From positions 1,084 through 65,083 of the forward strand of contig CAZOIS010000001.1 of the NCBI GenBank assembly GCA_964579865.1: a DNA stretch of 64,000 bases, read 5' to 3'. The stretch comes from an uncultured Lentisphaeraceae bacterium (GTDB taxonomy: Bacteria > Verrucomicrobiota > Kiritimatiellia > RFP12 > UBA1067). A program made the position numbers and the translations under genes. The stretch's first letter is position 1. Every line of letters starts with the position of its first letter. The notes beneath the pieces are model-generated. The model saw only the letters and a program-made list of their open reading frames with translations. It had not been told where the DNA came from and did not search any database. This document shows positions 1 through 64,000 of this stretch, piece after piece.

Positions 1-5
1 AGAAA

Positions 6-596
6 GTGGGCGTATTTTGGAGCAGCGGCGAGGTGAACGACGGGAATGCGGCGTACGCGACGAACCTCTACGTGGTGATTCCGCATCCGGCGCTGGAGTC
101 GTTCGTTTCGGAGGACCGCCGGCTGCTGGCGGACGCGCAGTTCATGCGGGACGCGGCGGCGCTGTTCGGCGCGCCGATGGCCGCGCCGCTGTACGACACC
201 TGTTCGAGCGCTTTGCTGCAGGCGTTTGCGACGTGTCCGCAGGTGTCGCAGGTGACGGCCTCCGCGGACCGCGTGCTGCAGCTCCGCATCTACAACAGCT
301 ACACGATCGAGCGCAACGCCCGGAAGATCGAGATGTTCGAGCAGGGCGGCGAGATCGGGATCTTCCGCGCGTGTGGCATGCAGCCGGTCTTTTTCGGGCA
401 GGCCCTGGCGGGAGACAAACTGGCGAACCTGACCTACATGCTGGGGTTCGCCAACAAGGAAGAGAAGGATGCGGCCTGGAAACGGTTCCGAGGCCATCCG
501 GACTGGAACGCGCTGAAAGCGGATCCGCGCTACAAGGATACGGCGAACAAAATCACGAATATTTTGCTGCGTCCGTCCCGGGGATCACAGCTGTAG
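6..596 (+). CDS. NIPSNAP-family protein, 5' end probably cut by the window edge
   Basis: 196-codon ORF whose frame is open to position 1 (first codon is GTG). C-terminal half LQLRIYNSY...MFEQGGEIGIF...FANKEEKDAAWKRFRGHPDWNAL resembles the ferredoxin-like NIPSNAP repeat (recognised from memory). Confidence 0.55.
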   Translation: MGVFWSSGEVNDGNAAYATNLYVVIPHPALESFVSEDRRLLADAQFMRDAAALFGAPMAAPLYDTCSSALLQAFATCPQVSQVTASADRVLQLRIYNSYTIERNARKIEMFEQGGEIGIFRACGMQPVFFGQALAGDKLANLTYMLGFANKEEKDAAWKRFRGHPDWNALKADPRYKDTANKITNILLRPSRGSQL

Positions 597-725
597 GATT
601 CGCCGAGAACACTGAACGTTGGACGCCCCGCGCCCGGGTCTCGCGACTCCCGCGCGGGGCGTTTGCTTGTCGTCACGCCGGCTGACTCGCGTAGGCCGCC
701 GCAAGCCCGCAAACGCCCGTTTCGC

Positions 726-1403
726 TCAGTCGCCGATCTTGCAGAGGGCGCAGTGGCGGCAGTCGAGCTCCAGCGGAAGCGGGGCGGCTTCGCCGCGCTT
801 CCGGGCTGCCACGGCCTGCAGGTTGTTGATGAAGGCGAGGATCAGCCCGAGGGTGACGAAGCCGCCGGCCGGCAGGACGATCAGCACCATGGCGTGATTG
901 TGGATGTTCTGGATGGCGCAGTCGCCCCAGACGGTGATCGAGCCGTTGCCGAGGAACTCGCGGATCGTCGCGATGATGGAGAGCGAGAGCGTGAAGCCGA
1001 GTCCCATACCCGCGCCGTCCGCGGCGCTGTAGAGCACGCCGTTTTTCGAGGCGAAGGCTTCGGCGCGGCCGAGGATGATGCAGTTCACCACGATGAGCGG
1101 GATGAAGATGCCGAGGCTCTCGGCCAGCGCGGGCGTGTAGGCCTGCATCAGAAGGTCGACCACCTGGACGAAGGCCGCGATGACGACGATGTAGCAGGGG
1201 ATGCGCACGGCGGAGGGGATGATGTTGCGCAGGGCCGAGATGGCGGCGTTCGAGCAGATCAGCACAAAGACACAGGCCAGGCCCATGCCGAGCGCGTTCT
1301 CGAGCGAGGTGGTGAGGGCAAGGGTGGGACACATTCCGAGCACCAGACGGAAGGTCGGATTTTCTTTAATGATGCCGCGGGTCAGTTCGGAGAGAAAACT
1401 CAT
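726..1403 (-). CDS. rnfE: RnfE/NqrD-family polytopic membrane subunit with Cys-rich C-terminal tail
   Basis: Track ORF 726..1925 trimmed to the in-frame ATG at 1403 (MSFLSELTRG...). LGMCPTLALTTS...SLGIFIPLIVVNCIILGRAEAFASKN matches the RnfE/RsxE signature. The discarded upstream codons are Arg/Pro/Gly-rich GC artefact. Tail ends LDCRHCALCKIGD. Confidence 0.75.
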   Translation of the reverse strand: MSFLSELTRGIIKENPTFRLVLGMCPTLALTTSLENALGMGLACVFVLICSNAAISALRNIIPSAVRIPCYIVVIAAFVQVVDLLMQAYTPALAESLGIFIPLIVVNCIILGRAEAFASKNGVLYSAADGAGMGLGFTLSLSIIATIREFLGNGSITVWGDCAIQNIHNHAMVLIVLPAGGFVTLGLILAFINNLQAVAARKRGEAAPLPLELDCRHCALCKIGD

Positions 1404-1498
1404 GACGGGAAGCCTTTTGCATTGAAAAGTCCAGTAGTATGCCCAAACTTCGGGCAGAATGCAATTCCGGGATGTCACTGCGCGGGCGGGTTTGCGGA

Positions 1499-1957
1499 TC
1501 AGGGCCGTTTCCCGCTTTGCTTGGCCGTCCGGGCACCATCGCTTTTGCGTCGCTGCTGCAAGAGGATCGCCAGCACGATCGCGGTTGCGGCCGCCAGCGA
1601 CAGTCGGATCAAACGCGCCGGGGCCTTCGGTCGGGGGCGTGGCGGCGTCTGCGCCGCCATCGGTTCCGCAGACAGCCGATGCAGCTCTTGGTCGGTCTGG
1701 CTGGACCGCATCCAGTCGTCCACGCGGTCCGCCGGCAAGGCGCGGATTTTCTCGGCCCGCTGCTTGGCCGCGGCGCGGCGGTTCTCCCGTTCGGCCAGCG
1801 GAACGGATCCTTGCGCCGCGGCGCGCGCATCCTCGTCCAGTTTGTCGCGGACCGCGAATTCGGGCACCAGGCTCTCCTCGACGATGGCATGCGCGGAGAG
1901 GCACACCCCGGCGACGGCGGCACACACGGTCAAGCGAAGGAAGGGGATCGTATTCAC
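1499..1957 (-). CDS. small hypothetical protein (signal-like N-terminus, C-terminal TM helix), last cistron of pseudopilin module 1
   Basis: In-frame GTG at 1957 makes a GTGA start/stop overlap with the upstream 578-aa gene (stop 1954..1956). VNTIPFLRLTVCAAVAGVCLSAHA N-terminus, charged middle, LIRLSLAAATAIVLAILL near the C-terminus. The rest of track ORF 1499..2446 overlaps the upstream gene out of frame. Confidence 0.4.
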   Translation of the reverse strand: MNTIPFLRLTVCAAVAGVCLSAHAIVEESLVPEFAVRDKLDEDARAAAQGSVPLAERENRRAAAKQRAEKIRALPADRVDDWMRSSQTDQELHRLSAEPMAAQTPPRPRPKAPARLIRLSLAAATAIVLAILLQQRRKSDGARTAKQSGKRP

Positions 1958-3690
1958 GGCAGCACCTCTTGCCAGCTGATCACGCGCGGCGTGGCGGGGG
2001 ACATCGGCAGGTAAATGAAGAAATCTACGCCGTCGGGACTCGTCGAGCCGAGGCGGATGTCCCAGTTGAACCTCACGGTCGAACCGTAGATGATCCCCTC
2101 GTCCCGGCAGATGAGCGCGCCGTTGATTTGGCATTGTCCGATCGTGCCCATCGTGGCGTGGTTGTTGTAGAGCACCGCATCGATTTGGGTGATGGCTGCT
2201 TTCTGCGCGTTCTTGCCGATCACATAATCGCCGGCCGCGCTCTCGTAATAGCGGCGGGCCGATTCGGCGGAGGGCAGCCACTTTTTGGTTTTTTTGTCGT
2301 AAACGTACTCCACTTTTTTCCCGGAGTCTTTGGCGGTGTAGTCCCCGCTGAAGGTCGAGTCGTAGCCGATCGAGGCGTCGGTGGGGTCGCTCGCGTAAGC
2401 ATTTACGAAGGGCGGTGTGATGTACTGCTGCACGCTGGCCATCCATGCGGAATTCGTGTAGTTCCCGAGCACGATGTTGCCCTTTGCGGCCAGCCCAAGC
2501 ATATCGCTCGATTCGTTCTTTTTCACGGTCTGAGTCGGATCATTGTCGGGCTTTGACCAAGAAGGCGGATTCTTATACGTCAGGTTGCCGACGATGTAGA
2601 TGTTCCGTCCCGAATAGATGGCGCCTTGTCCCGTGACCGTTCCTTTGATGATGACGTCGCTGTCGACCACGACGGGCCCGTCGATCTCGATCGGCTTCGA
2701 GGTCCCGTCCAGCACGATGCAGCCTTTGTCGGCCCCGTTGGCGAGGCCGGAGGGGCCGGCGCCGCTGTAGCAACCGTCCACCAAGACGTTGCCGCCCTGC
2801 TTGATGGTGGCGCCGGCGTTGTTGGCGATCTCCCGGTAGTCGGCCAGATCGCCGAGAAAGGGCATTTCCAGCGATTCCTGATAGGGCAGCAGTTCGTTTG
2901 ATCCCTCGTAGCCCATTTCCCACGTGTCGCCTCCGGCGGCGGTCGGGCTGGTCGGGCGCGTTTTCGGGTTGTTCTCGCTCCAGTACTGCGCCAGCGTAAA
3001 AAACTGGGCGGTTCCCGAAATGGCGCCCAGCGACCCCAGCTCGCTGTTCGCGGCCGCGTAGGCGGAGCCGTTGACCCAGGATTTCCCGTCCAGAAACAGG
3101 TTCCCGTTGGCGCGGATGTTGCCGTTCGCCGTCACGCCGCCGCCCATGAACCACCCGTAGTTGTTGACGAAGTAGGCGTAGTCGAAAACCGAGGAGCGCC
3201 GCAGCGCATACTCCACCGTTTCCTCGATGATTTTGGAAATGGTGACGCCCGAGGGCGATTTGCACGTGGCGGTGGCTCGCAAGGTCAGGCGCGCGAACTG
3301 TCGGATGGAACTGCTGGCGGAGCGTTCCATGTCCGTCAGCGAGACCGTCACGACGCAGCCGTTGAGCGTCTGGTTCTGCATCAGGTAGCTGATGTAGCCG
3401 GCGGTCCCGATGCTTTGGCCGGAGTGGCTGTCGAACCACGACAGGTTGTTCCACGTCGTCGGATAGGCGGCGTAGTAGGCCCTGAAGTCGCGGAAGATGT
3501 CGGCTTTCTCCTTGTCGAGCGCGGACTGGGCGCTCAGCCGGCACAGGGAGCCGGTGGTGTAGACGCCCGCCGCCCGGGTCCCGTTCAGAATGTATTCCAG
3601 CGCGCCGCCCGCGATGATGCCGACCACCAGCAGGCAGGCCACGACGACCGGCATGACAAATCCGGCGGACGGTTTAGACGTGTCGTTCAT
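1954..3690 (-). CDS. large PilX/GspK-like minor-pilin-family protein (578 aa)
   Basis: ATG 3690 preceded by GAAGGAG. N-terminal hydrophobic helix SAGFVMPVVVACLLVVGIIAGG lacks Glu+5, as in PilX/GspK-type proteins. Beta-helix-like G-x-[IV] repeats (VIIKGTVTGQGAIYSGRNIYIVGNL, INGALICRDEGIIYGSTV). Lies 12 nt downstream of a pseudopilin gene. Confidence 0.75.
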   Translation of the reverse strand: MNDTSKPSAGFVMPVVVACLLVVGIIAGGALEYILNGTRAAGVYTTGSLCRLSAQSALDKEKADIFRDFRAYYAAYPTTWNNLSWFDSHSGQSIGTAGYISYLMQNQTLNGCVVTVSLTDMERSASSSIRQFARLTLRATATCKSPSGVTISKIIEETVEYALRRSSVFDYAYFVNNYGWFMGGGVTANGNIRANGNLFLDGKSWVNGSAYAAANSELGSLGAISGTAQFFTLAQYWSENNPKTRPTSPTAAGGDTWEMGYEGSNELLPYQESLEMPFLGDLADYREIANNAGATIKQGGNVLVDGCYSGAGPSGLANGADKGCIVLDGTSKPIEIDGPVVVDSDVIIKGTVTGQGAIYSGRNIYIVGNLTYKNPPSWSKPDNDPTQTVKKNESSDMLGLAAKGNIVLGNYTNSAWMASVQQYITPPFVNAYASDPTDASIGYDSTFSGDYTAKDSGKKVEYVYDKKTKKWLPSAESARRYYESAAGDYVIGKNAQKAAITQIDAVLYNNHATMGTIGQCQINGALICRDEGIIYGSTVRFNWDIRLGSTSPDGVDFFIYLPMSPATPRVISWQEVLP

Positions 3691-3702
3691 AGCGTGGCTC
3701 CT

Positions 3703-4239
3703 TCACGGGTTCATGATCTGGACTTGCGCCTGACTCTGCTGCTTGTATTTCCGGGTGGAGACTTGAAGTGCGAGATCTAAATTGATGATGACCGTGCCGG
3801 TATCGTTCGACACGACTTGAAAAATCTCTTCTGTCTGAAAGACCGGCGTCCCGCCCGCGATCCATTTCGCCTTGCCCCGGTCCGCGGACAGCTTTTTGTC
3901 GCTGCCGAGGGCGAGGCGGTTCGAAGCCCCTTTCTTGGGTTTAAATTTCAAACCGTTGCCCCCCTTGTTCTTCTTGTTCTCCACCGACAATTCGCTCAGG
4001 CTGGCGTTCATGAGTCCGCCTTCTTCCGGGACGATGTTGAAGAGCAGTTTTTCGCGCAAGGCGCGCGACTGCAAGGTCAGTTCAAGGTCGGCCACGGTCT
4101 CTTCGAGCAACCGCTGCGACGAGACCAGCGCCGCGATGGCCTGGGACATGATGACCGCGGTCAGCGCGGTCGAGATCATCAGTTCGGTCAGCGTGAATCC
4201 GTTCCGCCGCCTTTTTCGTTTATTTGGTGCCACCTGCAT
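3703..4239 (-). CDS. prepilin-type N-terminal cleavage/methylation domain pseudopilin (178 aa)
   Basis: KRKRRRNG|FTLTELMISTALTAVIM has the class III signal peptide with Gly-1, Phe+1, Glu+5. GAGGA 6 nt upstream of the ATG. Confidence 0.85.
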   Translation of the reverse strand: MQVAPNKRKRRRNGFTLTELMISTALTAVIMSQAIAALVSSQRLLEETVADLELTLQSRALREKLLFNIVPEEGGLMNASLSELSVENKKNKGGNGLKFKPKKGASNRLALGSDKKLSADRGKAKWIAGGTPVFQTEEIFQVVSNDTGTVIINLDLALQVSTRKYKQQSQAQVQIMNP

Positions 4240-4249
4240 CGGTTAGTCC

Positions 4250-4753
4250 TCACGGGGTGTTCCGGAAGAGATTTCGCTCGACGCGGTGTCGCTCGATGAC
4301 ATAGGGGGTCGGCAGGCGGCCCCAGCCCCCGTCGGGAAGCGGCCACACGACATCGGTGATGATCTGCCAGTGCGTGACCGGCGTGCCCACGGGAAGGACG
4401 GACAGGCAATACGCGGCGTGCTGGCCCGCGAGCCAAGCGCTCGTGCGGTCTTCGGCCACGGTGCGCCATTCCGTATGATCAACGGCGTAATTGTCTTCGA
4501 ACCACGAGGTCTTCCGGTTGAAGGTTTCCCAGGCGACGTCGTAGGCGAGGGCGTCTGCCGCCAGACGCCACTTGAGGTTTGCCGCGCCCCGCCGGCAGAA
4601 GAGCAGGGCCTCGAACAGGATCAGAAACAGAAGGAGGCTGATGGCCGAAGCAAACACGACCTCGAACAACGTGAATCCGCCTCGCCCGCTGGGGAAAGAG
4701 GCGCTCTTCCGCAGATGTCCGTTCCTGCGGTTGCCGAAAGGCCACGGTTTCAT
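4250..4753 (-). CDS. prepilin-type N-terminal cleavage/methylation domain pseudopilin (167 aa)
   Basis: SGRGG|FTLFEVVFASAISLLLFLILF has the class III signal with Glu+5. Lies 10 nt upstream of the next pseudopilin gene. Confidence 0.85.
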   Translation of the reverse strand: MKPWPFGNRRNGHLRKSASFPSGRGGFTLFEVVFASAISLLLFLILFEALLFCRRGAANLKWRLAADALAYDVAWETFNRKTSWFEDNYAVDHTEWRTVAEDRTSAWLAGQHAAYCLSVLPVGTPVTHWQIITDVVWPLPDGGWGRLPTPYVIERHRVERNLFRNTP

Positions 4754-4963
4754 CCTCAGGACTTCCTCTCATATGCGCGGGACTCAGGCCGCCCCCGAAG
4801 AGGCGTCCTGCGCTGGGTGTTATGTGCCGGGTTCTTCATATAAACAGTAAACGACAGTATCAGGAAAAAGTTCATGCCGCGAGGAATTATTTCAAAATAA
4901 TCACATGATGGTCCCGTATATGAGTGAATGTGCCGCCTGTTGCGGAGGGGCGCGTGTTCCGGC

Positions 4964-5911
4964 TCACATGTCGTCCGGGACTTCGATGCGGATCGTGCGC
5001 GCCCGCATGTCCTTGAGATCCGTGGCCGCGACTTTCTTCTGGTCGAGGTCGCTGCCGTGCAGCGTGCCGGGGTCGGAGAAGAAGGGCACTTCGAAGCTCG
5101 CACCGCACGCGGGGCATTCTGAGGCGGATCCCGCCATGTCGGCCGGCGCCTCGATCTCCTGGCGGCAGTTTTTGCAGAAGAAGGAGAGCATGCGCTTGGA
5201 GGGCAGCGTCTTTTGGATGGCGGGCGCGCTGGCATTGTCAAAACCCAAGGCGGCCAGGTCGATGCGAATGGTTTGCCCGCCTTTGCTCTTCAGATCCCCT
5301 CCCGGGGTCGGGCTGGCCGCGGGGTCTGGGGCCGCATTGGGAGCGGCTGGCGCTGGAGCGGCGGCCGGTGCGGGGGCGGCGGCCGGTGCGGGGGCGGCGG
5401 CCGGTGCGGGCAAGGGCTTGCCGTGCAGCGTGCCGGGTTCGGATTCTGTGGGCACCGTGACGGACGCCCCGCAGGCGGGGCACTGGGCCTGTACGCCGGC
5501 GGCCGACAGTGGCGCCTCGATCTCCTGCCGACACTGCTTACAGCAGAACGAGACGGCGGTTGAGAAGTCTTCGTGAACCTGCGGAGGGACCTCCTTTGGG
5601 AGGACCGTGATCAGGTTGTCCGGGGTGGGTGTGACAGCGTTGCGCGCCTTTTTCAATACGCGCACCCGCAGGGTGTCGTGCTCAGCAATGAGAATCGTTT
5701 CTCCGGATTGAGGATTTTTCATCTTCCTCGCCTTGCGCTTGATAACATCCAGTCGGCAGATTCCCGGAATAGTGAATCCTTGGTCACACGCCTCCCGATA
5801 GGCGATATGCCGCAATGCTTCCAGTACAAAACGGGCTGATTTCTGCGTGATCCCCGTGCTAAAAGCCAATTCCCGAACCAAGGTCGTCTTGTTATAGGTC
5901 GTTTTTTTCAT
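4964..5911 (-). CDS. HU/IHF-fold DNA-binding domain fused to two zinc-ribbon modules
   Basis: aa 1-93 (MKKTTYNKTTLVRELA...GFTIPGICRLDVIKRKARKMKNPQSGETILIAEHDTLRVRVLKKARNAV) has the HU/IHF pattern including the R-x-x-R-N-P-x-T-G beta-arm. Two copies follow of F-C-K-x-C-R-Q-E-I-E-A-P...C-P-A-C-G-A-S...PGTLHG, separated by a (PAPAAA)n linker. Confidence 0.85.
   Translation of the reverse strand: MKKTTYNKTTLVRELAFSTGITQKSARFVLEALRHIAYREACDQGFTIPGICRLDVIKRKARKMKNPQSGETILIAEHDTLRVRVLKKARNAVTPTPDNLITVLPKEVPPQVHEDFSTAVSFCCKQCRQEIEAPLSAAGVQAQCPACGASVTVPTESEPGTLHGKPLPAPAAAPAPAAAPAPAAAPAPAAPNAAPDPAASPTPGGDLKSKGGQTIRIDLAALGFDNASAPAIQKTLPSKRMLSFFCKNCRQEIEAPADMAGSASECPACGASFEVPFFSDPGTLHGSDLDQKKVAATDLKDMRARTIRIEVPDDM
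5358..5411. repeat. 3 x 18-nt perfect/near-perfect tandem repeat (GCGGCGGCCGGTGCGGGG) encoding the (PAPAAA)n linker of the HU-zinc-ribbon protein
   Basis: Units at 5358..5375, 5376..5393 and 5394..5411. The last unit matches 17/18. Confidence 0.9.
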
Positions 5912-5949
5912 TGCATTTGCTCATTAGAAGGTTAATAGTTAAGTCTATA

Positions 5950-5965
5950 TGCAAGTAGTGTGCCA
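5950..5965 (-). promoter_or_regulatory. sigma54 -24/-12 promoter (TGGCAC-ACTAC-TTGCA) for the HU-zinc-ribbon gene and probably the downstream pseudopilin module
   Basis: The reverse complement of 5950..5965 matches the consensus TGGCAC-N5-TTGCA exactly. Lies about 40 nt upstream of ATG 5911. Confidence 0.65.
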
Positions 5966-5993
5966 ATACGTGGCTTTTGGGGCTGTGAATGTT

Positions 5994-6009
5994 TGGCATT
6001 AATTCTGCT
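5994..6009 (+). promoter_or_regulatory. sigma54 -24/-12 promoter (TGGCAT-TAATT-CTGCT) for the PAS-PAS gene
   Basis: Correct GG-N10-GC spacing, about 48 nt upstream of ATG 6057. Lies back-to-back with the 5950..5965 box. Confidence 0.55.
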
Positions 6010-6056
6010 TTTTAAGTTTTTTACGAAATGAATCTTGCGTTGGGGAACAGTCAATC

Positions 6057-7361
6057 ATGGCCATGAAATTCTGGTTTGGCAAAAAAGGTACGGAGCCGGA
6101 TGAGAGCGCGGGCGCGACCGGTGCCCTTCCCGTGGCGACGCCGAATCGTGCGGAAAGTGGCGCTCCGCCGTCTCCCGCAGAATCGGCGACGTCTGCCGTG
6201 CCGCAAGGTCCGGACGCTGTTTCCGTCGGCGGAAGCCCGTCTGCCGGAATCCCGCCGGCACCCCGTGCGGCGGTGGACGTGGGTAGCGCGGCGCCGCTGC
6301 CCTTGGCGGTGTCGCCGCAGACGGTGTCAGGGCCCGAGGCCGGAGTGAACAAGGGGAGCGCCTCTTCATCTCCTGCCGCGGAAACGGCCGACGTTCCGCG
6401 GACGGTACTGAAAGCGGTCGGAGGAATCGCCCCGGTCCGTTTGACGGCAGTGCACCCCGCAGGGAGTGGGCCGCAGACGGCGGGATCGGCCCCGGTCGCA
6501 GGTGCCGGACGCCCGGTTTTCGCGTTACGGCCGAAAAACGACTCGACGGCCGCGCCGGCCGCGGTGGCGGAAATAAAGCCTCCGACGGGGGCTCAGGCTG
6601 AAGGGGGCCCCGCTCCCGCCGGAAAAATGGCGGGCGGGCTTGGCGACGGGAACGAGCTGATCCGCCCGAAGACCGATCAGCGGGCGCTCTATTACCAGCT
6701 GATGAACGGTCTGTACGATGCGGTCCTGATCCTGGACGATCAGGGGCATGTCGTGGACTCCAGCAAGCGGGTGTCGGAACTCTTGGGGTATTCGCGCGAA
6801 GACACGTGGGACTTGGGCATTGATAAGATCATTACCGGGATGACGCGGCAGATGTTCGAGCATCTCAGGCGCAGTTTGTCAGAGAGCAACCATGTGCTGA
6901 TCGACGCGCGGTGCTCTCGCCAGGACGGCACCTCGTTCTCGGGCGAGGTTGGCGTGAGCACGCTCTCGCTGACCACCGGTTCAAATATCGTTTTCGCGAT
7001 CCGCAATGTGGAACGGCGCAAGACCGCGATGGAGGACCTCCGCAAGTGTCAGGCGGCGCTCGACGTCGCGTTGGTGCCGGTGTTTGTGTGTGATACCGAC
7101 GGGTTCTTCCAGATGGTCAACCAGACGCTGCTCGACGCGTTCGGAATACCGGATGCGGCCCAGGCGAAAAGCGTGCGGTTCGTGGATCTGTTGCCCGATG
7201 CGGCCCGCTTTTTCCTGAGGGCGGCCTGCGGCGAGAAGGTCCATGAGAAGATCAGCGTCGCGACGCCGGACGGGATGCCGCTCAAACTCGAAATCTCCTT
7301 GGCACCGGTGCAGAGCGGCTCGAACATCACGGGCGTCGCGGGGTCGATCCTGCAGATGTGA
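6057..7361 (+). CDS. PAS-PAS protein with about 200-aa Pro/Ala/Gly-rich disordered N-terminus, no output domain
   Basis: ATG 6057. C-terminal 230 aa contains two PAS-like modules (LYDAVLILDDQGHVVDSSKRVSELLGYSRED..., ALVPVFVCDTDGFFQMVNQTLLDAFG...). N-terminus is low complexity. Confidence 0.8.
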   Translation: MAMKFWFGKKGTEPDESAGATGALPVATPNRAESGAPPSPAESATSAVPQGPDAVSVGGSPSAGIPPAPRAAVDVGSAAPLPLAVSPQTVSGPEAGVNKGSASSSPAAETADVPRTVLKAVGGIAPVRLTAVHPAGSGPQTAGSAPVAGAGRPVFALRPKNDSTAAPAAVAEIKPPTGAQAEGGPAPAGKMAGGLGDGNELIRPKTDQRALYYQLMNGLYDAVLILDDQGHVVDSSKRVSELLGYSREDTWDLGIDKIITGMTRQMFEHLRRSLSESNHVLIDARCSRQDGTSFSGEVGVSTLSLTTGSNIVFAIRNVERRKTAMEDLRKCQAALDVALVPVFVCDTDGFFQMVNQTLLDAFGIPDAAQAKSVRFVDLLPDAARFFLRAACGEKVHEKISVATPDGMPLKLEISLAPVQSGSNITGVAGSILQM

Positions 7362-7452
7362 GAAACGTATTCCGCTTCCTGTTTGCCGCGGCAGGGCTTG
7401 CTTCCGGGGCTCTCCGGAACGAGGAGCTGATTGGAAAGACGCTTTCCGCTTC

Positions 7453-8928
7453 CTATTCATCGCGGTAAGGCTTGTTCTGTTCGAACATGGTGAGCCGCGT
7501 CGTGAGCGCGGCCGCGTGTGTCGTGTCGCCGTTCTGCGTGTAGATCGCGGCGGCCCGGCGGGTGGCGTCGAGCGCCCGGCGGAAAGAACCGTACTCCGCT
7601 TGGGCGGCGCCGAGCACCTCCAGGGCTGTCGCGTCTTTGTCGCGGAGCAGGTCGTTCGCTTTCTCGGCCAGTTTGACGGCCTCTTTGCCGTCCCGCAGTT
7701 CTGGGAACGGCGACGTCGCCAGGATCCACGCCACTTCGCACATCGCGCCGGTGTTCTTGGCGTCCTCGGCCAGGGCGGCCCGGGCAGTCTGCAAGAGTTC
7801 GCGCGATTTGGCCATACGCCCTTGGCGCAACGCCTCTTCGGCCTTTTTCTTGAAGTCCAGACTGATGCCGGCGAGCCGGAATTTGGTCTCGATGTCCACT
7901 TTGTCCACGGCCTTGATGTAGGCGTCTTCAGCGGTGATGATGCCTTTGGCCGCCAGGCGCGTGAGTTCGTCGCTGAAGGTCTGCATGCCCGCCGTTCGGC
8001 CGGTCTGCATCACCGACGGGATCATGTGGGTCTTCGCCTCGCGGATCAGGGCCGAGACCGGCGTGTTGACGACCAGCACTTCGAAGGCGGCGATCCGCCC
8101 GCCCTCGATCTTTTTGCAGAGGGTTTGGGCCACGACGCCTTTGAGCGTATCGGCCAGCATGGAGCGGATCTGGTTCTGCTGTCCGGCCGGGAATTTGTCG
8201 ATCATGCGTTCGACGGTCGACGCCGCGCTGTTGGTGTGCAGGGTCGCGAAGACCAAGTGACCCGTTTCGGCGGTCTCGATGGCGATCTCCATGGTCTCAA
8301 GGTCGCGGATTTCGCCGATGAGCACGATGTCCGGGTCTTCGCGCAGGGCGGCGCGCAGGGCGCGGGCAAAGCTCGTTGTGTCGCGGTGGACCTCGCGCTG
8401 GTTGATGATGCACTGGTGCGGCGTGTGGACGAACTCGATCGGGTCTTCGATCGTGATGATGTGCTCGTTGCGCTGTCGGTTGATGTAGTCGATCATGGCC
8501 GACAGGGTGGTGGACTTGCCGCTGCCGGTCGGGCCGGTGACGATGACGAGGCCTTTTGAAAGCATGCAGAACTCGCGCATGACGTCCGGCAGGTTGAGGT
8601 CCTCGAAGGTCGGGATCCGCTCGGGAATCACGCGCAGGGACGCGCTCCACCCGCACATGTCGCGGTACCCGTTGACGCGGAAACGCGCCGTGCCGGGAAT
8701 TTCGTACGCGCAGTCGGTGTCCCACTCGTGCTCGAGCTGCCCGATGTTCTCCTCCGGCATGATCTCTTTCACGAGGTCGAACACCTGCTGGCTGGAGAGC
8801 GCCGGCTCGCCGGCGATCGGCGAGAGGGTGCCGTGCACGCGGATGTATGGCGTGCGGCCTGCGCAGAGGTGCAGGTCGCTGCCTTCGCCGGAAACCAGCG
8901 GGACGAGAAAGCGGTCAATGGAAGCCAT
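7453..8928 (-). CDS. pilT: PilT-type twitching-motility retraction ATPase with about 140-aa C-terminal TPR-like extension
   Basis: Walker A GPTGSGKSTT, IITIEDPIEF, REDPDIVLIGEIRD, GHLVFATLHT, and the PilT-specific ALIREAKTHMI (AIRNLIRE-like) motif. The protein is 491 aa, against roughly 345 aa for typical PilT proteins as I recall them. The tail (aa about 350-491) has TPR character. Confidence 0.9.
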   Translation of the reverse strand: MASIDRFLVPLVSGEGSDLHLCAGRTPYIRVHGTLSPIAGEPALSSQQVFDLVKEIMPEENIGQLEHEWDTDCAYEIPGTARFRVNGYRDMCGWSASLRVIPERIPTFEDLNLPDVMREFCMLSKGLVIVTGPTGSGKSTTLSAMIDYINRQRNEHIITIEDPIEFVHTPHQCIINQREVHRDTTSFARALRAALREDPDIVLIGEIRDLETMEIAIETAETGHLVFATLHTNSAASTVERMIDKFPAGQQNQIRSMLADTLKGVVAQTLCKKIEGGRIAAFEVLVVNTPVSALIREAKTHMIPSVMQTGRTAGMQTFSDELTRLAAKGIITAEDAYIKAVDKVDIETKFRLAGISLDFKKKAEEALRQGRMAKSRELLQTARAALAEDAKNTGAMCEVAWILATSPFPELRDGKEAVKLAEKANDLLRDKDATALEVLGAAQAEYGSFRRALDATRRAAAIYTQNGDTTHAAALTTRLTMFEQNKPYRDE

Positions 8929-8962
8929 GGCTCTGTTCCTTTGGCGTTAGCGGATCATGCGG

Positions 8963-11900
8963 CTAGGGGTTTTTCACGCGGAAGAAGCCTTGCTTGGCCT
9001 GCGCGGGGATCTCGGCTCTCAGCAGGATCTGGCGGCGTCCGTCCAGGGTGGTGCCGAGGATCTCGCGGTAGACGACCGGCAAGGTCTGCCAGTCAGCCGC
9101 CGAACCGGTCAGCGAGGGGGTCCACTCCAAGGTGTAGTCGACCTGGAGATAGCCCTCCACCATGAGCGCGACGGATCCGCCTGTCGCGGCGGCGTCGCCC
9201 GCCGCGCTGCTGACGCTGCGGCTCGCCATGACCGCCGGCGTGATCGACAGCGCCGTGACGCGCGCCTGCGCCGAAGCCGGCGGGGTCGGCAAGGTCGACG
9301 CCAGCACGAAGAGGGCGCCCAGCTTCACGTCCCGTTCGGGCATCAAGAAGGTGACGATCGGGCCGCTGTTTGTCAGGACATAGACATCGCCGACCCAGCC
9401 GACGAAGACATAGCCGTCGCCCGGAGCTCGGGCTTCCACGGTCAGCGCCGTCCCCTGCGGGTAGATCATGCGGTCGCGCGCCTCTTCGATGACGTCGGGC
9501 AGTCCGGCGAAGATCGAGGGGATCACATAGACCGTGTTCGTCGCGTCTGAGAGCGTGAGCTTGGAGGTCGGTGTCCAGAACCCGTCGCGCATCCAGGCGC
9601 AGTCCTTGAAGACGCTCACGTCGATGTCTTTCGTGTAGTCGAACAGGAAGTCGTGCCGCGTCTTCCGGGCGGTCTCGCGGTCGGATAACCCGTTCTTCAC
9701 CACGACCGAAGCGGTGGACCAGCTCTCCTCTTTGCCGGAAATCCAGCATTCGGGCTTGTCGTCCACCTCGCCCTTGTAATCCAGCCAGAAGTCCAGACGG
9801 TCGGCCACCGCTTCGCTGCAGGAGGCCCACTGCCACATCAGGATGCCCGTGCCGAAATTGGTCACGCTGAGCTTGGCGTGCTGGCTGTTGTTGACGTAGC
9901 CGAACTGGCCGAAGCGGATCGCGCTGTTGCCGCCCGGCGCGTCGTTGACCCACGTCACGCCGCCGTCCTCGCCGTCGAACGTCGCGATCGAGGACTCGCC
10001 GTTGACGTCCGGGACGTCCGGGGCGCAGCCCGTCGCGTCGACCATCGCCTGCGGGATCCAGATCAGACGGTCGAGCGTGATGGTGTTGTCGCGGACGAAA
10101 TAGCTGCCGTCGCGCTGGAAGCGCAGCGAGATCGAGGTGGCGCCCGAGACGAAGTTCGTCATCGCCTTCCACGCGTTGTTTTTGCCGGAGACGGCGCCGA
10201 CGAGCGTGGTGCCGTTGACGATGACTTCGATCTCGTCATACGCGGTTTCCGCGTTGCCCTTCCACCAGAACAGCAGCACGCCGTCGCCAGTGAAGTTTGT
10301 CGTGGTCAGCTCCACGTATTGTCCCGCGCCGACCGAAGGGCCGCCGAATTTGACGACGGGGTCGTCGTAGCGGACGCCGCCGTTGGACTCGGCCACGATG
10401 CCGGTCGGGGAGAACGCCGCGATGTCGAGTTTCTGACCGGCGATGGTGAGCGCGCCCGCCAGTTTCTCGGCGGCGGTTTGCGGACGGTAGACGGCGGTCA
10501 CGGTGACGCTGTTGGAGGGCATCGTGAAGGTCGTGATGGCCGCATTGGTGTTGGCAAAGGCCGCGCCGTTGGTCGAGACCCAATAGTTGAAGGTCTGCCA
10601 CAGCGGCGCCGCGTCGGCGATGATGCGCACTTCCGCGCCGGCGGGGTAAGCGCCTTCGGGCTCGCCCGTGCTCTCGTGGACCGCGTTCGGCCAGGCGCCG
10701 CCGTCGCGGCCGTTGATCATGGTCACGGTGAGGGTTTGCTGCCGGTAGAGCGCCCGCACGGTGATGTCGCGCGACGGCATCACCAGACTGGTGGCGGCGG
10801 CGTCCGGCTCGGCGAGCGTCTCCATGTCGCCGTCCCACTGGTCGAACTCCATGCCCGCCGGTGCCGGGTCGGCGGCGATGGCCACGGTTGAGCCGACTGC
10901 GTAAGTGCCGCTGCCTGAACCGTTCTGCACCGTGAGCGCGTAGGCGAACTGCGTCCAGGTGACGCTGTCGACCCAGCCGCAGTCGGAACCGACCTGAGCG
11001 GCGGAATCGTCCTTCGCGTAGATCCACTGCACGGCGTGTTCGGCGACGGAGAGCAGGTTGGTCTCGAACAGGAGCCAGCCGGATTTGTTGCCGCTGATGC
11101 GCGCGGCCTCGGCCCCGTCGATCATGAGTATCAGGAAATCATGATCCCGCTCAGAGGAGGTGCGCCAGTGGAAGGAGAGCTTGCCGCTGCCGGAATAGAC
11201 GGTGCCCAGCGTGACGGACGCGCTGTTGGAGACCGTGCCGTCGCCGCCGAGGCGGACCGCGAGGTTGCTGACCGCGCCTGCGGGCGGGGCGGCGTCAAGC
11301 AACACCGCATCGAACCCGTCCGGCGCGAAGAGGGTCTTCCCGGGCGTGCCCAGCTCGGCCGCCAGCGCGTCGGGGATCCAGAGGACCTTGCCGATCGTGG
11401 CGGTGTCGCTGCCCGCGCGGTCGCTGACGTCTTTCACGTACGACCATTGAAGCGTGTGCGGTCCGTCGCCGGCGACGAAGTTGGTCAGCACGCCGGACTG
11501 GGTGCCGCTGGCCGAGAAAACGTTCGTGCCGTCGACCGAGAAGCGGAAGAAGTCGTAGTCTTTCTCGCTGTTGACCTGCCACGGGAAGATCACGGTTCCG
11601 GCGTTGGTGTAGACCGTCGTGAAGAAGGCCGTCTGGTTGTCGCCGATCGGGCCGAGGGTCACGTGGTCGAGCCCGATGTTGGCGGCGGTGAGGTTGCCGA
11701 AGGTGACGGGCGGAGGAACGCCGAGCACCTGCTGGATCAGCTCATCCACGGGCACGGCGGTGAAGGTCGCGGTGACCGTGATGTTGCTGGGGCCCATCAG
11801 CACGGTGGTGGCGCTGGCCAGCGGGTCCGCGACGGTCGAGATGTCGCCGGTCCATCCGTCGAAGGTGTACCACAGGGCCGGGAGGTTCGCCGCGATGGCC

Positions 11901-14900
11901 ACGGTTGTTCCGCTGACGTACGACCCGCTGCCGGAGCCGTCCTCGACGGTCAGCGTGTAGTGCGGCACCGGCGGCGCGTTGGTGGTGTAGGTCGCGGTCA
12001 AGGCAAGGTCGTAAGCCGGCATCTGGAAGGTCGGGTGGAAATTCGTGATCCCCGCGCCGAGAACCGCGAGCGCGTTGGTGCCGGTCCAGCGGTCGAAGTA
12101 ATAGCCCGCCGCCGGCGGATCCGCGAGGATCGTCACGGCCGAGTTGGCGGCGAAGTAGCCCTCCTGACCGCCGCTGCCGCTGAGGATCGTGCCCTGGGTC
12201 AGGGTCAGCTTGTGGGTGGAGGTCCAGACCACGTTGCGCAGCCAGCCGCAATCCTCGAACATGCTGACGTCGTTATCCTTCTGATAGCGGAAGCTGCAGA
12301 TGTTCATCGTCGTGTCTTTTCCAGCGAGCAGCTCGGGCGTGACGGCGAACGACGAACTGTACCATGAGCCGTCGAGCTTGCCGCTGATCCAGTTGGTCTT
12401 GGCGCCGTCGATGTAGAAGCCGAGCGTGTCGTAGGCGCCCTCGCTCCGGGCCGTCCATTCCCACGTGAGGACGCCGGTGCCGAAGTTGGTGAAGGCGACC
12501 TGCGCGCAGAGGTTGTTGGTGACGTAGCCGAAGCGGCCGAGGCGGATGGCGTCGCCGCCGCCGGGCGCGTCGTGCACCCAGGCCACGCCGCCGTCCTCGC
12601 CCTCGAAATCGTTCTCCTCTTTGTCGCGGTCGCGTCCCAGGAAGAGCGGGTCATATTCGGCGTTGATGTTCGGGATGCAGGCGCCGGCGCCGAGTTCGTC
12701 GACCATGTCTTGCGGAATCCAGGTGACGCGGTCGAGCAGCAGGATGTTCTGGTGCACGTAGTAGGTGTCGTCGCGCGTGTAGCGCCAGGTGAGGTTCGAG
12801 ACGTTGGAGAGCCGGGCGTATCCGCACCACCATATTTTCGTGCTGTCGACGGTGTTGGTGTCCTTCATCGAGAAGACGGCCGAGTACGGGAAGCCGTTCA
12901 CTTCCAACTGGACGCCGTCGACGTCCTCCTCGGTGTCGCCGTGCCACCAGAACATCAGAATGCCGCTGCCGGTGAAGTTCGTGGTCGAGAGATACACGTT
13001 CTGGCCGGGGCCGACCGAGGGCCCGCCCATCTGGACGACCGGATCGTTGTAGCGGATGCCGCCCGTGGCTACGGCGACGACGCCGGTGGGCGAGAAATCG
13101 GTCACGGCGAGCGGCTGCCCGCGGATGGTGAAGGCGCTCGCCAGCTTTTCCGCCGCGGTCTGCGTCCGGTAGGTGGCGGTGACGGTGACGTCGTTGCCCG
13201 GCATCGTGAACATCGTGACGTCGGCGTCCGCGTCCGCGAAAACAGCGCCGTTGGTGGAGACCCAGCCGTCAAAGGTCTGCCCGAACGGGGCCGGGTCGGC
13301 GACGATGCGCACGAGCGCGCCGGGCGGATAGTCGCCCTCGGGCTCGCCGGTGCTCTCGTGGACGGGGTTGGGCCAGGCGCCCGCGTCGCGACCGTTGACG
13401 ACCGTGACGTTCATGGTCAGGACCTTGTAGAGGGCGCGGACCGTGATGTCCTTGCCGGGCATGACCAAGGTGGTGGCGGCGGCGAGCAGATTCGAAACCG
13501 TGTCGGTGTCGCCGCTCCAGCTGTCGAATTCCATGCCCGCGGCGGGCGCATCGGCCGTGATGCCCACGGTCTGGCCGGCCGGATACGTGCCGCTGCCGGA
13601 GCCGTTCTCCACGACCAGCGTGTAGGTGAAGAGCGACCACGCCGCGTTGTCGATCCACACGGCGTCGGCGCCGTTGAAGCCCGAGGCGTTCTTGGCATAG
13701 GACCAGCGGACAACGTGGGCGCCCGTGGTCATCAGGTTGGTGGCGAAGGAGACCCAGCCGGTCGCTTTGCCGCTCAGGCGCGCCGCTTCGACGCCGTCGA
13801 TCGTGCAGACCGCGACGTCCGAGAGCTGGTTCGAGGTGCACCAGTTGAAGGTGAACAGGCCCGAGCCGTTGAGCACGACCTCGACGCTGTTGGTGGTGCC
13901 GTCGGCGAAATAGGGGATGCCGTTGCCGTCCAGCCCGCCCAGTTTGACGGCCGCGCCGTCCACCGCGCCTGCGGGCGCGGCGGTATCGAGGAAGCAGGCC
14001 TCAAAGCCGTAGGGGAAGGGCAGGGGATCGCCTGGGCGGCCGTCGGGGAAGTTGATCGGCTGGCCGGGGACGCCGAGTTCGGCGGCGAGCGGCTCGGGAA
14101 TCCACGTGACCGCGCCGACCCAGCCGGCGTCTTCCAGATCGTATCCGGCGCTGTCCTTGCTGTATTCCCAGCGGATCGTGTGCGCGCCGGCGCCGGCGAC
14201 GTACTGCGTGACGACGCAGGTCGGGACGTTGCCGGAAATGGCGTTCGTCTCGACGCCGTCGATGATGAGCGCCAAGCGGTCGCAGCCCGCCTCGCTGCTG
14301 ACGCGCCACGGGAAGAGCAGCGTGCCCGCGTTGGTGTAGACGCAGGAGAGGAAGGCGGTCTGACCGTCACCGATCCCGCCGAGCCTGACCTCGGGGACGC
14401 TGGGGTCGACGTCGGGGAAGTCGATGTTGTCAAACGTGACGGGCAGGGGAATTCCGAGGATCCGGCTCAGGTACTCGTCCAGCGACAGCGCCTGATAGGT
14501 GGCCGTGACGGTGATGTTGTGGTCGGGCATGACGAGCGTCGTGTTGGTGGCGGAGGTGTTCGCCACGGTGGCGGTGTCGCCGATCCAGCCGTTGAAGACG
14601 ATCCACGCGTTCGTGGGGTTCGCGCCGATGGCGACCACCGTGCCGTTCGAATAGCTGCCGCTGCCGCTGCCGTTGACCACGGTCAGGTCGTTGATCGACT
14701 TCGCGCGCTCGTAGGCGCCCATGTCGACGATGGACCCCTGAATGCGCGCGCCGCCCGCGGCGTCGCGGGGCCCGTACGCATACGCGTTGTTGCCGGCATT
14801 GATGCAGGGCGAGGTGTCCGACAGCAGGAAGGTGCCGGCCTTGAAAAGCGGATCGGTGATGAGGTTGTTGCCGCCGTCGCGGGTCTCGAGGTAGTCGTTG

Positions 14901-15670
14901 AGGCCGGGGGCGGGGGAGGTGCACGACGAGATGAAGTACGATTTGTCGATGCTATGGATGTCGGACGGATAGTTCTCGTCATTCTGCGCGCCGTTGAACA
15001 TCACGATCGAGTTGCGAACGTGGCAGCTGAAGACGCCGGCGCCGCTGGTGGTGTTGACGAAATTGCTGACGACCGTGCAGTTGTTGAGGGTGGCCCAGTG
15101 GGCGCCGCCGCCGCGGTAGGCGCCGCACTCGGTGATGATGCAGTTGTTGACCTGCGGTGTCCGGTTGCCGTCGGGCGCATAGACGCCGCCGCCGTTTTTC
15201 ACCGGATTGGCCATGTCGCTGTCGCCGACGGAGGCCGCCGCGTTCGCATACCCGTATCTGAGCGTGAAGCCGTCAAGAATGCCGTCGCTCATGTAGACGC
15301 AGCGGACGCAGCCGGCGCCGAAGCGCTGGGGCGGATTCGAGAAGTCCGGTGTGCCTTCGATGACGGTTGTTGCCGCGCCGTCGGTGCTGCGCACCAGGAT
15401 GGCCTTGGTGATCACGACGCGGGAATACCCAGAGGCGGGCAAACTGGTGTGGGTTCCTGTCGCGTAGGTGCCGGGGGCGACCAGGACGGTGTCGCCGGCC
15501 GCGGCGGCGTTGACGCCGCGCTGGATGGTCAAGAACGGATCGGTGTCGGACCCCGTGGCCGTGTCGCTGCCGGAGGGCGCGACGTAGTAAGTTGCGGCTT
15601 GCAGTGCGGAGGCCATGAGGGCAAGCGCAACAGGGGCAACGCACCGTACGCGTTTGAGAAATGTTTTCAT
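8963..15670 (-). CDS. giant secreted protein (2,235 aa): N-terminal right-handed beta-helix, 8 InlB-B-type repeats alternating with about 130-aa beta-sandwich modules, C-terminal GFFRV domain
   Basis: AAGGAG 6 nt upstream of ATG 15670. Signal peptide MKTFLKRVRCVAPVALALMASALQA. DUF1565-like cap YYVAPSGSDTATGSDTDPFLTIQRGVNAAAAGDTVLVAPGTY. Repeats follow the pattern NGSGSG.Y..G..V.I.A.P..G..F..W.GD. One frame is uninterrupted over 6.7 kb. Confidence 0.9.
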   Translation of the reverse strand: MKTFLKRVRCVAPVALALMASALQAATYYVAPSGSDTATGSDTDPFLTIQRGVNAAAAGDTVLVAPGTYATGTHTSLPASGYSRVVITKAILVRSTDGAATTVIEGTPDFSNPPQRFGAGCVRCVYMSDGILDGFTLRYGYANAAASVGDSDMANPVKNGGGVYAPDGNRTPQVNNCIITECGAYRGGGAHWATLNNCTVVSNFVNTTSGAGVFSCHVRNSIVMFNGAQNDENYPSDIHSIDKSYFISSCTSPAPGLNDYLETRDGGNNLITDPLFKAGTFLLSDTSPCINAGNNAYAYGPRDAAGGARIQGSIVDMGAYERAKSINDLTVVNGSGSGSYSNGTVVAIGANPTNAWIVFNGWIGDTATVANTSATNTTLVMPDHNITVTATYQALSLDEYLSRILGIPLPVTFDNIDFPDVDPSVPEVRLGGIGDGQTAFLSCVYTNAGTLLFPWRVSSEAGCDRLALIIDGVETNAISGNVPTCVVTQYVAGAGAHTIRWEYSKDSAGYDLEDAGWVGAVTWIPEPLAAELGVPGQPINFPDGRPGDPLPFPYGFEACFLDTAAPAGAVDGAAVKLGGLDGNGIPYFADGTTNSVEVVLNGSGLFTFNWCTSNQLSDVAVCTIDGVEAARLSGKATGWVSFATNLMTTGAHVVRWSYAKNASGFNGADAVWIDNAAWSLFTYTLVVENGSGSGTYPAGQTVGITADAPAAGMEFDSWSGDTDTVSNLLAAATTLVMPGKDITVRALYKVLTMNVTVVNGRDAGAWPNPVHESTGEPEGDYPPGALVRIVADPAPFGQTFDGWVSTNGAVFADADADVTMFTMPGNDVTVTATYRTQTAAEKLASAFTIRGQPLAVTDFSPTGVVAVATGGIRYNDPVVQMGGPSVGPGQNVYLSTTNFTGSGILMFWWHGDTEEDVDGVQLEVNGFPYSAVFSMKDTNTVDSTKIWWCGYARLSNVSNLTWRYTRDDTYYVHQNILLLDRVTWIPQDMVDELGAGACIPNINAEYDPLFLGRDRDKEENDFEGEDGGVAWVHDAPGGGDAIRLGRFGYVTNNLCAQVAFTNFGTGVLTWEWTARSEGAYDTLGFYIDGAKTNWISGKLDGSWYSSSFAVTPELLAGKDTTMNICSFRYQKDNDVSMFEDCGWLRNVVWTSTHKLTLTQGTILSGSGGQEGYFAANSAVTILADPPAAGYYFDRWTGTNALAVLGAGITNFHPTFQMPAYDLALTATYTTNAPPVPHYTLTVEDGSGSGSYVSGTTVAIAANLPALWYTFDGWTGDISTVADPLASATTVLMGPSNITVTATFTAVPVDELIQQVLGVPPPVTFGNLTAANIGLDHVTLGPIGDNQTAFFTTVYTNAGTVIFPWQVNSEKDYDFFRFSVDGTNVFSASGTQSGVLTNFVAGDGPHTLQWSYVKDVSDRAGSDTATIGKVLWIPDALAAELGTPGKTLFAPDGFDAVLLDAAPPAGAVSNLAVRLGGDGTVSNSASVTLGTVYSGSGKLSFHWRTSSERDHDFLILMIDGAEAARISGNKSGWLLFETNLLSVAEHAVQWIYAKDDSAAQVGSDCGWVDSVTWTQFAYALTVQNGSGSGTYAVGSTVAIAADPAPAGMEFDQWDGDMETLAEPDAAATSLVMPSRDITVRALYRQQTLTVTMINGRDGGAWPNAVHESTGEPEGAYPAGAEVRIIADAAPLWQTFNYWVSTNGAAFANTNAAITTFTMPSNSVTVTAVYRPQTAAEKLAGALTIAGQKLDIAAFSPTGIVAESNGGVRYDDPVVKFGGPSVGAGQYVELTTTNFTGDGVLLFWWKGNAETAYDEIEVIVNGTTLVGAVSGKNNAWKAMTNFVSGATSISLRFQRDGSYFVRDNTITLDRLIWIPQAMVDATGCAPDVPDVNGESSIATFDGEDGGVTWVNDAPGGNSAIRFGQFGYVNNSQHAKLSVTNFGTGILMWQWASCSEAVADRLDFWLDYKGEVDDKPECWISGKEESWSTASVVVKNGLSDRETARKTRHDFLFDYTKDIDVSVFKDCAWMRDGFWTPTSKLTLSDATNTVYVIPSIFAGLPDVIEEARDRMIYPQGTALTVEARAPGDGYVFVGWVGDVYVLTNSGPIVTFLMPERDVKLGALFVLASTLPTPPASAQARVTALSITPAVMASRSVSSAAGDAAATGGSVALMVEGYLQVDYTLEWTPSLTGSAADWQTLPVVYREILGTTLDGRRQILLRAEIPAQAKQGFFRVKNP
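9326..14686 (-). repeat. tandem duplication of an about 880-910-aa, eight-domain super-module inside the giant gene
   Basis: aa 329-1237 align colinearly with aa 1238-2115. Examples: LTVVNGSGSGSYSNGTVVAIGANP / LTVEDGSGSGSYVSGTTVAIAANL; NGRDAGAWPNPVHESTGEPEGDYPPGA / NGRDGGAWPNAVHESTGEPEGAYPAGA; TAAEKLASAFTIRGQPL / TAAEKLAGALTIAGQKL; EGEDGGVAWVHDAPGG / DGEDGGVTWVNDAPGG. Confidence 0.85.
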
Positions 15671-15752
15671 GATTACTCCTTGTCAGACATCATGCGGGCG
15701 CGCAATGACGCGCCTGCATGACGGCCGATCCCATGACGGTGGAAAGCGTTCA

Positions 15753-17693
15753 CTAATTCTGCAAAAGGGGCTCGATCGCCGTCGGTTTCGCGGCCTCGCG
15801 CTCGCTGACGGCCGGTGCGGGGGCCGGGGCGGCGGCGACGGGCGCTGGCGTGGCGGCGGGAGCCGGGGCCGGGGCCGGTTCCGGCTGAGGCGCCGCCGTC
15901 GCGGCACTTTCTTCCACGGGTTGCTGGACGGTTTTCTTTGCGGGTTTCGGGTCTTTGAGACTGAGGACTTCCTCCTTGGTGCGGTCGCCCGGCTCTTTCA
16001 TTTTGCCGTTGAGGAGATCGCGTCCCAGGATGGCGTTTTTGGGCATGCCGGTGTTTTCGGGCAGGGTGGCCGGATCGGCGATCCCGACGGTGACGAAGAT
16101 GATGATCTCCTTCTGCACTTTCTCGCGGCTCTTCCAGCCGAAAATCTTGGAACCGACCCACGGCAGGCTGCGCAGGTAGGGGATGCCCGAATCGATGCTT
16201 TCTTCGGTTGTCTTGGTCAGGCCGCCGATGACGGCGGTGGAGCCGCTCTGCATGTTGAAGACCGTCTGTATGCGCTGCATGTAGATGATCGGGAAACGCG
16301 GGGTGGGGGTGTTCTCCGACACGCCGCTGAACTCGTAGTACTCTTTCAGGTTGCTGATGGCCGGCTCGGCCAGCAAGGTGATCGTGCCGGTGGGGCTGAC
16401 GCGCGGCGTGACCTTGAGGCTGATGCCGTAGCTGAAGAACGCCTCGCCCGCGAAGAGCCCTTTGCCGACGCCGTCTTTGTCCCCTTTTTCGCCCGGGATG
16501 ACTTCCAGGCGGGACGAGATGTCGATCTGGTCCATGTTCGTTCCCGTGCGGGTGGTGGTGATCGTGAGATTCGGCTCTTTGGTGGTCATGTCCACCATCG
16601 CCTCTTGCTCATTCGCGACGATGATCTTCGGGTTCGAGAAAATGGAGACGCCGTCGATCTGCTCGAAGGCGTTCATGGTCAGCGAGAAGGCGTCCATGGA
16701 GAGGGAGCCGGTAAAGGTGGTGTCGCGGGTATGGGTCTTGGAGGTGGCATGCGTGGCGGAGGCCGAGCCGCTCACGGCCGAGTCGATCGTGCGCGTCAGC
16801 GAGTCTTTGATCGAGCCGCTGGTCGAACGCACGTCGTCCACATAGGAATCATCGGTCAGAGAGGAAGAGGTCCCTGTCTGTTTGTCGCTGGTGCTGCTGT
16901 CGGCGGAGGTGCTGCTGCCGCTGGTCTTCGACTTCCCGCTGGTTTTCGAATACCCCAGCGTAGCGCCGTCGAAGTTGACGCCCCAACCGTTGCCGCCGAG
17001 GCTGTCCCATTTCATGCCGAGCTTTTTGCTGGCGCTGGCGGAGAGCTCCGCGAAGCGCACTTCGATGTAGACTTGCGGGGTCTGCTTGTCGACGGAGCTG
17101 ATGATCTTCTCGCACTCGGCGAGTTGCTGGTCGGTGGCGGTGACGATCACCACGTTGGCGGCCTTGAAAGCCGAAGCGAGGCCGCCGGTGCCGAGGGTCG
17201 TTTTGAAGAGCGCCGCGACGTCTTCGGCCTTGGCGTGGTTCAGCTCGAACGTGCGGGTGACCTTGGGGATTTCGAGCGTTTTGGCGGTGACCACGAAGAT
17301 GCCGGAGCCGGCCGGCTGTTCGAGGAGCTGGAGTCCCTGCGGGTCAAGGATGGAGGCAAGGCCTTTGCGCCAGGGCACGTTGTCGAGCCGGATGCTGACG
17401 GCGGTCTGCAGGTTGGTGCCGCTCGAGATGATGTTGGCGCCCGTGGCGTCGCGGAACGCTTTGATCACATCGGAGAGCGGGGTTTCGTCGAACACCATGG
17501 AGACGACCTGCTCGGTGCTGTTGGCGGTGTCCACCACGCGAAAGGTCGGCTCGGCGGGTTTCGGTGCGGGCTGCGTCGGAGCGGCGGCTGCGGTGCCGGT
17601 TGCGGCTGCGGGCGCTTGGGCCAGCGACGGCAACGGAACCGCCAGAAGGGCGGCTGCCATGACGGATAGACAGACAAGGACGAGACGTTTCAT
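15753..17693 (-). CDS. pilQ: secretin (PilQ/GspD family), 646 aa
   Basis: Track ORF trimmed to ATG 17693 (MKRLVLVCLSVMAAALLAVPLPSLAQA signal peptide). N-domains, then the secretin core (VSIFSNPKIIVANEQEAMV...STAVIGGL...IPYLRSLPWVGSKIFGWKS...EIIIFVT). The discarded upstream 375 codons overlap pilP/pilO out of frame. Confidence 0.9.
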   Translation of the reverse strand: MKRLVLVCLSVMAAALLAVPLPSLAQAPAAATGTAAAAPTQPAPKPAEPTFRVVDTANSTEQVVSMVFDETPLSDVIKAFRDATGANIISSGTNLQTAVSIRLDNVPWRKGLASILDPQGLQLLEQPAGSGIFVVTAKTLEIPKVTRTFELNHAKAEDVAALFKTTLGTGGLASAFKAANVVIVTATDQQLAECEKIISSVDKQTPQVYIEVRFAELSASASKKLGMKWDSLGGNGWGVNFDGATLGYSKTSGKSKTSGSSTSADSSTSDKQTGTSSSLTDDSYVDDVRSTSGSIKDSLTRTIDSAVSGSASATHATSKTHTRDTTFTGSLSMDAFSLTMNAFEQIDGVSIFSNPKIIVANEQEAMVDMTTKEPNLTITTTRTGTNMDQIDISSRLEVIPGEKGDKDGVGKGLFAGEAFFSYGISLKVTPRVSPTGTITLLAEPAISNLKEYYEFSGVSENTPTPRFPIIYMQRIQTVFNMQSGSTAVIGGLTKTTEESIDSGIPYLRSLPWVGSKIFGWKSREKVQKEIIIFVTVGIADPATLPENTGMPKNAILGRDLLNGKMKEPGDRTKEEVLSLKDPKPAKKTVQQPVEESAATAAPQPEPAPAPAPAATPAPVAAAPAPAPAVSEREAAKPTAIEPLLQN

Positions 17694-17713
17694 CTGATGC
17701 TCCTGTTTCGTGT

Positions 17714-18223
17714 TTATTGTTTGAGAGACGGAAGGTTGGTGTCGGTGATGCGCGCGGCTTTGACCGGCTTCAGCTCCAGCTTGAGGTGCGCGAGCGACTC
17801 GATGCGCCAGACGAACTGGATGTCGAGATTGGTGAAGCAGAGGGTGTCGCCGGGGTTGTACGTCCGGCGGTTGATCATCACCTGTGCGCGCGTCTCGCCG
17901 GTGTCGGGGCGCCGGGACTGGGTGAAGCCGCTGACGGTGAGCGCCTTGCGGGCCACGGCCCAATCGGCTTCCGTGATCGCTTTGACGGGCGGCGGCTGGG
18001 CCTTGGCCGGCTGTTGCGGGCGGGGCACCGCCTGTTGGGTGAGCGCCGCTTCGGACTCCTTGGGCTCGGGCTTGGGCGGCTCGTAGCCGATGGGCCAGAA
18101 CGGGTCGCGGGCGGCTGCGGCCGGGAGTACGGCGAACAGGCCGAAAAGGACGGCGGGGAGCAAGCCGCGCGGACGCCGTGCGAAGACGTCCCGATCTGGG
18201 TTTTTGGGCGTGTGTGCGTTCAT
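17714..18223 (-). CDS. pilP: PilP-like pilus assembly protein
   Basis: 169 aa, N-terminal TM/signal, RDPFWP motif typical of PilP, Pro-rich linker, small C-terminal beta domain. Sits directly upstream of the secretin gene (20-nt gap). Confidence 0.6.
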   Translation of the reverse strand: MNAHTPKNPDRDVFARRPRGLLPAVLFGLFAVLPAAAARDPFWPIGYEPPKPEPKESEAALTQQAVPRPQQPAKAQPPPVKAITEADWAVARKALTVSGFTQSRRPDTGETRAQVMINRRTYNPGDTLCFTNLDIQFVWRIESLAHLKLELKPVKAARITDTNLPSLKQ

Positions 18224-18250
18224 GTGGATGACGCTCCGGCTGGATAGCGG

Positions 18251-18889
18251 TTAAGGGGCGGAAGGGGGAGGGACGGCGGGAAGAGCCCGTTTCTCGCCTT
18301 TGACGGGCCACTCGAAGGTGATGATCGCCTTGTGGCTTTCGGGGGTCTGCGGCTGGCCGAGGACCGTGATGCTGGCGAGCGTCGCCAGCGGCAGGGCCTC
18401 TTCGGCGCAGGAGACGAAAGCCGCGATCTGGGTATAGGACCCCTGGCCGGTGAATTCGACCAGCTGGCGTCCGTAGAGCTGCTCGGGGGGCGGCTTGGGC
18501 ACCTGAAGCGGGATGAACCGGTCTTCCTTGACGCCGTTGATCGTGAAGCCGGTCTGTTTCGCGATGGGGTCGAGCAGGGATTTGCCCCGCATGGCAAACG
18601 AGCCGAGCAGCGGCTCGATCACGCCGGCGGCGATCAGGGCATCGCGTTCGGCGCCGACGGCGGCGGCCTTGGCCTGCTGTTTTTCGGTCCCGGCAATGTC
18701 CTGCTTCATGTTGGCGACGGTCGTTTTCAGCCCGTCGTTCTCGGCCCGCACAGCCAGCAGCCGTTTGCGCGCGGGCAAGATGGCCAGGAAGATCAGCGCG
18801 AGCACGATCAGCAGGCACCCGCCGGTGATGAGGATGGCGTGCCGCCAGTGGGGGTTCAGATTTTTCAGAAAAGGCACCTCGGTGTTCAT
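18251..18889 (-). CDS. pilO: PilO-like bitopic pilus assembly protein
   Basis: ATG 18889 overlaps the pilN stop (ATGA). Single TM (HAILITGGCLLIVLALIFLAIL), a coiled segment, then a ferredoxin-like C-terminal region. Assignment rests on position between pilN-like and pilP-like genes. Confidence 0.6.
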   Translation of the reverse strand: MNTEVPFLKNLNPHWRHAILITGGCLLIVLALIFLAILPARKRLLAVRAENDGLKTTVANMKQDIAGTEKQQAKAAAVGAERDALIAAGVIEPLLGSFAMRGKSLLDPIAKQTGFTINGVKEDRFIPLQVPKPPPEQLYGRQLVEFTGQGSYTQIAAFVSCAEEALPLATLASITVLGQPQTPESHKAIITFEWPVKGEKRALPAVPPPSAP

Positions 18890-19545
18890 TCGAACCTCCT
18901 CGGGAAGCAATCGCAGGTGATTTCGAACAGCAGCGTGTCGCGGCTTGCGGTCGCGCGGGCCGTGTCTTGACGGAAGGCCCCCTTCGGGATTTCGGCGGAA
19001 CGGATGAGGTTGGTGAAAGGCGGCGTGCCGATCGACTTGAGCAGCGCGTTGACGTCGACGCTGGGGCTGTCGCCGCCGGCGCGCCCCAACAGCCGCAAGG
19101 TCACGGTTTCGAAGAGGTTGGTCGGCCCCAGCGGCGGCTTCAGCGGATCGAGCGGCGGCGGGAGCGGCGGCGGCGGCGGGACGCGCAGTTCGGTGAGTTG
19201 CAGGCTGGCGGGAACGTGCTCGGCCAGGCGCGCGAACGTCTCGCCGAAGCGGAGCCGGGAATTGCGGTAGAACGTGAGCTGCCGCAGCGTGGCGGCGTTT
19301 TCCTGTTCCTGCGCGCGCAGGCGCAGCACCTCGGCGTGGGACGGCTTCAACTGTTGGAGGTCCGCTTCCAGCGCGGACTTCTGGAGGGTCGCGGCGTGCA
19401 CGCGGAAGGCGATCAGGATCCACCAGACCGCCGTGCCGAGGACGGCCAGGCCGCCGCACAGCGGCAACATCACCCGCAACCGGATCGGGTTGGGGCTCAC
19501 GCGTTCCTCGTCGGTCAAAAGGTCAAGGTGCAGGGATGCGCTCAT
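18886..19545 (-). CDS. pilN: PilN-like bitopic pilus assembly protein
   Basis: ATG 19545 overlaps the pilM stop (ATGA). Short cytoplasmic N-terminus, TM (VMLPLCGGLAVLGTAVWWILIAF), coiled coil, poly-Pro stretch. Assignment is positional. Confidence 0.55.
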   Translation of the reverse strand: MSASLHLDLLTDEERVSPNPIRLRVMLPLCGGLAVLGTAVWWILIAFRVHAATLQKSALEADLQQLKPSHAEVLRLRAQEQENAATLRQLTFYRNSRLRFGETFARLAEHVPASLQLTELRVPPPPPLPPPLDPLKPPLGPTNLFETVTLRLLGRAGGDSPSVDVNALLKSIGTPPFTNLIRSAEIPKGAFRQDTARATASRDTLLFEITCDCFPRRFE

Positions 19546-20558
19546 AAGTCCTCCAGCACCGCGCGCGCGGCGCCGATCGCGGTCATCAGGAGCGGCGCCG
19601 CGGCGTTCAGGTCTTTCGGCAGGCAGGAAGCCGGCGCCGTCACCCGGATGCCGTCCAGCGGCAGGCAGGGCGTCAACGGCTGACTCATCATGTGGGCGAA
19701 GATCGCGGACCAGTAGCGGCTGCCCGCCGTCAGGCCGCAGACAAAGAAATGCTTCACCGGACAGTTCCTGCGCCGCAGCAGGTAATCGGCCGAGATTTCG
19801 ACTTGGCGGAAAAGGGGCCGCAGGACCGGCTCGATGATGGGCGTCGGATCGATGAGCGTGTCCTCCAAGACGGCGTCTGCGAGACCGAGCTCCATGTGCA
19901 TCTGGGAGCTGATGGCGTTGCGCAGGTGGTCCGCGCCGATGGGGTGCTCGCGGTACAGCACAAGGCGGAAATCCTGAAAGGCGGCCAGGGCGGTGTGATT
20001 GGCGAAAACAAAAAGCGTGACGGCGTTGCCGCCGGCCTCCACGAAGGCGGGGTGCGGGAGGAACCCGCTCATGGCCGCGGCGACGGAAACCTGGAGCGAG
20101 CAGGCCGTCGGAGGCCGGCCTTCCGGCAACAGGCGGGCGGCCCATGCGGCCTGGAATTCCGGCAGCCCCGCCGTGAACGGCGGCTGGTCAGGGACGACCA
20201 CGCGGGCCGCCTGCCGATACGCGAACTGCTTTTTCTCTTGGCCTTCCTCGGCGGCCCCGGCCGACTGCCGGAAGAAGGCGAGCTTGGACGTCACCGCAAT
20301 GGCGGCGTGCGGCGCCTGGAACGGGCGGGGCAGGGTCCAAACCGTCGTTCCCGGCGTCGGGGCAAAATCAGGGCTGTCGGGAAACGTGCCGGGCAGGTGC
20401 AGGAAGCCGGCAGCCAGCAGTTCGATGACGCCATCCCGTTTGCGCAGACGCACGGCCGGAACCCCGTCCGCCAGCCCGCATCCCAGCTCCAGCCCCACGA
20501 TGTCCGTGTGGGGCTTGTGCGGCGGCGCGAGTTTGGTCGGCAGTGAAACTGATTTCAT
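19542..20558 (-). CDS. pilM: PilM-like actin-fold pilus assembly ATPase-like protein
   Basis: Track ORF 19542..21725 trimmed to in-frame ATG 20558 (MKSVSLP...). DIVGLELGCG resembles the PilM GLDIG phosphate-1 motif, and FFVCGLTAGSRYW a late actin-fold motif. First gene of the M-N-O-P-Q series. Confidence 0.6.
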   Translation of the reverse strand: MKSVSLPTKLAPPHKPHTDIVGLELGCGLADGVPAVRLRKRDGVIELLAAGFLHLPGTFPDSPDFAPTPGTTVWTLPRPFQAPHAAIAVTSKLAFFRQSAGAAEEGQEKKQFAYRQAARVVVPDQPPFTAGLPEFQAAWAARLLPEGRPPTACSLQVSVAAAMSGFLPHPAFVEAGGNAVTLFVFANHTALAAFQDFRLVLYREHPIGADHLRNAISSQMHMELGLADAVLEDTLIDPTPIIEPVLRPLFRQVEISADYLLRRRNCPVKHFFVCGLTAGSRYWSAIFAHMMSQPLTPCLPLDGIRVTAPASCLPKDLNAAAPLLMTAIGAARAVLEDL

Positions 20559-20570
20559 ATGCACACAAAC

Positions 20571-20586
20571 AGCATAAATGATGCCA
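20571..20586 (-). promoter_or_regulatory. candidate sigma54 promoter (TGGCAT-CATTT-ATGCT) abutting the pilM start
   Basis: Correct spacing and orientation, but the -12 GC is only 13 nt from ATG 20558. This implies a virtually leaderless mRNA or a different start codon. Confidence 0.35.
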
Positions 20587-20810
20587 TCGGTCTGCCGGGC
20601 GGACGGCGCGCGGCGGCGGGCAGAGGGCCGCGCCCGGCCTGTGCGGCCGGGGTGCCCGTTGGCCCGGCCGCGGACGCGCGGCTCCGGATGCCGCGGAGGG
20701 CGGCCGCGTTTCTCCGCGCCGTTTTCTCGTTTTTGCAAAAAAGGTTTGCAGAACAGAGAAAAAAAGGCCCTTTTCGGGGCCGGGTACCCCTTGGCGCGGC
20801 ATGCCGGCGG

Positions 20811-20826
20811 CGGCATGATTTGTGCT
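20811..20826 (+). promoter_or_regulatory. candidate sigma54 promoter (CGGCAT-GATTT-GTGCT) abutting the PAS-DHp start
   Basis: Correct GG-N10-GC spacing. The -12 GC is 15 nt before ATG 20841, so the leader would be about 4 nt and there is no SD. Confidence 0.35.
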
Positions 20827-20840
20827 TGATAATAAAGTCT

Positions 20841-21974
20841 ATGAAGACCAACGAAAAATCCCAGACGATCAAGATCGATATCCGTTCCCTGGGATATGGT
20901 CGGTTGCCGGGGACGGACGCGCAGCGCGGCACGGCCCCCGTGGATTATTTCGACAAGCTGGATTACCGGTTTTTGTTCGAGCACGCCTATGACGCGATTC
21001 TGCTGGCGGACGGCGCGGGGAAAGTGCTGGCGGCCAATGCGCGTGCGACGCGGTTCTTCGGATACGAGGAGGTCGGCCTGACGGGGCTGCCTCTCCATGC
21101 GCTGGTGGCCGGCGTGACCGACGCGCTGCTCGCCGAGATCAGGACGGTGATCGCCGAGGGCCGCTACATGCGCATTCAGGCGTTTGCGGTGCACAAGGAC
21201 GACGTCTTCACTGCGGTCGAGATCGTGGCGATGGGCAACGGCACCCATTCGCCGGATCCGGTCTGTTATCTGGTCCGGGACATCCAGTCCCGCTGGCGGG
21301 CGGAACAGAAGCTGCTTTCGGCGTATCACGCCATGGACAACACCGACGCCGGCATCGGCATCGCCGACATGCGGGGCGTCATCACCTATGCCAACCGCAT
21401 GATGACCGAACTGCTTGCCGGAGGGGATGAGGCCGCGGTCGTGGGCCAGCATCTGGACGCCTGGTTCGACCGCAAAGCCGTGATCAATCCGCTGCTGGCA
21501 AACATCCGGGCGGGCGAAGGCTGGACGGGCGAGCAACGGACGATGGCCCGCGAGAAGACCGGCTGGCTGATGATTTCCGCGGTTCCCGACATCAATGAGG
21601 AGAGCGAGCTGTGCGGCATGGTGCTCTCGGTCCGCGATACGGCCGAGCGGCGGCGGGCGGAGATCGCCGAGCAGCAGGCCGAGCGCAACCGGGTGATGGC
21701 GGAGAGCCTTTCCCAGGCCTGCCATTCGCTGGGGCAGCCGGCCACCGTGCTGCTGACCGGCATCGAGATCCTCAAGCTGGAGGGGGACAAGGACGAGGCG
21801 CTGCGGCGCGAGATGGTCGATTTGTGTTACGGGGCGGTCATCCAGCTGCGCGACCTGCTGCAGCAGATGAACGCCAAACGGCTGCAGGGCGGCAGGGGCG
21901 AGGAGAAGGCCGGGGAAGCCGCGCCGGCCGTGTCGCCGCCGCCCGGGGCAGCAGACGAGGAGCGTGTGCGATGA
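20841..21974 (+). CDS. PAS-PAS-DHp signalling protein lacking a kinase ATPase (HATPase_c) domain
   Basis: ATG 20841 (MKTNEKSQ...). Two PAS modules (FEHAYDAILLADGAGKVLAANARATRFFGYEE..., DNTDAGIGIADMRGVITYANRMMTELL...). A coiled HisKA-like segment follows (MAESLSQACHSLGQPATVLLTGIEIL...LRDLLQQM), then the protein ends. Its stop overlaps the next ATG (ATGA at 21971..21974). Confidence 0.8.
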   Translation: MKTNEKSQTIKIDIRSLGYGRLPGTDAQRGTAPVDYFDKLDYRFLFEHAYDAILLADGAGKVLAANARATRFFGYEEVGLTGLPLHALVAGVTDALLAEIRTVIAEGRYMRIQAFAVHKDDVFTAVEIVAMGNGTHSPDPVCYLVRDIQSRWRAEQKLLSAYHAMDNTDAGIGIADMRGVITYANRMMTELLAGGDEAAVVGQHLDAWFDRKAVINPLLANIRAGEGWTGEQRTMAREKTGWLMISAVPDINEESELCGMVLSVRDTAERRRAEIAEQQAERNRVMAESLSQACHSLGQPATVLLTGIEILKLEGDKDEALRREMVDLCYGAVIQLRDLLQQMNAKRLQGGRGEEKAGEAAPAVSPPPGAADEERVR

Positions 21975-22435
21975 ACAAGACCCGCCAACAGGGCATGACG
22001 GTCGCGGAGCTGATGGTGTCGATGGCGCTGCTGCTCATCATCATGATGGCCGCGCTGCCGCTGGTGGACCAGATGATCTCGCGGTTCCAGATGGCGCGCG
22101 ACCATTACGTGGCGACCACGATCTGCCAGGGGCGCATCGAGCGCGCGCGCGCTTCGCCTTACCTGGACCTCGGCCTGCTGGCGGAAAAGGGCCTGCTGGT
22201 GGACGACTTCGGCAACCCCTCCTCGCCGGGCGGACGGTTCCGGCGCTCGACCGTGGTTCTGAAGGACACGCCCGCGGAAGGCTTGACCACCATGACGGTG
22301 CGGACGGACATCTGCATCTGTTCGCGGTGGGGCTGGCGCAAGGTTTTCCACCCCATCAAGACAGGTTCGTATCTCTGCCGGTTTACCGACGAACACGAGA
22401 AAATGACCTTTCTTTTCACCGATTACTTGGAGTGA
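21971..22435 (+). CDS. prepilin-type pseudopilin (154 aa)
   Basis: MNKTRQQG|MTVAELMVSMALLLIIMMAALPL has the class III signal with Glu+5. Translationally coupled to the upstream PAS-DHp gene. Confidence 0.85.
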   Translation: MNKTRQQGMTVAELMVSMALLLIIMMAALPLVDQMISRFQMARDHYVATTICQGRIERARASPYLDLGLLAEKGLLVDDFGNPSSPGGRFRRSTVVLKDTPAEGLTTMTVRTDICICSRWGWRKVFHPIKTGSYLCRFTDEHEKMTFLFTDYLE

Positions 22436-22437
22436 TT

Positions 22438-24621
22438 ATGCGTCGTAACGGTTATACCTTGATGGAAACCATGTTCGCGGTCGGCATCTTCGCGCTGGTG
22501 ATCGGGATGTCGCTGGGGACATGGCTGCTTTTCATGTACAAATCGAACCGCGTGAGCACGCAGGCGTCGCTGGACATGGATGTCCGCTCGGTTGTCGAAC
22601 GCTTCCGCTCGGAGATCCGCAACACGGCCCGCGAGACCATCATCTTCTATCCCGAACAGAAGGAGCCCTATGAGGCGGTGGGATTCGCCTTGGCCGGCGA
22701 TCAGGACAGCGACGGGCTCATGGACATGGATGCGGGCGGATCGAACATCCTGTGGCGCCAGACGGTGGTGTACCATGTCTGGAACCATTCTCCCCATCAG
22801 ATGCGGCGGACGCTTTTCTCCAACCGCAACCAGGAGGCCTCGTATGCCGACCGGTACAACCAGATCGCGTCGGTGGTGACCTCCGGCGAAGGCGAGGGCT
22901 CCTGCCTCTCCGGCGAGAGCGCGAAAACCATGGTGCTGTTCTCAAACCTTTTCACGGGCCGGCTGTGGCACGCGGAGGCCAAGTTCGACGGCTACGCGCC
23001 GGTGGCGAACACGCGCGACCGTGTCTCTTTCGGAAGCTTGGCCCTGGGGCCGGGCGCGCATGCCGTCAACTTCACGATCACCGGCAAGAACCCCAACTCG
23101 ACCGGCCGCGCGCTCCGGCTGGATCAGGTCACCGCCAGCGTGGCCGGCTGGCCGATGGAGGCCGAGCTGTGCACCGCGGCCGGGGTCGCCACGGCCCCCG
23201 CGTTCGTCGGCCAGGGACTGGCCTCCGCCGCTTACGGGGTGAAGGGCGCGGCCTCCACGGACGGCGACCGGCTTTCGCTCACGGTCTACAACGATGCCAT
23301 CGAGGAGTGCGTCTTCGTCGGGGAAGGCCGCAACGTGACCTTCTCGAACACGGTGGTCCGGCTCGACGCCACCAATGCGCCTTCCGGTTTTGAGGATGGC
23401 GTGTACGTCGCCAAGCTCGACGGCCAGTTTGAGCTGGCCTGGCGGTCGCGGCGTCAGGCAGTCGGTTCGTTGACGCCGGTATCTTACGAGAACGAGTTCG
23501 TTACCAGCGACCTGCGCTTCGTACCGGGGACCAACTGCGCAGTCCGCATCCCGGTGCTTGGACAATTTGTGGATCGGGACGGTTTCGGCCCGATCTTCCG
23601 CATGCACTACTCGGGTTTCGTGACCCCGAACCGCTTCAAAGTCTGGGATCCCGCCTTTGCTCCGACCGAGACCACCAACAGCCCCAGCCTCAGCGTGCCG
23701 CTCACGCCGCTCCGGATTTATCAGAACGGGGTCCTGAAGGCGAAATGGGAAGACTGCACGGCCGGGTATGTCGATTTGCGGCCCGAAAAACTGGTGCCGG
23801 TCTACGCGGGCCAGAGCTTCATCCTTTCGTTCTGGCTGACCGTCGACACCCCCGCTAACGACATGATCCGGGCGATGCAGATCCCGGACGCGTCAACGTG
23901 GTGCTGCTGGATGGTGAAAGGCGGCGATGCGGGGACCGCGGCCGCGCAGGATTGGTCCGGCTACAGCGTGGAGCCGCTGCGCGCGAAAGACGCGTTCACC
24001 GGCAACGTCAAACTCTGCGTTCCCGGGCTGGTCTGCATGGCGGTCAACTATGCGGAAGGCGGCGACTACGTCTCGCACGTGTTCGACACGAAGAGCGAGG
24101 CCGGTGCGGCCAAGACCATCCTGTGGGAGGCCGACGTGCCGGCCAACGCGACGCTGAAGATGTACGCGCGCGGCGGCAACGCGCTGACGGAAGACGGGTT
24201 CGGGATTTCCGACGCCTCGGCCTGGGAGAATGTGGCGGAGGTCTCGAGCGGCAGTGGGTTTTCGGGTAACACGGGCCGGTATGTCCAGTTCCGGTCCGTG
24301 TTCACGGCGCAGCCGGCCAGTTTATATCCGGTCGCAGGCAGCGGTCTCGGCAGCGCGGGCCCTTATCGGAGCAACACGCCGCGGCTCCGCCGCGTGCTCT
24401 TCACGTGGGACGGCGAGGAGAAGTATGTGGACGTGGCGGCGCAATTGCTGAAATCGCCTGATTGTGGTATCTTCAAGGTGGATGTTGACGGACGCGATCT
24501 GGTGCAGGGCGTCACGATGGAAATCGAGATCTTTAAGGATGTAAGAACCCAAGGTGCCGCGAAAGAGCGGTTGCGGTCGGCCATGACGGCCGAGGTCGAG
24601 CCGCGCAACAGCGGCAAGTAG
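22438..24621 (+). CDS. very large prepilin-type pseudopilin (727 aa)
   Basis: ATG 22438 lies 2 nt after the preceding stop. MRRNG|YTLMETMFAVGIFALVIGMSLG has the class III signal with Glu+5, followed by about 690 aa of globular sequence with no family I recognise. Confidence 0.85.
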   Translation: MRRNGYTLMETMFAVGIFALVIGMSLGTWLLFMYKSNRVSTQASLDMDVRSVVERFRSEIRNTARETIIFYPEQKEPYEAVGFALAGDQDSDGLMDMDAGGSNILWRQTVVYHVWNHSPHQMRRTLFSNRNQEASYADRYNQIASVVTSGEGEGSCLSGESAKTMVLFSNLFTGRLWHAEAKFDGYAPVANTRDRVSFGSLALGPGAHAVNFTITGKNPNSTGRALRLDQVTASVAGWPMEAELCTAAGVATAPAFVGQGLASAAYGVKGAASTDGDRLSLTVYNDAIEECVFVGEGRNVTFSNTVVRLDATNAPSGFEDGVYVAKLDGQFELAWRSRRQAVGSLTPVSYENEFVTSDLRFVPGTNCAVRIPVLGQFVDRDGFGPIFRMHYSGFVTPNRFKVWDPAFAPTETTNSPSLSVPLTPLRIYQNGVLKAKWEDCTAGYVDLRPEKLVPVYAGQSFILSFWLTVDTPANDMIRAMQIPDASTWCCWMVKGGDAGTAAAQDWSGYSVEPLRAKDAFTGNVKLCVPGLVCMAVNYAEGGDYVSHVFDTKSEAGAAKTILWEADVPANATLKMYARGGNALTEDGFGISDASAWENVAEVSSGSGFSGNTGRYVQFRSVFTAQPASLYPVAGSGLGSAGPYRSNTPRLRRVLFTWDGEEKYVDVAAQLLKSPDCGIFKVDVDGRDLVQGVTMEIEIFKDVRTQGAAKERLRSAMTAEVEPRNSGK

Positions 24622-24670
24622 AGCCGGGTCAGTCCGTGACGGGTCCGCCCCGGACGAAAGGAAGGTGCGT

Positions 24671-25762
24671 ATGAAACGGAAACGTGAAGAAGGATCGGCC
24701 ATTCTGGTCGTCCTCGGAATCATCGCGGTGGTCAGCATCGCGATCGGCATGCTGGATTTTTCCGCATCGCAGCAGATGCGCTCCGCCCAGATCACGCGCG
24801 AGATGCTGAAGGCGCGGCTGATCGCGGAGTCGGGTCTGAACAAGGCCTATAATGTGGTCAAAAAAGACTTCTCTAAGGTTTCGGCGGGCTATACCGACGC
24901 GGCGTCCTTCGGCGACGGCACGTATGCGGTGAAGACGCTGCAAACGGCGGGCAACGCGAACCGTGCTCAGCTCGTGTCCGAAGGCAAGTGCGGCCTCGGC
25001 AAGGCGGTGGTGTCGGTGGATCTCGAGAACCGGCCGATCACGACTTCGGACGGCGATACGGCCGACGACTACTTCGACCTGCTGTTCGACCTGCTGGTGG
25101 GCGGAACGCTGGACCTGAAAGGGAACTTCAAGGCGAACGTTACGGATATCCACGCCAACGGCAACGCGACCATCTCGGGCAGCGCCGAAACGGACGCGAA
25201 GACCGTCTCGAGCGGCGGCACGGTGACGTGGAAGAAGCCGAACGGGACCGTCACGCTGTTGTCCAACCAGTCCTCGGTGGAGATCCTGTCCGACGCGCTG
25301 GTCGCGGCCATCAACCAGTTCATCGAATATGCGGCGGAAAACGACGCGGTCTACGGCAGCGGGTCCGACATCCCGTCGTCGCCGCCCGGCGGCGTGGCCT
25401 ACTGCACGGGCGATGCTTCGGGGTGGAGCCGAGCGGGCTCCGGCTGTTTCATTTTCGCGGGCGACGCCTCCTTCCAGGGGAATGCGGTGAACGTCTCGTC
25501 GGTGGACGGCTATCCCGCGATCATCGTCCTGGGGTCGGGCGAAGTGAAGTTCAACTCGGGCACGGAGATCCACGGCGCGATTCTCGTTCCCAACGGGAGC
25601 GTCCGGCTGAACGGCCACGCGGCCATCTACGGCGCGATCCTGGTGGGCCAGGGGATGACCGGCAACGGCACGGCGGACCTCTACGCCGGAGACGGCCAGG
25701 GGTTCAATCTGCCGCCGGATGAAACCACGACCGACAACGTGGTCGTCACGGCGTGGCACTAG
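24671..25762 (+). CDS. PilX/GspK-like minor-pilin-family protein with beta-helix-like C-terminal half
   Basis: AGGAAGG 6 nt upstream of ATG 24671 (the track starts at GTG 24665). KREEGSAILVVLGIIAVVSIAIGML N-terminus is PilX_N-like (no Glu+5). C-terminal IHGAILVPNGSVRLNGHAAIYGAILVGQGMTGNG repeats. Confidence 0.8.
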   Translation: MKRKREEGSAILVVLGIIAVVSIAIGMLDFSASQQMRSAQITREMLKARLIAESGLNKAYNVVKKDFSKVSAGYTDAASFGDGTYAVKTLQTAGNANRAQLVSEGKCGLGKAVVSVDLENRPITTSDGDTADDYFDLLFDLLVGGTLDLKGNFKANVTDIHANGNATISGSAETDAKTVSSGGTVTWKKPNGTVTLLSNQSSVEILSDALVAAINQFIEYAAENDAVYGSGSDIPSSPPGGVAYCTGDASGWSRAGSGCFIFAGDASFQGNAVNVSSVDGYPAIIVLGSGEVKFNSGTEIHGAILVPNGSVRLNGHAAIYGAILVGQGMTGNGTADLYAGDGQGFNLPPDETTTDNVVVTAWH

Positions 25763-25854
25763 TGCCAGACCCGAGGACGGCAGGACGGGTTTATTTTTAA
25801 GAGTGATCTCGCCGAACGGGTTCCGGGTACGAAGGGAGCGGACATTTTTTGAAC

Positions 25855-25948
25855 GATTAAGATTAGGATTACGATTACGAAGGTTGCGAATGAACCCTCT
25901 TGATCTTAATCTTAATCCTAATCCTAATCCTAATCCTAATCCTAATCC
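25855..25948. repeat. inverted GATTA[ACG] hexamer arrays (locus A): 4 units, 16-nt spacer, 8 complementary units incl. (CCTAAT)5
   Basis: GATTAA GATTAG GATTAC GATTAC GAAG - gttgcgaatgaaccct - CTTGAT CTTAAT CTTAAT CCTAAT x5 CC. AT-rich island in GC-rich DNA. Confidence 0.9.
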
Positions 25949-25968
25949 GGTTCACGTGGCCGGCAAGA

Positions 25969-25984
25969 GGGGGGGGGGCGGGGG
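25969..25984 (+). repeat. homopolymeric G10-C-G5 tract immediately upstream of ATG 25988
   Basis: gaGGGGGGGGGGcGGGGGaccATG: 15 of 16 bases are G, covering the Shine-Dalgarno position. Confidence 0.9.
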
Positions 25985-25987
25985 ACC

Positions 25988-27127
25988 ATGGCGTACACGA
26001 AAATTCCGGTGAACGATGCGGTTCTGCTGGTCCGGGCGCTGGGACTGCTGGTGAGCCAGGCGGGGATTTACGGCCCTTCGCACAAGGTCACGCAGAGCGC
26101 GGCGAAGACGGTGTTCGCCGAACTCGAACAGGCGGTCAGGAAGTACGGGCCGGTCGAAATCGCGCTCAAGGACAAGCGGGTGCTGCTGAACGGCTCCATC
26201 GACGGGCTGGATGTCGCTGCGGGCAAGAATCTGGTGGACCGCATGAATCTGCACAAGATCGGGGGGATGATTTTTCTTTCGCCGCCCGATCTGAACGAGT
26301 TTCTGACGTGCATCACCCTGTTCGGTACGCCGCCGGCGACCTTGGCGGCCCAAGGCGGTTTCGAAGAAGCCTTGAAAAAGGCCGGGCTGCGCAGCGTGCA
26401 GGTCGTTACGGTGGCGTATCAGCGCGTGGCCGAGCAAGAGGCTGCGATGCCGCCTGCGACGCCGCCGGCCGAGCCGTCCGAAAGGCCGGCTCCGCGCCGG
26501 TCCGCGCCGGATTCCGGCATCCTGGATCTTTCCGCCGCGTGGGAGCGCGACTTCGGGATGAAGAGTGCGGAGCCGGAGCCCCCGCCGTCCGAGACGCCGC
26601 CGCGGTCGGCGCGACAGGAACGGGCCGCGACGCTGGCGGCACTCTTGCGCGATACGGCCGCGTTGCTGGAGCAGGAAGGGGCTTTGTCCGACGAGGCGCA
26701 ACACCAGAAGGTGCTCTCGGCGATCACCCGCATCCGCGACACGCTGATCAAGTCGACCGCCGAGTCCGAGCGTCAGATCGCGTCCTTGGCGGATCAGGTG
26801 GATGACGACCGTCAGACCATCGCCAGCATCGAGTCTGCGGCCAAACGGCGGGGCATCGGGCTCAAGATTTCGCGCGCCGAACTGGTCGAGCGGTACGCCG
26901 AGCTGAACCAAGAGATCGTGCAGCCGCTCACCGTCTCCACGGGCGTGATCGATCTGCTGCATTCGGGCAAGGGCGGGCCGCTGACGGAATCGCAGCGGGA
27001 TCTGCTGAAACTCGCCTCCGACAGCGTGGAGCGCGTCAACCAGCTGGTGGCCTACATGAGCCGCATTGCGGGCCTGCCCGAGAGCTTCACGCCGGACAGC
27101 GCCATCATCTCCGATTCGTACCGGTGA
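25988..27127 (+). CDS. hypothetical signalling protein: unknown N-domain, acidic/Pro-rich linker, coiled coil and degenerate DHp (HisKA-like) C-terminus without phospho-acceptor His or ATPase domain
   Basis: ATG 25988. C-terminus ELNQEIVQPLTVSTGVIDLLHSG..LTESQRDLLKLASDSVERVNQLVAYM follows the HisKA pattern (H-E-L-R-x-P-L... L-x-x-x-Q-x-x-x-L), but the H-box His position is N/Q. Confidence 0.75.
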   Translation: MAYTKIPVNDAVLLVRALGLLVSQAGIYGPSHKVTQSAAKTVFAELEQAVRKYGPVEIALKDKRVLLNGSIDGLDVAAGKNLVDRMNLHKIGGMIFLSPPDLNEFLTCITLFGTPPATLAAQGGFEEALKKAGLRSVQVVTVAYQRVAEQEAAMPPATPPAEPSERPAPRRSAPDSGILDLSAAWERDFGMKSAEPEPPPSETPPRSARQERAATLAALLRDTAALLEQEGALSDEAQHQKVLSAITRIRDTLIKSTAESERQIASLADQVDDDRQTIASIESAAKRRGIGLKISRAELVERYAELNQEIVQPLTVSTGVIDLLHSGKGGPLTESQRDLLKLASDSVERVNQLVAYMSRIAGLPESFTPDSAIISDSYR

Positions 27128-27222
27128 ACGGGACGCCGTGAGATCGGCCCGTTTTTCGACGGTTCTCCATTTCCGTCCGCCTCTCGCCCGCGTCTCGTTC
27201 GTACGAACCTCCCCGCGATAAC

Positions 27223-27258
27223 AAAAAAACAGACGCCCCGTGACAGGGCGTCTGTTTT
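27223..27258. terminator. bidirectional rho-independent terminator between the DHp-like gene and the pilin gene
   Basis: AAAAAAA-CAGACGCCC-cgtgaca-GGGCGTCTG-TTTT: a 9-bp GC-rich stem flanked by an A-run and a T-run, between convergent stops (27127 and 27289). Confidence 0.8.
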
Positions 27259-27288
27259 CATGATACGAAAGCTGAACTTCGTCTACGC

Positions 27289-27645
27289 TCAGGGCAGAAC
27301 GTGCAAGTCAGGAGATGCGGACTTGCTGCACGTCACCGAAACGGGATCCGTCGCCGTCTCGTCCGTGATCGTGTAGCTTCCGCCGGCCGGGCACTTCGGC
27401 TCGGTCTTGAGGAAGCCTTTGCCGGTATCGTACAGCAGTGCAACCGTCGGCGCGGTGGTGTTGCCGGCCAGCTTGTACTGCTCGATCGCGCCCACGATCT
27501 GCTTCATGTTCGCGATGCAGGAGTTCTTCTGCGACTCACGGCGGGACTTGACGAAGTTCGGGATGGCGATGGCGGCCAAGATGCCGATAATCGCGACCAC
27601 GATCATGATCTCAACCAGCGTGAAACCTTTGCGATTCATCTTCAT
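27289..27645 (-). CDS. major pilin / GspG-like type IV pilin (118 aa)
   Basis: MKMNRKG|FTLVEIMIVVAIIGILAAIAIPNF is a canonical class III signal and alpha1 helix. AAGGAAG 7 nt upstream of the ATG. Has its own sigma54 box and a strong terminator. Confidence 0.9.
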   Translation of the reverse strand: MKMNRKGFTLVEIMIVVAIIGILAAIAIPNFVKSRRESQKNSCIANMKQIVGAIEQYKLAGNTTAPTVALLYDTGKGFLKTEPKCPAGGSYTITDETATDPVSVTCSKSASPDLHVLP

Positions 27646-27711
27646 GAGTTACTTCCTTCATTCGGGGTTAACCAGCAACCGGCATCCTCTGTCGGTTCGC
27701 GGTTTCTATTT

Positions 27712-27727
27712 AGCAGGCCGCGTGCCA
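27712..27727 (-). promoter_or_regulatory. sigma54 -24/-12 promoter (TGGCAC-GCGGC-CTGCT) of the major pilin gene
   Basis: The reverse complement of 27712..27727 has canonical spacing. Lies about 67 nt upstream of ATG 27645, with an SD in between. An NtrC-type activator gene is adjacent. Confidence 0.65.
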
Positions 27728-27780
27728 AGATGGGCAGGGGTTGCGGCGGCGGGTGTAATTCAGCCTGAAAAGAGCAGAAG

Positions 27781-27849
27781 GATTAAGATTAGGATTAAGA
27801 TTACGAGTAAGAAGAGAAACGTTTATTCCTAATCGTAATCTACTTGAAG
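27781..27849. repeat. inverted GATTA[ACG] hexamer arrays (locus B), upstream of the pilin sigma54 promoter
   Basis: GATTAA GATTAG GATTAA GATTAC GAGTAA GAAG - agaaacgtttatt - CCTAAT CGTAAT CTACTT GAAG. Confidence 0.9.
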
Positions 27850-27857
27850 TGATCGGT
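27842..27857 (-). promoter_or_regulatory. conserved 16-mer ACCGATCACTTCAAGT (copy 1), contains the 9-bp palindrome ACTT-S-AAGT
   Basis: The minus-strand reading of 27842..27857 is identical to 59239..59254 on the plus strand. In both copies it directly precedes GATTAC hexamers and points toward the downstream gene. Confidence 0.4.
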
Positions 27858-27872
27858 AAGCCGGACCTGCCC

Positions 27873-27896
27873 AAAAGGCGCCTGCCGCGCCTTTTT
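27873..27896 (-). terminator. rho-independent terminator after the NtrC-type activator gene
   Basis: AAAAGGCGC-ctgcc-GCGCCTTTTT. On the minus strand the stem is followed by a U-run. Lies 42 nt downstream of the stop at 27938. Confidence 0.7.
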
Positions 27897-27937
27897 CTCA
27901 AAAATGACACGCATTTTTGCAAAAACGAAAAACCGGG

Positions 27938-29326
27938 TCAGTTTGCCGGGGTGTCCGCCGACTCGTCGGAGAGCTTCCGGTAGAGGGTGGCGAGGCTGAC
28001 TTGGAGGGTCTGGGCGGCCTTTTCCTTGTCGCCGTGCGTGGAGGTGAGGATCTGGTCGAGATACTCCTTCTCCTTGAGCTTGAGAAACCCCTTGAGCGAG
28101 GTGCTCCCCATCGTCGCGGACGCGGGGTGCTCCGCCTGTAGGGCCTTGGCCTCATTGGCGCGGCTGACGATGCGCGGCGGCAGGAGGTCGGGCGAGATCG
28201 TGTCGGACTGCAGGAACGTCACGGCGTGTTTGATGGCGTTTTCCAGTTCGCGCACGTTGCCGGGCCACTTATATGCCACCAGCACGTCGGCCGCCTCTTG
28301 GGAAAGTCCGGGCTGGGCCTTGAATCCGGCGGTCTCGGAGCGGATGAAATGGCGCGCGAGGGGCAGGATGTCTTCCGGGCGGTCGCGCAGCGCGGGGATG
28401 TCGAGCGTGATGACGGCAAAGCGGTAATAGAGGTCGGCCCGGAAAGTGCCTTGGGCCACCAGTTGCTCCAGGTTGGAGTTGCTGGCCGCGATCACGCGCA
28501 CGTCGACCGGGATGTTTTTGGTGCCGCCGACGCGCCGGATTTCCTTTTCCTGCAAAACGCGCAGGAGCTTGCCCTGCAGCAGGAGCGGGAGGGAAGAGAT
28601 TTCGTCCAGAAAGAGCGTGCCGTTGTTGGCGGTTTCGAAAAGCCCCTCTTTTTCGGCCACGGCACCGGTGAAAGCGCCTTTGACGTGGCCGAACATCTCG
28701 GATTCGAGCAGGTTCTCGGGCAGCGCCGCGCAGTTCACCGCCACCCAGGGTTTTTCCTTGCGGGGGCTGGTGTTGTGGATGGTGCGGGCGATGACCTCCT
28801 TGCCGGTGCCGCTCTCGCCGTTGATGAGGACCGTGGCGGCGGTGGGGCCGACGCGCTGGATCATATCGCACACCTGCAGCATGGTGCTGTTGGTGGCGAT
28901 GAGGTTCTCGAACTGGTAGCGGAGCGGGGCGTTGGGATCCGTGGAAATGACGGCGGCGCGGCTCTTGACGTGCTCTTCCGCGCGCTTGACGGTGGCAAGC
29001 ATCTCGTCGACTTTGAACGGCTTGGTGAGATAGTCGAAGGCCCCGTTCTTCATGGCGTCGATGGCGGTTTCGACCGAGGCATAGGCCGTCAGCAGGATGA
29101 CCGGCAAATCGGGATGCAGCGTTTTGATCTCACGGAAAAGCGTCATGCCGTCCATCGGCGCCATGCGCAGGTCGGTAATGACCAGGTCGAAGGCGTCCTT
29201 CTTGATAAGATCGAGCGCGGCATTCCCGTCTTTGGCCGTCACGGTTTCGTACCCGTTGGCCTTCAGCAGGCTCTGAAGCAGGAGCAGAATGCGCGCTTCA
29301 TCATCTACGATCAGGATTTTAGACAT
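27938..29326 (-). CDS. sigma54-dependent response regulator (NtrC family, PilR-like): REC + AAA+ + Fis-type HTH
   Basis: REC (ILIVDDE...DLVITDLRMAPMDG...KP), Walker A GESGTGKEV, GAFTGA loop (GHVKGAFTGA), C-terminal HTH AAQTLQVSLATLYRKL. Confidence 0.9.
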   Translation of the reverse strand: MSKILIVDDEARILLLLQSLLKANGYETVTAKDGNAALDLIKKDAFDLVITDLRMAPMDGMTLFREIKTLHPDLPVILLTAYASVETAIDAMKNGAFDYLTKPFKVDEMLATVKRAEEHVKSRAAVISTDPNAPLRYQFENLIATNSTMLQVCDMIQRVGPTAATVLINGESGTGKEVIARTIHNTSPRKEKPWVAVNCAALPENLLESEMFGHVKGAFTGAVAEKEGLFETANNGTLFLDEISSLPLLLQGKLLRVLQEKEIRRVGGTKNIPVDVRVIAASNSNLEQLVAQGTFRADLYYRFAVITLDIPALRDRPEDILPLARHFIRSETAGFKAQPGLSQEAADVLVAYKWPGNVRELENAIKHAVTFLQSDTISPDLLPPRIVSRANEAKALQAEHPASATMGSTSLKGFLKLKEKEYLDQILTSTHGDKEKAAQTLQVSLATLYRKLSDESADTPAN

Positions 29327-29418
29327 GACAGACAGTTCCGGTTCCGGTCAAGGTTGCCGAGTTATTAGGCCCCCAGTATGCCGGAAACCGGATCAGAAGA
29401 CAATCCCCGAGATGAGGG

Positions 29419-30507
29419 TCAATTGTTGACGACCGTGCCGAGCTTGAAGATGGGCAAATACATCGCGACCACGATGCTGCCGATGATGACGCCGAGGAAC
29501 ACCATGAGCAGCGGCTCCATCAGGGACGTCAGCGAGGACAGCGTGGTTTCCACCTCGTCGTCGTACGTGTCCGCCACGCTTTCGAGCATTTCGTCGATGC
29601 GGCCGCTCTTTTCGCCGGCCGCAATCATGCGGATCATGAGGATCGGCAGGCAGGGCTTCCCTTCCAGCGAAGAGCTGAGCGTGTTACCCTGCTCGATGCC
29701 GCTGCGCGCCGAGAGGATGGCACCTTCGATGACCTTGTTGCCCATGGACTGGGCGACGACCATCATGGCGTCCAGGATCGGCACGCCGCTGGACAGCATC
29801 TGCGCGAACAGGCGGCAGAAACGGGCGACGGAGACCTTCTGGGTCAGTTCGCCGAAAATGGGCAGTTTGAGCATGAACTGGTCGTATTTGTAGCGCCCCG
29901 CCGGGGTGGCGCGCCATTTCTTGAAACTGATGACGCCGGCGATGGCGCCGGCCAGCAGGAGATACCAGTAACTCCGGATGAAGTCGCTGATGTTCACCAG
30001 GAACTGGGTGGGGCCCGGAAGCGCCGAGCCGAAGTCCGCGAACATGGCCGCGAAGACCGGCACCACGAAGGTGATCAGGCCGCCGGCGATGAGCATGGCC
30101 ATCGAGAGGACCACCGTGGGGTAGGTCATGGCGGACTTGACCTTGCGCAGCAGCCGGGCGGAGGAGTCGAGCATGACGGCCAACCGCTTGAGCACGGGCG
30201 CGAACTGGCCGCTTTTCTCGCCGGCCGCGACCATGTTGACGTACATGTCGTCGAAGATCTGCGGGAAGTGGCGCAGGCCGTCGGAGAACGGCATGCCGCT
30301 TTCGATGTTCTCCCGCAAGAGCTTGAGCACGGTCTTGAAGCCGGCGTGCGCGCACTGGTCCTCCAGCGTCGACACGGCGGAGAGGATGGACATGCCCGCG
30401 TTCAGCATGCTGGCGGTCTGCCGCGTGAAGGGGATCAGCTCGCGTTTTTGGATCTGCTTGACGCCGCTGACGCGGACCTGGGCGACTTTGAGTTTCGGTT
30501 CTGACAT
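29419..30507 (-). CDS. pilC: type IV pilus / T2SS platform protein (GspF/PilC family)
   Basis: 362 aa with two T2SSF repeats (FTRQTASMLNAGMSILSAVSTLEDQ...; FCRLFAQMLSSGVPILDAMMVVAQS...) and three TM segments. Lies 21 nt downstream of pilB. Confidence 0.85.
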   Translation of the reverse strand: MSEPKLKVAQVRVSGVKQIQKRELIPFTRQTASMLNAGMSILSAVSTLEDQCAHAGFKTVLKLLRENIESGMPFSDGLRHFPQIFDDMYVNMVAAGEKSGQFAPVLKRLAVMLDSSARLLRKVKSAMTYPTVVLSMAMLIAGGLITFVVPVFAAMFADFGSALPGPTQFLVNISDFIRSYWYLLLAGAIAGVISFKKWRATPAGRYKYDQFMLKLPIFGELTQKVSVARFCRLFAQMLSSGVPILDAMMVVAQSMGNKVIEGAILSARSGIEQGNTLSSSLEGKPCLPILMIRMIAAGEKSGRIDEMLESVADTYDDEVETTLSSLTSLMEPLLMVFLGVIIGSIVVAMYLPIFKLGTVVNN

Positions 30508-30528
30508 GAGAAAACCCTTTCGTGCGGA

Positions 30529-32253
30529 TTATTCGCTGCCGGTGACTTCGAGCGCGGCGTTAAGCGAGGTGGCGCCGTTCCTGACTTTCAACAAGCCGAC
30601 TTCTTTCAGGGTCTTCATGCCCTCTTTGACGGCGATCTCGCGCAGGACGGCGGAGGTCGCGCCCTTGACGGTCGCGTTGCGGATGGCCTCGCTCACGGGG
30701 AGCACTTCCATCATGGCGCCGCGGCCCTTGTAGCCGGTCCCGTTGCATTTGCCGCAGCCGCCGGGCTCGAAGATGGTCGCGCCCGCGAAGAAGTCGGGGT
30801 CGATCTGGTTGGCGACCAGGACCTCCGGGTTGATTTCGGCCGGCTTCTTGCAGACGGGGCAGAGTTTGCGGAAGAGGCGCTGGGCCTGGGCGAGGATCAG
30901 CGAGGAGGCGATCAGGAACGGCGGCACGCCCATGTCGATCAGGCGGGCGATCACGCCGGAGGCGTCGTTGGTGTGGAGCGTGCTCAGCACGAGATGTCCG
31001 GTGAGGGCGGCCTTGACCGCGATGTCGGCGGTTTCGCCGTCGCGGATTTCGCCCACGAGCACGATGTCGGGGTCTTGGCGCAGCACGGAGCGCAGGACCG
31101 AGGCGAAGGTCAGCCCGGTCTGCTGGTTCACGTGCACCTGGTTGACGCCGGGGAGCTGGTATTCCACCGGGTCTTCCGCAGTGACGATGTTGACGTCCGG
31201 CTGGTTCAGGTCTTGCAGACAGGAGTAAAGCGTGGTGGTCTTGCCGGAGCCGGTCGGGCCGGTCACCAGAATGATGCCGTGCGGCTGCTCGATCGCGTGG
31301 CGCATGGCCGCATACGCGAAATCGTCCAGTCCCAAGGCGGCCAGGCTGGGGGCCAAGTTGGTCTTGTCCAAGGTACGCATCACGACTTTTTCGCCGTGGA
31401 TCGTCGGCAGGATGCTGACGCGGATGTCGACCTCTTTTTTGAGCGCTTTGATCTTGAAGCGGCCGTCCTGCGGGTTGCGGCGTTCCGCGATGTCGAGGTC
31501 GGACATGATCTTGATGCGCGAAACGATGGCGTTGTGGAGCGATTTCGGGGGGCTGGGGCGCTCGATGAGGGCCCCGTCGATGCGGTAGCGCAGGCGCGAG
31601 CTCTTCTCCATGGCCTCGAAGTGGATATCGCTCGCGCCGGTGCGGAGCGCTTCGACGAGCATCATGTTCACCATGCGGATGACGGGGGCCTCTTCGGCGG
31701 TCTCGAGCGTCCGGTCGATGCTCTCTTCCTGCTTTTGCGGCTCGCTGGAGAACTCGATGTCGGCGTCCTGCGCCTTCATGATGTTTTCCATGGCCAGGCT
31801 GGGGTTTTCCGCATCCTTGCGGGCCTGCACGCGGCTGAGCGCGTCGACGACCTCTTTTTCGGCCGCGACAAGGGGAACGATCTCCAAATGCGTGCTGCGG
31901 GCCACCTCTTCCTGCGCCAAAAGGTCGAACGGGTCGCCGAAGGCGACGGTGAGCCGGCGCCCCAGCTTCATGAGCGGCAGGGCTTTCAGGCGCGTCCAGA
32001 GCTGCGGCGGAGCCAGTTCCAAAAGTTCTGCGGGGGCGATGAGCGTCGTCGGGAGGCTGATCGGCGCCATGTTGAAATACGCCGCGATCGTGAGCGTCAA
32101 GGCATCGGACGTCACCGTCTTGCTTTGCGTCAGGAAACGCTCAAGGGGAACCTTGCCCGCTTCCGCCAGGGCGTTCTGAAGCTGTTCTTCCGTCAGAACG
32201 CCGCGTTTGACGAGCGCGCTTTGAAAACTCGGATAGTGGACCGGCTGAGGCAT
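30529..32253 (-). CDS. pilB: type IV pilus assembly ATPase (GspE/PilB family)
   Basis: Start placed at ATG 32253 (GGAG 8 nt upstream) rather than the track start 32295. T2SSE_N region, Walker A GPTGSGKTTT, VTAEDPVEY, RQDPDIVLVGEIRD, and tetracysteine CPVCKKP...CGKCNGTGYKGR. Confidence 0.9.
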   Translation of the reverse strand: MPQPVHYPSFQSALVKRGVLTEEQLQNALAEAGKVPLERFLTQSKTVTSDALTLTIAAYFNMAPISLPTTLIAPAELLELAPPQLWTRLKALPLMKLGRRLTVAFGDPFDLLAQEEVARSTHLEIVPLVAAEKEVVDALSRVQARKDAENPSLAMENIMKAQDADIEFSSEPQKQEESIDRTLETAEEAPVIRMVNMMLVEALRTGASDIHFEAMEKSSRLRYRIDGALIERPSPPKSLHNAIVSRIKIMSDLDIAERRNPQDGRFKIKALKKEVDIRVSILPTIHGEKVVMRTLDKTNLAPSLAALGLDDFAYAAMRHAIEQPHGIILVTGPTGSGKTTTLYSCLQDLNQPDVNIVTAEDPVEYQLPGVNQVHVNQQTGLTFASVLRSVLRQDPDIVLVGEIRDGETADIAVKAALTGHLVLSTLHTNDASGVIARLIDMGVPPFLIASSLILAQAQRLFRKLCPVCKKPAEINPEVLVANQIDPDFFAGATIFEPGGCGKCNGTGYKGRGAMMEVLPVSEAIRNATVKGATSAVLREIAVKEGMKTLKEVGLLKVRNGATSLNAALEVTGSE

Positions 32254-32278
32254 GACATAATCTCCGTGACTAATTAAG

Positions 32279-32294
32279 AGCAGAAAGGGTGCCA
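32279..32294 (-). promoter_or_regulatory. sigma54 -24/-12 promoter (TGGCAC-CCTTT-CTGCT) of the pilB-pilC(-activator) operon
   Basis: Same -24 and -12 hexamer/pentamer as the pilin promoter. Lies about 26 nt upstream of ATG 32253, with GGAG in the predicted leader. Confidence 0.6.
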
Positions 32295-32344
32295 ACCGGG
32301 ACGGCCGTGCAATTCGCGTCGCGCGGCGCCGCCCGCGCGAAGGG

Positions 32345-32360
32345 CGGCACGGATATTGCT
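32345..32360 (+). promoter_or_regulatory. sigma54 -24/-12 promoter (CGGCAC-GGATA-TTGCT) of the TPR-T2SSE_N gene
   Basis: Correct spacing, 26 nt upstream of ATG 32386, with AGAGGGAG between. Divergent partner of the pilB promoter, 50 bp away. Confidence 0.55.
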
Positions 32361-32385
32361 CTCATTTAAAGAGGGAGAATTTTTT

Positions 32386-33246
32386 ATGGCCGAGCCAGAC
32401 CCGAAAATGATTGAGGCGATCGACTTTTTTGAAAAGATGTTGCAGACGATGCCGGGCGACCGGACGAGTCTGGAATTTTTGTCGGTCGCGTATGAGCAGA
32501 CCGGTCAGCACGAGAAGCGTCGGGACTGCCTGATCCGGCTGGCGGACACGTTGCTCAGCGAGAAGGATTACGATAATGCGCAGGTCATCGCGGGCTATTT
32601 GAGCGCTCACTCGGATTATCCGCCGGCGCGGGCGGCCGTGGAGCGGGTGGCCGAGGTGATCCAAGGTCAGATCCTCCAGAGCCAGTACCACCGAGAAGTC
32701 CAAGGGCTGGGGGCCGGCGTGCCGGTGGCTCCGGGGCAGGCCGAGACCCCCATGGCCTCCGATCTGGGCTTGGAAGTCCACGCCTTGTCCCGCGCCGCGT
32801 CCACGGCGGAGATGGATCTGGTCTGGCTGTGGAAAGAGCGCGAGTTCCTGCCGAAAGAGCTGTGCATGGACGTGCTGCACATCCTGACCGATCGGCCCGT
32901 GGCGGACACGCCGATGCTGATTTCGGCGCTGGCGCTGGTGGATGAGCAGCACCCGGAGTTGACGGACAAGCTGATGGAGGCGATGCAGCGGGCGAGCGAG
33001 CTGCCGGCGATCCCGCTGGAGCTGTTCGAGGTGCCGCCGGCCTGCGTTTCGCTGCTCGCGTCGGCCTTCGTGCACATCCGGGGCGTCCTGCCGTTCGCGA
33101 TGCTGGGCAACGAGGTGCTGGTGGCGGTGTTGAATCCGCTGAATCCGGCCTTGCAGGAAGAGACGGCGGCGCGGATCGGGCGCCCTTGCCATTTCTTTCT
33201 TGTGCATCCGCGGGCGTGGCTCAAGGCGGCCGAGAAGATCATCTGA
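32386..33246 (+). CDS. stand-alone TPR-like + T2SSE_N (GspE N-terminal-like) domain protein
   Basis: AGAGGGAG upstream of ATG 32386. N-terminal helical repeats (AIDFFEKMLQTMPGDRTSLEFLSVAYEQTGQHEKRRDCLIRLADTLLSEKDYDNA). The C-terminus VSLLASAFVHIRGVLPFAMLGNEVLVAVLNPLNPALQEETAARIGRPCHFFLV fits the T2SSE_N pattern. Confidence 0.75.
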   Translation: MAEPDPKMIEAIDFFEKMLQTMPGDRTSLEFLSVAYEQTGQHEKRRDCLIRLADTLLSEKDYDNAQVIAGYLSAHSDYPPARAAVERVAEVIQGQILQSQYHREVQGLGAGVPVAPGQAETPMASDLGLEVHALSRAASTAEMDLVWLWKEREFLPKELCMDVLHILTDRPVADTPMLISALALVDEQHPELTDKLMEAMQRASELPAIPLELFEVPPACVSLLASAFVHIRGVLPFAMLGNEVLVAVLNPLNPALQEETAARIGRPCHFFLVHPRAWLKAAEKII

Positions 33247-35911
33247 GGCAGGCGAACCGCATCAGGATCTCTTTGAGTTCGCTGCGGGTGTAAGGCTTGC
33301 TGAGGAAGCCGTTGTAGGCCTCCGATTCGAACATCGTCCGGATTCGCTCTTCGCTGTGCCCGGAAATGATCACGGCGGGGACTCCGGGCTTGCGCAACCG
33401 GAGCGTGGCGAGCAGCCGGACGTTGTCGAACGTGCCGATCTGCGCGTCCAGCAGGACCAGGTTGACCGACTCCGCATGCTTTCTGAAAAGCGCCAGGGCC
33501 TCGCGCTTGCTGGCCGCCGCCATAGCGTCCACGCCGAGGGAACGCAACACGACCATGGTGGACTGCAGGATGGCGCGGTCGTCTTCGACCAGCAGGACAC
33601 AGGGGCGGGCCGAGGTCTGCGGTGCCGGCGTCGTCGGCCGGGCCGCCCCCGTTCCGGCCGCCGCCGGCACGGCCGCCGCCGCGGAGAAGGACTTGTCCGA
33701 GGCTTTTGCAACCGGGAGCCAGACGCGGAAACTGGTGCCCTTGCCCGGCTCGGAGGCGATCGCGATGCCGCCGTTATGAACGTCGACAATGCCGAACACG
33801 GTGGCCAAGCCGAGGCCGCGGCCGACGGCCTTGGTCGAGAAGAAGGGCTCGAACATCCGGTCGATCACTTCTTTCGGGATGCCCGAACCGGTGTCGTCGA
33901 TCTGGAAGACCACGCCGTCTCCCTGCGCAAGCGCGTGCGTGCTGAAAAAGTCGCCGGCGCTCTGCGCGGTCAGGGTGAACGGATAGGTACTGATGCGAAT
34001 GTGGCCGCTGGAGCCGTTCATGGCCTCCGAGGCGTTTTTGAGCAGATTGATGATGACTTTCCAGAACTGGTGGGGGTCGACATCGACGAACGGGAGGCTG
34101 GGGGTCAGCTTCAATTCGAGAATGACGTTCGACGCGATGACGCCGTTCATCAGTTTTTCCAAGTCAAGGATGACGTTGTTGGGGTCCTGCCGCTTGAACG
34201 CGATGCGGGTGTGGCCCGCATAGGTCATGAGCTCGCGCGTCAGCGCCGCCCCCTTGCCGGTGGCCTGGCGAATCGTCCCGACCGCTTCGCTCTCGCCTTC
34301 CGTCGGCTGGGTCCAGGTGACCTCCACGGTGTTCTGGATGATGGCAAGGATGTTGTTGAAATCGTGCGCGATGCCGGCCGCCAACGTCCCGAGGCTCTCC
34401 ATTTTCTGGATTTTGGCGAGACGCTCCTCCACCTGTTCCCGCGTCTCGCGGTCGTGCCATTCCTTGGTGACGTCGCGCAGCACGACCAGCGTGAAATACT
34501 CGTCCATGCGGCTGATGCGCGTCTCGAAATGGCGGTAGGAGCCGTCGGTTTCGCGGCAGGAGAGGATCACCATCTGAATGCGTTTCGAGCGGAAAACCTC
34601 CGTGACGGCTTCGCGGAACGCTTCGCAGTCGGAGTCGGGGAAGAGCGGCGGCGAGAGGGGCCGCCCGGCGATCAGGCCGGGGATCGGATGCGCGTAATCG
34701 GGCTGCTTGTGGATGGTGACCAGGTTTGCCAGCGAGTCGAAGACGCACAGGCAGTCGGGCATGCCCGCGATCAGAGCGTGCCGGTGCTCCTCGGCCAGGG
34801 TGTTCTGCCGGGTTTTGCGGGCTAAGGCCGCCAACATTTCGTTTACGCTTTTCGCCAATACGCCGAACTCGTCGTCCTTCGGCCAACTCAGGGCTTCACA
34901 GTCTCCATCCAGATGGTGTTCGCCGATGGCCCGGATCTGTGCGATGAGCGTGGTGAGGGGGTTCAGCACAATGCGCGTCTGGAGCCAGAAAATGGGCAAC
35001 ACGAACACGATGCCCACGCACGCGATAAACGTCGTCAGCCACCCCAGCGCGATGCTGGCGAGCGAGGAGAAAGAGCCGGGAAGACGGATGGAAATGGCGG
35101 ACACCTCGTGCCCGAGAAGGTCGCTGACGGGCATCACCGCCTCGAAGGTGTTCTCGCCCAGATGCCAGCGTCCGCCGGCAGGATAGGTCAGGACATCCTG
35201 GAAAACCGGTGTCGGTCCGGCCGGCAGGGCCGCGGCTGTCGCTGTGGCCGGGGTGGCCGACGGGGCGGTCAGGGCGACTTGCATGCCGGCTGTGGCGGCG
35301 TGAATCCGGCTGAGTAGGCTGGCGTTGTTGTGGAGAAGCGAGCCGAGAGCGATAAATCCTTTGGTTTGGCCATCCGCCGCTTTGATCGGCGCGAGAGCAA
35401 AGAAGGCGGGCCGGCCGCGGAAAACGATGATGCCCGAAGGCGCGCTTTTCCCGGTGCGGAGGGCTGGCCGCAGGGGCGAAGATGACGCGAAATAAGGCTG
35501 GATTTCGCGCGTGTCGACCACGTGGGGCGGTTCGCCGGGAAAGAGCGCGCAGCCTTTGATGAAAGCACCGTCCGCGCCGATGGCGATGGCCAGATGGATG
35601 GGGGGCCCCTTGGAAAAGGAACCGAGTTGCGTCATCAGAAACTCATGCGTGATTTCGCCGTCGGACCGGGACACGGCCTCGGCTGACAGGGCTGCGGTCT
35701 GCTGGAGCTTCTGGATTTCCGCATAGACGATCGTCTTAATGTCGGTGCCGATCGCCCGGATTTCCTGCTCCGTGTCGCGGATCAATTGGACCAGAATGTA
35801 GCGACCACCCAGATAAAACGCGCTGAGTAACCCCAGAAGCGTTAACGCCGAGACCAACCCGAATTGCGTGCGGATGCTGCGCAAGGCTAATAATATGGAA
35901 CGTGCCTTCAT
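33239..35911 (-). CDS. hybrid sensor histidine kinase (periplasmic sensor, HAMP, PAS, HisKA, HATPase_c, REC)
   Basis: Start placed at ATG 35911 (MKARSILLAL...), because the track start (TTG 35959) lies inside a sigma54 box. H-box LAAGIAHDFNNIL, G-boxes DDTGSGIP / GRGLGLGLATV, C-terminal REC VLLVEDD...LVLLDAQ. Confidence 0.85.
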   Translation of the reverse strand: MKARSILLALRSIRTQFGLVSALTLLGLLSAFYLGGRYILVQLIRDTEQEIRAIGTDIKTIVYAEIQKLQQTAALSAEAVSRSDGEITHEFLMTQLGSFSKGPPIHLAIAIGADGAFIKGCALFPGEPPHVVDTREIQPYFASSSPLRPALRTGKSAPSGIIVFRGRPAFFALAPIKAADGQTKGFIALGSLLHNNASLLSRIHAATAGMQVALTAPSATPATATAAALPAGPTPVFQDVLTYPAGGRWHLGENTFEAVMPVSDLLGHEVSAISIRLPGSFSSLASIALGWLTTFIACVGIVFVLPIFWLQTRIVLNPLTTLIAQIRAIGEHHLDGDCEALSWPKDDEFGVLAKSVNEMLAALARKTRQNTLAEEHRHALIAGMPDCLCVFDSLANLVTIHKQPDYAHPIPGLIAGRPLSPPLFPDSDCEAFREAVTEVFRSKRIQMVILSCRETDGSYRHFETRISRMDEYFTLVVLRDVTKEWHDRETREQVEERLAKIQKMESLGTLAAGIAHDFNNILAIIQNTVEVTWTQPTEGESEAVGTIRQATGKGAALTRELMTYAGHTRIAFKRQDPNNVILDLEKLMNGVIASNVILELKLTPSLPFVDVDPHQFWKVIINLLKNASEAMNGSSGHIRISTYPFTLTAQSAGDFFSTHALAQGDGVVFQIDDTGSGIPKEVIDRMFEPFFSTKAVGRGLGLATVFGIVDVHNGGIAIASEPGKGTSFRVWLPVAKASDKSFSAAAAVPAAAGTGAARPTTPAPQTSARPCVLLVEDDRAILQSTMVVLRSLGVDAMAAASKREALALFRKHAESVNLVLLDAQIGTFDNVRLLATLRLRKPGVPAVIISGHSEERIRTMFESEAYNGFLSKPYTRSELKEILMRFACLR

Positions 35912-35942
35912 CAAAAAACCGAGTTCAGATATCGGTAACAGT

Positions 35943-35958
35943 AGCAGAATATGAGCCA
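35943..35958 (-). promoter_or_regulatory. sigma54 -24/-12 promoter (TGGCTC-ATATT-CTGCT) of the hybrid sensor kinase
   Basis: Correct GG-N10-GC spacing, about 32 nt upstream of ATG 35911. One mismatch in the -24 element. Confidence 0.45.
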
Positions 35959-36027
35959 ATTTGGCAAGGTGCTCGCATTTTTCATAAAGAAAGCCCGAGG
36001 CGAGTCCGGTTTAAAACGCGGCGGGGC

Positions 36028-36834
36028 TTAGGCTAATCGGGTGGTGAGCTGGGCGAGGGCGTCGTCCACGGGGTCGCGGCCGGCATCGGCCACGTGTGCC
36101 GCGGCCTTGTCGAACGCGGCGAGGGCGTCGGCGAGACTGCGGGTGATGTGGGCGCGCATCCACCCTCGGGCGTTTTCGGCATCGCTGCGGCGAAGGGCGC
36201 GTTCGATCTTCGCGTGGTGCCGCCACACCCAGGCGAGATGGTGGAGGTCGCGGCGGTGGCTGTGGTGGCCGAAGAAGTGGTTGCGCTGGTAGGCGTTGGT
36301 CACGATCTTGAGGGCGAGACGGTTGCCGGCGGCTTTCAGCAGGAGCAGGTGGAACGTCAGATCGGCCGTCAGAAACGCCACCAGCGGCGGGCCGTCGAGA
36401 ACCTGCTGTTTCCGGGAGCGGAGCCTCACGATGATCGCGTGCATTTCGTCGCACAGGCGGCGCAGCTCTTGCCGGTTTTCCTTCGTGAGGTTCCGGGCGG
36501 CGCGGTCGATGGCAAAGCACTCGATGGCCATGCGCACCTCGTAGGCATCGCTCAGCTGGTACCGGTCGAGGCTCGCCACATAAGTGCCGCTGGAGGGGAT
36601 CTGGTAGAGCAGGCCCTCCTCGGTCAGGCGCCGGATCGCCTCCCGCACGGGCGTGCGGCTGATGCCGCATTCCGAGGCGATGGTCTGCTCCGAAATCTTC
36701 TGGCCCGCCACCAGCTCGGACGCAACGAGCTTTTTTGTGATGAGCCTGTACGCGATATCGCTCAACGCTTCCGCCACATCGACCTCATTTCCTTCGATCC
36801 CGCCATTCCCAAACAACGCGTTTTTCCGGGTCAT
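36028..36834 (-). CDS. GntR-family transcriptional regulator (FadR/FCD subfamily)
   Basis: ATG 36834 overlaps the upstream stop (ATGA). wHTH ISEQTIASECGISRTPVREAIRRLTEEGLL followed by an all-helical FCD-like domain. Confidence 0.85.
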   Translation of the reverse strand: MTRKNALFGNGGIEGNEVDVAEALSDIAYRLITKKLVASELVAGQKISEQTIASECGISRTPVREAIRRLTEEGLLYQIPSSGTYVASLDRYQLSDAYEVRMAIECFAIDRAARNLTKENRQELRRLCDEMHAIIVRLRSRKQQVLDGPPLVAFLTADLTFHLLLLKAAGNRLALKIVTNAYQRNHFFGHHSHRRDLHHLAWVWRHHAKIERALRRSDAENARGWMRAHITRSLADALAAFDKAAAHVADAGRDPVDDALAQLTTRLA

Positions 36835-38387
36835 GGCAAAAGAACCGGCACGGCCCATTGGCCGAACGCGATCGTTTCACCTTCCTTGCAGACCTTTTGA
36901 TAGAAGGTGCAGAAGTTCTGCGTGGCCTGCGGATTGAAGAGCCTGATTTCGGGCAGGGCGACCTTGCTGAACCCCTGCGCCCGCAGCGCCTCGGCCATGG
37001 AGTCCTTGTTGCGGTCGGCGGTCGGCGTCAGGAATCCCACCACGCCCCCGCGCGCGCAACGCAGCGATTTTTTGCCGGTCAGCGGCACGCGCACGAAAAC
37101 GGCCTTTTCTAACGCCGGGGGCACCTCGCCGTCCGCGCACACGTAGCTGCGGTCGGTGAAAAGTTTCGCGCCGGATTTCAGGGGCAGCGTCTCCCACGGC
37201 GCGGCGTCCAGCGCCCCGGAGCCGCCGGCGGCGAGGGCTCTGCCGTCCGCATGCGGCTTGACGGCCGCACGCGCTCCTCCGCTGCCCTTGCTGATGAGCT
37301 GGCGCAGGCGCGTGTCCGGGGAGACGGCCTTCCCGGACAGGACGTCCTCTTCGCGGAAGGTCGCGAAAAGGATTTCTTTCGAGTTGACGCGGTCGAAATC
37401 GTAGGTCAGGTAGATCAGGCCGTTCGCCGCCTGCTGCCCGTCGGGATACGACACGCCGTTGCGCTCGTCCAGCAACAGCCCGCCTTCCCACGTCGCCCCG
37501 TCGTCCTTCGAGAGGAACGCGGTCAGATGCGAGCGTCCGGTCTGTGTCCCGACCGGCCCGTGCTTGACCAGCAGGAGATTGCCGGAGGCCAGGCGGCGGA
37601 TGAAAAACCGCGACGAGGTGTGTTTGATCTTTGAAGGCGCCAGCGGCGACCACGTTTTGCCGCGGTCCCGAGAGACCGCCTCGCGGATGCCGGATTTGCA
37701 GCGCGAGAGGCACCAGAGGGAACCGTCCTTGCGCTCGATGAACAGGTGTTCGTCGAAGAGGCGGTCTTCCTTCGGCATGGTCGCTCCTCCCCGCACCCGC
37801 CACGTCTTGCCCCGGTCCTCCGAAACCACCATCCGGGAACTCGGGTCCGCGTACCACGCCGCGACGGGCAGCGCCCATTCGCCCGTCGAGAGCACGAGCG
37901 GTTTGCACATCATGACGCCCTTGGCGATCCACACCGGCGTCGGGTTGGCCGGGGGCTCGGATTCGGGATCGCTGAACGTCACCATCCACAGCGCGTCGGA
38001 CTCTACGTTGTTGTACGGCATCACCCGGTCGGTCCACGACCAGCGCAGCGTGCCGTCCGGCGCCATCCACAGCTCGGGGTCGAAGGTGCGGCGCGGCCCG
38101 CCCGCGTCGGGATCCGCCACCAGCACTTCTTTCCACGTCTTGCCGTTGTCGCCGCTGGTGGCGAGCACCACGTAGTTGTTTTCGTCCTCGTTCGGCGTGA
38201 CGCCTGCGTACCAGGTTGCCCAGAGCCGTCCGCCGGGCGAGACCGCCAGACTCGAGATCCCGACGTGTCCCCGGTTCGTCACCGCGTGGAGCGGCTGCTG
38301 CGGCGGTCCGAGATGTGCCGGCGGAAGCGGCGCCGCCCACAGGCCGGTCAAGGCCACCAGGTTGAAAGCCCAAAAGATGTTTTTCAT
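36831..38387 (-). CDS. BNR/Asp-box repeat glycosidase-like protein (sialidase superfamily beta-propeller)
   Basis: ATG 38387 with signal peptide MKNIFWAFNLVALTGLWA. Four Asp-boxes: SGDNGKTW, SEDRGKTW, SRDRGKTW, SKDDGATW. I saw no clear FRIP motif, so sialidase activity is not asserted. Confidence 0.8.
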   Translation of the reverse strand: MKNIFWAFNLVALTGLWAAPLPPAHLGPPQQPLHAVTNRGHVGISSLAVSPGGRLWATWYAGVTPNEDENNYVVLATSGDNGKTWKEVLVADPDAGGPRRTFDPELWMAPDGTLRWSWTDRVMPYNNVESDALWMVTFSDPESEPPANPTPVWIAKGVMMCKPLVLSTGEWALPVAAWYADPSSRMVVSEDRGKTWRVRGGATMPKEDRLFDEHLFIERKDGSLWCLSRCKSGIREAVSRDRGKTWSPLAPSKIKHTSSRFFIRRLASGNLLLVKHGPVGTQTGRSHLTAFLSKDDGATWEGGLLLDERNGVSYPDGQQAANGLIYLTYDFDRVNSKEILFATFREEDVLSGKAVSPDTRLRQLISKGSGGARAAVKPHADGRALAAGGSGALDAAPWETLPLKSGAKLFTDRSYVCADGEVPPALEKAVFVRVPLTGKKSLRCARGGVVGFLTPTADRNKDSMAEALRAQGFSKVALPEIRLFNPQATQNFCTFYQKVCKEGETIAFGQWAVPVLLP

Positions 38388-38529
38388 GGGATCCCCGTCC
38401 TTCCTGTTTTGAGCGGTCGAAAGTGAAAGGGCCACGTCAGCCGGCCGTCTCCCGGAGGCGGAAAAGGCTCCGTCCTCAACCCTTCTTGGTCCTCGGCCCG
38501 TGCACGAATAAATACCAATGCCCTATAGC

Positions 38530-38546
38530 TGTATACCGGTTTATAT
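38530..38546. promoter_or_regulatory. candidate operator: imperfect palindrome TGTATACCGGTTTATA upstream of the BNR-glycosidase/GntR operon
   Basis: AT-rich dyad centred on CCGG, about 145 nt upstream of ATG 38387. The only support is the symmetry and the co-transcribed GntR regulator. Confidence 0.2.
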
Positions 38547-38714
38547 CAAACAAAGAGAGGGCGCGTCAAGGGCCCCGACAGGGGGTGACAGGGTGTGATT
38601 CAGCATTGACACAAGGGGTTCGGGAGAAGGAAAATAACGACAGCAAGAAACGTGTGGAGCGCCGGAATTCCGCATCTGAGCCGGCGAAGGTGCGCGGGGC
38701 ACAAGGAGGGCGAC

Positions 38715-41700
38715 ATGACAATCCTCATAAGTATGCGCTTGAGGCGGGGACCGGTAACGGGCTCATTTGAAAAAGCCGTGCTCGGCCTGGTGTCGGGAAT
38801 GGCGGCGTTCGCGTTGTTGATGCCGCCGCAGGCCGCGGCCGTGCCGGCGTGCCCGGACGGGAAAGACGTGCGGCAGCCGGACGGGTCGGCCTTCCGGCTG
38901 CAGTTGCGCGGCGACGAATTCTTTTCGTGGACGGAAACCGCGGACGGATTCCCCGTCCTCCATGATGCCTCAGACGGTTTCTGGAAATACGCGCGGCCGG
39001 ATGCCGGGAAGGCCGCATACGTCATCGTCCCCGAGGCCCGCGTCGGCACGTCCGATCCTTTGGGCTTGGGTTTGTCGGGAAGCCGCAGGCTGGAGATGTC
39101 GGCGCTCGGCGCCGCACTGCAGACGCGTCGGCAGTCGCTGAAGGCGGTGCCGGAGGTGTTGCCGGTTCCCGCGGCCGTCCCCGGCGTGCTCCAAACGCCC
39201 GACCCCGTGGAAACGCCGGTGCCGCCGCCGCAGCCGATTCCGGTCTCGGGAACCAAGACGATCCGCAATGTGGTCTTGCTCGCCTGTTTTTCGAATCACT
39301 GGAACACGTCGGGCAGCACCGTGAACGCGTCGTACGGTCGCGTGGCCGTGAGCGAGTATTCGAACCTCTTCAACCAGGTCAGCCATACCTCGGACGGCGC
39401 CGTCGGTTCGGTGCGCGATTATTATTCGGAAGTCTCCTACGGCAAACTCACGGTGCAGTCGGCGGTCTCCGTGTGGGTCAAGCTGCCGCAGGGCGAAAGC
39501 TATTACGGGGCTGATGGGGCGACGCAGGACACCAACTGGAAACAAATGGTCTCCGACGCCATCAACGCGGCCGATGCGGCGGGCTTCGATTTTTCGCAGG
39601 GCGATTCCGACGGCGACGGCTGGGTGGACTGCCTGACCGTGATCCACTCCGGGCACGGCCAGGAGATCACGGGCAATCCGTCGACCTGCATCTGGTCTAA
39701 GCAGGGCGAGATGGTCTCGACGGTGACGAAGGACGGCGTGAACATGCGGCGGTGCCACACGGAACCCGCGCTGCGGGGCGCGACCAGCAGCACCAGCATC
39801 ATCCGCATCGGCGTCATCTGCCATGAAATGGGCCATTTCTTCGGCCTCACCGACCTCTACGACTACAGTGCGACCACCGACGGCGTCGGCGACTGGGGCA
39901 TCATGGCGTACGGTTCGTGGAACGGGTCTCTGGGCAACCGCCCGGCGCATTTCAGCGCGCACTCCAAATACATGCTGGGCTTTGTGAAGCCGACCGTCGC
40001 GCACTCCCTGCCGCGCACGACTCTGGCCCGCGTGGAGAACAACCCTTCTGTCCTGCTCCTCCGCGACGGGATGGCGGACGGCGAATACTTTCTGGTCGAG
40101 AACCGGGCGAACACCGGCTTCGACAACGATACGGCCTCGATCTATCCGGGTGTGCTGATCTACCATGTGGACAGCAAAAGCGCCAACAACGACTTGGGCA
40201 CATGGCCGCATCCGTTGGTCAAGATCGAGGAGGCCGACGGCGACGACACGCTCGGGTTGGTCGAGTCGCCGACCGACATCATGTCCGAGTCCGGCGACGT
40301 CTGGACCAGCACGAGCGGGCTCGCCGGCGGCTTCCGCGACCAGACGGGCAACACCACCGCCAACGCGATGCGCTACCAGTCGGCCACTCTCTACTCCCGC
40401 ACGAACGGCGCTCCCTCCTACTCGTACCTGCGCGTCACCAATTTCTCGGCGGCCGCATCGTCCATGACCTTTGATGTCCAGACACTGCGAACGACCGTGA
40501 CGAACCAGACCGTCTACACCACCGGCCACATGGTCGCGTGGCCGGCCTCCTCGCAGGCCACGCAGTACGAGATCCAAGAGGCGCTGCCGGCGGTCTTGAC
40601 CGGCATCTCCGACGGTGCGGAAGACGAAGAGATGATGTATGACACCTGGCACCTTTCCGGGGGCGCGCGCCGGAGTTCGGCGGGCAGCAAGTCGGGTTCT
40701 TTCAGCTACCTGTTCCAATATTACAGCTGGTCCTCTGGAAACTTCTACTCGCCGGTGCAGTCTCTGACCCTGCAGAAACCGTTCGTGGTGACCTCCGGGA
40801 CGACGCTGTCCTTTTACCTCATGTCGCATCTGGATTCCGCCGCGGGATATCTCAAATGCGAGGTCTCGAACGACAGCGGAAACACGTGGAAGACGCTCGG
40901 CACCCATAACGGATACATCAACTCCTGGACCCAGTACGCGTACGGCTTCAGCGCCTTGAACGCCCAGGGGATCAACATCGGCGACGCCTGCGTCATCCGC
41001 TTCGTGCTGAACGTCGAATTCGGATCGGGCTGGTACAATTTTCCGGAGGTGGGCGTCGCGGTCGACGACATCGCGGTCTCGGGCGTGACGCTCGGCGGCT
41101 ACGGCGCGTGGACCACGCTGGCCAACAACGTCCTGGCGACCTCCTATGCGGTGCCGGCGCGGACCAACGGGGTGTACGCCTACCGCGTCCGGGGCTATGC
41201 GAACGCCGCCTGGCAGGGATACGGATCGGTGGGCGAGACCGCGGTGGTCTTGCCGTGGGTCACGCTGAGCCTGGCCGGCCCGCTGATGGCGGAGGCCGGC
41301 GCGGTCGCGATCGTGACCGCCACGCTGTCGCAGGTCTCGCCGATGCCGGTGGTGGTGAATCTCGTGCTGTCCGGAACCGCGACCGAGACGAACGACTATA
41401 CGGCCTCGGCCGTACCGCATACGATCGTGATCCCGGCCAATACGTTGAGCGGCACGCTCGCCCTCACGGCGGTGCAGGACCTCGTCGATGAAACGAACGA
41501 GACGGTGATCGTGGACATCGGCTCGGTCTTGAACGGCGAGGAGTTCGGCGTGCAGCAGGTGACGGCGACCATCGCGGACGACGACCCTCCGCCCGGCAGC
41601 TTTGAGGAGTGGGTTCAGAACTACTGTCCGGGCATGGATCTGCCGACCGCGCTCACCAACGACTACAATGCGGACGGCGTGCAGAACGGCTTCGATTACG

Positions 41701-41972
41701 CCTTCGGCCCGAACTTGGAGACCAACGCGCCGCTGCTGAACATCTTCTGCCTCACGAACGCGCCCGTCGTGGATATCCCGAAACAGCTGGTTTCGACGGT
41801 TCCCTACGTGGGCATCGCGATCGATCTGACGCGTGTGCTGGACAGTCCCGCGTGGACCACAAACGGCCTGCATGCGATCGACCACCCGAACGAGCCGACC
41901 AACCGCTGCTGGTTTGCGCCCGACAGCGTCGGCACGAGCGGCTTTTTCCGCGTGCGCGGCTTCCTGAGGTAA
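38715..41972 (+). CDS. M6-family (immune inhibitor A-like) metalloprotease with Calx-beta domain and C-terminal GFFRV domain
   Basis: AGGAGGG upstream of ATG 38715. Signal peptide. HEMGHFFGLTDLYD zinc site. Calx-beta-like LSGTATETNDYTASAVPHTIVIPANTLSGTLALTAVQDLVDETNETVIV. Ends GTSGFFRVRGFLR. Confidence 0.85.
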   Translation: MTILISMRLRRGPVTGSFEKAVLGLVSGMAAFALLMPPQAAAVPACPDGKDVRQPDGSAFRLQLRGDEFFSWTETADGFPVLHDASDGFWKYARPDAGKAAYVIVPEARVGTSDPLGLGLSGSRRLEMSALGAALQTRRQSLKAVPEVLPVPAAVPGVLQTPDPVETPVPPPQPIPVSGTKTIRNVVLLACFSNHWNTSGSTVNASYGRVAVSEYSNLFNQVSHTSDGAVGSVRDYYSEVSYGKLTVQSAVSVWVKLPQGESYYGADGATQDTNWKQMVSDAINAADAAGFDFSQGDSDGDGWVDCLTVIHSGHGQEITGNPSTCIWSKQGEMVSTVTKDGVNMRRCHTEPALRGATSSTSIIRIGVICHEMGHFFGLTDLYDYSATTDGVGDWGIMAYGSWNGSLGNRPAHFSAHSKYMLGFVKPTVAHSLPRTTLARVENNPSVLLLRDGMADGEYFLVENRANTGFDNDTASIYPGVLIYHVDSKSANNDLGTWPHPLVKIEEADGDDTLGLVESPTDIMSESGDVWTSTSGLAGGFRDQTGNTTANAMRYQSATLYSRTNGAPSYSYLRVTNFSAAASSMTFDVQTLRTTVTNQTVYTTGHMVAWPASSQATQYEIQEALPAVLTGISDGAEDEEMMYDTWHLSGGARRSSAGSKSGSFSYLFQYYSWSSGNFYSPVQSLTLQKPFVVTSGTTLSFYLMSHLDSAAGYLKCEVSNDSGNTWKTLGTHNGYINSWTQYAYGFSALNAQGINIGDACVIRFVLNVEFGSGWYNFPEVGVAVDDIAVSGVTLGGYGAWTTLANNVLATSYAVPARTNGVYAYRVRGYANAAWQGYGSVGETAVVLPWVTLSLAGPLMAEAGAVAIVTATLSQVSPMPVVVNLVLSGTATETNDYTASAVPHTIVIPANTLSGTLALTAVQDLVDETNETVIVDIGSVLNGEEFGVQQVTATIADDDPPPGSFEEWVQNYCPGMDLPTALTNDYNADGVQNGFDYAFGPNLETNAPLLNIFCLTNAPVVDIPKQLVSTVPYVGIAIDLTRVLDSPAWTTNGLHAIDHPNEPTNRCWFAPDSVGTSGFFRVRGFLR

Positions 41973-41979
41973 GTCCGGT

Positions 41980-43032
41980 TCAGCGGGTGCGGAAGAGGAA
42001 TCCGCGGAAAGTGCGGCGCGCGGGGACGGGGTGCGTTTTGGCGGGCACGCCGTCCACAAGACGCGTGCCGTCATCGCAGAGAACCAGCAGGGCGGGCGCG
42101 CCGTCGGATCGGACCGTGACCATTCCTTCAGGGGTCGCATCGGGCGGCATCTTCGAGATCGTTTCGTCGGGTTGCGGCCCGGCGGGCCTGTCCCAGCGGT
42201 AGAGACGGGGGGTGCCGCCGCTGAGCGGCGAGCCGGACATGATGAGGTACCGATGGCCGTCGGTGCGGATCATGGACCGGACGCCGTTCCCTCCGAGGTC
42301 GAGCAGGAGCGGGTCTCCGAAGCGCGGCGGCTGCCCCGTCACGTAGCCGGACGGATTGGCGAGCGGCGCGAGCAGGGCCTTGCCGTCCGGCGTGGGCGAG
42401 CGGAAGCCGATCAGCAGGCCGCCCTCGGGCGTGTCGCAGAGCGCCTCGACGTTGAGACTGCCGGGCGTCTTGGGCGGTCGCAGGGCGGCCTCCGACAGGC
42501 CAAACGACGCGTAGCGCGGGTCGCGGTCGAGATCCGATAAGAGCGTGGCGATGGGGCTTCCGACGCGTTGGAACGAGGGGACGCCATTCGTGACGGCGAC
42601 GCGCGTCGCGAAAAAGCGTTTGCGGTTGGGGCGCGGCTTGCCCGCTTTGTTCGGCGCGTGCGAGGTGATCCAATAGAGCGTGTCGCCGATCCGCGCCGAG
42701 CCCTCGATGTCCATTTCGGGCGATTTCTGCTGGAGCGCCATGTGCGGCCCCGCGTCCCACGCGGCGACCGGCGCTCCGCCTTCCGGAAACCGGTAGGCGC
42801 GCAACAGGTTGTCCTCGTCGTTCGCGACGACGAACAGGCCGTCGCCCAGCCATTCGCCGGCCGAGGCGTCGGCCATGTGGGTGAACGTGACGTCGCGGAC
42901 GGCGGACGGCGGCGGCGCCGCCGGAAGCCACCGCGCGGCCATGAACAAGACGCAGGCCCCGCCGAGCAGGACGGGCGTGCGGCTGATCTTGAGACGGAAG
43001 CGGGCGTTGCCGCGTGTGAAGTCGAAAGCCAT
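41980..43032 (-). CDS. hypothetical membrane-anchored/secreted protein, beta-propeller-like (DUF3616-like, tentative)
   Basis: 351-aa version from ATG 43032 with hydrophobic N-terminus TPVLLGGACVLFMAARWL. Motifs DIEGSARIGDTLYWITSH and LNVEALC recall DUF3616-type proteins (memory only). Confidence 0.6.
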   Translation of the reverse strand: MAFDFTRGNARFRLKISRTPVLLGGACVLFMAARWLPAAPPPSAVRDVTFTHMADASAGEWLGDGLFVVANDEDNLLRAYRFPEGGAPVAAWDAGPHMALQQKSPEMDIEGSARIGDTLYWITSHAPNKAGKPRPNRKRFFATRVAVTNGVPSFQRVGSPIATLLSDLDRDPRYASFGLSEAALRPPKTPGSLNVEALCDTPEGGLLIGFRSPTPDGKALLAPLANPSGYVTGQPPRFGDPLLLDLGGNGVRSMIRTDGHRYLIMSGSPLSGGTPRLYRWDRPAGPQPDETISKMPPDATPEGMVTVRSDGAPALLVLCDDGTRLVDGVPAKTHPVPARRTFRGFLFRTR

Positions 43033-43169
43033 GCGCTTACGATACCAGATTTGACATCCTCGCGCCATGCGTGCGCAGAAAACGGTTGCAGGTTCGAACG
43101 GCGCTCCTGTAGGCTATCAACTTCTGACATTTCTGTCACAAGGCGCGTTTTTCTTCTGGATTCAACCCA

Positions 43170-44444
43170 ATGTACAGTTTTTATCCGCAAACGGTGATCC
43201 TTTCTTGGGGCGCGATTCTGTGTATCTGCACCTCTTTCCTGGGGTGGCAACGCCGCGATAAACCGGGGGGAAGGGCCTTCATCGGGCTGATGTCCGCCTG
43301 TGCGGTCTGGACGACGGCGGCGGCGGTTGAATCCGCGGTCGTCGGCGTGGCGGCCAAGATTTTCTGGTCCAAGATGGAATATGTCGGGTTGGTGTTCATC
43401 GGAAGCTTCCTGTTTTTCTTCGCGCTTTCCTATACGCATCAGACACGCCTGATCCGGCGCGGCATGTATGCGTTTTTGCTCCTGATGCCGGTCGTGGCGC
43501 TTTTGCTGGTCTGGACCAACGAATGGCACCACGCGCAGTGGACCGGTTTTTCGCCGGGGCCGCAGGGCATGAACGTGCTGGTCTATCACCGGGGCCCCGT
43601 GTTCTGGTTCATTAGCGCGTACACGTATACGTTGACCCTGTTCGGTTACGGCGTCTTTGCGAACGCCTGCCGTTCCGCAGACCGGTCGATCCGGCGGCAG
43701 TATGTGGTCTTCATGCTGAGCGGCGTCTTTCCGCTGGCGAGCGGGGTGGTGTACCTGGCGGGGCAGGAGTGGGTCGGCGGCATGGACGTCTCGGCCATGG
43801 GCTTCAGTTTCGCGGGGCTGATGATCGCCTGGGATTTTTCCCGCTTCCAGCTGCTGGATCTCGTGCCGATCGGCCGGGAAGTGCTGGTCGAGCGGATGCC
43901 GGACGGGATGATCGTTTTCGATGAAAGCGGGCGGCAGGTGGACATCAATCCAGCGGCCCGGCACATGTTAGATTTGGAGGAGAGCCCCGTCACGCTCCAG
44001 AACCTCCAGGCGCGTTTTCCCGCGTTGGCCGGGGATGCCGGCGACGGAGGCGGAGTCCAAACGGAAGCCACGCTTCAGACCTCGAGCGGCCAGCTCGACG
44101 TGAGCATCCGCAGGGTGCCGCTGTATGGCTTGCACGGCAAGTTGCGGGGCAACCTCTGCGTGCTGGGCGATCTCTCGGCGCGGGTCGCGGCCGAGCGCGA
44201 ACGCGAACGGGTGATCGCCGAGCTCAGTCAGGCGCTGTCGCAGATCAAGACGCTGCAGGACCTTCTGCCCATCTGCTGCGCCTGCAAGAAGGTCCGGAAC
44301 GATCATGGATATTGGCAGCAGATCGAATCGTACATCCGCGAGCACGCCGGCGTGGAGTTCAGCCACAGCCTCTGCCCCGACTGCGCCAAGAAGCTGTATG
44401 GCTCGTCCGATGTCGGCGACGCGAAACCCGGCTTTTTCGTCTAG
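43170..44444 (+). CDS. 7TM sensor (histidine-kinase N-terminal 7TM type) - PAS - C-terminal Cys4 motif protein
   Basis: Seven hydrophobic helices in aa 1-225, then a PAS-like module (MPDGMIVFDESGRQVDINPAARHML), a coiled coil, and LLPICCACKKVRNDHGYWQQIESYIREHAGVEFSHSLCPDCAKKLYG. Confidence 0.85.
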   Translation: MYSFYPQTVILSWGAILCICTSFLGWQRRDKPGGRAFIGLMSACAVWTTAAAVESAVVGVAAKIFWSKMEYVGLVFIGSFLFFFALSYTHQTRLIRRGMYAFLLLMPVVALLLVWTNEWHHAQWTGFSPGPQGMNVLVYHRGPVFWFISAYTYTLTLFGYGVFANACRSADRSIRRQYVVFMLSGVFPLASGVVYLAGQEWVGGMDVSAMGFSFAGLMIAWDFSRFQLLDLVPIGREVLVERMPDGMIVFDESGRQVDINPAARHMLDLEESPVTLQNLQARFPALAGDAGDGGGVQTEATLQTSSGQLDVSIRRVPLYGLHGKLRGNLCVLGDLSARVAAERERERVIAELSQALSQIKTLQDLLPICCACKKVRNDHGYWQQIESYIREHAGVEFSHSLCPDCAKKLYGSSDVGDAKPGFFV

Positions 44445-44586
44445 GTTCCGGCGCGCTTGGTTTCTCCGTTCCCGGTGCCGCGCGGCGTCTTGGCGTCAGT
44501 TTGTCTTGTTTAGCCCTGAAAAGGCAGGTATTCTTTCATCATCAAAGGGAGCGGTATTCTTGCATCCGCAGACAGGGGGCTTTCTC

Positions 44587-46164
44587 ATGCCGAGCGGCGA
44601 TGACACAGAGCTGGAGCACTCGCAGCGCGAACCGGAAAGCGCGCACGAGGCGCAATTGCGAATGAAAGACGAGTTTCTTTCGCGCGTCTCGCATGAGTTG
44701 CGTTCGCCGCTCAATGCCGTTTACCAGTACGTCACCATCTTGCTCGACGGCCTCGCGGGCGAGATCAACGAGGAGCAGCGCGAATATCTCGGCATCGCCC
44801 TCAGAAATGTGAAACAGCTTCAGGCCATGATCGGCGATCTGCTGGATGTGACCCGCTCCGAGTCAGGCAAGATGGTCATGGCCCCCCAGGAAATGAGCCT
44901 TGCCGAAAGCATCGCGACCGCGCTGGATACGGAGCGGCCCGAGGCGCACGCGAAAGGCCTGACGCTGTCGAGCCAGGTGGAGGAGGGCCTTCCCGCCGCC
45001 TATGCCGACCCCCAGCGCGTCCAGCAGATCATCGTCAATCTGATCAACAATGCCATCAAGTTCTCTCCGGCGGGGTCAACGATCCGCGTGAGCGCGAGGC
45101 GTTCTGCGCAGCTGCCTCAAGGCGCGGGGCCGTTGTCGACGACGGGCGGGGCGGAGGGCCTGGGCACCTCTTGGCTCGAAATCGCGGTCGACGATTCCGG
45201 CTGCGGCATTGCTGCCGAGGATTGCGAGCGCGTCTTCCAGCGTCTCTACCAGGTGGGCCGGCACATCGACCAGAAACGCATGGGCCTCGGGTTGGGGCTG
45301 TACATTTGCCGCGATCTCGTTTCGCGCCTGGGCGGCCGGATTTGGGTCGAGAGCCGCGTCGGCGAGGGGAGCACGTTCCGTTTCACGGTGCCGGCGTATA
45401 TTCCTGAGCAGGCGGTGTTGTCCTTCCTCCGCGCGCGCCTGACGCAGGCGAAGGAGGACGGCGAGGTTTTCTCGGCCGTCGTGGTGGATGCGGATGCCGC
45501 CTTCGATGCGGTCCGGCCGGTGTGGGAAGCGTTGCTGCCCGCGGCCCGGGAGAAGGGGTTTACGGCGGCAGCCTATGCGGGATCGCGTTTCGTCGTGTTG
45601 GCCGACGCGGGCGAGTCGCTGGCCACGTGCGTAAGGGATCACCTGCGGCGTTTGGCCAAGGATGCGTGTTTCCGGGTGGCGCCGGATCTGTGCCGCACGT
45701 TGTCCTATGGCATATCCGTGGCCCGTCCGGACGCGGACACGGCGGACGACGTGTTGGCCCGCGCGGCGGCCGCTGCCGTGTCCGAGCGATCCCTGTTGGC
45801 GCAGAAGCGGTTGATGGTCGTCGATGACGACGAACAGTGCCTGAGACTGTTCCGCAGATTCTTGACGGCGCTGGGCGTCGCCAGCGTCCGGACGGCCGAA
45901 AACGGGGCTCAGCTGTTCGCCGCGCTCCGGGAAGAGCAGCCGGATCTGATCGTCCTCGACATCCAGATGCCGGGAATGAACGGGCATGAGATCATCGGCC
46001 GGCTCAAAGAGTCCGCGGCAACCGCGGTGATCCCGATCGTGGTCGTGACGGGGCTGGTCGGCGAGCACGACGGGATTGAGGGAGAGACCCCCGGAACGGC
46101 CATTCCCGTGCTCAGCAAAATGAATATGGCAGAGGTGCAGCGTTGGGTGCAGCATTTGCTTTGA
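44587..46164 (+). CDS. cytoplasmic hybrid histidine kinase: HisKA, HATPase_c, degenerate GGDEF-like domain, REC
   Basis: Track ORF trimmed to ATG 44587. H-box SHELRSPLNAV, N-box VNLINNAIKFS, G-boxes DDSGCGI / GLGLGLYI. Middle FSAVVVDADAAFDAV...AGSRFVVL...SYGISVA resembles GGDEF with the signature lost. REC LMVVDDD...LIVLDIQMPGMNG. Confidence 0.85.
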   Translation: MPSGDDTELEHSQREPESAHEAQLRMKDEFLSRVSHELRSPLNAVYQYVTILLDGLAGEINEEQREYLGIALRNVKQLQAMIGDLLDVTRSESGKMVMAPQEMSLAESIATALDTERPEAHAKGLTLSSQVEEGLPAAYADPQRVQQIIVNLINNAIKFSPAGSTIRVSARRSAQLPQGAGPLSTTGGAEGLGTSWLEIAVDDSGCGIAAEDCERVFQRLYQVGRHIDQKRMGLGLGLYICRDLVSRLGGRIWVESRVGEGSTFRFTVPAYIPEQAVLSFLRARLTQAKEDGEVFSAVVVDADAAFDAVRPVWEALLPAAREKGFTAAAYAGSRFVVLADAGESLATCVRDHLRRLAKDACFRVAPDLCRTLSYGISVARPDADTADDVLARAAAAAVSERSLLAQKRLMVVDDDEQCLRLFRRFLTALGVASVRTAENGAQLFAALREEQPDLIVLDIQMPGMNGHEIIGRLKESAATAVIPIVVVTGLVGEHDGIEGETPGTAIPVLSKMNMAEVQRWVQHLL

Positions 46165-46181
46165 AAAAGAAGGGATGAGGA

Positions 46182-46994
46182 ATGAGCGCTGAAACGATCA
46201 TGATTGTGGAGGATGACCGGGATCAGATGTTGGGCCTGGCCGTGCGGCTGAGGGCGAACGGGTACCAAGTCGTTTGCGCCGCAGACGGCACGACCGCGTT
46301 CACGCAGGCGTCCAAGACGGTTCCGGATCTGATCATCCTCGACATCGGCCTTCCCGCCGGCGACGGCTTCAAGGTTCTCGAATGGCTGGGGGGCATGGCC
46401 ACCACCGTGACGATTCCCGTGATTGTGCTTTCCGGCCGCGACCCGTGCCTGGCGCGCGACCGGGTTTTGCGCATGGGCGCCAAAGCGTTCTTCCAGAAGC
46501 CCGCCGACAATGAGGCCCTGCTGTCGGTCATCCGTGAGATTTTGAGCACGGGCACCACGCTGAAGAAGGAGGTCGCGCCGGTCGAGGCCCCGCCGTCGGT
46601 CACGGTCCAAAAGCCCGTTTGGGCGACCTCCATGGCCGAACGGATCGCGCGTTGGCGCGAAGATCTGCGCGCGACGCCCGGCGATGTAGACCTGATGAGC
46701 GATATCGCGCGGGTCCTCGCCACCACGACGGAGCCCCAATTGCGGAATGTCGAGGAGGCGCTGCAGCTGGCGAAAAAAGCGTATTTCCTCATGAAGTCGC
46801 CGAATCCCGCGATCTTGGATACGTTGGTGCTCGTGTATGCCGAGGCGGGACAATATACTCAGGCGCTGGAAACGGCCCGTAGCGCGTTGGCGTTGGCGGA
46901 AAAAACGGGGCAAACCTCCCTGGTGCTGGATTTGCGGGAGCGCATCAGGAAGTACGAAAGCAAGGTCGTGCAAACGGAACCGCCGAAGGGCTGA
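46182..46994 (+). CDS. response regulator REC domain fused to a C-terminal TPR-like module
   Basis: REC (IMIVEDD...LIILDIGLPAGDG...KP). C-terminal ARVLATTTEPQLRNVEEALQLAKKAYFL...LDTLVLVYAEAGQYTQALETARSALALAEKTG. Starts 17 nt after the kinase gene. Confidence 0.85.
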   Translation: MSAETIMIVEDDRDQMLGLAVRLRANGYQVVCAADGTTAFTQASKTVPDLIILDIGLPAGDGFKVLEWLGGMATTVTIPVIVLSGRDPCLARDRVLRMGAKAFFQKPADNEALLSVIREILSTGTTLKKEVAPVEAPPSVTVQKPVWATSMAERIARWREDLRATPGDVDLMSDIARVLATTTEPQLRNVEEALQLAKKAYFLMKSPNPAILDTLVLVYAEAGQYTQALETARSALALAEKTGQTSLVLDLRERIRKYESKVVQTEPPKG

Positions 46995-47075
46995 GCCCTG
47001 ATTCCGGCGCTTTGGCGTTGCGCCGCCTCACTTCAACCGCGTCCATTCACGCGCCGCGGACGGGCCGGAGCGTGG

Positions 47076-47546
47076 CTATTCGCCCGCCTGCAGCGCCAGG
47101 AAGTTCTGGATGCCCATCTGGCCGATCTGGTCCAGCTTCTCTTCGAGCTCGTCGACGTGGCCGTCCTCGTCTTTGAGGATCGACTCCAGAAGTTCTTTCG
47201 TGACGTTGTCGCTGGCATCGGTGGCGACCTTCACCGCGGCGTTGTACTTCTTGACCGCGTCCATCTCCGATGCGAGGTCGTTCGCGAGCTGCTTGGGAAT
47301 GTCGGCGCCGATGCGGATTTTGTTGAGGTTGCTGACGATCGGCGTGCCTTCCAGAAACAGGATGCGTTCGATCAGTTTCTCCGCATGTTTCATTTCGGTG
47401 ATGGCCCGCCCTTTCACCAGCTTCTGGAGCTTGCCGTACCCCCAGTTCTCATCCATTTCGCCATGGACCACGTATTGGTTGATGGCCGTCAGCTCGTCCG
47501 CCAACAGGTCGTTCAACACGGTGAGCACTTTGATGTTTCCTTTCAT
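47076..47546 (-). CDS. bfr: bacterioferritin
   Basis: 156 aa. MKGNIKVLTVLNDLLADELTAINQYVVHGEM...ITEMKHAEKLIERILFLEG...DEDGHVDELE carries the di-iron ligands and the Met52 haem ligand pattern. AGGAG upstream. Confidence 0.9.
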   Translation of the reverse strand: MKGNIKVLTVLNDLLADELTAINQYVVHGEMDENWGYGKLQKLVKGRAITEMKHAEKLIERILFLEGTPIVSNLNKIRIGADIPKQLANDLASEMDAVKKYNAAVKVATDASDNVTKELLESILKDEDGHVDELEEKLDQIGQMGIQNFLALQAGE

Positions 47547-47749
47547 CTCTCCGCTCCTCTTTTGTCTTGATTGTTACGTGACAGAAAAAGAATCGCTTTA
47601 CGGAGCCCCGGCGCCCGGCAAAACGGCACACTGAAAAGGATGGCTTGATTGAAGCACTTCGGCAGAAACATGTCGATGCAAAAGAAAAAAGATCGGCGTT
47701 CGCCGCCGACGGGCCGCGTCCCGAGTCCCAAGAAAAACGTGGCGGCGCT

Positions 47750-48628
47750 CTAGTCGGTCCGCGCGCGTCGCGTCAGGTCGCCGAAGGCGTCGATGCGCCG
47801 GTCTCGGAAAAAGGGCCACATGCGGCGCACCGTTTCGGAGCGGCCGAGGTCGAGGTCGACGACCCGCGACTCCTCTTTGTCCGCCGAGGCTTGCGCCAAG
47901 AACTCGCCCTGCGGCCCGGCGGCAAAACTGCTGCCCCAGAAGCGGATGCCGTGGGTCACGCCCGACGGATCGCTCTCGGAGCCCGTGCGGTTGACGCTGA
48001 CGACGGGGATGCCGTTGGCGATCGCGTGCGCGCGCTGCGCGATGATCCACGCCTCGCGCTGGCGGGCTTTTTCGGCCTCGCAGTCCGTGTTTTCCCAGCC
48101 GATGGCCGTCGGGTAGATCAACAGGTCCGCTCCGGCGAGCGCCATGAGGCGCGCGGCTTCCGGATACCACTGGTCCCAGCAGACGAGCACGCCCAGTTTC
48201 CCGACGGAGGTCTGAATAGGGGTGAAGCCGAGATCTCCCGGCGTGAAGTAGAACTTCTCGTAGTAGGCCGGATCGTCCGGAATGTGCATCTTGCGGTACT
48301 TGCCGGCGATGCGGCCGTCTTTTTCGATGACGACGGCGGTGTTGTGGTAGAGCCCCGGCATGCGGCGCTCGAAGAGGGAGAGCACGAGCACGATGCCCAG
48401 CTCTTTGGCTAAGGCGCCAAACTCGTCGGTGCTGGGACCGGGAATCGGTTCGGCCAGATCGAAGTTCGCCGGATCTTCCGTCTGGCAGAAGTAAAGGCCG
48501 TTGTGCAGTTCCTGCAATACGACCAACTGCGCGCCCTGCGCCGCGCAGGACCGGATGCCGGCTTTCAGCTTGTCGATGTTGGCGCGGCGGTCGGCCGTGT
48601 TCGCCTGTTGGACCATTCCGATTTTCAT
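47750..48628 (-). CDS. aguB: N-carbamoylputrescine amidase (nitrilase superfamily)
   Basis: Track ORF trimmed to ATG 48628 (ATGA overlap with the aguA stop). CN-hydrolase motifs LVVLQEL, KMHIPDDP.YYEK.YF.PG, LVCWDQWYPE (catalytic Cys). Confidence 0.85.
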   Translation of the reverse strand: MKIGMVQQANTADRRANIDKLKAGIRSCAAQGAQLVVLQELHNGLYFCQTEDPANFDLAEPIPGPSTDEFGALAKELGIVLVLSLFERRMPGLYHNTAVVIEKDGRIAGKYRKMHIPDDPAYYEKFYFTPGDLGFTPIQTSVGKLGVLVCWDQWYPEAARLMALAGADLLIYPTAIGWENTDCEAEKARQREAWIIAQRAHAIANGIPVVSVNRTGSESDPSGVTHGIRFWGSSFAAGPQGEFLAQASADKEESRVVDLDLGRSETVRRMWPFFRDRRIDAFGDLTRRARTD

Positions 48629-49662
48629 TTCAGGAATCCTTCCGGAAATTGCATGGTGACGCAGTGCAGCGAGCCGTGCTGCTTGATCAGCGGCAGGCAG
48701 CCGAGGCCCACGATTTCGCGGCCCGGGAATGCCCTCTGCAACTGGGCGCGGGCGGCCTCGTCCTTTGGCGAGCCGTAGGTCGGCATCAGCACCGCGCCGT
48801 TGATGATCAGGAAGTTGGCGTAGGTGGCGGGCAGGCGCTGCCCGCCCTCGGTCACGCAGTCCGCCATGGGGAGAGGTACCAGCGTGTAGGGCTTGCCGTC
48901 CAGCGTGCGGAACGCGCGCAGCTCCTCCTCCATGCGCTTGAGCGCGTCGAAGTGCTCGTCGGTGCTGTCGTCGCACGCGACATACGCGATCGTGTCGGCG
49001 TTGCAGAGACGCGCGAGGGTGTCGACGTGGCTGTCGGTGTCGTCGCCCGCGAGATAGCCGTGGCGCAGCCACAGCAGACGTTTCGCGCCGAAAGCTGCTT
49101 TGTAAAACGCCTCTAACTCCTCTTTCGAAAAGTGGTCGTTGCGGTTCGGCGAGAGCAGGCACTCCTCCGTGGTCAGGAGCGTGCCCTGGCCGTCGGACTC
49201 GATGCTGCCGCCCTCGAACACGAGATGCTGCATGTCGCGGCAGCGGACGTTGGGGACGAAGACGTTTTGCCCGACCAGGTGCCGCGTGATCTGGTTGTCG
49301 AGATGCGCGGCGAACTTCATGCCCCAGCCGTTGAAGGTGAAATCCAAAAGCGTGGGTTGGCCGTCGGCGAAGACGCTGATCGCGCCGTGGTCGCGCGCCC
49401 AGGTGTCGTTCGACGGAATGGCGCGGAAGCGGACGTTGTCGAGGCGGGCGGCGGCTCCGAGCGAGCGGCGCACGGCGTCGATGTCACGGCAGACGATCAG
49501 CAGCTTTTCGCGCTGCGCGATTTCGGCCGCGATCGCGACGAAGCAAGGGATCACCTCGTCGAGGCGGTCGCGCCAATCGGTGTCGGCGTGTGGCCAGGTG
49601 AGCTGGACGCCGCTCTGCGGCTCCCACTCGGCGGGAAAACGAATCTGAGGGATCTCATTCAT
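48625..49662 (-). CDS. aguA: agmatine deiminase
   Basis: 345 aa. FPAEWEPQSGVQLTWPH...DTWARDHG...GGSIESDGQGTLLTTEECLL...HVDTLARL...GSLHCVTMQ (catalytic Cys) is the PAD_porph/agmatine deiminase pattern. Confidence 0.85.
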   Translation of the reverse strand: MNEIPQIRFPAEWEPQSGVQLTWPHADTDWRDRLDEVIPCFVAIAAEIAQREKLLIVCRDIDAVRRSLGAAARLDNVRFRAIPSNDTWARDHGAISVFADGQPTLLDFTFNGWGMKFAAHLDNQITRHLVGQNVFVPNVRCRDMQHLVFEGGSIESDGQGTLLTTEECLLSPNRNDHFSKEELEAFYKAAFGAKRLLWLRHGYLAGDDTDSHVDTLARLCNADTIAYVACDDSTDEHFDALKRMEEELRAFRTLDGKPYTLVPLPMADCVTEGGQRLPATYANFLIINGAVLMPTYGSPKDEAARAQLQRAFPGREIVGLGCLPLIKQHGSLHCVTMQFPEGFLK

Positions 49663-49789
49663 GGCGGAGTAATGGTTGAAGCTTACACGCCTGCCGTGTG
49701 GGCGTCAATGGGGGCAGACGCAAAAGCGACAGGCAGGCCAGCGCATATAAAAACGGGCGGCATCTTCCGCCGCCCGCCATGCAAAACGT

Positions 49790-51928
49790 CTAGCGCTTGT
49801 CCGGCTTGAGTTCCCGGATCGCCGCTTCGCCCGGCTGCAAGGTCATCTGCTCTTGGCCGAATCCGAACCTGGCCGGCTGGTCGGCGATGCAGGCGAAGAG
49901 CGTGGCGATGCGGCCGTCGGCGAGACGCCATGTGCCGTGCAGCACCGACGGCACGGCAAGCGCGCGCTTGGTTTTGCCGTCTTTTTCGGAGAAGGTCATC
50001 TCGAGCATCGGCACGTTCAGGTCGGGAGACGCCACGCGCTGCCCGAAATTGAGATAGGGCCCGGCGGCTCCGCGCCAGAGATCGAGATGCGCCTTGAGCA
50101 GCCGGAGTTGCGTCGCGTCCGCTTTCTCCGGCTCGCACTGGCGGGTCCAGAGCGCCACCGCCGGGATCTTGCCGCAGACGAAGTTCATGCCGATCTGATA
50201 GAGCGCGAGGCGGTTGGGCTTTTCGGAAACGTAGCAGCCCTCGCTGCCGTAGCCCGCGAGATAGTCGTGATAAACGTGCGTGAAGAGCGGAACGCCGAGC
50301 ACGCCCGCGCCGGAACGCGGCCAGCGGCCCTGATGCAGGTCGCGCGCGTGATAGGTGTCGAGCAACGGCAGGTAATATTCGCCCGGCTCCTCGATCGAGA
50401 ACGCGAAGTTCGGGTCGCGGCTCCGGCCTGTTTTGCGGATTTCGCCGAAGATGCCGTACAGCGCCTGGCTGCACCACGCGCCGCCGCCCTGCGGATGACG
50501 GTGGTCCGGATGGAAACACGCCTTCATGCCGCCACCCACGATCTGGTCGACCTGCACGCAGTCGATGCCCATCTGCTGGCAGCGCTGCGACGTGCCTGTC
50601 AGAATCTCGCGGGCCAGCGGCGTGCCGGCGCAGATCGTGGCGGTCTGACCGACACCTTTGTCCGGCGTCCCGTTCGTGAAGGCGACCCCCTGCGCGTCGC
50701 TGATCGCCCACAGGCGGCCGGTGCGGTTGAATGCCGCCTCCTGGTCGATGGCCTGGCCCTTCAGCGTTTTGTGGAGCGTCCAGTGCAGGCCGGAAAGGAA
50801 GACCATCGTGTGTCCGCCCTGCGCGTGAAGCGCCTTCGTCATCTCCGTAAAAGCCGGTTCGCCGCCGAGCGGCGGGAAGTAGTCGGGCGTGGTCCACGTG
50901 TCGAGCTTTTCCCACGAGATCAGCAGCGTGGTGATCGGCGCACCGACGGCTTGGCTCCAGCGCTGAACCTGATCCGTCAGAGAGGACCGGCGGTCGCCGA
51001 ACGTGCCGTCGCCGCGTTCGCCGCGCAGCGAATAGGTGAAGAGCAGGGCCGGCTCTGTGATCCACTTCGGGATGTCTCCGGAGGCGACCCGTTGCGCCAT
51101 GGTCTGCCGGCACCATGTCTGTTGGACGGCCCAGGCGCGGTAGAGATCGGCTGCGGCCTCCCATGTGATTGTCTTGAGCCCGTCCGCAGGCTCGAGTCCG
51201 GCCACGGCCACGTCGTAGGGCAGACGCCACTCGGCGACGGGCGTCTGCGGCAGCACGTGGGCGATACTGAGTTCAACCCCCTTGCCGCTGCGCTTGGAAC
51301 CGAAGAGCTTGGTGTGTCCCGCGGCATCGCGCGCAGCGAGAAAAAGCCCCGCCCCGGGATCGAAGGCCGCCATCAGTTGCAGCGACGCGGCACCGGGATA
51401 GTGCAGGGCCCGGACGGGGCTGTTTTTTTTGGGATTCATCAGCAGTGTGCCGTCACACTCCGGGAAGAGGAGACGGTCGTTTCCCCCGTCGCCGGAGAAG
51501 GGGAGTTTCAACGCGACCAGCGGGAACCGCACTTCCGCGAGGCGGACCGGTGTGTCGGCGCGGACCGCGATGCGGCCGAGCACGCAGGGCGACGCAGGAT
51601 CGAGCCGATATTCGCAGGTTACGGTGAGGTCAGTGTGGACGCACTCGATGGCCAGAGTGCCGATGCCCGGTTTTATGCGCACGGATGCGGCGTGCGCCGA
51701 CGATATCGTCCGTTCGGCATTCGCTAACTTGATGGTGTAGAGGGGCGCGGCGACGGCCGGGTCGAGCCATTCGCGGCCGGTGCCCCGATCTTTCAGCGAT
51801 ACGAGCGCGCCGCGCGCGGCGTCCCATTCCGCGCGGAGCGTCCGGTTCTGGAGCGCAACGGTTTGTCCCGCTGTGGCCGCGAGCCCGGCAGACAGCGCCG
51901 CCAGGACGACGATACAGTGCTTGGTCAT
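49790..51928 (-). CDS. secreted hypothetical protein, putative glycoside-hydrolase-like
   Basis: 712-aa ORF with signal peptide MTKHCIVVLAALSAGLAATAG. Clean frame, flanked by CAZyme genes. No catalytic motif I can name. Confidence 0.6.
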   Translation of the reverse strand: MTKHCIVVLAALSAGLAATAGQTVALQNRTLRAEWDAARGALVSLKDRGTGREWLDPAVAAPLYTIKLANAERTISSAHAASVRIKPGIGTLAIECVHTDLTVTCEYRLDPASPCVLGRIAVRADTPVRLAEVRFPLVALKLPFSGDGGNDRLLFPECDGTLLMNPKKNSPVRALHYPGAASLQLMAAFDPGAGLFLAARDAAGHTKLFGSKRSGKGVELSIAHVLPQTPVAEWRLPYDVAVAGLEPADGLKTITWEAAADLYRAWAVQQTWCRQTMAQRVASGDIPKWITEPALLFTYSLRGERGDGTFGDRRSSLTDQVQRWSQAVGAPITTLLISWEKLDTWTTPDYFPPLGGEPAFTEMTKALHAQGGHTMVFLSGLHWTLHKTLKGQAIDQEAAFNRTGRLWAISDAQGVAFTNGTPDKGVGQTATICAGTPLAREILTGTSQRCQQMGIDCVQVDQIVGGGMKACFHPDHRHPQGGGAWCSQALYGIFGEIRKTGRSRDPNFAFSIEEPGEYYLPLLDTYHARDLHQGRWPRSGAGVLGVPLFTHVYHDYLAGYGSEGCYVSEKPNRLALYQIGMNFVCGKIPAVALWTRQCEPEKADATQLRLLKAHLDLWRGAAGPYLNFGQRVASPDLNVPMLEMTFSEKDGKTKRALAVPSVLHGTWRLADGRIATLFACIADQPARFGFGQEQMTLQPGEAAIRELKPDKR

Positions 51929-51945
51929 GGTTAGGCGTCCTTACT

Positions 51946-54372
51946 TTATGGTTTTGTCGATGTCTGAAGGAGTTGCGCCTGACGGCGGCTCAGCACAAAT
52001 CGCTCTGGCGTGAGCACGCCGCACTGAAGGTGAAAACCGCCGAGCAAGCCCTGGAACCCCGCATCGAGCGCGGTGCTGTTGCCGAGAACCGGCAGCGAGT
52101 TGATGCGCATGACCTGCGCTTGGGAGGGCACCTCGGCGTCACGTTTTGCATCGACATAGAGTCGCAGCCGTTCGCCGTCGTACACGGTCGCAAGGTGAAC
52201 CCACCGCCCGGCGCTCAACGCCTCGCGCGACGTGAGGGTGGCTTTGCGCCGCACCGCGCACAGGTGGCCATCCGCTTGCAGTGTGAGCGAAACGCCGCAG
52301 GCGTCGGAGAAGAGGGACATGGCCTTTCCGATTGCGTCGGGGCGAGCGACGATTTCCAGCGTGAAGGGGCCGTAAGGCATGGAGCGGCTGGGCAGGATGG
52401 CGCAGTCGTCGCCGCCGTCGAAACGCAGGGCCGCGCGTGCGGCGTCGCGCGTCCACTGCGGGATCCACGTGCCGCTTGTCTGCATGTGCGTGTGCCGCCG
52501 GCCGAGCAGCAGCGGCGTTTGCCAGCCGGAGACGGATGGCAGTTCCGTTCCCGCGCCTTCGGTCATCGGGTATGTGAGCGCGTAGGTTTCGTCCGCGCCG
52601 AGCGTGAGGGACTCTACGCGAGGGGACTCGAAGCGCGAGACGCGATCAGCCCACCAGCCCTCGTCGAAATCCGCGCCGGTGACGATGACAGGGCAAGCGT
52701 GGGTTGCGGTGGCCCGGGCGCTTTTTGCGTGCGCTGGCGCGCTCCAGCACACGTCGCCCGAGAGCGTGCTGTAGCGGGCTACGTAGATGTCCGAGGGGGT
52801 GGCGTCCGTCGCGGGGAGCGGCAGGCGCACCGCGGCCGACGGCGCGCCTTTATGGGCGAGTTCGGCCTCCGCGACGGGCCAGCCGTTGCGCAAGAGGACG
52901 AGGTGTCCCGCCATGTTCCAGCGGTCGAAGCGGACGAGCGCCGTGCGGTTGGTTCCGTCCCGTCGCAGGGTGAGCGTCGGCTGTGCGGCGGCGATGCTGT
53001 CTAAGGGGATGCGGATCGTGCGCAGGCTTTCGAGGTGTCCGCAGCGCAGGGTCACGGGGTAGAGATCGCGCCAGCCATTCGTCTGCGCGGGTGTTGCGAG
53101 CTGCGCCTGCACGCGAAACAGCCGCTTGCCGTCGAGGCCGATCTGCGGCACGCGCAGCGTCACGGCGGTCAGATTCGTGCGGGGCAGCTCGATGGGCGCA
53201 GGCTCAAAGCACGGCTGGCCGGCTTCGTCGAGCAGGCGGACACGCACGGAAGCAGGCTCGGTGGTGTAGGCGAGGCTCACCACCTCTAAAGTCCAGTCGT
53301 CGCCGAGGCTGGCCTCCTCGTGATAGCTGATGAAGAGTTGCGGCGGACGCGGCGGAGGCGGTTCGCCGCGCCAGCGTGCGAGATAGTCGCGGTTGATGCG
53401 CAGCAACGCGTCGCGGTTCACGACCGAGGGCTCGAATTGCGTGTGCTCGACGTAGTCGTTCCAGGTCGTGAGGCAGACCCATGGCGCCCCTGAAGCCAAC
53501 GCGGCCTCCCACGTGTCGCGCAGGGTTCCGCTGTTCAGATAGGGTCGGTAGAAGCTGTTGCCGTTGCCGAGGTAGCCCTGGGTGATGCCGGCGACCAGCA
53601 GGCCGCCGGTGCGGTGCGCGGCGAGGGCTTTCTGCCCATTGGTGAGGCGCTCCAGCATCTGTGCGGAGGTGAAGCCGTTGATGCCGAAGTCGTAGAAGCC
53701 GTCGAACACGGCGAGGTTGTCGGCGAGCGTCTGCGCGTTGCTCCACAGCGTGCCTTCTCCCATGGGTTGCACGAGCCAGTAGGCGGCGAGCCCGCGCGTC
53801 CTCAGGGCGTCGATGATTTGCCGCCACTCGGCTAGGGTGCGCGGGCGGCTGTTGTAGATGAAGATCACAGGTTTCCCTTGGACGAGGCAGGTGTTGGGAT
53901 GGCGGCCCCAGCGCACCAGATAGGTCGCGAAGAGTTGAGCCATCGCCTCGGGCGAAGGCGCGGTGCCGTCGACGCAGGGGGCGACTTTAAAACTTGTCCC
54001 TTCGGCGGCCCGGTAGAAGCGGGTCATCGCATCCGCATAGAAGGCCTCGCGACTTTTTTCCTGCAAGACCAGATCCACACAGAAGCCGTCGATGCCGTAT
54101 TGGAGTGCGGTGCGGACTTGAAGTTTCGTGGCTTCTCCGACGCCTTCGTCTGTCTGGGCGTGGCGTCCGAGCAAGGAGCGGTCGTTGAAGCGCTGCGCGT
54201 TCCAGACGGGATCGAGCGCCGCCCGGTCATAGCCGTTGATCTGGTCGAACCCCCAGGCGACATAATGAGCCCAGCACATTTTAGGCGGGGTGCCGACCGC
54301 CGCAAAGACCGCGCTTGCGGCGCTGATCACGCCGCAGAACAGCAGGCGAAAGAGGGTGGCCGGTTTACGCAT
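51946..54372 (-). CDS. GH71/GH99-like glycoside hydrolase with C-terminal LamG (concanavalin-like) domain
   Basis: Signal peptide. TIM-barrel-like N-domain with CLTTWNDYVEHTQFEPS (GH71-like W-N-D-Y-x-E). C-terminal LRFDGGDDCAILPS...RWVHLATVYDGERLRLYVD is LamG-like. Confidence 0.7.
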   Translation of the reverse strand: MRKPATLFRLLFCGVISAASAVFAAVGTPPKMCWAHYVAWGFDQINGYDRAALDPVWNAQRFNDRSLLGRHAQTDEGVGEATKLQVRTALQYGIDGFCVDLVLQEKSREAFYADAMTRFYRAAEGTSFKVAPCVDGTAPSPEAMAQLFATYLVRWGRHPNTCLVQGKPVIFIYNSRPRTLAEWRQIIDALRTRGLAAYWLVQPMGEGTLWSNAQTLADNLAVFDGFYDFGINGFTSAQMLERLTNGQKALAAHRTGGLLVAGITQGYLGNGNSFYRPYLNSGTLRDTWEAALASGAPWVCLTTWNDYVEHTQFEPSVVNRDALLRINRDYLARWRGEPPPPRPPQLFISYHEEASLGDDWTLEVVSLAYTTEPASVRVRLLDEAGQPCFEPAPIELPRTNLTAVTLRVPQIGLDGKRLFRVQAQLATPAQTNGWRDLYPVTLRCGHLESLRTIRIPLDSIAAAQPTLTLRRDGTNRTALVRFDRWNMAGHLVLLRNGWPVAEAELAHKGAPSAAVRLPLPATDATPSDIYVARYSTLSGDVCWSAPAHAKSARATATHACPVIVTGADFDEGWWADRVSRFESPRVESLTLGADETYALTYPMTEGAGTELPSVSGWQTPLLLGRRHTHMQTSGTWIPQWTRDAARAALRFDGGDDCAILPSRSMPYGPFTLEIVARPDAIGKAMSLFSDACGVSLTLQADGHLCAVRRKATLTSREALSAGRWVHLATVYDGERLRLYVDAKRDAEVPSQAQVMRINSLPVLGNSTALDAGFQGLLGGFHLQCGVLTPERFVLSRRQAQLLQTSTKP

Positions 54373-54375
54373 GGG

Positions 54376-56661
54376 TTACGGTTCCGGCAGCGGGGGCAGG
54401 GGCGTGACCGCATGGGCCACCGGCCAGGTCGCGCGTCCGCTGTCCGGATAGAGCCCGATCTTCTCGACGGGTATCCGCTGGAATCCCAGCTTCCAGGCCG
54501 GCGAATCTTCCCGGAGGCGGAAATCTTCCTGCTTCTCATCGGCGAATTTCGGATCCTCGTTGATCAGGTTGTTCTCGAACGTCACGAGCGGCTCGGCGCG
54601 GTCCTCGATGTGCTTCCACCACGTTTGGCCGACCGGCTGGCCTTTTGACACGCGCCGCAGGTTCTCGCCTTGGCCTTGCCAAAAGAGGTTGCGCCGAACA
54701 ATGTTGCCCTTCGGTTTCGCCGGCTCGTCGTCGAGCATCGCCGCCACTTGCGGGTAGCGCGTGACGAAAGGCGGCTCTTTGATCTTCACGCCGCACAGCA
54801 CGCCGGTTTCGCGACAGGTCTTGAGTCGCGCTTCAGCATACGGGGCGGCCCAGCCGAGCGCGCGGGCATCCAGGTGGAAGGCGTGCGGGCAATCGACGAA
54901 CACGTTGTTTTCGATCACGTTGTCGCGGCCGCCGCCGATGAAGACCGGCTTCCAGACCTGATAGAAAAGGTTGTTGCGCACGGTGGCCCCCGAGAATTCG
55001 TCGTCGAGGTAAATGCCGTTGCACGCGCCGCCGTCTTTGCCGCAGAGGTGGTGCAGGTAGTTGTATTGGAACACGTTTCCCCGCAGGCACCAGCTGCGTC
55101 CGGCGTAGATGGCCCCGCAGTCGTGCGACTCCTGGCAGACATTGTGGATTTCGTTGTACTCGAAGAGGTGCTCCATGCCGCCGAACAGGATCGCCGAATG
55201 CGGCGCGTGGTGAATCAGGTTATGCGCGGCGCGCAGGCCGACGCCGCTCATGAAAATGCCGGGCCGGTACATGCGGTCCCAGCGCCCGAAATGATGGATG
55301 TGGTTGTTCTCCGCCGTGTGGCCGGCGTGTGTGAGCGTGGCGCGGTCGCCCCCCAGCAGGTAGATGCCGCCGCCGCCCATCCCGGACAGGTCGCACCCGA
55401 CCACGCGGCACGCCTGGCCGCCGACGACGGTCACGGCGTGGTTGCCCATGTTCCGGACCGTGCAGCCGACCACGCGGCACTGCTGGCCGTTTTTGACGGA
55501 GACGGCGGTGCCGCGGGCGTTTTCCATCGCGAATCCGCTGAGCGTCACGTAGGCGGTATCCGTCAGCGTAAACAGGCCGGCGGCCATCGAAACCTCTGCG
55601 CGGCTGTTGTCCAAGGGGGCGGGCGGCCAGAAGTAGAGCCTTCCGGCGTCGCGGTCGATCATCCATTCGCCGGGCATGTCGATTTCACACAGCAGGTTGA
55701 GCCCTTGGAACCACTGTCCCGCCCGATACCCGTAGAAATGGTAGGGCGGCGCGACGGCGAGGGTCCGCTGCGCCGTGTCGATGGCTGCGATCCGGTGGCA
55801 TTGCAGGGCCCAGTCCCGGAACCAGTAGCCCCGGACAAACGCATCCTTTTCCTTGAGCCAACGCTCGGGGCGGTTGTCCGTATAGGTGAAAAGCCCTTCT
55901 TTGCAGCCGATCACGCCGCGGACATTGATTTCCGTTTTCCCCCGCACCGTTCCGATTTTGGTGAAGCCCGTATTGGGCCAGCGCGAAAGCTCCATCGGCG
56001 TGCCGTTGAAAAAAAGCTCCAGGCGCGGCGAGACGGTTCGCCCGCTCTTGACCGCCTCGTGGCTGGCCATCGCGTTCCCGATCTCATCCTCGTTCTGATT
56101 GTCGGCCACGGACAGCGCGTGTTGCAGTTCCCATGCCGCGTCCAGATCCAAGTCGCCGTATTCGGTGATGCCCAGCGCGTTGAGGTCCGCTTGGAAAATC
56201 TTGTCCCGCGCCGCCGGGTCGAGCCGTTCCAACACGGCCGGGTCCGTGACGGGTTTCCAGTCGGAGAGGGTCCGGCTGCCGCTGATCACGACGTTCTTTC
56301 CCGGACGGGCGCGATAGGTGACCGGCGACTCCGCCGTGCCCGAATCCTCGGCCGTCAGCGCCACCGGCCGGGTCAGCGTGTAGTGTCCGGCGGCAAGTTC
56401 AACGGTGACGCCCCCCTTGGGCAGCCCGCCCGCCCGTTTCAGTTCCCGGATCTTTTGGCGGGCGGCTGTGAGCGTGGCGAGCGGCGCACGGCGCGAACCG
56501 TCCGCCGTGTCGCTTCCGTCGGGCGCGACGCAGAAGATGAGCGCCGCGGTGTCGCCGGCCGTGTTGCGGGTGCCGCCTTTCGGCAGAAGGTGTCGGCAGG
56601 CGGCAAGGGATAAGGTCGCCAGCGTGACGGTCAGGAGGAGGCCGGACGTGTTGTTTTTCAT
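54376..56661 (-). CDS. lipoprotein, right-handed parallel beta-helix repeat protein (pectate-lyase fold)
   Basis: Track ORF trimmed to ATG 56661. Lipobox LATLSLAAC. Cap FCVAPDGSDTADGSRRAPLATLTAARQKI. Multiple beta-helix coils (NHAVTVVGGQACRVVGCDLSGMGGGGIYLLGG...). Confidence 0.8.
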   Translation of the reverse strand: MKNNTSGLLLTVTLATLSLAACRHLLPKGGTRNTAGDTAALIFCVAPDGSDTADGSRRAPLATLTAARQKIRELKRAGGLPKGGVTVELAAGHYTLTRPVALTAEDSGTAESPVTYRARPGKNVVISGSRTLSDWKPVTDPAVLERLDPAARDKIFQADLNALGITEYGDLDLDAAWELQHALSVADNQNEDEIGNAMASHEAVKSGRTVSPRLELFFNGTPMELSRWPNTGFTKIGTVRGKTEINVRGVIGCKEGLFTYTDNRPERWLKEKDAFVRGYWFRDWALQCHRIAAIDTAQRTLAVAPPYHFYGYRAGQWFQGLNLLCEIDMPGEWMIDRDAGRLYFWPPAPLDNSRAEVSMAAGLFTLTDTAYVTLSGFAMENARGTAVSVKNGQQCRVVGCTVRNMGNHAVTVVGGQACRVVGCDLSGMGGGGIYLLGGDRATLTHAGHTAENNHIHHFGRWDRMYRPGIFMSGVGLRAAHNLIHHAPHSAILFGGMEHLFEYNEIHNVCQESHDCGAIYAGRSWCLRGNVFQYNYLHHLCGKDGGACNGIYLDDEFSGATVRNNLFYQVWKPVFIGGGRDNVIENNVFVDCPHAFHLDARALGWAAPYAEARLKTCRETGVLCGVKIKEPPFVTRYPQVAAMLDDEPAKPKGNIVRRNLFWQGQGENLRRVSKGQPVGQTWWKHIEDRAEPLVTFENNLINEDPKFADEKQEDFRLREDSPAWKLGFQRIPVEKIGLYPDSGRATWPVAHAVTPLPPLPEP

Positions 56662-56678
56662 GGCATACGATCTGACAA

Positions 56679-59078
56679 TCATTTGAGTTGCAGCGTTCCC
56701 GCCTGTTCCAGCTTCCAGTTCTCCGCCTGCGTGCCTTCCCAGCAGTGCCACTCGCCGAACTCGCTGTAGAAGGCGGCCACGTTGAAGCCGACCTTCAGGC
56801 CCGGTTCAGGTTTCAGGCCCAGCGCCGCGAAGGGAATGGCCCACTCGCCGCGCCAGCCGCGGCCGAAGAGCGCCGCGCCCGAGCCGACGGCTTTGACGGC
56901 AAAGCGCGTCTCCTTGCCCAGCCGTGCGGCGGCTTCGGCCGGCGCGCCCGCATCGGTGGCGCTCAAGAGCGCGCCGCCCGCGAAGCCGCGGATCACGAAG
57001 GTCGCCGGCTGGCCTTCGGGCGTCTTGCCGGCGATGCAGATCTCCACGCCGTCGTCTTTGCCCCAGACCGAGTTGGTGCTGACTTTTGCGGGGCCGAACA
57101 GCGTGACGTTGGCCGAAACATACAGGCACTGGTCGTCGTAGCCGAATTTGACCAGCGTCGGCGAGCCGCCGACAGAGTAGCGCGCGGGCTCGCGGTCCAG
57201 CGTCAGCAGCTTGCCGGGCCACTCGCCGTTCTTGATCTCGCCGTCGAGCGTCGGCGCGGCGGCGACGCGCTCGGCGTCGATCGGATAGGCTTTGCGGCCG
57301 GGGACAGGCTCGGCCGGCACCGCGTCGCTGATGGTGAAGGCCTGCGCTTTCCCGTCCTTGGCGAGCCCTTCGCGGTAGATCGCGTTGCCCTTCCAAGACG
57401 TGATGCCGTTCGCCTGGCGCACGTTGAGTTTGCCGGGAATAAAGAGCGTGTTGCCCTCGAAGGAGCAGCCGACGGAACGCTGGAACGAGACGGTCATGTC
57501 GGTGTCGGAAATGAACACGTTGTTCCGCACCGTGATGTTGCGGGTGATGTGGTTGTGGGTCGGCATCGGCACGCCGATCGCGACGTTGCGCTCGACGATG
57601 CAGTTTTTTGCGCCCTCGTCGAGATAGTAGGCGGAGGCCCCGAAGCCGGAACCGACCTGGACCACGTCGCGCACGACGTTGCCGCGGATGGTGCAGGTGT
57701 CCATGTTGCCGTAGATCGCCGCGCCGTCGTGCAGTTCGCGCATCACGCGGTAGATCAGGTTCTCTTCGTAGAGGGACTCCTTGCCGCCGCCGATGATGCC
57801 GGAGTAGGGGGCGTCGTGGATTTCGTTGCGGTAGATGTGCATCTTGCTGCCGCTCAGCATGGAGGCGGCCGCGCTCGGATAGTAGACGCCGAGGTGGTGG
57901 ATGTGGTTCCGCGCGACCAGCGTGTCCGCCCCATTGATCGTCGCGCCGCAGGCGCCGGTGTGGCGCACCTGACAATCCGTGATTCGGCATCCGTTCAGCC
58001 GGCTCGCGTTGATGCCGACGCCGCCCACGTTGCAGATCTCAAGCTTCTCGAGCGCGCATGCGTTGGCATAGACCATCTGGACGGCGCCGTCGAAGGCGCC
58101 CGCGCCGAAGCTGGCGGATTTGAGCGGCGGCGTGGTGGCCTGCAGCGTCAGGCCGCGCAGCGTGATGGCCTCAACCGGCTTCTTGGCGTTGCCGAGGAGA
58201 CCGATGATCCGTTCGGCGGTCGGCGCGATGATCTTGATTTTCGCCATGTCCTCGTCGGGCAGAGGCCAATAGACCAGTTTGCCGGCGGTGCGGTCGAGAT
58301 ACCATTGTCCCGGACGGGTCATGCCCTCGCGTGTGTTGTAGATCACGTATTTGCGGCGATTGCAGGCCCCCGGCGGCCAAGAGGGCTCGGACGTCAGGAT
58401 GAGCGCGTGGCGCTGAAGGTCGTTGCTGGCCACGCCCACGAGCGATTCGGCCCACATGTGATACATGCGTACTTCGGCGTTGCGCACGTCGAGCGAGGCC
58501 GGGATGTCTTCCGGCTTATAGGGCATCGTGGTGAGTTCTTCGTGGGTGGGTTTGCGCTCCCAGAAGCCTGCCACGCAGGGCAGTAGCGGCTGGTTCCAGG
58601 TGCCGAGGTTGTCGAACGTGTTGGTGCCCGGATAAACGGCGCGCTCGCCCAAGCGGTGGTTGACGACCAGCGCCCGGAAATCCCAGGTGCCTTCTTTCAC
58701 GCCTGCCAATTCCGCAGACCATAATTTTTCGTCTTCCCGCTTCCAGTTGGTGATCTGCTTTCCGCCGTAGAGCGTGACAATGCCGTTGGTGGTCGCAGCT
58801 TCGATCGTGAGGCCGTTGTCCTGCGCGTCCAGCGCGAGCGGTTTGGCCATGTAATAATCCCCCGGCAGGGCCCTGATCGTGTGCGGCCCCTGTCCGGCTT
58901 TGCGCGCCGCGTCGCGCGCGGCCTCAAACGTGGCCAGCGGCTGCGCCTGTGTACCCGGATTCGCGTCGCTGCCCTGCGGCGCGACATGGAAGGTGGCGGC
59001 CGCTCCCCCGGCTGGCGCGATGGCCACAGACAGGCCGGCGCAAAACACGGCCAGCGACGACTTCAACGACAGATGCAT
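56679..59078 (-). CDS. secreted right-handed parallel beta-helix repeat protein with C-terminal CBM9/DOMON-like domain
   Basis: Signal peptide. Cap FHVAPQGSDANPGTQAQPLATFEAARDAARKAG. Beta-helix coils. C-terminal DGEIKNGEWPG...CLYVSANV...GWRGEWAIPFAALG resembles CBM9-type modules. Confidence 0.8.
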   Translation of the reverse strand: MHLSLKSSLAVFCAGLSVAIAPAGGAAATFHVAPQGSDANPGTQAQPLATFEAARDAARKAGQGPHTIRALPGDYYMAKPLALDAQDNGLTIEAATTNGIVTLYGGKQITNWKREDEKLWSAELAGVKEGTWDFRALVVNHRLGERAVYPGTNTFDNLGTWNQPLLPCVAGFWERKPTHEELTTMPYKPEDIPASLDVRNAEVRMYHMWAESLVGVASNDLQRHALILTSEPSWPPGACNRRKYVIYNTREGMTRPGQWYLDRTAGKLVYWPLPDEDMAKIKIIAPTAERIIGLLGNAKKPVEAITLRGLTLQATTPPLKSASFGAGAFDGAVQMVYANACALEKLEICNVGGVGINASRLNGCRITDCQVRHTGACGATINGADTLVARNHIHHLGVYYPSAAASMLSGSKMHIYRNEIHDAPYSGIIGGGKESLYEENLIYRVMRELHDGAAIYGNMDTCTIRGNVVRDVVQVGSGFGASAYYLDEGAKNCIVERNVAIGVPMPTHNHITRNITVRNNVFISDTDMTVSFQRSVGCSFEGNTLFIPGKLNVRQANGITSWKGNAIYREGLAKDGKAQAFTISDAVPAEPVPGRKAYPIDAERVAAAPTLDGEIKNGEWPGKLLTLDREPARYSVGGSPTLVKFGYDDQCLYVSANVTLFGPAKVSTNSVWGKDDGVEICIAGKTPEGQPATFVIRGFAGGALLSATDAGAPAEAAARLGKETRFAVKAVGSGAALFGRGWRGEWAIPFAALGLKPEPGLKVGFNVAAFYSEFGEWHCWEGTQAENWKLEQAGTLQLK

Positions 59079-59238
59079 GCTTCCCCCTTTTTTGTGCTCC
59101 GCGCGCCCCTCGCGCCTCGACGTCCTTGTCCGGCCATAAGGACCCCCCAGAAAAAACGGTCGGGTTCGCGGCCGCGTACGGCCTCACTTATCAGGAGGCA
59201 GTATAGCATCCACTTTCGGTTCATGTAAATCCACCTTG

Positions 59239-59254
59239 ACCGATCACTTCAAGT
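59239..59254 (+). promoter_or_regulatory. conserved 16-mer ACCGATCACTTCAAGT (copy 2)
   Basis: Exact 16/16 identity with the locus B copy. Followed after 9 nt by GATTACGAATAGGA. Confidence 0.4.
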
Positions 59255-59262
59255 TGGGGTCA

Positions 59263-59335
59263 GGATTACGAATAGGAGCACGATTGGATTACACGAACAG
59301 AGGTGTTAGGAACACGATAGAAGATTCAGCGAAGA
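59263..59335. repeat. degenerate GATTAC-type hexamer array (locus D) in the divergent region between a beta-helix gene and the GH13 gene
   Basis: GGATTAC GAATAG GAGCAC GATTGG ATTACA CGAACA ... GTTAGG AACACG ATAGAA GATTCA. The periodicity is weaker than in loci A and B. Confidence 0.6.
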
Positions 59336-59377
59336 CTCGGCTTGTACGTGCTGTCGGCAAGGTGTTTAATTTGCCAC

Positions 59378-60817
59378 ATGAAATTCAAGGTGCTTATGCT
59401 GGCGGGGCTGTCGGCCTGCTGTTCGTTTTCCGTGTTCGGCGCGAACGCCTGGATGCAGAACGCGCGGAAAAGCCCGGCGTGGTTCACGAAGGGCGTGATG
59501 TATCAGATCCAGCCGCGGGCGTTCACTCCGGAGGGGACCCTGAAGGCGGCGGAGCGGAGGCTGCCCTACCTGAAGGACCTCGGCGTGACGATCGCGTACC
59601 TCGTGCCGGTGATGAAGATGGACGCCGACATGGACAAGGGGTTCTGGAGCCCTCGGCAGATCCGGAGCGGCTTCGGGAATCCGAAGAACCAGTACCGCAT
59701 CGCCGACTACTTCCACGTGGACGAGGAATACGGCACGGACCAGGACCTGAAGGACTTCTGCGCCGCCGCGCACGCGCTCGGCATGCAGGTCGTCTTCGAC
59801 CTCGTCTACCTGCACTGCGGACCGACCGCGCCGTTCCTGAAGGAGCACCCCGAGTTCACGTGGTGGAACGCGGACGGCACGGTCAAGAAGGGACCGTGGC
59901 GCTTCCCGAAGCTCAACTTCGCCGTGCCGGCGCTGCGCGAGTACTTCATCGGCAACATCCGGTACCTCCTGAAGGAATACGGCGCGGACGGTTTCCGCTG
60001 CGACGTGGGGGACGGCATCCCGCTCGATTTCTGGTGCGACGCGCATGACGCGATGGACGCGGCGACGAAGGCGCACGCGGTGCTGCTGTGCGAGGGCTTC
60101 ACGGTCTGCGACCAGTACAAGGGGTTCGACGCCGACTACGGCTGGTTTCCGGGCCTGAACGCGAAGGGCGTGCGCAATTCGTGGACCGACCGTGAGAAGC
60201 AGTGCCCGGCGGGCTCGAAGTTCGTGAACCACTACGAGAACCACGATATCGCAACGGATTGCCGTCCGCGCCGGGAGCAGCAGTGGGGACACGCCGCAGT
60301 CGACCAGGTGCTCGTGTGGATGTTCACGCTGGACGGCGTGCCGATGCTCTTCTGCGGCAACGAGATGGCCGACGCGGACGAGCGGCATTCGATGTTTGGG
60401 AAGACGCCGATGGACTGGTCGCAGCTCGACCGCGAGCCGGGCCGTTCGCGCCATGCGTTCGTGAAGCGCCTCGCCGCGCTCCGCAGGGAGCATCCGGCGT
60501 TGACCGCCCAGAACGGAAAAGACGGGCTCGTCTGGCTCGACACGACCGCGCCAGACCGTGTGGCCGCGTTCGCGCGCCGAGGGGGCGGAGAGACGGTCCT
60601 CGTGGTGCAGAACTGGTCCGACAAGGAGTCCGCGTGTGCGATCTCGTTCAAGGCGCCCGTGGATTCTTTGCCGTCCTATCTCGCGGCCGAGAAGGTCGAT
60701 CGCGACGTGAAGGGCGCGGTCGCGACGGAGCCGCTTTTTGCGCAGGGCGCGCGCTTCGCCGCGCCGGACCGTATCGACCTCGCCCCCTGGGGCTTCTGGA
60801 TCGGCACGGTCAAGTGA
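59378..60817 (+). CDS. alpha-amylase family (GH13) enzyme
   Basis: Start placed at ATG 59378 (signal peptide MKFKVLMLAGLSACCSFSVFGANA). GH13 regions DLVYLHCG, GADGFRCDVGD, LLCEG, FVNHYENHD. Confidence 0.8.
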   Translation: MKFKVLMLAGLSACCSFSVFGANAWMQNARKSPAWFTKGVMYQIQPRAFTPEGTLKAAERRLPYLKDLGVTIAYLVPVMKMDADMDKGFWSPRQIRSGFGNPKNQYRIADYFHVDEEYGTDQDLKDFCAAAHALGMQVVFDLVYLHCGPTAPFLKEHPEFTWWNADGTVKKGPWRFPKLNFAVPALREYFIGNIRYLLKEYGADGFRCDVGDGIPLDFWCDAHDAMDAATKAHAVLLCEGFTVCDQYKGFDADYGWFPGLNAKGVRNSWTDREKQCPAGSKFVNHYENHDIATDCRPRREQQWGHAAVDQVLVWMFTLDGVPMLFCGNEMADADERHSMFGKTPMDWSQLDREPGRSRHAFVKRLAALRREHPALTAQNGKDGLVWLDTTAPDRVAAFARRGGGETVLVVQNWSDKESACAISFKAPVDSLPSYLAAEKVDRDVKGAVATEPLFAQGARFAAPDRIDLAPWGFWIGTVK

Positions 60818-60884
60818 AACGGAAATCCCCTGAATGTGGCAGATGGCCGTGAAGACAGACCCTGTGGGCCACGGGAGGAAAGAA

Positions 60885-60964
60885 GATTACGATTACGAGT
60901 AAGATTAAGACAACAGGAATCCACGCATAATCGTCATCTTGCTCTTCATCTTACTCGGATTTAC
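60885..60964. repeat. GATTAC-type hexamer array with partial inverted partner (locus C) between convergent gene ends
   Basis: GATTAC GATTAC GAGTAA GATTAA GA ... ATCTTACTCG (complement of CGAGTAAGAT). Shares the 14-mer GATTACGAGTAAGA with locus B (27799..27812). Confidence 0.8.
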
Positions 60965-61057
60965 CTGTCCCTCCTCCGCAAGTCAAAGAGGGGCAAATTT
61001 AGATGCGTCGGCTATCCGCACTCGCAACGGGAAAAAAGCGGAACGGACCGTGACGCT

Positions 61058-64000
61058 TCAGTAGACCCAGAGGGCCATTTCCTTGATTTCGCCCCGGCCG
61101 CCGGCAAGGAGTTCGATGCGGTTGGAGGTTCCCGTGACAAGCCACGGCGTGATGTTGAGGAAAACCGTATCGCCGAGGGCGTGATGGTGGCGGCGCACGT
61201 AGCGGCCGTTGACGAGACACCCGGTGATGCCGTGGCTGGTTTCCAGCCGCAGATAAACCTGTTTTCCGCTGAGGTCTGCCGGGAGTTCGAGCGTCCGGGA
61301 CAGCAGGTTGGCGTTGAATGCGCCGGGCAGTTTCACGGGAGTCCCTGCACGCAGATAATCGTTCGAGGGGGTCCAGTCGCCCGCGAGGTCGAACACACGC
61401 CCGGGGCGACGCGTGAACGAAAGCCACGTGTTGCCGCGTATGCCGCACACCTGCCCTTCGCCCCGGATTTCCACGGCCAGCGTATGCGTTGATCCGGCTT
61501 CAAATCCCGCAGGCAAGATCAGGCCGTCCCGGCCGTCGCCCTGCGTCACCTCGCGGCCATCGAGCCAATAGCGCGTCTTGCCGGAGGCGGTCCAGGAGAA
61601 CCACGCTTTGAGCCAGAGCTCGACGTTGCCTTGGCGCCAGGCCTTCGGGACCTGAAACGTCCTGCGGAACAGCACGCGGCGCGAGGGCAGCTCTTCCGGC
61701 ACGGCCCAGCAGTCGAGCCGCCGCATCGGCCATGCGGCGTCGTCGAGACCGGGGGCCGCAAGCGGCGCGGGATCGTCTGTGCCTTGCTCGTCCAAGACCC
61801 TGTAGCGCCAGCCGCCGGTGAGATCCACGGTGTCCTGTTCGCCCGTTTCGGCGGAGGCGGCATGGGCGCTTGCGGCAGGCGCCTTCGCCTGCGCCACTTC
61901 TTCGGTTCCGCGCCACCAGTTGCGCTGAAGCGCGAACCACTCGGACGGAACGGACGCGATCCGGCCCTTCGGCGTCATGAAGATCCGGGTTTCCAGCGGC
62001 TCCAACCGGAGGCCGCGTACGGCGGGCTGACCGTCGGCGCCGGTCGTCAGCGGCGCGTCGGCATCCGCGCCGACCTCGCGGCAGAAGGCGGGCGTGAGTC
62101 CGTCGCGGAAAACAAGGCTCGTCTCGACGGCCCGGTCGGCTTCCCCGTTCCAGAGCGTCCAGATGTCGAACAGGCCGTTGTTGCTGACAGCGTGGCGGAA
62201 CTTCACGCCTGTCGCGACCGCCGGGACGCGTTTCATGCCGGCCCACACGAAAAGTTGCCGGAAGAGCTTCTGCGTGCGGTCCGGCCAGCCGTGCCAGAGC
62301 GGCGTGCGGCAGAACTTGAGCCCCATGTGGATCACGTAGCCCTTGCCGAGGGGCCGCAGCCCGATAGCGGTTGAACCGTCCTCCCAGCGCGCGAGGTCCT
62401 GACAATCCGCCGCCCGCGCTTGGAGCTTCAATCCGTTGGCCTTCACGTTTTTGAGATCCCAGTCGTCGGCCCTGAAGACCGTCTGGCTTGGCGCGAAGGA
62501 GAAGTTCCACCAGTCGGCGATCTCATAGGGTTCGTTTGCCGTCCATCGGTTGCGGCTGATGCCGGTGACGTCGTATCCGGAAAGGCGCGAAATCGGCCAG
62601 GCGTCTTTCTTTTCCGGCGTGTGGCGTCCTGTCTGGACGAAGGCCACGAAGATGCCGCCTTTGCGCACCCACGCTTCGATTTCGCCGATGAGCTTGCTGT
62701 CCATCACCGAAGTGTTGGCGCCGACGATGATGCGATAGGGGTCGGCCTTGCCGTCGGCAAAGTCGAGATCGGTCACGCCGTCGAAGTCGTATTCGCCCGT
62801 GAACTGGGCGTTGAGCGGCCAAGCGAAATACCCGGACGGGAGGTTCGTGTCAGGATCCTGACCCCACGGAAAACCGGTGAGGTTGTCGATGCGGTCGCTG
62901 AAGAGCATGGCGATCTGGGCCTTGGGCGGATGCGTCTTGCCCACCGTGTCGAGCAGCGGCCTGATCTTCTCGAAGTGGGCGCGGATGTCGTCCTGCCAGT
63001 AGATGCTGCCGACGTGGATGAAGTAGTGGATCGCTTGAACGCCCTCGGTGAAGTAGTAGCCCATCATGCGCTTGAAGCCCGTCAGATTCTCGGCGGGACC
63101 GCCCGGCTCCAGCGAGAAGGGCAGGTCGGCGCCACGCATCAGCATCGGCAGGAACTCGTTCCAGAACGCGCCCATGTGGCCGGTGTTGTGGAAGTGCGCG
63201 CCGTATTGTTCGCAGAGCTTCTTGACGCCCGCGATGGTCGAGTCCGGTGCCATGCAGATGATCGAGCGGTCAGGGTCAACGCTGCGGATGGCCGCGATCC
63301 CGCGCCGCGCGGCCTCGACCCGCGTGGCTTGCCGCCAGTCGGCGAAGTCAACCCAGCGGGCCTTTTCGCCGTCCGGCAGGTCGGGGTACTGTCGCGGCGC
63401 CTGCCGCGAGAGGTAAACGCGATAGCCCAAGAAACCCTGCGGCACGCGGAGCGCGACCGTGTTGGTCCCCGCGCGCAGGGCGCCGGTGGCCTCGAACGCG
63501 CCCCAGTGCGGCGTGGCGTGACGCGTCAGGTCCTCGCCGATCACCGTTCCGTTCAGCGACGCGACAATCCGCTCCTTGAGGTGCGCCCCCGAATTGAGGT
63601 CCCACACGTAGAGCCATACCTTGTCGCCGCGCAGCCACGCGGCGGGCACGTCGAACGCCCGGCGGAAGACCGCCGGTTTCTTTTCGAGAAACATCATCGC
63701 GTCGTTGCCGGGGGCCTGGAGCCGTGGCCACGTTGCGTCGTCGAAGGCGGCCGCCGACCATTCCGCCGCCGTACCCGGCAACGGCTCGTAACCCAAGCGC
63801 CACAGGCCGGTCAGATCCAGCGCGTCCGTGCCGTAGCCGAGGAAGGTCGCGAGATCCGGCACGCGCACGTCGTCCCAGCGCTTCAGCTCGGACGTCCGTT
63901 CCCAGCGCCGCGCCACCTGCGCGATGCGGCCGTATTTCGCTTTCAGGAAAGCGCGGAAGCTGGTATCGGCCACCGGCCCGTATTCGAGGAAAAGGTCGAA
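61058..64000 (-). CDS. large glycoside-hydrolase-like protein (beta-galactosidase/GH42-type modules plus galactose-binding-like domains), 5' end beyond the window
   Basis: The frame is open to position 64000; the track's first M at 63973 is a GTG inside FDLFLEYGPVADTSFRAFLKAKYG. AQIAMLFSD...YRIIVGANTSVMDSKLIGEIEAWVRKGGIFVAF resembles the GH42 trimerisation fold. There are several WLRGDKVWLYVW / NVELWLKAWFSW jelly-roll modules. Confidence 0.7.
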   Translation of the reverse strand, partial: FDLFLEYGPVADTSFRAFLKAKYGRIAQVARRWERTSELKRWDDVRVPDLATFLGYGTDALDLTGLWRLGYEPLPGTAAEWSAAAFDDATWPRLQAPGNDAMMFLEKKPAVFRRAFDVPAAWLRGDKVWLYVWDLNSGAHLKERIVASLNGTVIGEDLTRHATPHWGAFEATGALRAGTNTVALRVPQGFLGYRVYLSRQAPRQYPDLPDGEKARWVDFADWRQATRVEAARRGIAAIRSVDPDRSIICMAPDSTIAGVKKLCEQYGAHFHNTGHMGAFWNEFLPMLMRGADLPFSLEPGGPAENLTGFKRMMGYYFTEGVQAIHYFIHVGSIYWQDDIRAHFEKIRPLLDTVGKTHPPKAQIAMLFSDRIDNLTGFPWGQDPDTNLPSGYFAWPLNAQFTGEYDFDGVTDLDFADGKADPYRIIVGANTSVMDSKLIGEIEAWVRKGGIFVAFVQTGRHTPEKKDAWPISRLSGYDVTGISRNRWTANEPYEIADWWNFSFAPSQTVFRADDWDLKNVKANGLKLQARAADCQDLARWEDGSTAIGLRPLGKGYVIHMGLKFCRTPLWHGWPDRTQKLFRQLFVWAGMKRVPAVATGVKFRHAVSNNGLFDIWTLWNGEADRAVETSLVFRDGLTPAFCREVGADADAPLTTGADGQPAVRGLRLEPLETRIFMTPKGRIASVPSEWFALQRNWWRGTEEVAQAKAPAASAHAASAETGEQDTVDLTGGWRYRVLDEQGTDDPAPLAAPGLDDAAWPMRRLDCWAVPEELPSRRVLFRRTFQVPKAWRQGNVELWLKAWFSWTASGKTRYWLDGREVTQGDGRDGLILPAGFEAGSTHTLAVEIRGEGQVCGIRGNTWLSFTRRPGRVFDLAGDWTPSNDYLRAGTPVKLPGAFNANLLSRTLELPADLSGKQVYLRLETSHGITGCLVNGRYVRRHHHALGDTVFLNITPWLVTGTSNRIELLAGGRGEIKEMALWVY

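Follow-up and report, generated by a model that had tools for sequence, protein, structure and literature searches.

An HU-type protein with two zinc-ribbon modules at a sigma54-associated locus of a Kiritimatiellia genome bin

HU and IHF, each about 90 aa long, generally count as self-contained DNA benders. In a Kiritimatiellia genome bin from wastewater, an ORF of 315 aa with an ATG start (4964..5911, minus strand) encodes a protein that begins in the same way and then continues far beyond it, between a sigma54 promoter and a set of minor-pilin genes. What does this extension consist of, which gene is the protein’s lasting partner, and what might the combination do? The protein is called HUZ, a name coined here, and all positions are those of the window, the whole 64,000-nt stretch of DNA that was analysed. 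Pfam, AlphaFold and homologues give the following order from N- to C-terminus: HU domain, zinc ribbon 1, PAPAAA linker, TIRID motif, zinc ribbon 2, and a tail with TIRIE and PDD.

Domains and family of HUZ

The HU/IHF-fold domain covers aa 1-95 (5627..5911, minus strand). Residues 7-93 match PF00216 (Bac_DNA_binding) with E 7.3e-13 and 49 bits against a cut-off of 22.4, and the match is above threshold in all HUZ homologues tested. AlphaFold gives pLDDT >90 over aa 1-95, and the best Foldseek matches of the model in the PDB are HU and IHF structures (E 4e-6 to 1e-3, TM 0.65-0.84), among them Anabaena HU (1p71; E 4e-6, TM 0.79) and 3rhi (TM 0.84). A sequence search of the PDB finds B. anthracis HU (E 1.4e-5). 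The arm RKARKMKNPQSGE fits the pattern R-x-x-R-x-x-R/K-N-P-x-T-G, with R59, R62 and P67 invariant in 115 sequences, and the net charge of the domain is +12. An initial annotation, made from the DNA letters alone, had placed an HU/IHF-like domain at aa 1-93 and proposed a profile search and a structure prediction of the full protein; both give the HU/IHF fold, the latter as a single-chain model. Scores against NCBIfam equivalogs lie below cut-off (HU-beta, 17.3 vs 157 bits; IHF-alpha, 16.1 vs 111 bits).

Zinc ribbon 1 occupies aa 117-164 (5420..5563, minus strand; C124, C127, C144 and C147) and zinc ribbon 2 aa 239-286 (5054..5197, minus strand; C246, C249, C266 and C269). Aligned with each other, the two modules prove to be a genuine internal duplication (59% identity over 54 aa, E 2e-21), which bears out the earlier description of two copies of a roughly 45-aa zinc-ribbon module, and both module sequences quoted there occur verbatim in the ORF. 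All eight ribbon Cys are invariant in 115 homologues. AlphaFold models each module as a Cys4 zinc ribbon of four short strands, with two CxxC knuckles on two beta-hairpins (pLDDT about 90; >90 for ribbon 1). Pfam zinc-ribbon models remain mostly under cut-off in the window’s HUZ and reach it in some homologues. Among solved structures, a sequence search with the module gave LysW alone (E 0.034), and Foldseek gave no match below E 0.2; the closest solved analogues of zinc ribbon 2 are LysW and the ZitP zinc finger, by matches that are not significant. Neither the rest of the window nor the DNA flanking related loci yielded a further copy of this ribbon type.

What the predicted ribbons bind is suggested by their charge. 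Each has a net charge of -2 in HUZ; they are acidic, and protein rather than DNA is therefore probably their ligand. It is highly improbable that they bind nucleic acid and give HUZ further contacts with DNA or RNA, either to bridge it or to recognise a sequence. Many zinc ribbons of polymerase subunits and ribosomal proteins do contact nucleic acids, and Foldseek returns weak matches to RPA12 and ribosomal zinc ribbons; against this, the ribbons are net acidic across the family (mean -1.6 and -2.2, never above +1), the motifs conserved on their surface, QEIEAP and SEPGT, have an acidic or neutral character, and proteins are the ligands of LysW and ZitP, the solved analogues that fit best.

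The remainder of the extension is made of linkers and short motifs. A disordered Pro/Ala linker (aa 165-209; 5285..5419, minus strand; pLDDT <50) varies in length and sequence among homologues. The (PAPAAA)n spacer recognised in the initial annotation is present between zinc ribbon 1 and the TIRID motif; tandem repeat finder shows it to be encoded by 3.8 copies of an 18-bp unit (5343-5410). Motif 1, KGGQTIRIDLAALGF, follows at aa 210-224 (5240..5284, minus strand), with I217, D218 and L219 invariant and T214, I215 and R216 conserved to at least 90%. The C-terminal tail (4967..5053, minus strand) ends in motif 2, MRARTIRIEVPDDM, and its residues R305, T306, R308, I309, P312 and D313 are invariant. 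The T-I-R-I-[DE] motif said to follow each module is thus present as TIRID (aa 214-218) and TIRIE (aa 306-310), both invariant or nearly so in 115 homologues. Single-chain AlphaFold models show linkers and motifs as disordered, with no docking inside the same chain, and the full-length model marks residues 306-308 as strand. A tail docked on zinc ribbon 2 was considered and rejected: AlphaFold of the isolated module leaves TIRIE undocked, at pLDDT 60-67 and with no strand.

A homologue search yields more than 195 full-length relatives at 50-92% identity, whose only database label is “HU family DNA-binding protein.” This plain label hides two thirds of the protein, a database practice corrected here. 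The initial annotation knew of no characterised HU/IHF protein with such an architecture, and the literature, including a survey of HU architectures (PMC5499826), likewise gave no characterised protein that combines HU and zinc ribbons. The fusion is common (more than 195 proteins) yet has no assigned function, so the concern that it might be a common one with an unrelated function already assigned does not apply. HUZ is a real, conserved and unstudied bacterial family in which an HU-type domain is joined to two zinc-ribbon modules, and these domain assignments are solid. The unit of zinc ribbon plus TIRIE is an autonomous module, since it is also known as a free-standing protein of about 85 aa.

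Promoters, PAS-PAS neighbours and pilin genes

The sigma54 -24/-12 box of HUZ, TGGCACACTACTTGCA (5950-5965, minus strand), starts 54 nt upstream of the ATG, with 38 nt between box and start codon. It is the sole perfect match in the window to the consensus used (TGGCAC-N5-TTGCW), just as the initial annotation stated, and its position is conserved across most loci: at 54% identity or more, most have a box at -52 to -60, against a background of 0.013 per 200 nt. In more distant HUZ clades no sigma54 box was seen. A box also persists, at -56, ahead of a single-module relative without a PAS neighbour.

Across the family, the conserved partner of HUZ is the neighbouring PAS-PAS gene, with its own sigma54 box on the opposite strand. 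This gene, which the initial annotation had passed over, encodes PAS1 in the window (434 aa; 6057..7361, plus strand; Pfam, NCBIfam). In PAS1 the N-terminal motif MAMKFWFGKK is joined by some 200 aa of disordered linker to two PAS domains, with no output domain; the N-terminal motif (M-x-KFWFGKK) is conserved across clades. A PAS-PAS gene adjoins HUZ in about 52 loci, which is almost all two-module loci, and is divergent in most. In five distant loci (L047, L058, L064, L067 and L068) it lies on the same strand, 4-45 nt downstream of HUZ, and in four others (L034, L035, L039 and L040) about 630-710 nt downstream; one single-module relative also has a PAS neighbour. The neighbour is absent from L030, L048, L052, L063, L066, L081 and the single-module relative P0199. 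A second PAS-PAS protein, PAS2, is encoded in the pilus cluster (20841..21974, plus strand). Its N-terminus, MKTNEKSQTIKIDIRSLGYGR, carries a TIRID-type (TIKID-type) motif that repeats motif 1 of HUZ and is kept in the orthologues of L010 and L018.

The divergent sigma54-like box of the PAS partner, TGGCATTAATTCTGCT (5994..6009, plus strand), occurs in 26 of the 68 loci. The sigma54 boxes and the PAS start codon are all that is conserved in the DNA between HUZ and PAS; no conserved activator site or HU/IHF-type site was found between the divergent promoters, where the spacer varies from 26 to 70 nt. The window as a whole has three divergent pairs of sigma54 boxes and an NtrC-type sigma54 activator (27938-29326), in a cluster that resembles type IV pilus loci; besides the DNA between HUZ and PAS1 (5912-6056), divergent sigma54 regions lie at 20571-20826 and 32279-32360. 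For the HUZ-PAS1 pair, transcription starts are predicted near 5939 (minus strand) and 6020 (plus strand). In a metatranscriptome run from wastewater (X11), contigs cover HUZ (4930-5924) as well as the promoter with the 5' region of PAS (5931-6165), and none lies over 4334-4929; two raw-read runs (X21, X22) gave no reads. The X11 contigs span the inter-promoter region, so DNA carry-over or read-through is possible, and they neither map transcription starts nor show co-transcription of HUZ with the pilin genes.

Promoter and neighbour together bear on whether HUZ is just a paralogous nucleoid-associated HU, whose extension tunes compaction or bridging (e.g. by self-association of ribbon and TIRI motif between dimers) with no dedicated regulatory partner or promoter specificity. 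Such a role is unlikely. The HU domain is canonical, HU proteins with C-terminal extensions are known (e.g. mycobacterial HupB), and single-module relatives occur in housekeeping contexts, adjoining MutL or DprA; head-to-tail self-association is also conceivable, because each module carries both a ribbon and a motif. A sigma54 promoter at a fixed, conserved position is, however, unusual for a bulk nucleoid protein, and the linkage to a PAS sensor is tight and persistent in both orientations. The extension is acidic or neutral rather than basic, and a canonical short HU gene coexists with HUZ in at least one related genome bin (L059).

Downstream of HUZ, a 210-nt gap (4754..4963, minus strand) leads to three prepilin-type, minor-pilin-like genes (1954..4753, minus strand; individually 4250-4753, 3703-4239 and 1954-3690; N_methyl motif). 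Prepilin motifs of the form G|FTL(F/T)E are present in the first two; in the third, the hydrophobic N-terminal segment lacks Glu5. The gap contains no sigma54-like box, as had been reported, and on the minus strand no sigma70-like or terminator-like site; its RNA structure is not unusual (z 0.28). HUZ had been described as heading a pseudopilin operon. In this lineage co-transcription is plausible. Only 12-15 nt separate the HUZ stop from the first pilin gene in four relatives (L010, L011, L023 and L042), with about 130-210 nt in two loci. The description does not hold for the family: of 55 loci, only 6 have prepilin-type genes after HUZ, and the others have Rnf or unrelated genes there. The survey of the fusion and its neighbours that was proposed at the outset thus finds the fusion itself conserved in more than 195 proteins and the pilin neighbours confined to those few loci.

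These counts also weigh against a pilus-specific HUZ, which is quite improbable: either a link between DNA and the type IV pilus or secretion machinery (e.g. in DNA uptake), as the initial annotation had suggested for the pilus, or a dedicated regulator of the pilin genes. In the window HUZ does lie between the three minor-pilin genes and a PilT-like secretion ATPase (T2SSE family; 7453..8928, minus strand; Pfam) whose C-terminus is extended by about 120 aa, in a cluster with secretin, PilC- and PilB-like genes and the NtrC-type activator. Of 51 loci, 16 have a PilT-like gene close by, and only in the close subclade does it stand beside the PAS/HUZ pair; pilin genes come within 12-15 nt in the four relatives named, one single-module relative adjoins dprA, and pilus biogenesis is under the control of the ZitP zinc finger (PMC5182063), which matches weakly in structure. 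Most loci, however, have no pilus genes within 8-10 kb. By its sequence HUZ has no signal peptide or membrane segment, and therefore it cannot meet incoming DNA outside the cytoplasm.

The hexamer arrays of the window, which the initial annotation offered as targets of HUZ, were dismissed as such: they lie at 25903-25948 and 27779-27812, about 20 kb from HUZ, and no ATCCTA hexamer occurs near the HUZ promoter.

A proposed coupling of PAS sensors to DNA architecture

The preferred reading, held tentatively and at a little under an even chance, is that HUZ bends DNA as an HU-type protein under sigma54 control, and that it is coupled to PAS sensors through its ribbons and short motifs. We infer a cytoplasmic protein, presumably a dimer, that would be transcribed from the sigma54 promoter and whose basic N-terminal domain would clamp and bend DNA as HU does. 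The C-terminal half would then be not a second DNA-binding surface but a flexible series of elements for binding other proteins, made up of the two acidic Cys4 ribbons and the strand-like motifs QTIRIDLxxLG and RTIRIE-PDD-hydrophobic, carried on disordered linkers. Domains, duplication, conservation, gene neighbourhood and promoter motifs are directly observed, whereas dimerisation, DNA bending, zinc binding, docking of ribbon to motif and the site of action are inferred.

HUZ would act jointly with the neighbouring PAS-PAS sensor that lacks an output domain. Its zinc ribbons might dock terminal motifs, including the TIKID-type N-terminus of PAS2; candidate docking peptides are MAMKFWFGKKG (PAS1), KSQTIKIDIRSLGYG (PAS2), QTIRIDLAALGF and RTIRIEVPDDM. 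Such docking might tether signal-sensing PAS proteins to HUZ, or let PAS proteins modulate it. The outcome would be a signal-responsive architectural co-factor, acting most likely at sigma54 promoters, including its own divergent pair. A role of HUZ as an architectural factor at sigma54 promoters is plausible: IHF and HU assist DNA looping at such promoters, and bending by IHF aids contact between activator and polymerase. That the role is promoter-specific is an assumption, because HU proteins usually bind DNA without sequence specificity. The three-gene minor-pilin cassette is taken to be a later insertion downstream of HUZ in this genome and a few relatives, probably served by the same promoter.

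A bolder extension of this proposal is doubtful. It takes the ribbons as receptors for terminal beta-strand motifs (TIRID/TIKID, KFWFGKK), a previously undescribed docking code by which output-less PAS sensors would be plugged onto an HU-type bender and would control the geometry of sigma54 promoters while having no DNA-binding domain of the usual transcription-factor type; beside a glycosyltransferase, the unit of ribbon plus motif would serve again as a free-standing adaptor.

The same motifs admit another reading. FHA domains read a pT-x-x-I pattern, and the Thr of (Q/R)-T-I-(R/K)-I-(D/E) could be a phosphosite of this kind, so that phosphorylated HUZ and PAS2 would recruit FHA proteins, such as sigma54 activators of FHA type. 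All three motifs share the Thr and the Ile at +3, and a gene for an FHA-AAA+ sigma54 activator lies about 2.35 kb from HUZ in L027, L028, L030, L032, L036, L037 and the P0119 contig. This linkage is, however, confined to one closely related clade and counts as a single event for that reason; those activators own a Fis-type HTH and need no DNA adaptor, and the one encoded in this window bears a receiver domain instead of FHA. Moreover, the whole motif of 6-10 residues is near-invariant or invariant, which is more than FHA recognition needs, and no Ser/Thr kinase was identified. Recruitment through FHA is accordingly very unlikely. HUZ as the DNA adaptor for FHA activators without a DNA-binding domain was likewise discarded, the neighbouring FHA activators carrying their Fis-type HTH.

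If the coupling of HUZ to PAS sensors holds, a conserved HU family that is sigma54-controlled, fused to ribbons and tied to PAS proteins would make DNA architecture responsive to signals. It would also open a first way into gene regulation in Kiritimatiellia, which are largely uncultured and common in wastewater, sediments and guts. The short motifs common to HUZ and PAS2 offer directly testable predictions of interaction.

HUZ among known systems

LysW, whose zinc ribbon is a protein-binding module, is the closest solved relative of the HUZ ribbon in sequence and fold (E 0.034; rmsd 1.5-1.8 Å over 31-35 residues). In both, a small acidic zinc ribbon is followed by a flexible, conserved C-terminal tail, and that of LysW is recognised by other proteins. 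Unlike LysW, HUZ scores 32 vs 75 bits against NF041070, and its tail ends in PDDM, with no EDWGE; none of the lysine-pathway genes LysX, LysY, LysZ, LysJ or LysK was seen among its neighbours. ZitP likewise has a small zinc ribbon, which serves purely for protein docking: in Caulobacter it binds PopZ (PMC5182065), and ZitP controls pilus biogenesis there (PMC5182063), a functional link to pili. The Foldseek match to ZitP is not significant (E 0.63), and ZitP differs from HUZ as a membrane protein with DUF3426 and no HU domain.

HU domains with extensions are known elsewhere. The C-terminal extension of mycobacterial HupB has basic PAKK repeats. In the HU-HIG and HU-CCDC81 clades, HU domains gain C-terminal interaction or tethering modules through disordered linkers; the modules include wHTH, Ig, a Gly-rich tail, TM plus SPOR or LysM, and coiled coils (PMC5499826). 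HU-HIG and HU-CCDC81 (PMC5499826), and likewise HupB, differ from HUZ in having no zinc ribbon and neither a PAS partner nor a link to sigma54.

Bacterial HU itself (Anabaena 1P71, B. anthracis 3RHI) shares with HUZ the fold and the arm with its intercalating Pro and flanking Arg (TM 0.79-0.84). It is a bulk nucleoid protein of about 90 aa with no extension, whereas HUZ adds 220 aa of ribbons, linkers and motifs. We know of no sigma54 dependence of HU, nor of any fusion of IHF itself to sensor-docking modules. IHF is an alpha/beta heterodimer that binds a specific sequence, whereas no conserved IHF-like site was found between the divergent promoters of HUZ and PAS. The two nevertheless have the same fold; HUZ sits in a sigma54 regulon, and the role proposed for it is the classical role of IHF.

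HU domain and duplicated zinc ribbons

HUZ, the 315-aa product of a minus-strand ORF (4964..5911; N-terminus MKKTTYNK), belongs to the HU/IHF superfamily on the evidence of its profile match, fold and arm residues. The Pfam Bac_DNA_binding (HU/IHF) domain covers aa 7-93 (E 7.3e-13, 49 bits; cut-off 22.4), and an AlphaFold2 model with 115 homologues as input places aa 1-95 at pLDDT >90. The top Foldseek matches of this model in the PDB are HU and IHF structures only, including Anabaena HU 1p71 (E 4e-6, TM 0.79), B. anthracis HU (TM up to 0.84) and IHF (TM ~0.7); HU also ranks first in a PDB sequence search (E 1.4e-5). The PDB alignment contains a canonical HU arm (RKARKMKNPQSGE in HUZ versus RAARTGRNPQTGE in HU), R59, R62 and P67, the intercalating proline, do not vary across the family, and the domain has a net charge of +12. 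Profile search and structure prediction of the full protein, proposed in the initial annotation, thus recover the HU/IHF-like N-terminal domain it described; HUZ probably dimerises and bends DNA. By NCBIfam equivalog models it is no equivalog of housekeeping HU or IHF, and a canonical short HU gene is also present in at least one related genome bin.

The two C-terminal modules, each a zinc ribbon followed by a TIRI[DE] motif (TIRID, aa 214-218; TIRIE, aa 306-310), are 59% identical over 54 aa (E 2e-21) and, judged by sequence, are a genuine internal duplication. Both occur exactly as first quoted; their eight cysteines are all invariant in the family, and each is modelled as a four-stranded zinc ribbon (pLDDT ~90) that presumably binds zinc, so the earlier description as a duplicated zinc-ribbon module is borne out. 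The motif cores of both copies are invariant or nearly so among HUZ homologues. An 18-bp tandem repeat (5343-5410; 3.8 copies, 92% matches) encodes the PAPAAA linker, whose length varies between close relatives (P0001, a 92% identical protein, is shorter by 7 aa), suggesting repeat-driven length variation.

The ribbons are net acidic throughout the family (mean charges -1.6 and -2.2), which argues for protein binding and against nucleic-acid binding, a reading we consider highly improbable. Structure prediction leaves the linkers and both TIRI motifs disordered, and the TIRIE tail is not docked on its own ribbon in a structure model of the isolated module; in these models the TIRI motifs thus resemble short linear motifs that make intermolecular contacts, and ribbon-to-motif docking may be one such contact. 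Contacts of this kind could also join HUZ to itself, as a plain nucleoid paralogue self-associating via its modules, a reading we consider unlikely.

Sigma54 promoter motifs and gene neighbourhood

The perfect sigma54 promoter motif reported upstream of HUZ is present: TGGCACACTACTTGCA at 5950-5965 (minus strand), the sole perfect consensus in the window, starts 54 nt 5' of the HUZ ATG. A relaxed pattern occurs 5' of HUZ in 37 of 68 loci (background 0.013 matches per 200 nt), mostly at -52 to -60 from the ATG and at ~-100 in one clade; a box at -56 is retained even in a single-module relative without a PAS neighbour. The most distant clades, rumen group included, yielded none. The same scan places an opposite-strand box toward the PAS gene in 26 loci. 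Alignment of 25 intergenic regions reveals three conserved blocks only (each of the two boxes, and the region of the PAS start codon), and the spacer between the boxes (~26 to 70 nt) holds no conserved site. Metatranscriptome contigs represent the HUZ locus in an RNA library (word depth 5-22); they also span the inter-promoter region and leave 4334-4929 empty.

The initial annotation had HUZ heading a pseudopilin operon, 210 nt upstream of three minor-pilin genes on the same strand. The arrangement stands (1954..4753, minus strand): the products of the first two genes each have a G|FTL(F/T)E prepilin motif, and that of the third (578 aa) has a hydrophobic N-terminal segment that lacks Glu5. 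The gap (4754-4963), said to lack a separate sigma54 box, indeed shows no sigma54-like box on pattern scanning, no sigma70-like or terminator-like site on the minus strand, and no more RNA structure than chance (z 0.28). Checks of protein, promoter, gap and downstream genes thus confirm the observation in full; the interpretation needs correction. In a neighbourhood survey (tblastn plus HMM search over 81 loci), it is the PAS-PAS gene (6057-7361) rather than the pilin genes that accompanies HUZ. It adjoins HUZ in ~52 loci, mostly divergent upstream, and lies on the same strand 4-45 nt downstream in five distant loci (L047, L058, L064, L067, L068) or ~630-710 nt downstream in others (L034, L035, L039, L040); of the single-module relatives, one has a divergent PAS neighbour and another has none. 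Only 6 of the 55 loci with enough flank have HUZ followed by prepilin-type genes. The tight stop-to-start distance (12-15 nt) in four loci carrying the cassette makes its co-transcription with HUZ plausible in this lineage. A Rnf/Nqr subunit gene, which in the window lies beyond the cassette, is directly 3' of HUZ in six other loci. A PilT-like ATPase gene flanks the HUZ/PAS pair in 16 of 51 loci; a role for HUZ specific to pili or DNA uptake is nevertheless quite improbable, prepilin-type genes being so rarely linked. The window's PilT-like protein (7453-8928, minus strand; 491 aa) has a ~120-aa C-terminal extension, absent from ordinary PilT and helical or TPR-like by eye; between its gene and the secretin gene (15753-18818) lies an ORF (8963-15670, minus strand) of 2235 aa with internally repeated segments.

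Eight sigma54-like boxes occur in the window, the HUZ/PAS pair included. Divergent pairs at 20571-20586 (-) with 20811-20826 (+) and 32279-32294 (-) with 32345-32360 (+) lie in the type IV pilus-like cluster (secretin, PilC- and PilB-like genes, NtrC-type activator), which looks like a sigma54 regulon of back-to-back promoters; single boxes are at 27712-27727 (-) and 56123-56138 (-). The PilB-like ATPase gene (30529-32295) has one of the divergent pairs at its head. The window also contains two hexamer arrays, (ATCCTA) x7.7 at 25903-25948 and AGGATTAAGATT x2.8 at 27779-27812. The latter, just 3' of the NtrC-type activator gene and 52-85 nt 5' of the box at 27727-27712, is by its placement a candidate enhancer or bending site.

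PAS partners and proposed role

The PAS partner lacks an output domain; it combines an invariant N-terminal M-x-KFWFGKK, a variable disordered linker of ~100-200 aa and two PAS domains. In rumen/gut bins (L050-L057, L059), HUZ is ~415 aa, with ~120-150 extra residues between HU domain and ribbon 1; these long variants retain the divergent PAS partner, which starts MKFWFGKKEE, and no sigma54 box was detected at their loci. Another PAS-PAS protein (window 20841-21974 (+); L010 665-2095 (-); L018 675-1889 (-)), DHp-like at its C-terminus, begins MKTNEKSQTIKIDIRSLGYGR, matching HUZ KGGQTIRIDLAALGF (aa 210-224), and its motif KSQTIKIDIR(S/L)LGYGR is kept in the L010 and L018 orthologues. The sigma54-like box at 20811-20826 ends ~15 nt before its ATG, so that the leader would be unusually short. 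By our estimate, about one chance match to the bare six-residue pattern is expected in the window; the 15-residue similarity, terminal position and orthologue conservation make chance unlikely. Together with the PAS partner's N-terminal motif, the shared motif is consistent with a docking network.

IHF and HU are classical helpers of activator-polymerase looping at sigma54 promoters. We tentatively favour HUZ as a sigma54-controlled, HU-type DNA bender that acidic zinc ribbons and strand-like motifs would couple to PAS sensor proteins; most likely it would act at sigma54 promoters, its own divergent pair included, as an architectural co-factor responsive to signals. The motifs could instead be phospho-Thr sites read by FHA domains, given that an FHA-AAA+-HTH sigma54 activator is encoded ~2.35 kb 3' of HUZ in L027, L028, L030, L032, L036 and L037; this linkage is confined to one clade and the activator has its own HTH, making that reading highly improbable.

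Distribution and comparison with known systems

The window is identical to contig DAOPZC010000084.1 of a Kiritimatiellia genome bin, and it is contained in sequencing runs of wastewater and activated-sludge metagenomes. Among 5.8 billion proteins searched there are at least 195 relatives; the 120 matches listed are mostly full-length (49-92% identity) and, where named, just "HU family DNA-binding protein" or "nucleoid DNA-binding protein". Of the 78 loci found in species-representative genomes, almost all come from bins of Kiritimatiellia or another PVC group. Module 2 alone matches 1307 clusters in a profile-free search of 1.84 billion cluster representatives. Some proteins with 5-8 ribbon repeats also match, to the ribbon alone. 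The complete ribbon plus TIRIE unit occurs in three settings: two-module proteins, single-module HU proteins (PF00216 in 9 of 10 tested) and free-standing proteins of 73-109 aa. One of the last, an 85-aa protein with one ribbon and a MKSRTIRIELPD tail (L075 10019-10273), belongs to the same genome bin as the window. The free-standing gene is directly 5' of a glycosyltransferase gene in eight loci (L072-L075, L077-L080); L072 has a PAS paralogue in divergent orientation to it.

LysW, a protein-docking ribbon, is by sequence the closest solved analogue of the HUZ ribbon (E 0.034, not significant; rmsd 1.5-1.8 Å). The other is the ZitP zinc finger, likewise a non-significant match and a protein-docking ribbon (PMC5182065). 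We claim membership in neither family. A survey of HU architectures covers wHTH, Ig, Gly-rich, TM plus SPOR or LysM, and coiled-coil fusions, with zinc ribbon absent (PMC5499826), and literature searches found no description of the HUZ family; the initial statement that no characterised HU/IHF protein is known to have this architecture agrees with both. The DNA-binding fold of HUZ is already known; what is new is its undescribed architecture, regulatory context and partnership.

Follow-up and report, generated by a model that had tools for sequence, protein, structure and literature searches.

Conserved predicted sigma-54 promoters precede almost all transcription units of a type IVa pilus locus from the Kiritimatiellia

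A type IVa pilus locus from a member of the Kiritimatiellia (PVC group) occupies the stretch between 5.9 and 36 kb of the window (the whole 64,000-nucleotide piece of DNA that was analysed), and it is highly likely that seven of its eight transcription units are read from sigma-54 (-24 GG / -12 GC) promoters and the eighth, that of a hybrid kinase, from a sigma-70-type promoter on which a sigma-54 box is superimposed. The locus contains genes for PilB, PilC, PilT, a secretin, PilM-like and alignment-complex-like components, the major pilin and pseudopilins, together with signalling proteins of the PAS, histidine-kinase and MshEN kinds. Judged from the DNA sequence, almost all of these units, beyond that of the pilin alone, are preceded by a conserved predicted sigma-54 promoter. 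A known kind of regulation is thus widened and none is newly revealed; what is new here is a spacing-constrained back-to-back promoter pair, near-leaderless predicted transcripts and superimposed sigma-54/sigma-70 promoters.

Scanning both strands of the window for the pattern YGGCWY-N6-TGCW gives 10 matches, as compared with 2.56 ± 1.53 in 100 dinucleotide-preserving shuffles, none of which reached 10. All eight boxes of a preliminary description of this DNA are recovered, each with the position and strand it had been assigned, and the two additional matches, at 28959 (plus strand, antisense within the coding DNA of the activator gene) and 56123 (minus strand, within a beta-helix gene), are in line with the number expected by chance. 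Intergenic DNA totals 3,502 nt on our gene map and holds eight matches vs 0.09 ± 0.30 expected (maximum 2; each region shuffled 5,000 times); the earlier rough estimate had been a few chance hits in 64 kb and well under one between genes. A position-matrix scan, which had been proposed for the whole genome, was carried out on the window with a matrix that is an approximation to the published consensus for sigma-54 and is independent of this window; the eight boxes take the eight top places over both strands (13.4-18.5 bits), ahead of a best coding-DNA score of 12.8 bits. As had been claimed, every box is intergenic and faces its neighbouring gene. Taking the -12 position as the C of GC, 5' UTRs of 28, 37, 2, 4, 56, 15, 15 and 21 nt are predicted for boxes 1-8, and both orientation and start-codon distance are consistent with promoters. 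Box pairs occur in all three divergent intergenic regions of the pilus locus and are absent from the three divergent regions of the window that lie outside it.

Footprinting was performed over 141 related loci from Kiritimatiellia and Lentisphaerae, in which GG-N10-GC stays at the same positions while spacers and flanks drift. A box is kept upstream of 39/42 HU-Zn, 23/23 PAS1, 5/5 pilM, 34/35 pilin, 35/70 pilB and 22/48 MshEN orthologues, with values of 0-3% for control genes (2/67 for pilC and 0/7, 0/8 and 0/12 for three internal operon genes) and 5.3% for random windows. The consensus of 158 non-redundant orthologous sites is tTGGCAY-N5-YTGCT, with invariant GG and GC and a fixed 10-nt spacing, and the positions downstream, which were left unscored, are ∼85% A+T. 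Within 80 pilB-centred loci (1.23 Mb) there are 154 strict matches, ∼94 of them at these orthologous positions and the other ∼60 near the chance rate. Because of both the excess over shuffles and the conserved positions in related loci, seven boxes are very probably real sigma-54 promoters, a reading for which footprinting gives strong support at boxes 1-3 and 5-7 and reasonable support at box 4. The earlier suggestion that machinery, minor pilins and sensors, and not the pilin alone, depend on sigma-54 likewise gains support from these comparisons.

Box 1 (TGGCAC-ACTAC-TTGCA, 5950..5965, minus strand; 18.5 bits, the highest score in the window) faces the HU-Zn-ribbon gene (4964-5911), its predicted +1 at ∼5939 leaving the 28-nt leader, and probably also drives the downstream g4250, a pseudopilin gene (3703-4239) and g1954. 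This gene order is conserved, and the box persists to HU-Zn protein identities as low as 50%. Box 2 (TGGCAT-TAATT-CTGCT, 5994..6009, plus strand; 17.0 bits) faces the gene of a PAS protein (PAS1, 6057-7361), with a predicted +1 at ∼6020. The two boxes lie back to back with 28 nt between them; a spacing of 23-31 nt is seen at 31 of 35 distinct loci, and the sequence in between is unconserved.

Box 3 (TGGCAT-CATTT-ATGCT, 20571..20586, minus strand; 16.0 bits) precedes a unit of ∼13 kb that comprises a pilM-like gene (19542-20558), three small genes, the secretin gene (15753-17669) and, further downstream, genes for a 2235-aa repeat protein (8963-15670) and PilT (7453-8928); neither a second box nor a gap of more than 82 nt was found within it. 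Box 4 (CGGCAT-GATTT-GTGCT, 20811..20826, plus strand; 13.4 bits, the lowest of the eight) faces PAS2 (20841-21974), a minor pilin gene (21971-22435) and genes at 22462-24621 and 24671-25762, and the HisKA protein (25988-27127) is perhaps part of the same unit. L006, L018, L019 and L024, too few loci for statistics, keep the box 4 GG-N10-GC 12-19 nt ahead of the ATG, and the first base in the orthologues is mostly A, giving AGGC instead of YGGC. Both boxes hug their start codons, with predicted +1 positions at ∼20560 (2 nt ahead of the ATG at 20558) and ∼20837 (4 nt ahead of the ATG). The transcripts would be near-leaderless, which is unusual and counts against the promoter reading.

Box 5 (TGGCAC-GCGGC-CTGCT, 27712..27727, minus strand), identified by pattern and matrix score, faces the major pilin gene (27289-27645), whose 56-nt leader carries a Shine-Dalgarno sequence and which is followed on its 3' side by a strong terminator (27225-27259); the orthologues that keep this box include those of Lentisphaerae and Victivallales. 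Box 6 (TGGCAC-CCTTT-CTGCT, 32279..32294, minus strand), again with both pattern match and matrix score, faces pilB (30529-32253) and pilC (29419-30507) and is kept in nearly all orthologues with a PilB identity of at least 80%, even though their intergenic regions range in length from 110 to 650 nt; no sigma-70-like promoter was found upstream of pilB in the window's clade. Box 7 (CGGCAC-GGATA-TTGCT, 32345..32360, plus strand; 15.9 bits), which faces the gene of an MshEN-domain protein (32386-33246), is kept by practically every member of the clade to which the window belongs.

As previously noted, the window has a single gene for an enhancer-binding protein, at 27938..29326 (minus strand). 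Its product consists of a receiver, an AAA+ sigma-54 interaction domain and a Fis-type HTH (Pfam matches Sigma54_activat, 2.8e-71, Response_reg and HTH_8), with an intact GAFTGA loop (residues 217-222). It is NtrC/AtoC-like, yet scores under every NCBIfam equivalog cut-off, and by its position, in the conserved order pilB, pilC, activator, pilin, it is PilR-like. Directly past its stop codon, ∼160-210 nt upstream of the pilin -24 box, lies a candidate enhancer, TTTTTGCAAAAA-TGCG-TGTCA-TTTT-TGAGAAAAA (27888..27935, minus strand), that is kept in place in 10 close orthologues and whose profile matches 5 more loci outside its building set. A second copy, TTCTCG-TTTTTGCAAAAAA-GG-TTTGCAGAA-CA-GAGAAAAAAA (20719..20764, plus strand; E = 0.038 in the window with a profile from pilin-upstream sites only), is found between the promoters of pilM and PAS2, upstream of both boxes at distances of ∼45-90 nt (box 4) and 135-180 nt (box 3). 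Similar sequences occur in the pilM/PAS2 region of L006, L019, L043 and L060, and the exact word TTTTGCAAAA has just two occurrences in the window. No enhancer was found in the window for the other five of the eight promoters.

In the mechanism that we favor, sigma-54 RNA polymerase would form inactive closed complexes at the boxes and begin transcription only once ATP is hydrolysed by an AAA+ enhancer-binding protein, such that the whole pilus machine would be made on signal and not constitutively. The local NtrC/PilR-type response regulator, expressed from what appears to be its own sigma-70-type promoter, would most probably bind the TTTTGCAAAA...TGTCA...TGAGAAAA motif and activate the promoters of the pilin gene and of the divergent pilM/PAS2 pair. 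No copy of the motif can be recognised at the pilB/MshEN and HU-Zn/PAS1 pairs, which would probably be served by an activator encoded elsewhere, through intragenic sites or by an enhancer-independent activator.

In a strong version of the single regulon suggested by the preliminary description, the local activator would drive all eight promoters, that of its own operon included, with positive feedback, and this we regard as unlikely, if the most serious of the alternatives. In its favor, the window has just this one enhancer-binding protein gene; no terminator was detected there between pilC and the activator gene, making read-through from box 6 possible, and pilR of Xanthomonas oryzae also depends on RpoN2 (PMC7170775). 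However, one activator for all eight boxes is not supported because the enhancer-like motif is confined to the pilin and pilM/PAS2 regions, and the gaps between back-to-back boxes are unconserved in sequence. The pilC-activator gap, moreover, contains a sigma-70-type promoter, TTGTCT-N17-CATACT (29375..29403, minus strand), found as TTGYCT-N17-TAtAcT in 20/21 orthologues vs 7% of random windows, none of 40 orthologues has a sigma-54 box ahead of the activator gene, and a terminator-like hairpin follows pilC in several (L006, L019, L021). Since the gene has its own promoter and these hairpins exist, what is left of the proposed feedback is possible read-through at most, in this window and not as a conserved feature.

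Returning to the favored scheme of seven sigma-54 promoters and one superimposed box, it is box 8 (TGGCTC-ATATT-CTGCT, 35943..35958, minus strand; 14.8 bits), upstream of the hybrid kinase gene (33239-35911), for which the earlier assignment of all eight boxes as sigma-54 promoters holds least well. Its TGGCTC is invariant in 7/15 orthologues and missing from the others, and box 8 as a whole falls between the elements of a sigma-70-type promoter (35938..35967, minus strand) with -35 TTGCCA (35967..35962), an 18-nt spacer and -10 TACTGT (35943..35938). The corresponding pattern, TTGYYN-N17/18-TAnnnT, is present in almost all orthologues, GG-less ones too, and a loose sigma-70-type pattern precedes 13/17 hybrid kinase genes vs 7% of random windows. 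Box 8 is therefore ambiguous and may be a sigma-54 box that overlies a sigma-70-type promoter of wider conservation. In keeping with the favored scheme, the intergenic regions of the window that carry boxes yielded no promoter of the sigma-70 consensus type.

This geometry could be taken to mean that sigma-54 holoenzyme at the boxes is mainly a brake that occludes overlapping sigma-70-type promoters, an idea to which we attach little weight. Besides the location of box 8 exactly inside a conserved promoter, a superimposed design, TTGCCA-a-TGGCAC...TTGCT-TTAATAT, is found upstream of pilB in L021, L022 and L024, and in the sister loci L020, L023 and L072 the sigma-70-type promoter stands there by itself. 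Boxes 1-7, however, have no overlapping sigma-70-type promoter in the window's own clade, and the sigma-70-type pattern occurs in 1/23 MshEN upstream regions, which is no enrichment, and in 6/34 of those of the pilin, not clearly over the random rate.

It is very improbable that the motif is read by something else, be it another sigma factor or a repressor, and resembles sigma-54 sites by coincidence. No rpoN gene was found in the 64 kb window or in 1.7 Mb of related DNA, so that the activator gene is the sole ground from which we infer one in the genome, and the searchable literature holds no experimental transcription work on Kiritimatiellia or Lentisphaerae. Against this, conservation falls on exactly the positions that define the sigma-54 consensus, with the spacing fixed, the GAFTGA loop of the encoded activator is of the sigma-54-contacting kind, and a pilin gene beside a PilR-type regulator is a classical sigma-54 target. 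That the boxes are mere products of chance or base composition in the AT-richer DNA between genes, an explanation that suits only the two coding matches with their chance rate, can be rejected, since more than two matches appeared in 0/5,000 intergenic shuffles and the boxes are kept in up to 100% of orthologues amid variable adjacent bases.

Control of the major pilin gene by PilS-PilR and sigma-54 is established in Pseudomonas aeruginosa, Myxococcus xanthus and Geobacter sulfurreducens (PMC7170775, PMC6058289). As in those systems, an NtrC-family response regulator gene adjoins the pilin gene here and a canonical -24/-12 pilin promoter is accompanied by an upstream candidate activator site with TGTC-type half-sites; the order pilB, pilC, regulator, pilin resembles that of Myxococcus and Geobacter. 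The present locus differs in that canonical boxes are also found at the pilM-to-pilT, pilB-pilC and pseudopilin units and at sensor genes, no pilS-like kinase gene directly adjoins the regulator, the regulator falls below all curated family cut-offs, and the host belongs to a PVC lineage and not to the Proteobacteria or Myxococcota. The earlier remark that classically only the pilin is sigma-54 dependent overlooks RpoN2-PilRX of Xanthomonas oryzae pv. oryzae, where most type IV pilus units are reported to be sigma-54/PilR dependent, with GG-N10-GC, and a sigma-54 regulon that spans the pilus genes is already spelled out (PMC7170775). Only the minimal GG-N10-GC is reported in that case, with direct RpoN2 binding for pilA, pilC and pilR only (PMC7170775). 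The boxes described here, in contrast, fit the consensus in full and are conserved across related loci, and the regulator gene is preceded by a promoter of the sigma-70 type whereas Xanthomonas pilR is sigma-54 dependent.

Sigma-54 flagellar hierarchies, with FleQ/FlrA-FlrC in Pseudomonas and Vibrio and FlgSR in Campylobacter and Helicobacter, similarly place a whole envelope-spanning machine, beyond its filament subunit, on sigma-54 promoters under two-component control, although the machine is a different one and there are tiered activators and a downstream sigma-28 class, with tiering not evident here. Within the PVC group, chlamydial sigma-54 and the CtcB-CtcC two-component system illustrate use for envelope and secretion genes, and CtcC, which has no DNA-binding domain, is a model for enhancer-less promoters. 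Unlike CtcC, the activator encoded in the window carries an HTH_8 domain, and no activator devoid of a DNA-binding domain was seen in the window or related DNA. Divergent sigma-54 promoter pairs with a common enhancer are known from E. coli zraP/zraSR and hyc/hyp. While the HU-Zn/PAS1 boxes, 23-31 nt apart, leave no space for a common enhancer between them, the pilM/PAS2 pair, with its boxes 224 nt apart and the enhancer-like motif between, fits this shared-enhancer model.

The pilus genes span 1.9-36 kb of the window and, in a gene map derived from codon statistics and annotated with Pfam and NCBIfam, include those for PilB (T2SSE with an MshEN domain), PilC (T2SSF), a PilT-family ATPase (TIGR01420, 453.6 bits, above the cut-off), a secretin, a major pilin of 118 aa and several N_methyl pseudopilins, so that the PilB- and PilT-type ATPases, PilC, secretin and prepilin-type pilins by which a type IVa pilus is recognized are all in place. 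Four small genes occupy the PilM/N/O/P position, an assignment based on position and one weak PilM match (E = 0.003); a curated assignment of the PilM/N/O/P-like genes is ruled out, as all score below cut-offs. The locus also encodes two PAS proteins, a HisKA-only protein, a HAMP hybrid kinase and a stand-alone MshEN-domain protein, and the remaining 36-64 kb part carries a GntR regulator, a sialidase-like protein, a peptidase, kinases, ferritin, agmatine deiminase and glycoside hydrolases. By its PilB relatives the window belongs to Kiritimatiellia (98% identity to the related locus L001), and there is wide conservation of the gene order hybrid kinase, MshEN gene (opposite strand), pilB, pilC, activator, pilin. 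No Rfam family matched anywhere in the window.

A search for YGGCWY-N6-TGCW recovers exactly the eight sigma-54 -24/-12 boxes of the preliminary description, with their lower coordinates at 5950 (minus, box 1, before the HU-domain/zinc-ribbon gene HU-Zn), 5994 (plus, box 2, the PAS-protein gene PAS1), 20571 (minus, box 3, pilM), 20811 (plus, box 4, the second PAS-protein gene, PAS2), 27712 (minus, box 5, pilin), 32279 (minus, box 6, pilB), 32345 (plus, box 7, MshEN gene) and 35943 (minus, box 8, hybrid kinase), together with two matches that it had missed, at 28959 (plus) and 56123 (minus), both in coding DNA; the total of 10 compares with 2.56 ± 1.53 in shuffles. As that description had held, all eight are intergenic and oriented towards the adjacent gene, and its estimate of well under one chance match in intergenic DNA (3,502 nt in our gene map) is borne out by a mean of 0.09 in dinucleotide-preserving shuffles against the 8 observed, with no more than 2 matches in any of 5,000 intergenic shuffles. 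When both strands are scored with a sigma-54 matrix, an approximation of the published consensus not fitted to the window, the boxes take the top eight places (13.4-18.5 bits) and the best coding match reaches 12.8 bits. At every site GG and GC are separated by exactly 10 nt inside the extended TGGCAC-N5-TTGCW consensus. Each of the three divergent intergenic regions in the pilus locus holds a pair of boxes; the three in the unrelated 36-64 kb part hold none.

To ask whether the boxes function we have located orthologues of each gene in 80 genome loci, which PilB retrieved from MAGs of Kiritimatiellia, Lentisphaerae and Victivallales, and in 61 metagenome loci retrieved through HU-Zn, and inspected the upstream DNA. 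The strict pattern occurs on the correct strand upstream of pilin in 28/34 loci, pilB in 35/77, the MshEN gene in 19/49, the hybrid kinase in 6/16 and pilM in 3/5, compared with 1/68 for pilC and 0/40 for the activator gene, which encodes an enhancer-binding protein (27938..29326, minus). With the matrix, at a threshold of 11 bits and leaving out two near-identical loci, boxes are found upstream of HU-Zn in 39 of 42 loci, PAS1 in 23 of 23, pilM in 5 of 5, pilin in 34 of 35, pilB in 35 of 70, the MshEN gene in 22 of 48 and the hybrid kinase in 8 of 15; the controls give 2 of 67 for pilC, 0/7, 0/8 and 0/12 for three internal operon genes and 5.3% for random 320-nt windows. Box 4 is kept in four informative relatives, usually as AGGCAT, and so escapes the strict pattern. 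The alignments show invariant GG and GC blocks, a 5-base spacer and flanks that vary freely, and intergenic lengths that range from 110 to 650 nt across orthologous loci. The consensus of 158 non-redundant orthologous sites is tTGGCAY-N5-YTGCT, again with GG and GC invariant, and the six unscored positions 3' of it are ~85% A+T. Among 154 strict matches in 1.23 Mb of pilB-centred loci ∼94 lie at orthologous promoter positions, the others occurring at near the chance rate. Because the boxes are conserved in orthologues and most strict matches fall at promoter positions we conclude from sequence comparison that boxes 1-7 are under selection, very probably as sigma-54 promoters, in support of the original reading. 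Upstream of pilM in three Lentisphaerae-type loci (L043, L060, L066) there is a conserved TTGCACGGAACTTGCT, a sigma-54-like sequence in which TG replaces the -24 GG.

To read the boxes in general as sigma-70 promoters is not tenable: TTGGCA looks like a -35 element, but no -10-like hexamer stands at the right distance from it, and a search of the box-bearing regions yielded no promoter of the sigma-70 consensus. Such a reading is accepted only for box 8 and for pilB in a sister clade. For box 8 the match to sigma-54 stands but the conservation is partial, TGGCTC being invariant in only 7/15 orthologues. Nearly all hybrid kinase orthologues keep an upstream TTGYYN-N17/18-TAnnnT, often with TG before the -10, whose spacer contains box 8; a loose form of this sigma-70-type pattern occurs in 13/17 cases versus 7% of random windows. 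In the window it reads TTGCCA (35967..35962), 18 nt, TACTGT (35943..35938) on the minus strand, and box 8 might form part of a dual promoter or hold the sigma-70 promoter in check. A superimposed arrangement, TTGCCA-a-TGGCAC-N5-TTGCT-TTAATAT, lies upstream of pilB in the sister clade L021, L022 and L024; the closest relatives of this clade (L020, L023, L072) have a sigma-70-type promoter alone at pilB, and only the sigma-54 box is present in the clade to which the window belongs. These differences between sister clades indicate that sigma-54 and sigma-70 promoters, as predicted from sequence, have been exchanged or overlaid at one spot in evolution. The comparisons also give a housekeeping promoter consensus for the lineage, TTGYCT-N17-TATAMT, conserved before the activator and hybrid kinase genes and useful for annotating Kiritimatiellia-lineage genomes. 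The M6 peptidase gene is preceded by a good match to such a promoter, TTGACA-N18-GAAAAT (38606-38635).

Boxes 1 and 2 are back to back, with a gap of 23-31 nt in 31 of 35 distinct loci (median 27; outliers 37, 47, 51 and 55 nt) whose sequence is unconserved (5966-5993 in the window, L082-L130), and the distance from the HU-Zn box to the ATG is a constant 37-46 nt. With so short a gap an enhancer cannot sit between the two boxes, and the classical enhancer position of each promoter lies inside the region transcribed from the other. We put forward as a tentative and rather doubtful proposal that sigma-54 gates the whole type IVa pilus machine of Kiritimatiellia, partly via undescribed, closely spaced back-to-back promoters with no enhancer between them, and that sigma-54 boxes placed on sigma-70-type promoters elsewhere in the locus family form a constitutive/signal-dependent switch. 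On this proposal the back-to-back pair would need either an enhancer-independent activator, as chlamydial CtcC has reportedly been proposed to be, or sites in the neighbouring transcribed region. Boxes 3 and 4 end 12-14 nt before conserved start codons, with no Shine-Dalgarno sequence (20556-20586, 20811-20843), so that the pilM and PAS2 transcripts are predicted to be nearly leaderless (2 and 4 nt); the box-to-start distance is similarly short in L006, L018, L019 and L024. The leaders predicted from boxes 6 and 7 are 15 nt long and start at the Shine-Dalgarno sequence. The pilin 5' leader (27679-27695, minus) holds an inverted repeat, CCGAC-N6-8-GCCGG, that is invariant in the 12/12 close orthologues compared and lies ∼6-22 nt downstream of the predicted start site; in more distant loci its place is taken by another conserved hairpin, GGGC-N9-GCCC. 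The repeat might serve as an operator or form a stem-loop at the mRNA 5' end; being invariant, it offers no covariation to back an RNA hairpin.

The preliminary description had suggested that the activator gene might itself belong to a sigma-54 operon, giving positive feedback. As a conserved design this is not upheld, as the gene has its own sigma-70-type promoter in 20/21 orthologues, where an equivalent TTGYCT-N17-TAtAcT lies in the pilC-activator gap; in the window the element is TTGTCT-N17-CATACT (29403..29375) within a gap of 92 nt. Given this conserved element and a strong hairpin 3' of pilC in several orthologues, the activator gene is, on present predictions, transcribed alone from a housekeeping-type promoter, which makes sense because the activator must exist before any sigma-54 promoter can fire. 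In the window some read-through from box 6 into the gene may still occur, since no terminator was detected there between pilC and the activator gene.

The activator has a receiver domain, an AAA+ domain with an intact GAFTGA loop and HTH_8, a Fis-type HTH (Pfam). Its best NCBIfam matches, AtoC, NtrC and ZraR, are all far below cut-offs, ruling out a curated family assignment. Its adjacency to the pilin gene is conserved in more than 30 loci and no kinase gene adjoins it, as one for a cognate PilS would, the nearest being those of the HisKA protein (25988-27127) and the hybrid kinase (33239-35911); it is thus PilR-like by context rather than by membership of a curated family. An rpoN gene is absent from the window, and no RpoN-box peptide was found in six frames of the window and the 141 related loci (1.7 Mb); we infer that the genome has rpoN, the sole basis being the GAFTGA-bearing activator.

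Directly past the activator stop codon lies a candidate enhancer, TTTTTGCAAAAA-TGCG-TGTCA-TTTT-TGAGAAAAA (27888-27935), that is kept at the same position in ten close orthologues, and a profile built from these ten finds it in five further loci unused in the building. TGTC-type half-sites and palindromic TGCAAA/TTTGCA arms are as expected for a PilR/NtrC-type HTH. The exact word TTTTGCAAAA has two copies only in the 64 kb; the other one is flanked by the pilM and PAS2 promoters, in a region that the pilin-derived profile matches with E = 0.038 and where relatives have similar sequences. The same profile, run over the window, finds no motif near boxes 1, 2, 6, 7 and 8 (other best E > 4). With the motif confined to pilin and pilM/PAS2, the local activator likely drives three promoters, not eight, and the notion of one activator for all eight boxes is not sustained. 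An intragenic HU-Zn enhancer was also considered, TTTGGCAAAA at 6075-6084 (∼-136), one mismatch from the enhancer word, and was ruled out: the base that varies in orthologues is a Gly-codon wobble position inside the TGCA core, so that it is the peptide MKFWFGKK that is conserved, not the DNA. Other elements accompany the motifs. A GC-rich hairpin and T-run, GGCCCCGAAAAGGGCC-TTTTTTT (20766-20781, minus), abuts the pilM/PAS2 motif, where no gene ends; the pilin-side motif is abutted by a hairpin and T-run as well (∼27866-27886, minus), apparently the activator gene's terminator. Between the candidate enhancer and the pilin -24 box are two tandem copies of GGATTAAGATTA (27780-27803), unseen in relatives, that could form an AT-rich bend.

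A sigma-54 promoter stays strictly off for as long as no ATPase activator acts on it, and for this reason the placing of every pilus unit behind sigma-54 would mean that in a little-known PVC lineage the pilus is made only in response to a signal. Control of the pilin gene by sigma-54 and PilR is textbook knowledge. Sigma-54 is generally associated with pili and flagella (PMC3162934), and the contention that classically only pilin is so controlled has to yield to a pilus-wide precedent reported in Xanthomonas oryzae, where GG-N10-GC is found in 12/13 pilus units, binding is direct at pilA, pilC and pilR, and most units are down in rpoN2 and pilR mutants (PMC7170775). The advance is thus one of scope and architecture, not of kind; relative to Xanthomonas oryzae the sequence-level evidence in the window is cleaner and there are three architectural twists. 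Our literature search turned up no work on sigma-54, or on how pili are regulated, in either Kiritimatiellia or Lentisphaerae, and the extension of known sigma-54 pilus control to a new phylum is well supported at the level of sequence. It yields a testable regulatory map for organisms without genetics, in which the conserved boxes allow transcription starts to be predicted precisely and a sigma-54 consensus to be given for the lineage. As compact designs found in nature, the tight divergent pair and the superimposed sigma-54/sigma-70 promoters could inform how sigma-54 functions without a classical enhancer.

Several proteins of the locus deserve comment. HU-Zn (4964-5911, minus; 315 aa) fuses an HU-family domain to two zinc ribbons, is conserved beside pilus genes and is itself encoded behind a sigma-54 box. 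Since HU/IHF-type proteins bend DNA at sigma-54 promoters it might, speculatively, be an architectural co-factor of such promoters. Its divergent neighbour PAS1 (6057-7361) has a strikingly conserved N-terminal peptide, M(A)MKFWFGKK. Within the pilus operon, between the secretin and pilT genes, is a gene for a 2,235-aa protein (8963-15670, minus) whose N-terminus is a beta-helix and which contains no fewer than 8 InlB B-repeat (Flg_new_2) domains; L081, L082, L084 and L088 have it, and L086, L092, L093, L100, L126 and L130, where pilT directly follows pilQ, lack it. The stand-alone MshEN protein (32386-33246, plus) carries at its end this c-di-GMP-binding type of domain, which is also found at the PilB N-terminus; its gene is divergent to pilB in ∼50 loci and its 3' end overlaps that of the convergent hybrid kinase gene (minus strand) by 8 nt. 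PAS2 (20841-21974) has two PAS domains and no detected kinase domain, and the 379-aa protein at 25988-27127 has a weak HisKA match below the Pfam cut-off and no detected HATPase_c; both might work together with the hybrid kinase, in phosphotransfer or as phosphatases.

Follow-up and report, generated by a model that had tools for sequence, protein, structure and literature searches.

A giant beta-helix, adhesin-like gene as an accessory of a type IVa pilus operon in uncultured Kiritimatiellia

Introduction

Why does a gene for a 2,235-aa adhesin-like protein lie between the secretin gene and the retraction ATPase gene of a type IV pilus locus, and does the pilus machine need it? A first-pass annotation of this DNA had read the gene as an internal cistron of one unit of about 13 kb and as its best candidate for an undescribed system. 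We analyzed the locus in the window, that is, the whole 64,000-nucleotide stretch from an uncultured bacterium of the Kiritimatiellia, together with related loci; all carrier organisms are uncultured and known from metagenome-assembled genomes only. We give about an even chance to the explanation that the product is a fibre-like adhesin exported by Sec, an accessory whose gene is linked to a true type IVa pilus operon within one clade of these uncultured Kiritimatiellia.

Results

The minus strand carried, in order, pilM, pilN, pilO, pilP, pilQ, a gap of 82 nt, the giant gene (8963..15670), a gap of 34 nt and pilT. This order, the coordinates and the ATGA overlaps of pilM/pilN and pilN/pilO agreed with the first-pass annotation, whereas the gene identities were secured to differing degrees. 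PilQ (15753..17693; 646 aa, including an insert rich in Ser/Thr and a tail rich in Pro/Ala) was confirmed by Secretin PF00263 (E 1e-26) and Secretin_N (E 4e-9), and matched TIGR02515 at E 3e-42, under that model's cut-off. PilM (19542..20558; 338 aa), an actin-like assembly protein of highly divergent sequence that is kept upstream of pilQ in all related loci, was recognisable by profile only: a profile of 16 orthologues ranked the PilM structures 3jc8 (E 6e-5) and 5eox (E 0.005) first, and the match to TIGR01175 was E 0.003. The next three genes were named from position and membrane topology. The pilN-like gene (18886..19545; 219 aa, one N-terminal membrane segment) was assigned by position, size, topology and conserved synteny, its product matching nothing in family searches. 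The pilO-like gene (18251..18889; 212 aa, one membrane segment), also in conserved synteny, showed weak matches to GspM (NF040576, E 0.004) and T2SSM (E 0.02). The pilP-like gene (17714..18223; 169 aa, signal-like N-terminus) was assigned by position only; family searches with its product gave no match and no lipobox cysteine was seen, and orthologues were found in related loci.

PilT (7453..8928; 491 aa) matched TIGR01420 over the curated cut-off (E 4e-136). The TPR tail previously ascribed to it was weakly supported, as a helical, TPR-like segment of ~145 aa (7456..7896) with a TPR_12 match of E 9e-4, under the Pfam cut-off. This tail is unrelated to the giant gene, since it was present in loci without that gene and absent from some loci that carry it. 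Divergently, on the plus strand, N_methyl motifs marked a minor-pilin operon (21971..25762) comprising a GspI/ComGE-like pseudopilin (21971..22435; GspI match E 4e-4), a 727-aa pilin-like protein (22438..24621) and a GspK/PilX-like protein (24665..25762; GspK match E 3e-4); it was kept in loci with and without the giant gene. On the minus strand followed the major pilin gene pilA (27289..27645), whose translation starts MKMNRKGFTLVEIM, a sigma-54 response regulator (27938..29326; Sigma54_activat, E 3e-71), pilC (29419..30528; PilC match, E 1e-112) and pilB (30529..32361; TIGR02538, E 5e-190). The giant gene is thus surrounded by a complete type IVa pilus set of the ordinary kind. Several genes of glycoside hydrolase, beta-helix and lectin type also lie in the window; polysaccharide binding would fit a glycoside-hydrolase-rich organism.

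The giant protein begins with a Sec-type signal peptide (residues 1-25, 15596..15670; MKTFLKRVRCVAPVALALMASALQA before A at the cleavage point), read directly from the translation and without a lipobox. Residues 26-325 (14696..15595) form a right-handed beta-helix head of the pectate-lyase type, with matches to DUF1565 (E 1e-5, the cap type first proposed), Pel9A-like (E 5e-5) and NF041518 (E 1e-8), and to choice-of-anchor Q at 35 bits against a cut-off of 25. In a PDB sequence search, the cap alone found matches, namely the xylosidase 3vst and the rhamnogalacturonan lyase 5olq. Such a beta-helix could be catalytic instead of adhesive. The eight InlB-B-type repeats were confirmed (Flg_new_2 in eight stretches, E 2e-70); they and the beta-sandwich modules do not strictly alternate as had been thought, however. 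With F for an InlB-B repeat and S for a jelly-roll resembling carbohydrate-binding modules by AlphaFold2 and Foldseek, the internal repeat map reads F-S-S-F-F-S-S-F twice, as supermodule I (residues 329-1237, 11960..14686) and supermodule II (residues 1240-2125, 9296..11953). Each is ~900 aa long, and II is a tandem duplicate of I, about 45-68% identical; relatives have one, two or three. For residues 329-760, within supermodule I, AlphaFold2 gave a pLDDT of 87. Foldseek placed the S modules near the jelly-rolls of CBM22, CBM35, CBM51, the carbohydrate-binding domains of BcsB, and VesC (E 2e-7 to 5e-5), with TM-scores that were low because the query was multi-domain. No binding residues were identified in the S modules by this comparison; the fold-level similarity suggests a possible glycan-binding role. 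The protein showed neither a recognised anchor nor a recognised sorting signal.

The protein ends in an Ig-like beta-sandwich (residues ~2137-2235, 8966..9262, ending QGFFRVKNP; AlphaFold2 pLDDT 89), for which Foldseek gave weak Ig-like matches alone (E about 0.01). A phmmer search of 1.84 billion representatives with this domain returned 13 matches; the eight with a checked sequence (five fetched, three known members) are in the giant-protein family, one is a low-complexity artefact, and the other four are short. The domain did not occur in other ORFs across 1.4 Mb of related loci. On these searches it is restricted to the giant-protein family, and thus would not be a general sorting tag.

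The first-pass annotation had suggested looking for homologues that stay linked with pilQ and pilT, and the linkage was clearly found: every orthologue identified sits between these two genes. Wherever the contig allows, the order pilQ, giant gene, pilT occurred in 7/7 look-ups chosen by protein homology and in 12 GTDB species-level genomes that had been found via giant-protein motifs. Orthologues were 42-99% identical and identical in position; intact ORFs of 1,330-3,124 aa were present in more than 25 lineages, and the gene was relocated in none of those examined. Mean pairwise identity per domain was 0.41-0.67 along the full length and about 0.33 in the linker, and the protein appears to be selected over its whole length. 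The beta-helix tree matched the PilQ tree (distance correlation 0.89); by this measure the giant gene is shown to have co-diverged with pilQ and pilT.

Each gap flanking the giant gene has an AAGGAG/AAGGA ribosome-binding site, and neither the 82-nt nor the 34-nt gap showed a -24/-12 box or a hairpin with a T-run, as first noted. A hairpin as such is present, however: RNAfold predicted a GC-rich stem-loop without a T-run between pilQ and the giant gene (15683..15728), with a folding energy of -33.9 kcal/mol for the 82-nt gap (z -3.2). It is a candidate attenuator, terminator or RNA-stabilising element. Equivalent hairpins of differing sequence occurred in seven relatives (L003, L004, L007, L009, L011, L014 and L063), and in L006, L016 and L098 the hairpin after pilQ is followed by a T-run, so that in low-GC relatives it looks like an intrinsic terminator. 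Loci without the giant gene also have hairpins after pilQ. On the other side, the gap to pilT measured 7-103 nt in 14 of 15 loci, with 7-54 nt in most relatives; it was about 224 nt in L016 by alignment coordinates. In some relatives the giant gene is as near to pilQ as to pilT, and in L123, where the flanking gaps are 9 nt (pilQ side) and 7 nt, it is plainly an internal cistron. The proposed single unit of about 13 kb is uncertain in the window: given a strong hairpin after pilQ in most loci, terminator-like in low-GC relatives, co-transcription of the giant gene with pilMNOPQ is not assured.

In 23 closely related metagenomic loci, pilMNOPQ was followed directly by pilT. Loci with and without the giant gene were interleaved in a PilM/N/O/Q/T tree with 86-100% bootstrap support (L046 with L014, 100%; L063 with L065, 100%; L002 with a six-locus clade lacking the gene, 97%; L004/L007 with L089/L058/L066, 86%). 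The tree implies at least four separate changes of presence and absence, most simply losses. The giant gene is therefore accessory, and since pilMNOPQ-pilT is intact in both kinds of locus, the pilus machine does not need it. The claim of an undescribed system with this gene as a core part did not stand; the gene is an optional pilus add-on and not a new secretion system.

Discussion

The best reading of the giant protein is a pilus-co-expressed adhesin for glycans or particles. Each of the roles first suggested, a pilus-presented adhesin, a secretin-dependent exoprotein or a surface fibre, is still a candidate. Its gene would be transcribed with pilT, by read-through of the hairpin after pilQ or by initiation near it, and the product would cross the inner membrane via Sec. 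At the cell surface, the beta-helix and the eight jelly-rolls may bind polysaccharide or particle surfaces, and pilus extension followed by PilT-driven retraction would draw the cell to the bound substrate. The least supported step is passage of the outer membrane, for which the adjacent PilQ secretin and the pilus machine would be the most economical route; PilQ is a plausible exit, and the unique C-terminal domain a candidate docking element.

Another explanation is that an ordinary surface or secreted adhesin-like protein shares only the transcription context of the pilus genes and leaves the cell by another route, for example a type II secretion system distinct from the pilus machine, or some unknown pathway in the Planctomycetes-Verrucomicrobia-Chlamydiae (PVC) group. 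The fixed position would then reflect vertical inheritance of one old insertion, with no mechanistic link. We regard this as possible, if somewhat doubtful. The gene was lost at least four times with the operon intact, and such repeated loss means that the pilus link is not obligatory; the hairpin or terminator-like element after pilQ, the many beta-helix relatives with other repeat types that are not adjacent to pil genes (L020-L040), and the tree congruence that simple vertical inheritance would also give point the same way. Nevertheless, the gene moved in none of more than 25 lineages, its C-terminal domain was found nowhere else, and just a few nucleotides separate the gene from pilT and, in L123, from pilQ.

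It is unlikely that the protein is a secreted enzyme, namely a catalytic beta-helix polysaccharide lyase or hydrolase which the jelly-rolls target as carbohydrate-binding modules and which the pilus machine releases like a type II secretion system. The resemblance of the cap to Pel9A, DUF1565, rhamnogalacturonan lyase and xylosidase, the fold of the S modules and the polysaccharide-degrader genome would suit such an enzyme, and type IV pilus-dependent secretion has precedent (PMC10120004). However, enzyme-family matches were confined to the ~50-residue N-terminal cap, no catalytic-domain family scored over threshold, and eight spacer repeats, with a supermodule number varying between one and three, are a typical pattern for stalk-like adhesins. 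We consider it very improbable that the protein is a structural part of the machine, such as a scaffold in the periplasm or at the secretin, comparable to TsaP, FimV or PilW. Its gene directly follows the secretin gene, but the 23 related operons, with their genes intact, are judged to work without it, its domains are of the types that extracellular adhesins have, and peptidoglycan-binding and lipoprotein features are absent. Finally, we give a negligible chance to the gene being an insertion in decay, a chimera of the assembly or an over-long ORF of the spurious kind that is common in high-GC DNA. Its third-position GC of 0.91 is like that of true genes of the window, and an artefact is refuted by an identical protein assembled independently from a Logan run, by near-identical copies (about 97-99%) in L012, a genome from GenBank, and in L041, a metagenome contig from JGI, and by intact orthologues down to 42% identity.

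The adhesin reading can be set beside several known systems. Type II secretion substrates may be encoded beside their secretion operon, as is pullulanase PulA with the pul genes. Like PulA, the giant protein is predicted to be Sec-exported and glycan-directed, and its gene adjoins a secretin gene; the machine here, unlike that of PulA, is a retractile type IVa pilus with PilT, PilA and PilMNOP. The tip adhesins PilY1/PilC are likewise large non-pilin adhesins of type IVa pili, a role that is predicted for the giant protein. PilY1 has a C-terminal beta-propeller (Neisseria_PilC family), is encoded with minor pilins and is usually needed for piliation, whereas the giant protein has no such propeller, its gene does not lie among minor pilins, and the tree of loci with and without it indicates that it is dispensable. 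Verrucomicrobiota and Lentisphaerota have modular surface proteins in which beta-helix heads of the choice-of-anchor Q or DUF1565 kind are joined to PKD, Ig or other repeats; these resemble the giant protein in the head (29-39% identical over residues ~15-330) and in having a body rich in repeats. Those relatives (L020-L040) have other repeat types, are not adjacent to pil genes, and are without S modules or the family C-terminal domain.

TcpF of Vibrio cholerae and CofJ of enterotoxigenic E. coli are encoded in type IVb pilus operons and exported by the pilus via the minor-pilin tip (PMC10120004, PMC6048534, PMC9565799), and are an earlier example of cargo carried by a type IV pilus machine. 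Like the giant protein, they are non-pilin, Sec-dependent and encoded within a pilus operon. They are small soluble type IVb proteins whose export signals have been experimentally shown, whereas the giant protein is modular, belongs to a type IVa locus with PilT, has no homology to them and is only a candidate for export by the pilus. Tapirins are beta-helix cellulose adhesins encoded beside a type IV pilus locus (bioRxiv 10.1101/359786). They are about 600 aa long and come from a monoderm host with no secretin, and the PDB sequence search detected no sequence similarity to the giant protein, which unlike them has 1,330-3,124 aa, InlB-B and jelly-roll repeats, a place between pilQ and pilT, and a diderm host. 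Both are beta-helix proteins of polysaccharide degraders, their genes lie at a type IV pilus locus, and substrate attachment is their presumed role. For either protein, a functional link to the pilus is suspected solely because of where its gene lies (bioRxiv 10.1101/359786).

Results

The window has a GC content of approximately 64%, which makes long spurious ORFs abundant; third-position GC values of 0.87-0.91 set seven minus-strand genes, pilM to pilT, apart from these. ORF and third-position GC analyses confirmed the gene order, strand, and coordinates proposed in the first-pass annotation: pilM (19542..20558), pilN (18886..19545), pilO (18251..18889), pilP (17714..18223), pilQ (15753..17693), a giant ORF encoding 2,235 aa (8963..15670), and pilT (7453..8928, 491 aa). 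The ATGA overlaps that it had described for pilM/pilN and pilN/pilO were both found. A ribosome-binding site (AAGGAG/AAGGA) precedes the ATG in both the 82-nt gap between pilQ and the giant gene and the 34-nt gap between the giant gene and pilT.

PilT was identified as a PilT/PilU-family retraction ATPase (TIGR01420, E 4e-136, 453.6 bits against a cut-off of 319.1). PilQ is a secretin with Secretin (PF00263, E 1e-26) and Secretin_N (PF03958, E 4e-9) domains, both over the cut-off; its score with the PilQ-specific model TIGR02515 was under the cut-off of that model. PilQ also contains a Ser/Thr/Lys-rich low-complexity insert (residues ~245-320) and a Pro/Ala-rich C-terminal tail (residues ~590-646), both variable in length among orthologues. 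PilM is very divergent and had no Pfam match, and the top four PDB matches of a profile of 16 orthologues were solved PilM proteins (3jc8, E 6e-5). PilN and PilO were assigned by order, size, and a single membrane segment, and PilP by order, size, and topology; among these three, GspM/T2SSM matches were obtained for PilO only, and they were weak.

The remaining type IVa set is also inside the window: minor pilins, pilA, a sigma-54 response regulator, pilC (E 1e-112), and pilB (E 5e-190). The major pilin gene pilA (27289..27645, minus strand) encodes 118 aa with a GFTLxE motif and the N-terminus MKMNRKGFTLVEIM, and a divergent operon on the plus strand (21971..25762) contains GspI-like, 727-aa pilin-like, and GspK/PilX-like genes. 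Judged by this complete gene set, the surrounding machine is an ordinary retractile type IVa pilus and not a type II secretion system. The N-terminus of the 727-aa protein (22438..24621, plus strand) is of the prepilin type (GYTLMET), and its large domain is without a family match; the protein is unusually large, is conserved in all related loci, and is a candidate tip component. PilB (30529..32361, minus strand) has an N-terminal MshEN domain, a type that binds c-di-GMP, and the divergent gene adjoining pilB (32278..33246, plus strand) encodes another protein with an MshEN domain.

Pfam and NCBIfam searches of the giant protein revealed a DUF1565/Pel9A-type cap, a choice-of-anchor Q match (NF041518, residues 280-322, E 1e-8, 35.2 bits against a cut-off of 25), and eight stretches of Flg_new_2, a divergent InlB B-repeat (PF18998, E 2e-70, 233 bits against a cut-off of 23.6). 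Internal repeats were mapped by sliding-window self-comparison. A signal peptide and a beta-helix (residues 26-325) are followed by two supermodules in tandem (residues 329-1237 and 1240-2125). The eight InlB-B repeats had been described as alternating with beta-sandwich modules; the count was confirmed, and the alternation was replaced by the order F-S-S-F-F-S-S-F in each supermodule, where F is an InlB-B repeat and S is one of eight mutually homologous modules of 125-160 aa.

The S modules had no match in Pfam or NCBIfam, and a profile of all eight found nothing in the PDB by sequence; they were therefore identified at the fold level only. The AlphaFold2 model of residues 329-760 (F-S-S-F) was confident (pLDDT 87.3), and Foldseek indicated that the S modules have a beta jelly-roll fold akin to known carbohydrate-binding modules (E 2e-7 to 5e-5), with matches to tandem CBM22 (4xup), CBM35 of Xyn30D (4qaw), and CBM51 (7js4). 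Further matches were the carbohydrate-binding domains of BcsB (9b8i, 5ej1), VesC (6bqm), and the CUB/MAM region of enteropeptidase; with the enteropeptidase region set aside, the matches spanned E 2e-7 to 2e-5. The giant protein is predicted to be Sec-targeted, and its domain types (a beta-helix head, stalk repeats, and eight jelly-rolls resembling carbohydrate-binding modules) are typical of extracellular adhesins.

The last ~75-100 residues were modeled as an Ig-like sandwich (pLDDT 89), for which Foldseek gave generic Ig matches only (E about 0.01). Pfam and NCBIfam detected no recognized C-terminal sorting signal (PEP-CTERM, LPXTG, or type IX secretion domain) in the giant protein, and no lipobox, membrane anchor, or known sorting tag was found. 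When every ORF in the window and in 1.4 Mb of related loci was searched with an HMM of the C-terminal domain, only giant proteins matched. A phmmer search of 1.84 billion representative proteins yielded 13 matches: eight were assigned to the giant family when checked by sequence, one was a low-complexity artefact, and four short ones fell outside the check. A role as a general sorting tag was ruled out, because the domain is confined to the giant family among the checked HMM and phmmer matches.

Orthologues spanning the full length were retrieved by protein searches, with identities of 51-98%. Averaged over pairs, identity per domain was roughly even along the protein (0.41-0.67, linker excepted), which points to selection on the whole fibre. 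Shorter orthologues of ~1,330-1,440 aa correspond to one supermodule, intermediates have ~1,800 aa, and a 3,124-aa form has about three supermodules. This variable number, one to three, is typical of adhesins with a tuned stalk length. Variation in module number was recorded in the orthologue P0002 and at the related loci L121, L098, and L122, of which L121 has the one-supermodule form.

The genomic contexts of seven orthologues picked purely by protein homology all showed a secretin, the giant gene, and a PilT-family ATPase on the same strand; where upstream sequence exists, four small genes come first, with a divergent PAS gene and minor-pilin operon further upstream. When 185,579 species genomes were scanned for giant-protein motifs, 12 proved to have an orthologue; they are labeled variously as Kiritimatiellia, Lentisphaeraceae, and Verrucomicrobia, with two as "Akkermansia sp.". 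One of the 12, DAOPZC010000076.1 ("Kiritimatiellia bacterium AMR_MDS_1298"), shares 97-100% identity with the window. As far as the contigs extend, pilQ and pilT flank the giant gene in 12/12 of these genomes, and pil neighbors were absent from 21 further scan matches sharing the beta-helix alone. The linkage of homologues to pilQ and pilT, which the first-pass annotation had set beforehand as a test of its proposal, was therefore found in both the context look-ups and the genome scan. The beta-helix tree also parallels the PilQ tree (distance correlation 0.89). Taken together, conserved linkage and congruent trees argue that the association of the giant gene with the pilus is real and vertically inherited. 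In distant PilQ clades (38-46% identity), neither pilT nor the giant gene follows pilQ, which indicates that the slot is specific to this clade; the genes found there, judged by N-terminal sequences alone, are seemingly ordinary housekeeping genes.

A metagenome scan anchored on PilQ, and hence blind to the giant gene, yielded 80 loci. Within the clade that has pilT after pilQ, the giant gene was present in 10 loci and absent from 23, some loci being redundant. The 23 gene-less loci have pilQ-pilT gaps of 10-503 nt and retain every other gene, including the minor-pilin operon and the 491-aa PilT with its TPR-like tail. In a neighbor-joining tree of concatenated PilM/N/O/Q/T (1,572 columns, 100 bootstraps), presence and absence were interleaved. 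L046 (absent) paired with L014 (present) and L065 (absent) with L063 (present), each at 100% bootstrap; L002 (present) was the sister of a six-locus gene-less clade (97%), and L004/L007 (present) of L089/L058/L066 (absent; 86%). From this interleaving and the congruent giant-gene tree, we infer at least four independent losses. When 30 family members were compared with the pilQ-pilT gaps of gene-less loci by tblastn, no remnant better than E 0.03 was found, so the losses are read from the trees only. These results show that the giant gene is dispensable for its pilus operon.

Some gene-less loci (L052:5295-5762, L055, and L076) have pilQ-pilT spacers of 290-470 nt rich in short tandem and inverted repeats, including GGTAGGAA repeats and paired GGGCGGGACGCCCATGCCACGAGGG copies; similarity of these spacers to the giant gene was not detected. 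The TPR-like tail of PilT does not follow the presence or the length of the giant gene, since gene-less loci also have a tailed PilT. L121 combines a one-supermodule giant gene with a tailed PilT, and five loci with the giant gene (L006, L016, L017, L122, and L123) have an untailed PilT.

Neither sigma-54 or sigma-70 promoters nor canonical terminators were found in the 82-nt or 34-nt gap of the window. The earlier claim that both gaps are without a -24/-12 box or a hairpin with a T-run thus stands, yet a hairpin without a T-run sits in the gap between pilQ and the giant gene. This long GC-rich stem-loop (15683..15728) lies in a gap with a folding energy of -33.9 kcal/mol (z -3.2 relative to shuffled sequences). 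A hairpin of equal strength but different sequence occurs in most orthologous gaps; in the low-GC relatives (L006, L016, and L098) a T-run comes directly after it, as in an intrinsic terminator. Similar hairpins occur 3' of pilQ in many gene-less loci, indicating that the element belongs to the pilQ 3' end and not to the giant gene. The gap between the giant gene and pilT is short and unstructured in nearly all loci measured, and at L123 the gaps on either side of the giant gene are 9 and 7 nt. By our reading of these gaps, the giant gene and pilT would form the tightest unit, and coupling to pilMNOPQ probably occurs via partial read-through that differs among lineages.

Other putative control elements were observed around the operon. 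A perfect sigma-54 -24/-12 box, TGGCACACTACTTGCA (5950..5965, minus strand), lies 39 nt upstream of a minus-strand gene (4964..5911) whose product combines an HU-like DNA-binding protein with zinc ribbons. Related loci also have this gene downstream of pilT. It is the first gene of a second pseudopilin-like cluster (4250..4768, 3703..4242 with an N_methyl motif, and 1954..3702). Ahead of pilA lies a sigma-54 box with one mismatch, TGGCACGCGGCCTGCT (27712..27727, minus strand), and the gene for an NtrC-type response regulator (27938..29326) adjoins pilA; pilA is probably under sigma-54/PilR control. A two-mismatch -24/-12-like element, TGGCATCATTTATGCT (20571..20586, minus strand), ends 13 nt ahead of the pilM start codon. 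The start is too near, and the match is statistically unremarkable, as the window has 22 of this kind where 26 are expected. PAS-domain protein genes lie on both sides of the pil operon (20841..21974 and 6057..7361, both plus strand) and are conserved in nearly all related loci with or without the giant gene, suggesting dedicated sensory control of the pilus.

Discussion

Few bacterial gene clusters have been studied as thoroughly as type IVa pilus operons. Literature searches turned up no account of an adhesin-like gene placed between pilQ and pilT, either in Kiritimatiellota or in other groups. The first-pass annotation was largely correct in what it observed. It had ranked the locus as the best candidate for an undescribed system; this was overstated, as the locus is a standard type IVa cluster with an optional, clade-restricted gene. 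The giant gene represents a new adhesin-like family, restricted to this clade and optional within it, at a fixed slot in that cluster. Its presence and absence among close relatives form a natural experiment in which niche and surface proteome can be compared between the two sets of genomes.

The host degrades polysaccharides: the window contains GH99/71-like, GH141-like, and GH2-like genes as well as amylase, beta-helix, and Laminin_G genes. The region 36831..64000 is dense in glycan-degradation and surface genes, encoding a BNR sialidase-like protein, an M6 peptidase, a DUF6259 protein, a GH99/71-like protein with Laminin_G, two beta-helix proteins (one GH141-like), an alpha-amylase, a GH2-like protein, and a Porphyromonas-type peptidylarginine deiminase. 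We give an even chance to the overall picture of an accessory adhesin for glycans or particles that is made together with PilT and cooperates with the pilus. The giant protein would bind the substrate, and pilus retraction would then draw the cell in. Passage through the adjacent secretin PilQ would be the most economical way across the outer membrane, with the family-specific C-terminal domain as a concrete candidate for docking to the pilus or secretin. Export that depends on PilQ is itself doubtful in our estimate. If it occurs, it may hint at how uncultured Kiritimatiellia of digesters, sludge, and groundwater grip polysaccharide particles; if export is independent of PilQ, the giant protein would simply be a new modular surface-protein family with an unusual, stable address.

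A more far-reaching version, in which the retractile type IVa machine also serves as the dedicated apparatus that exports and displays a giant glycan-binding fibre, appears rather unlikely. Docking would occur through the family-specific C-terminal Ig-like domain, either on the minor-pilin tip (GspK/GspI-like) or in the vestibule of PilQ, and the fibre would be pushed through the secretin and shown on or beside the pilus. If true, it would mark the first case of a cargo or adhesin gene within a type IVa pilMNOPQ-pilT operon, as well as a mode of substrate capture for polysaccharide degraders of the PVC group.

Other explanations were weighed against the accessory adhesin. The giant protein could be a co-regulated hitchhiker that is exported by another route, a possibility to which we assign a substantial minority share. 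That it is a secreted enzyme cargo seems improbable. A structural part of the pilus machine is disfavored by the repeated loss of the giant gene and is very improbable, and an artefact is refuted by independent assemblies and deep orthology.

Among known systems, PilY1/PilC proteins are encoded with minor pilins, whereas the giant gene lies between pilQ and pilT and the minor pilins in their own divergent operon. Pfam and NCBIfam searches showed that the C-terminal beta-propeller of PilY1/PilC (Neisseria_PilC family) is absent from the giant protein. Membership in this family was ruled out, as the giant protein is without the propeller, outside the minor-pilin operon, and not essential. The S modules matched no Pfam carbohydrate-binding-module family, and their resemblance is one of fold only. 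TcpF and CofJ are encoded in pilus operons and exported by the pilus via the minor-pilin tip (PMC10120004, PMC6048534, PMC9565799). A non-pilin gene within a pilus operon is found here as well, but TcpF and CofJ are small proteins of type IVb systems; PilQ-dependent export of the giant protein would extend pilus-mediated secretion from type IVb to type IVa systems. The tapirins show no homology to the giant protein detectable by sequence and differ in cell envelope and gene position; a PDB sequence search with the whole giant protein matched its cap to a xylosidase and a rhamnogalacturonan lyase only, and no tapirin. They nevertheless provide the closest functional analogy, being beta-helix adhesins for cellulose whose genes neighbor the type IV pilus locus in Caldicellulosiruptor, with a functional link to the pilus that is likewise only suspected (10.1101/359786).
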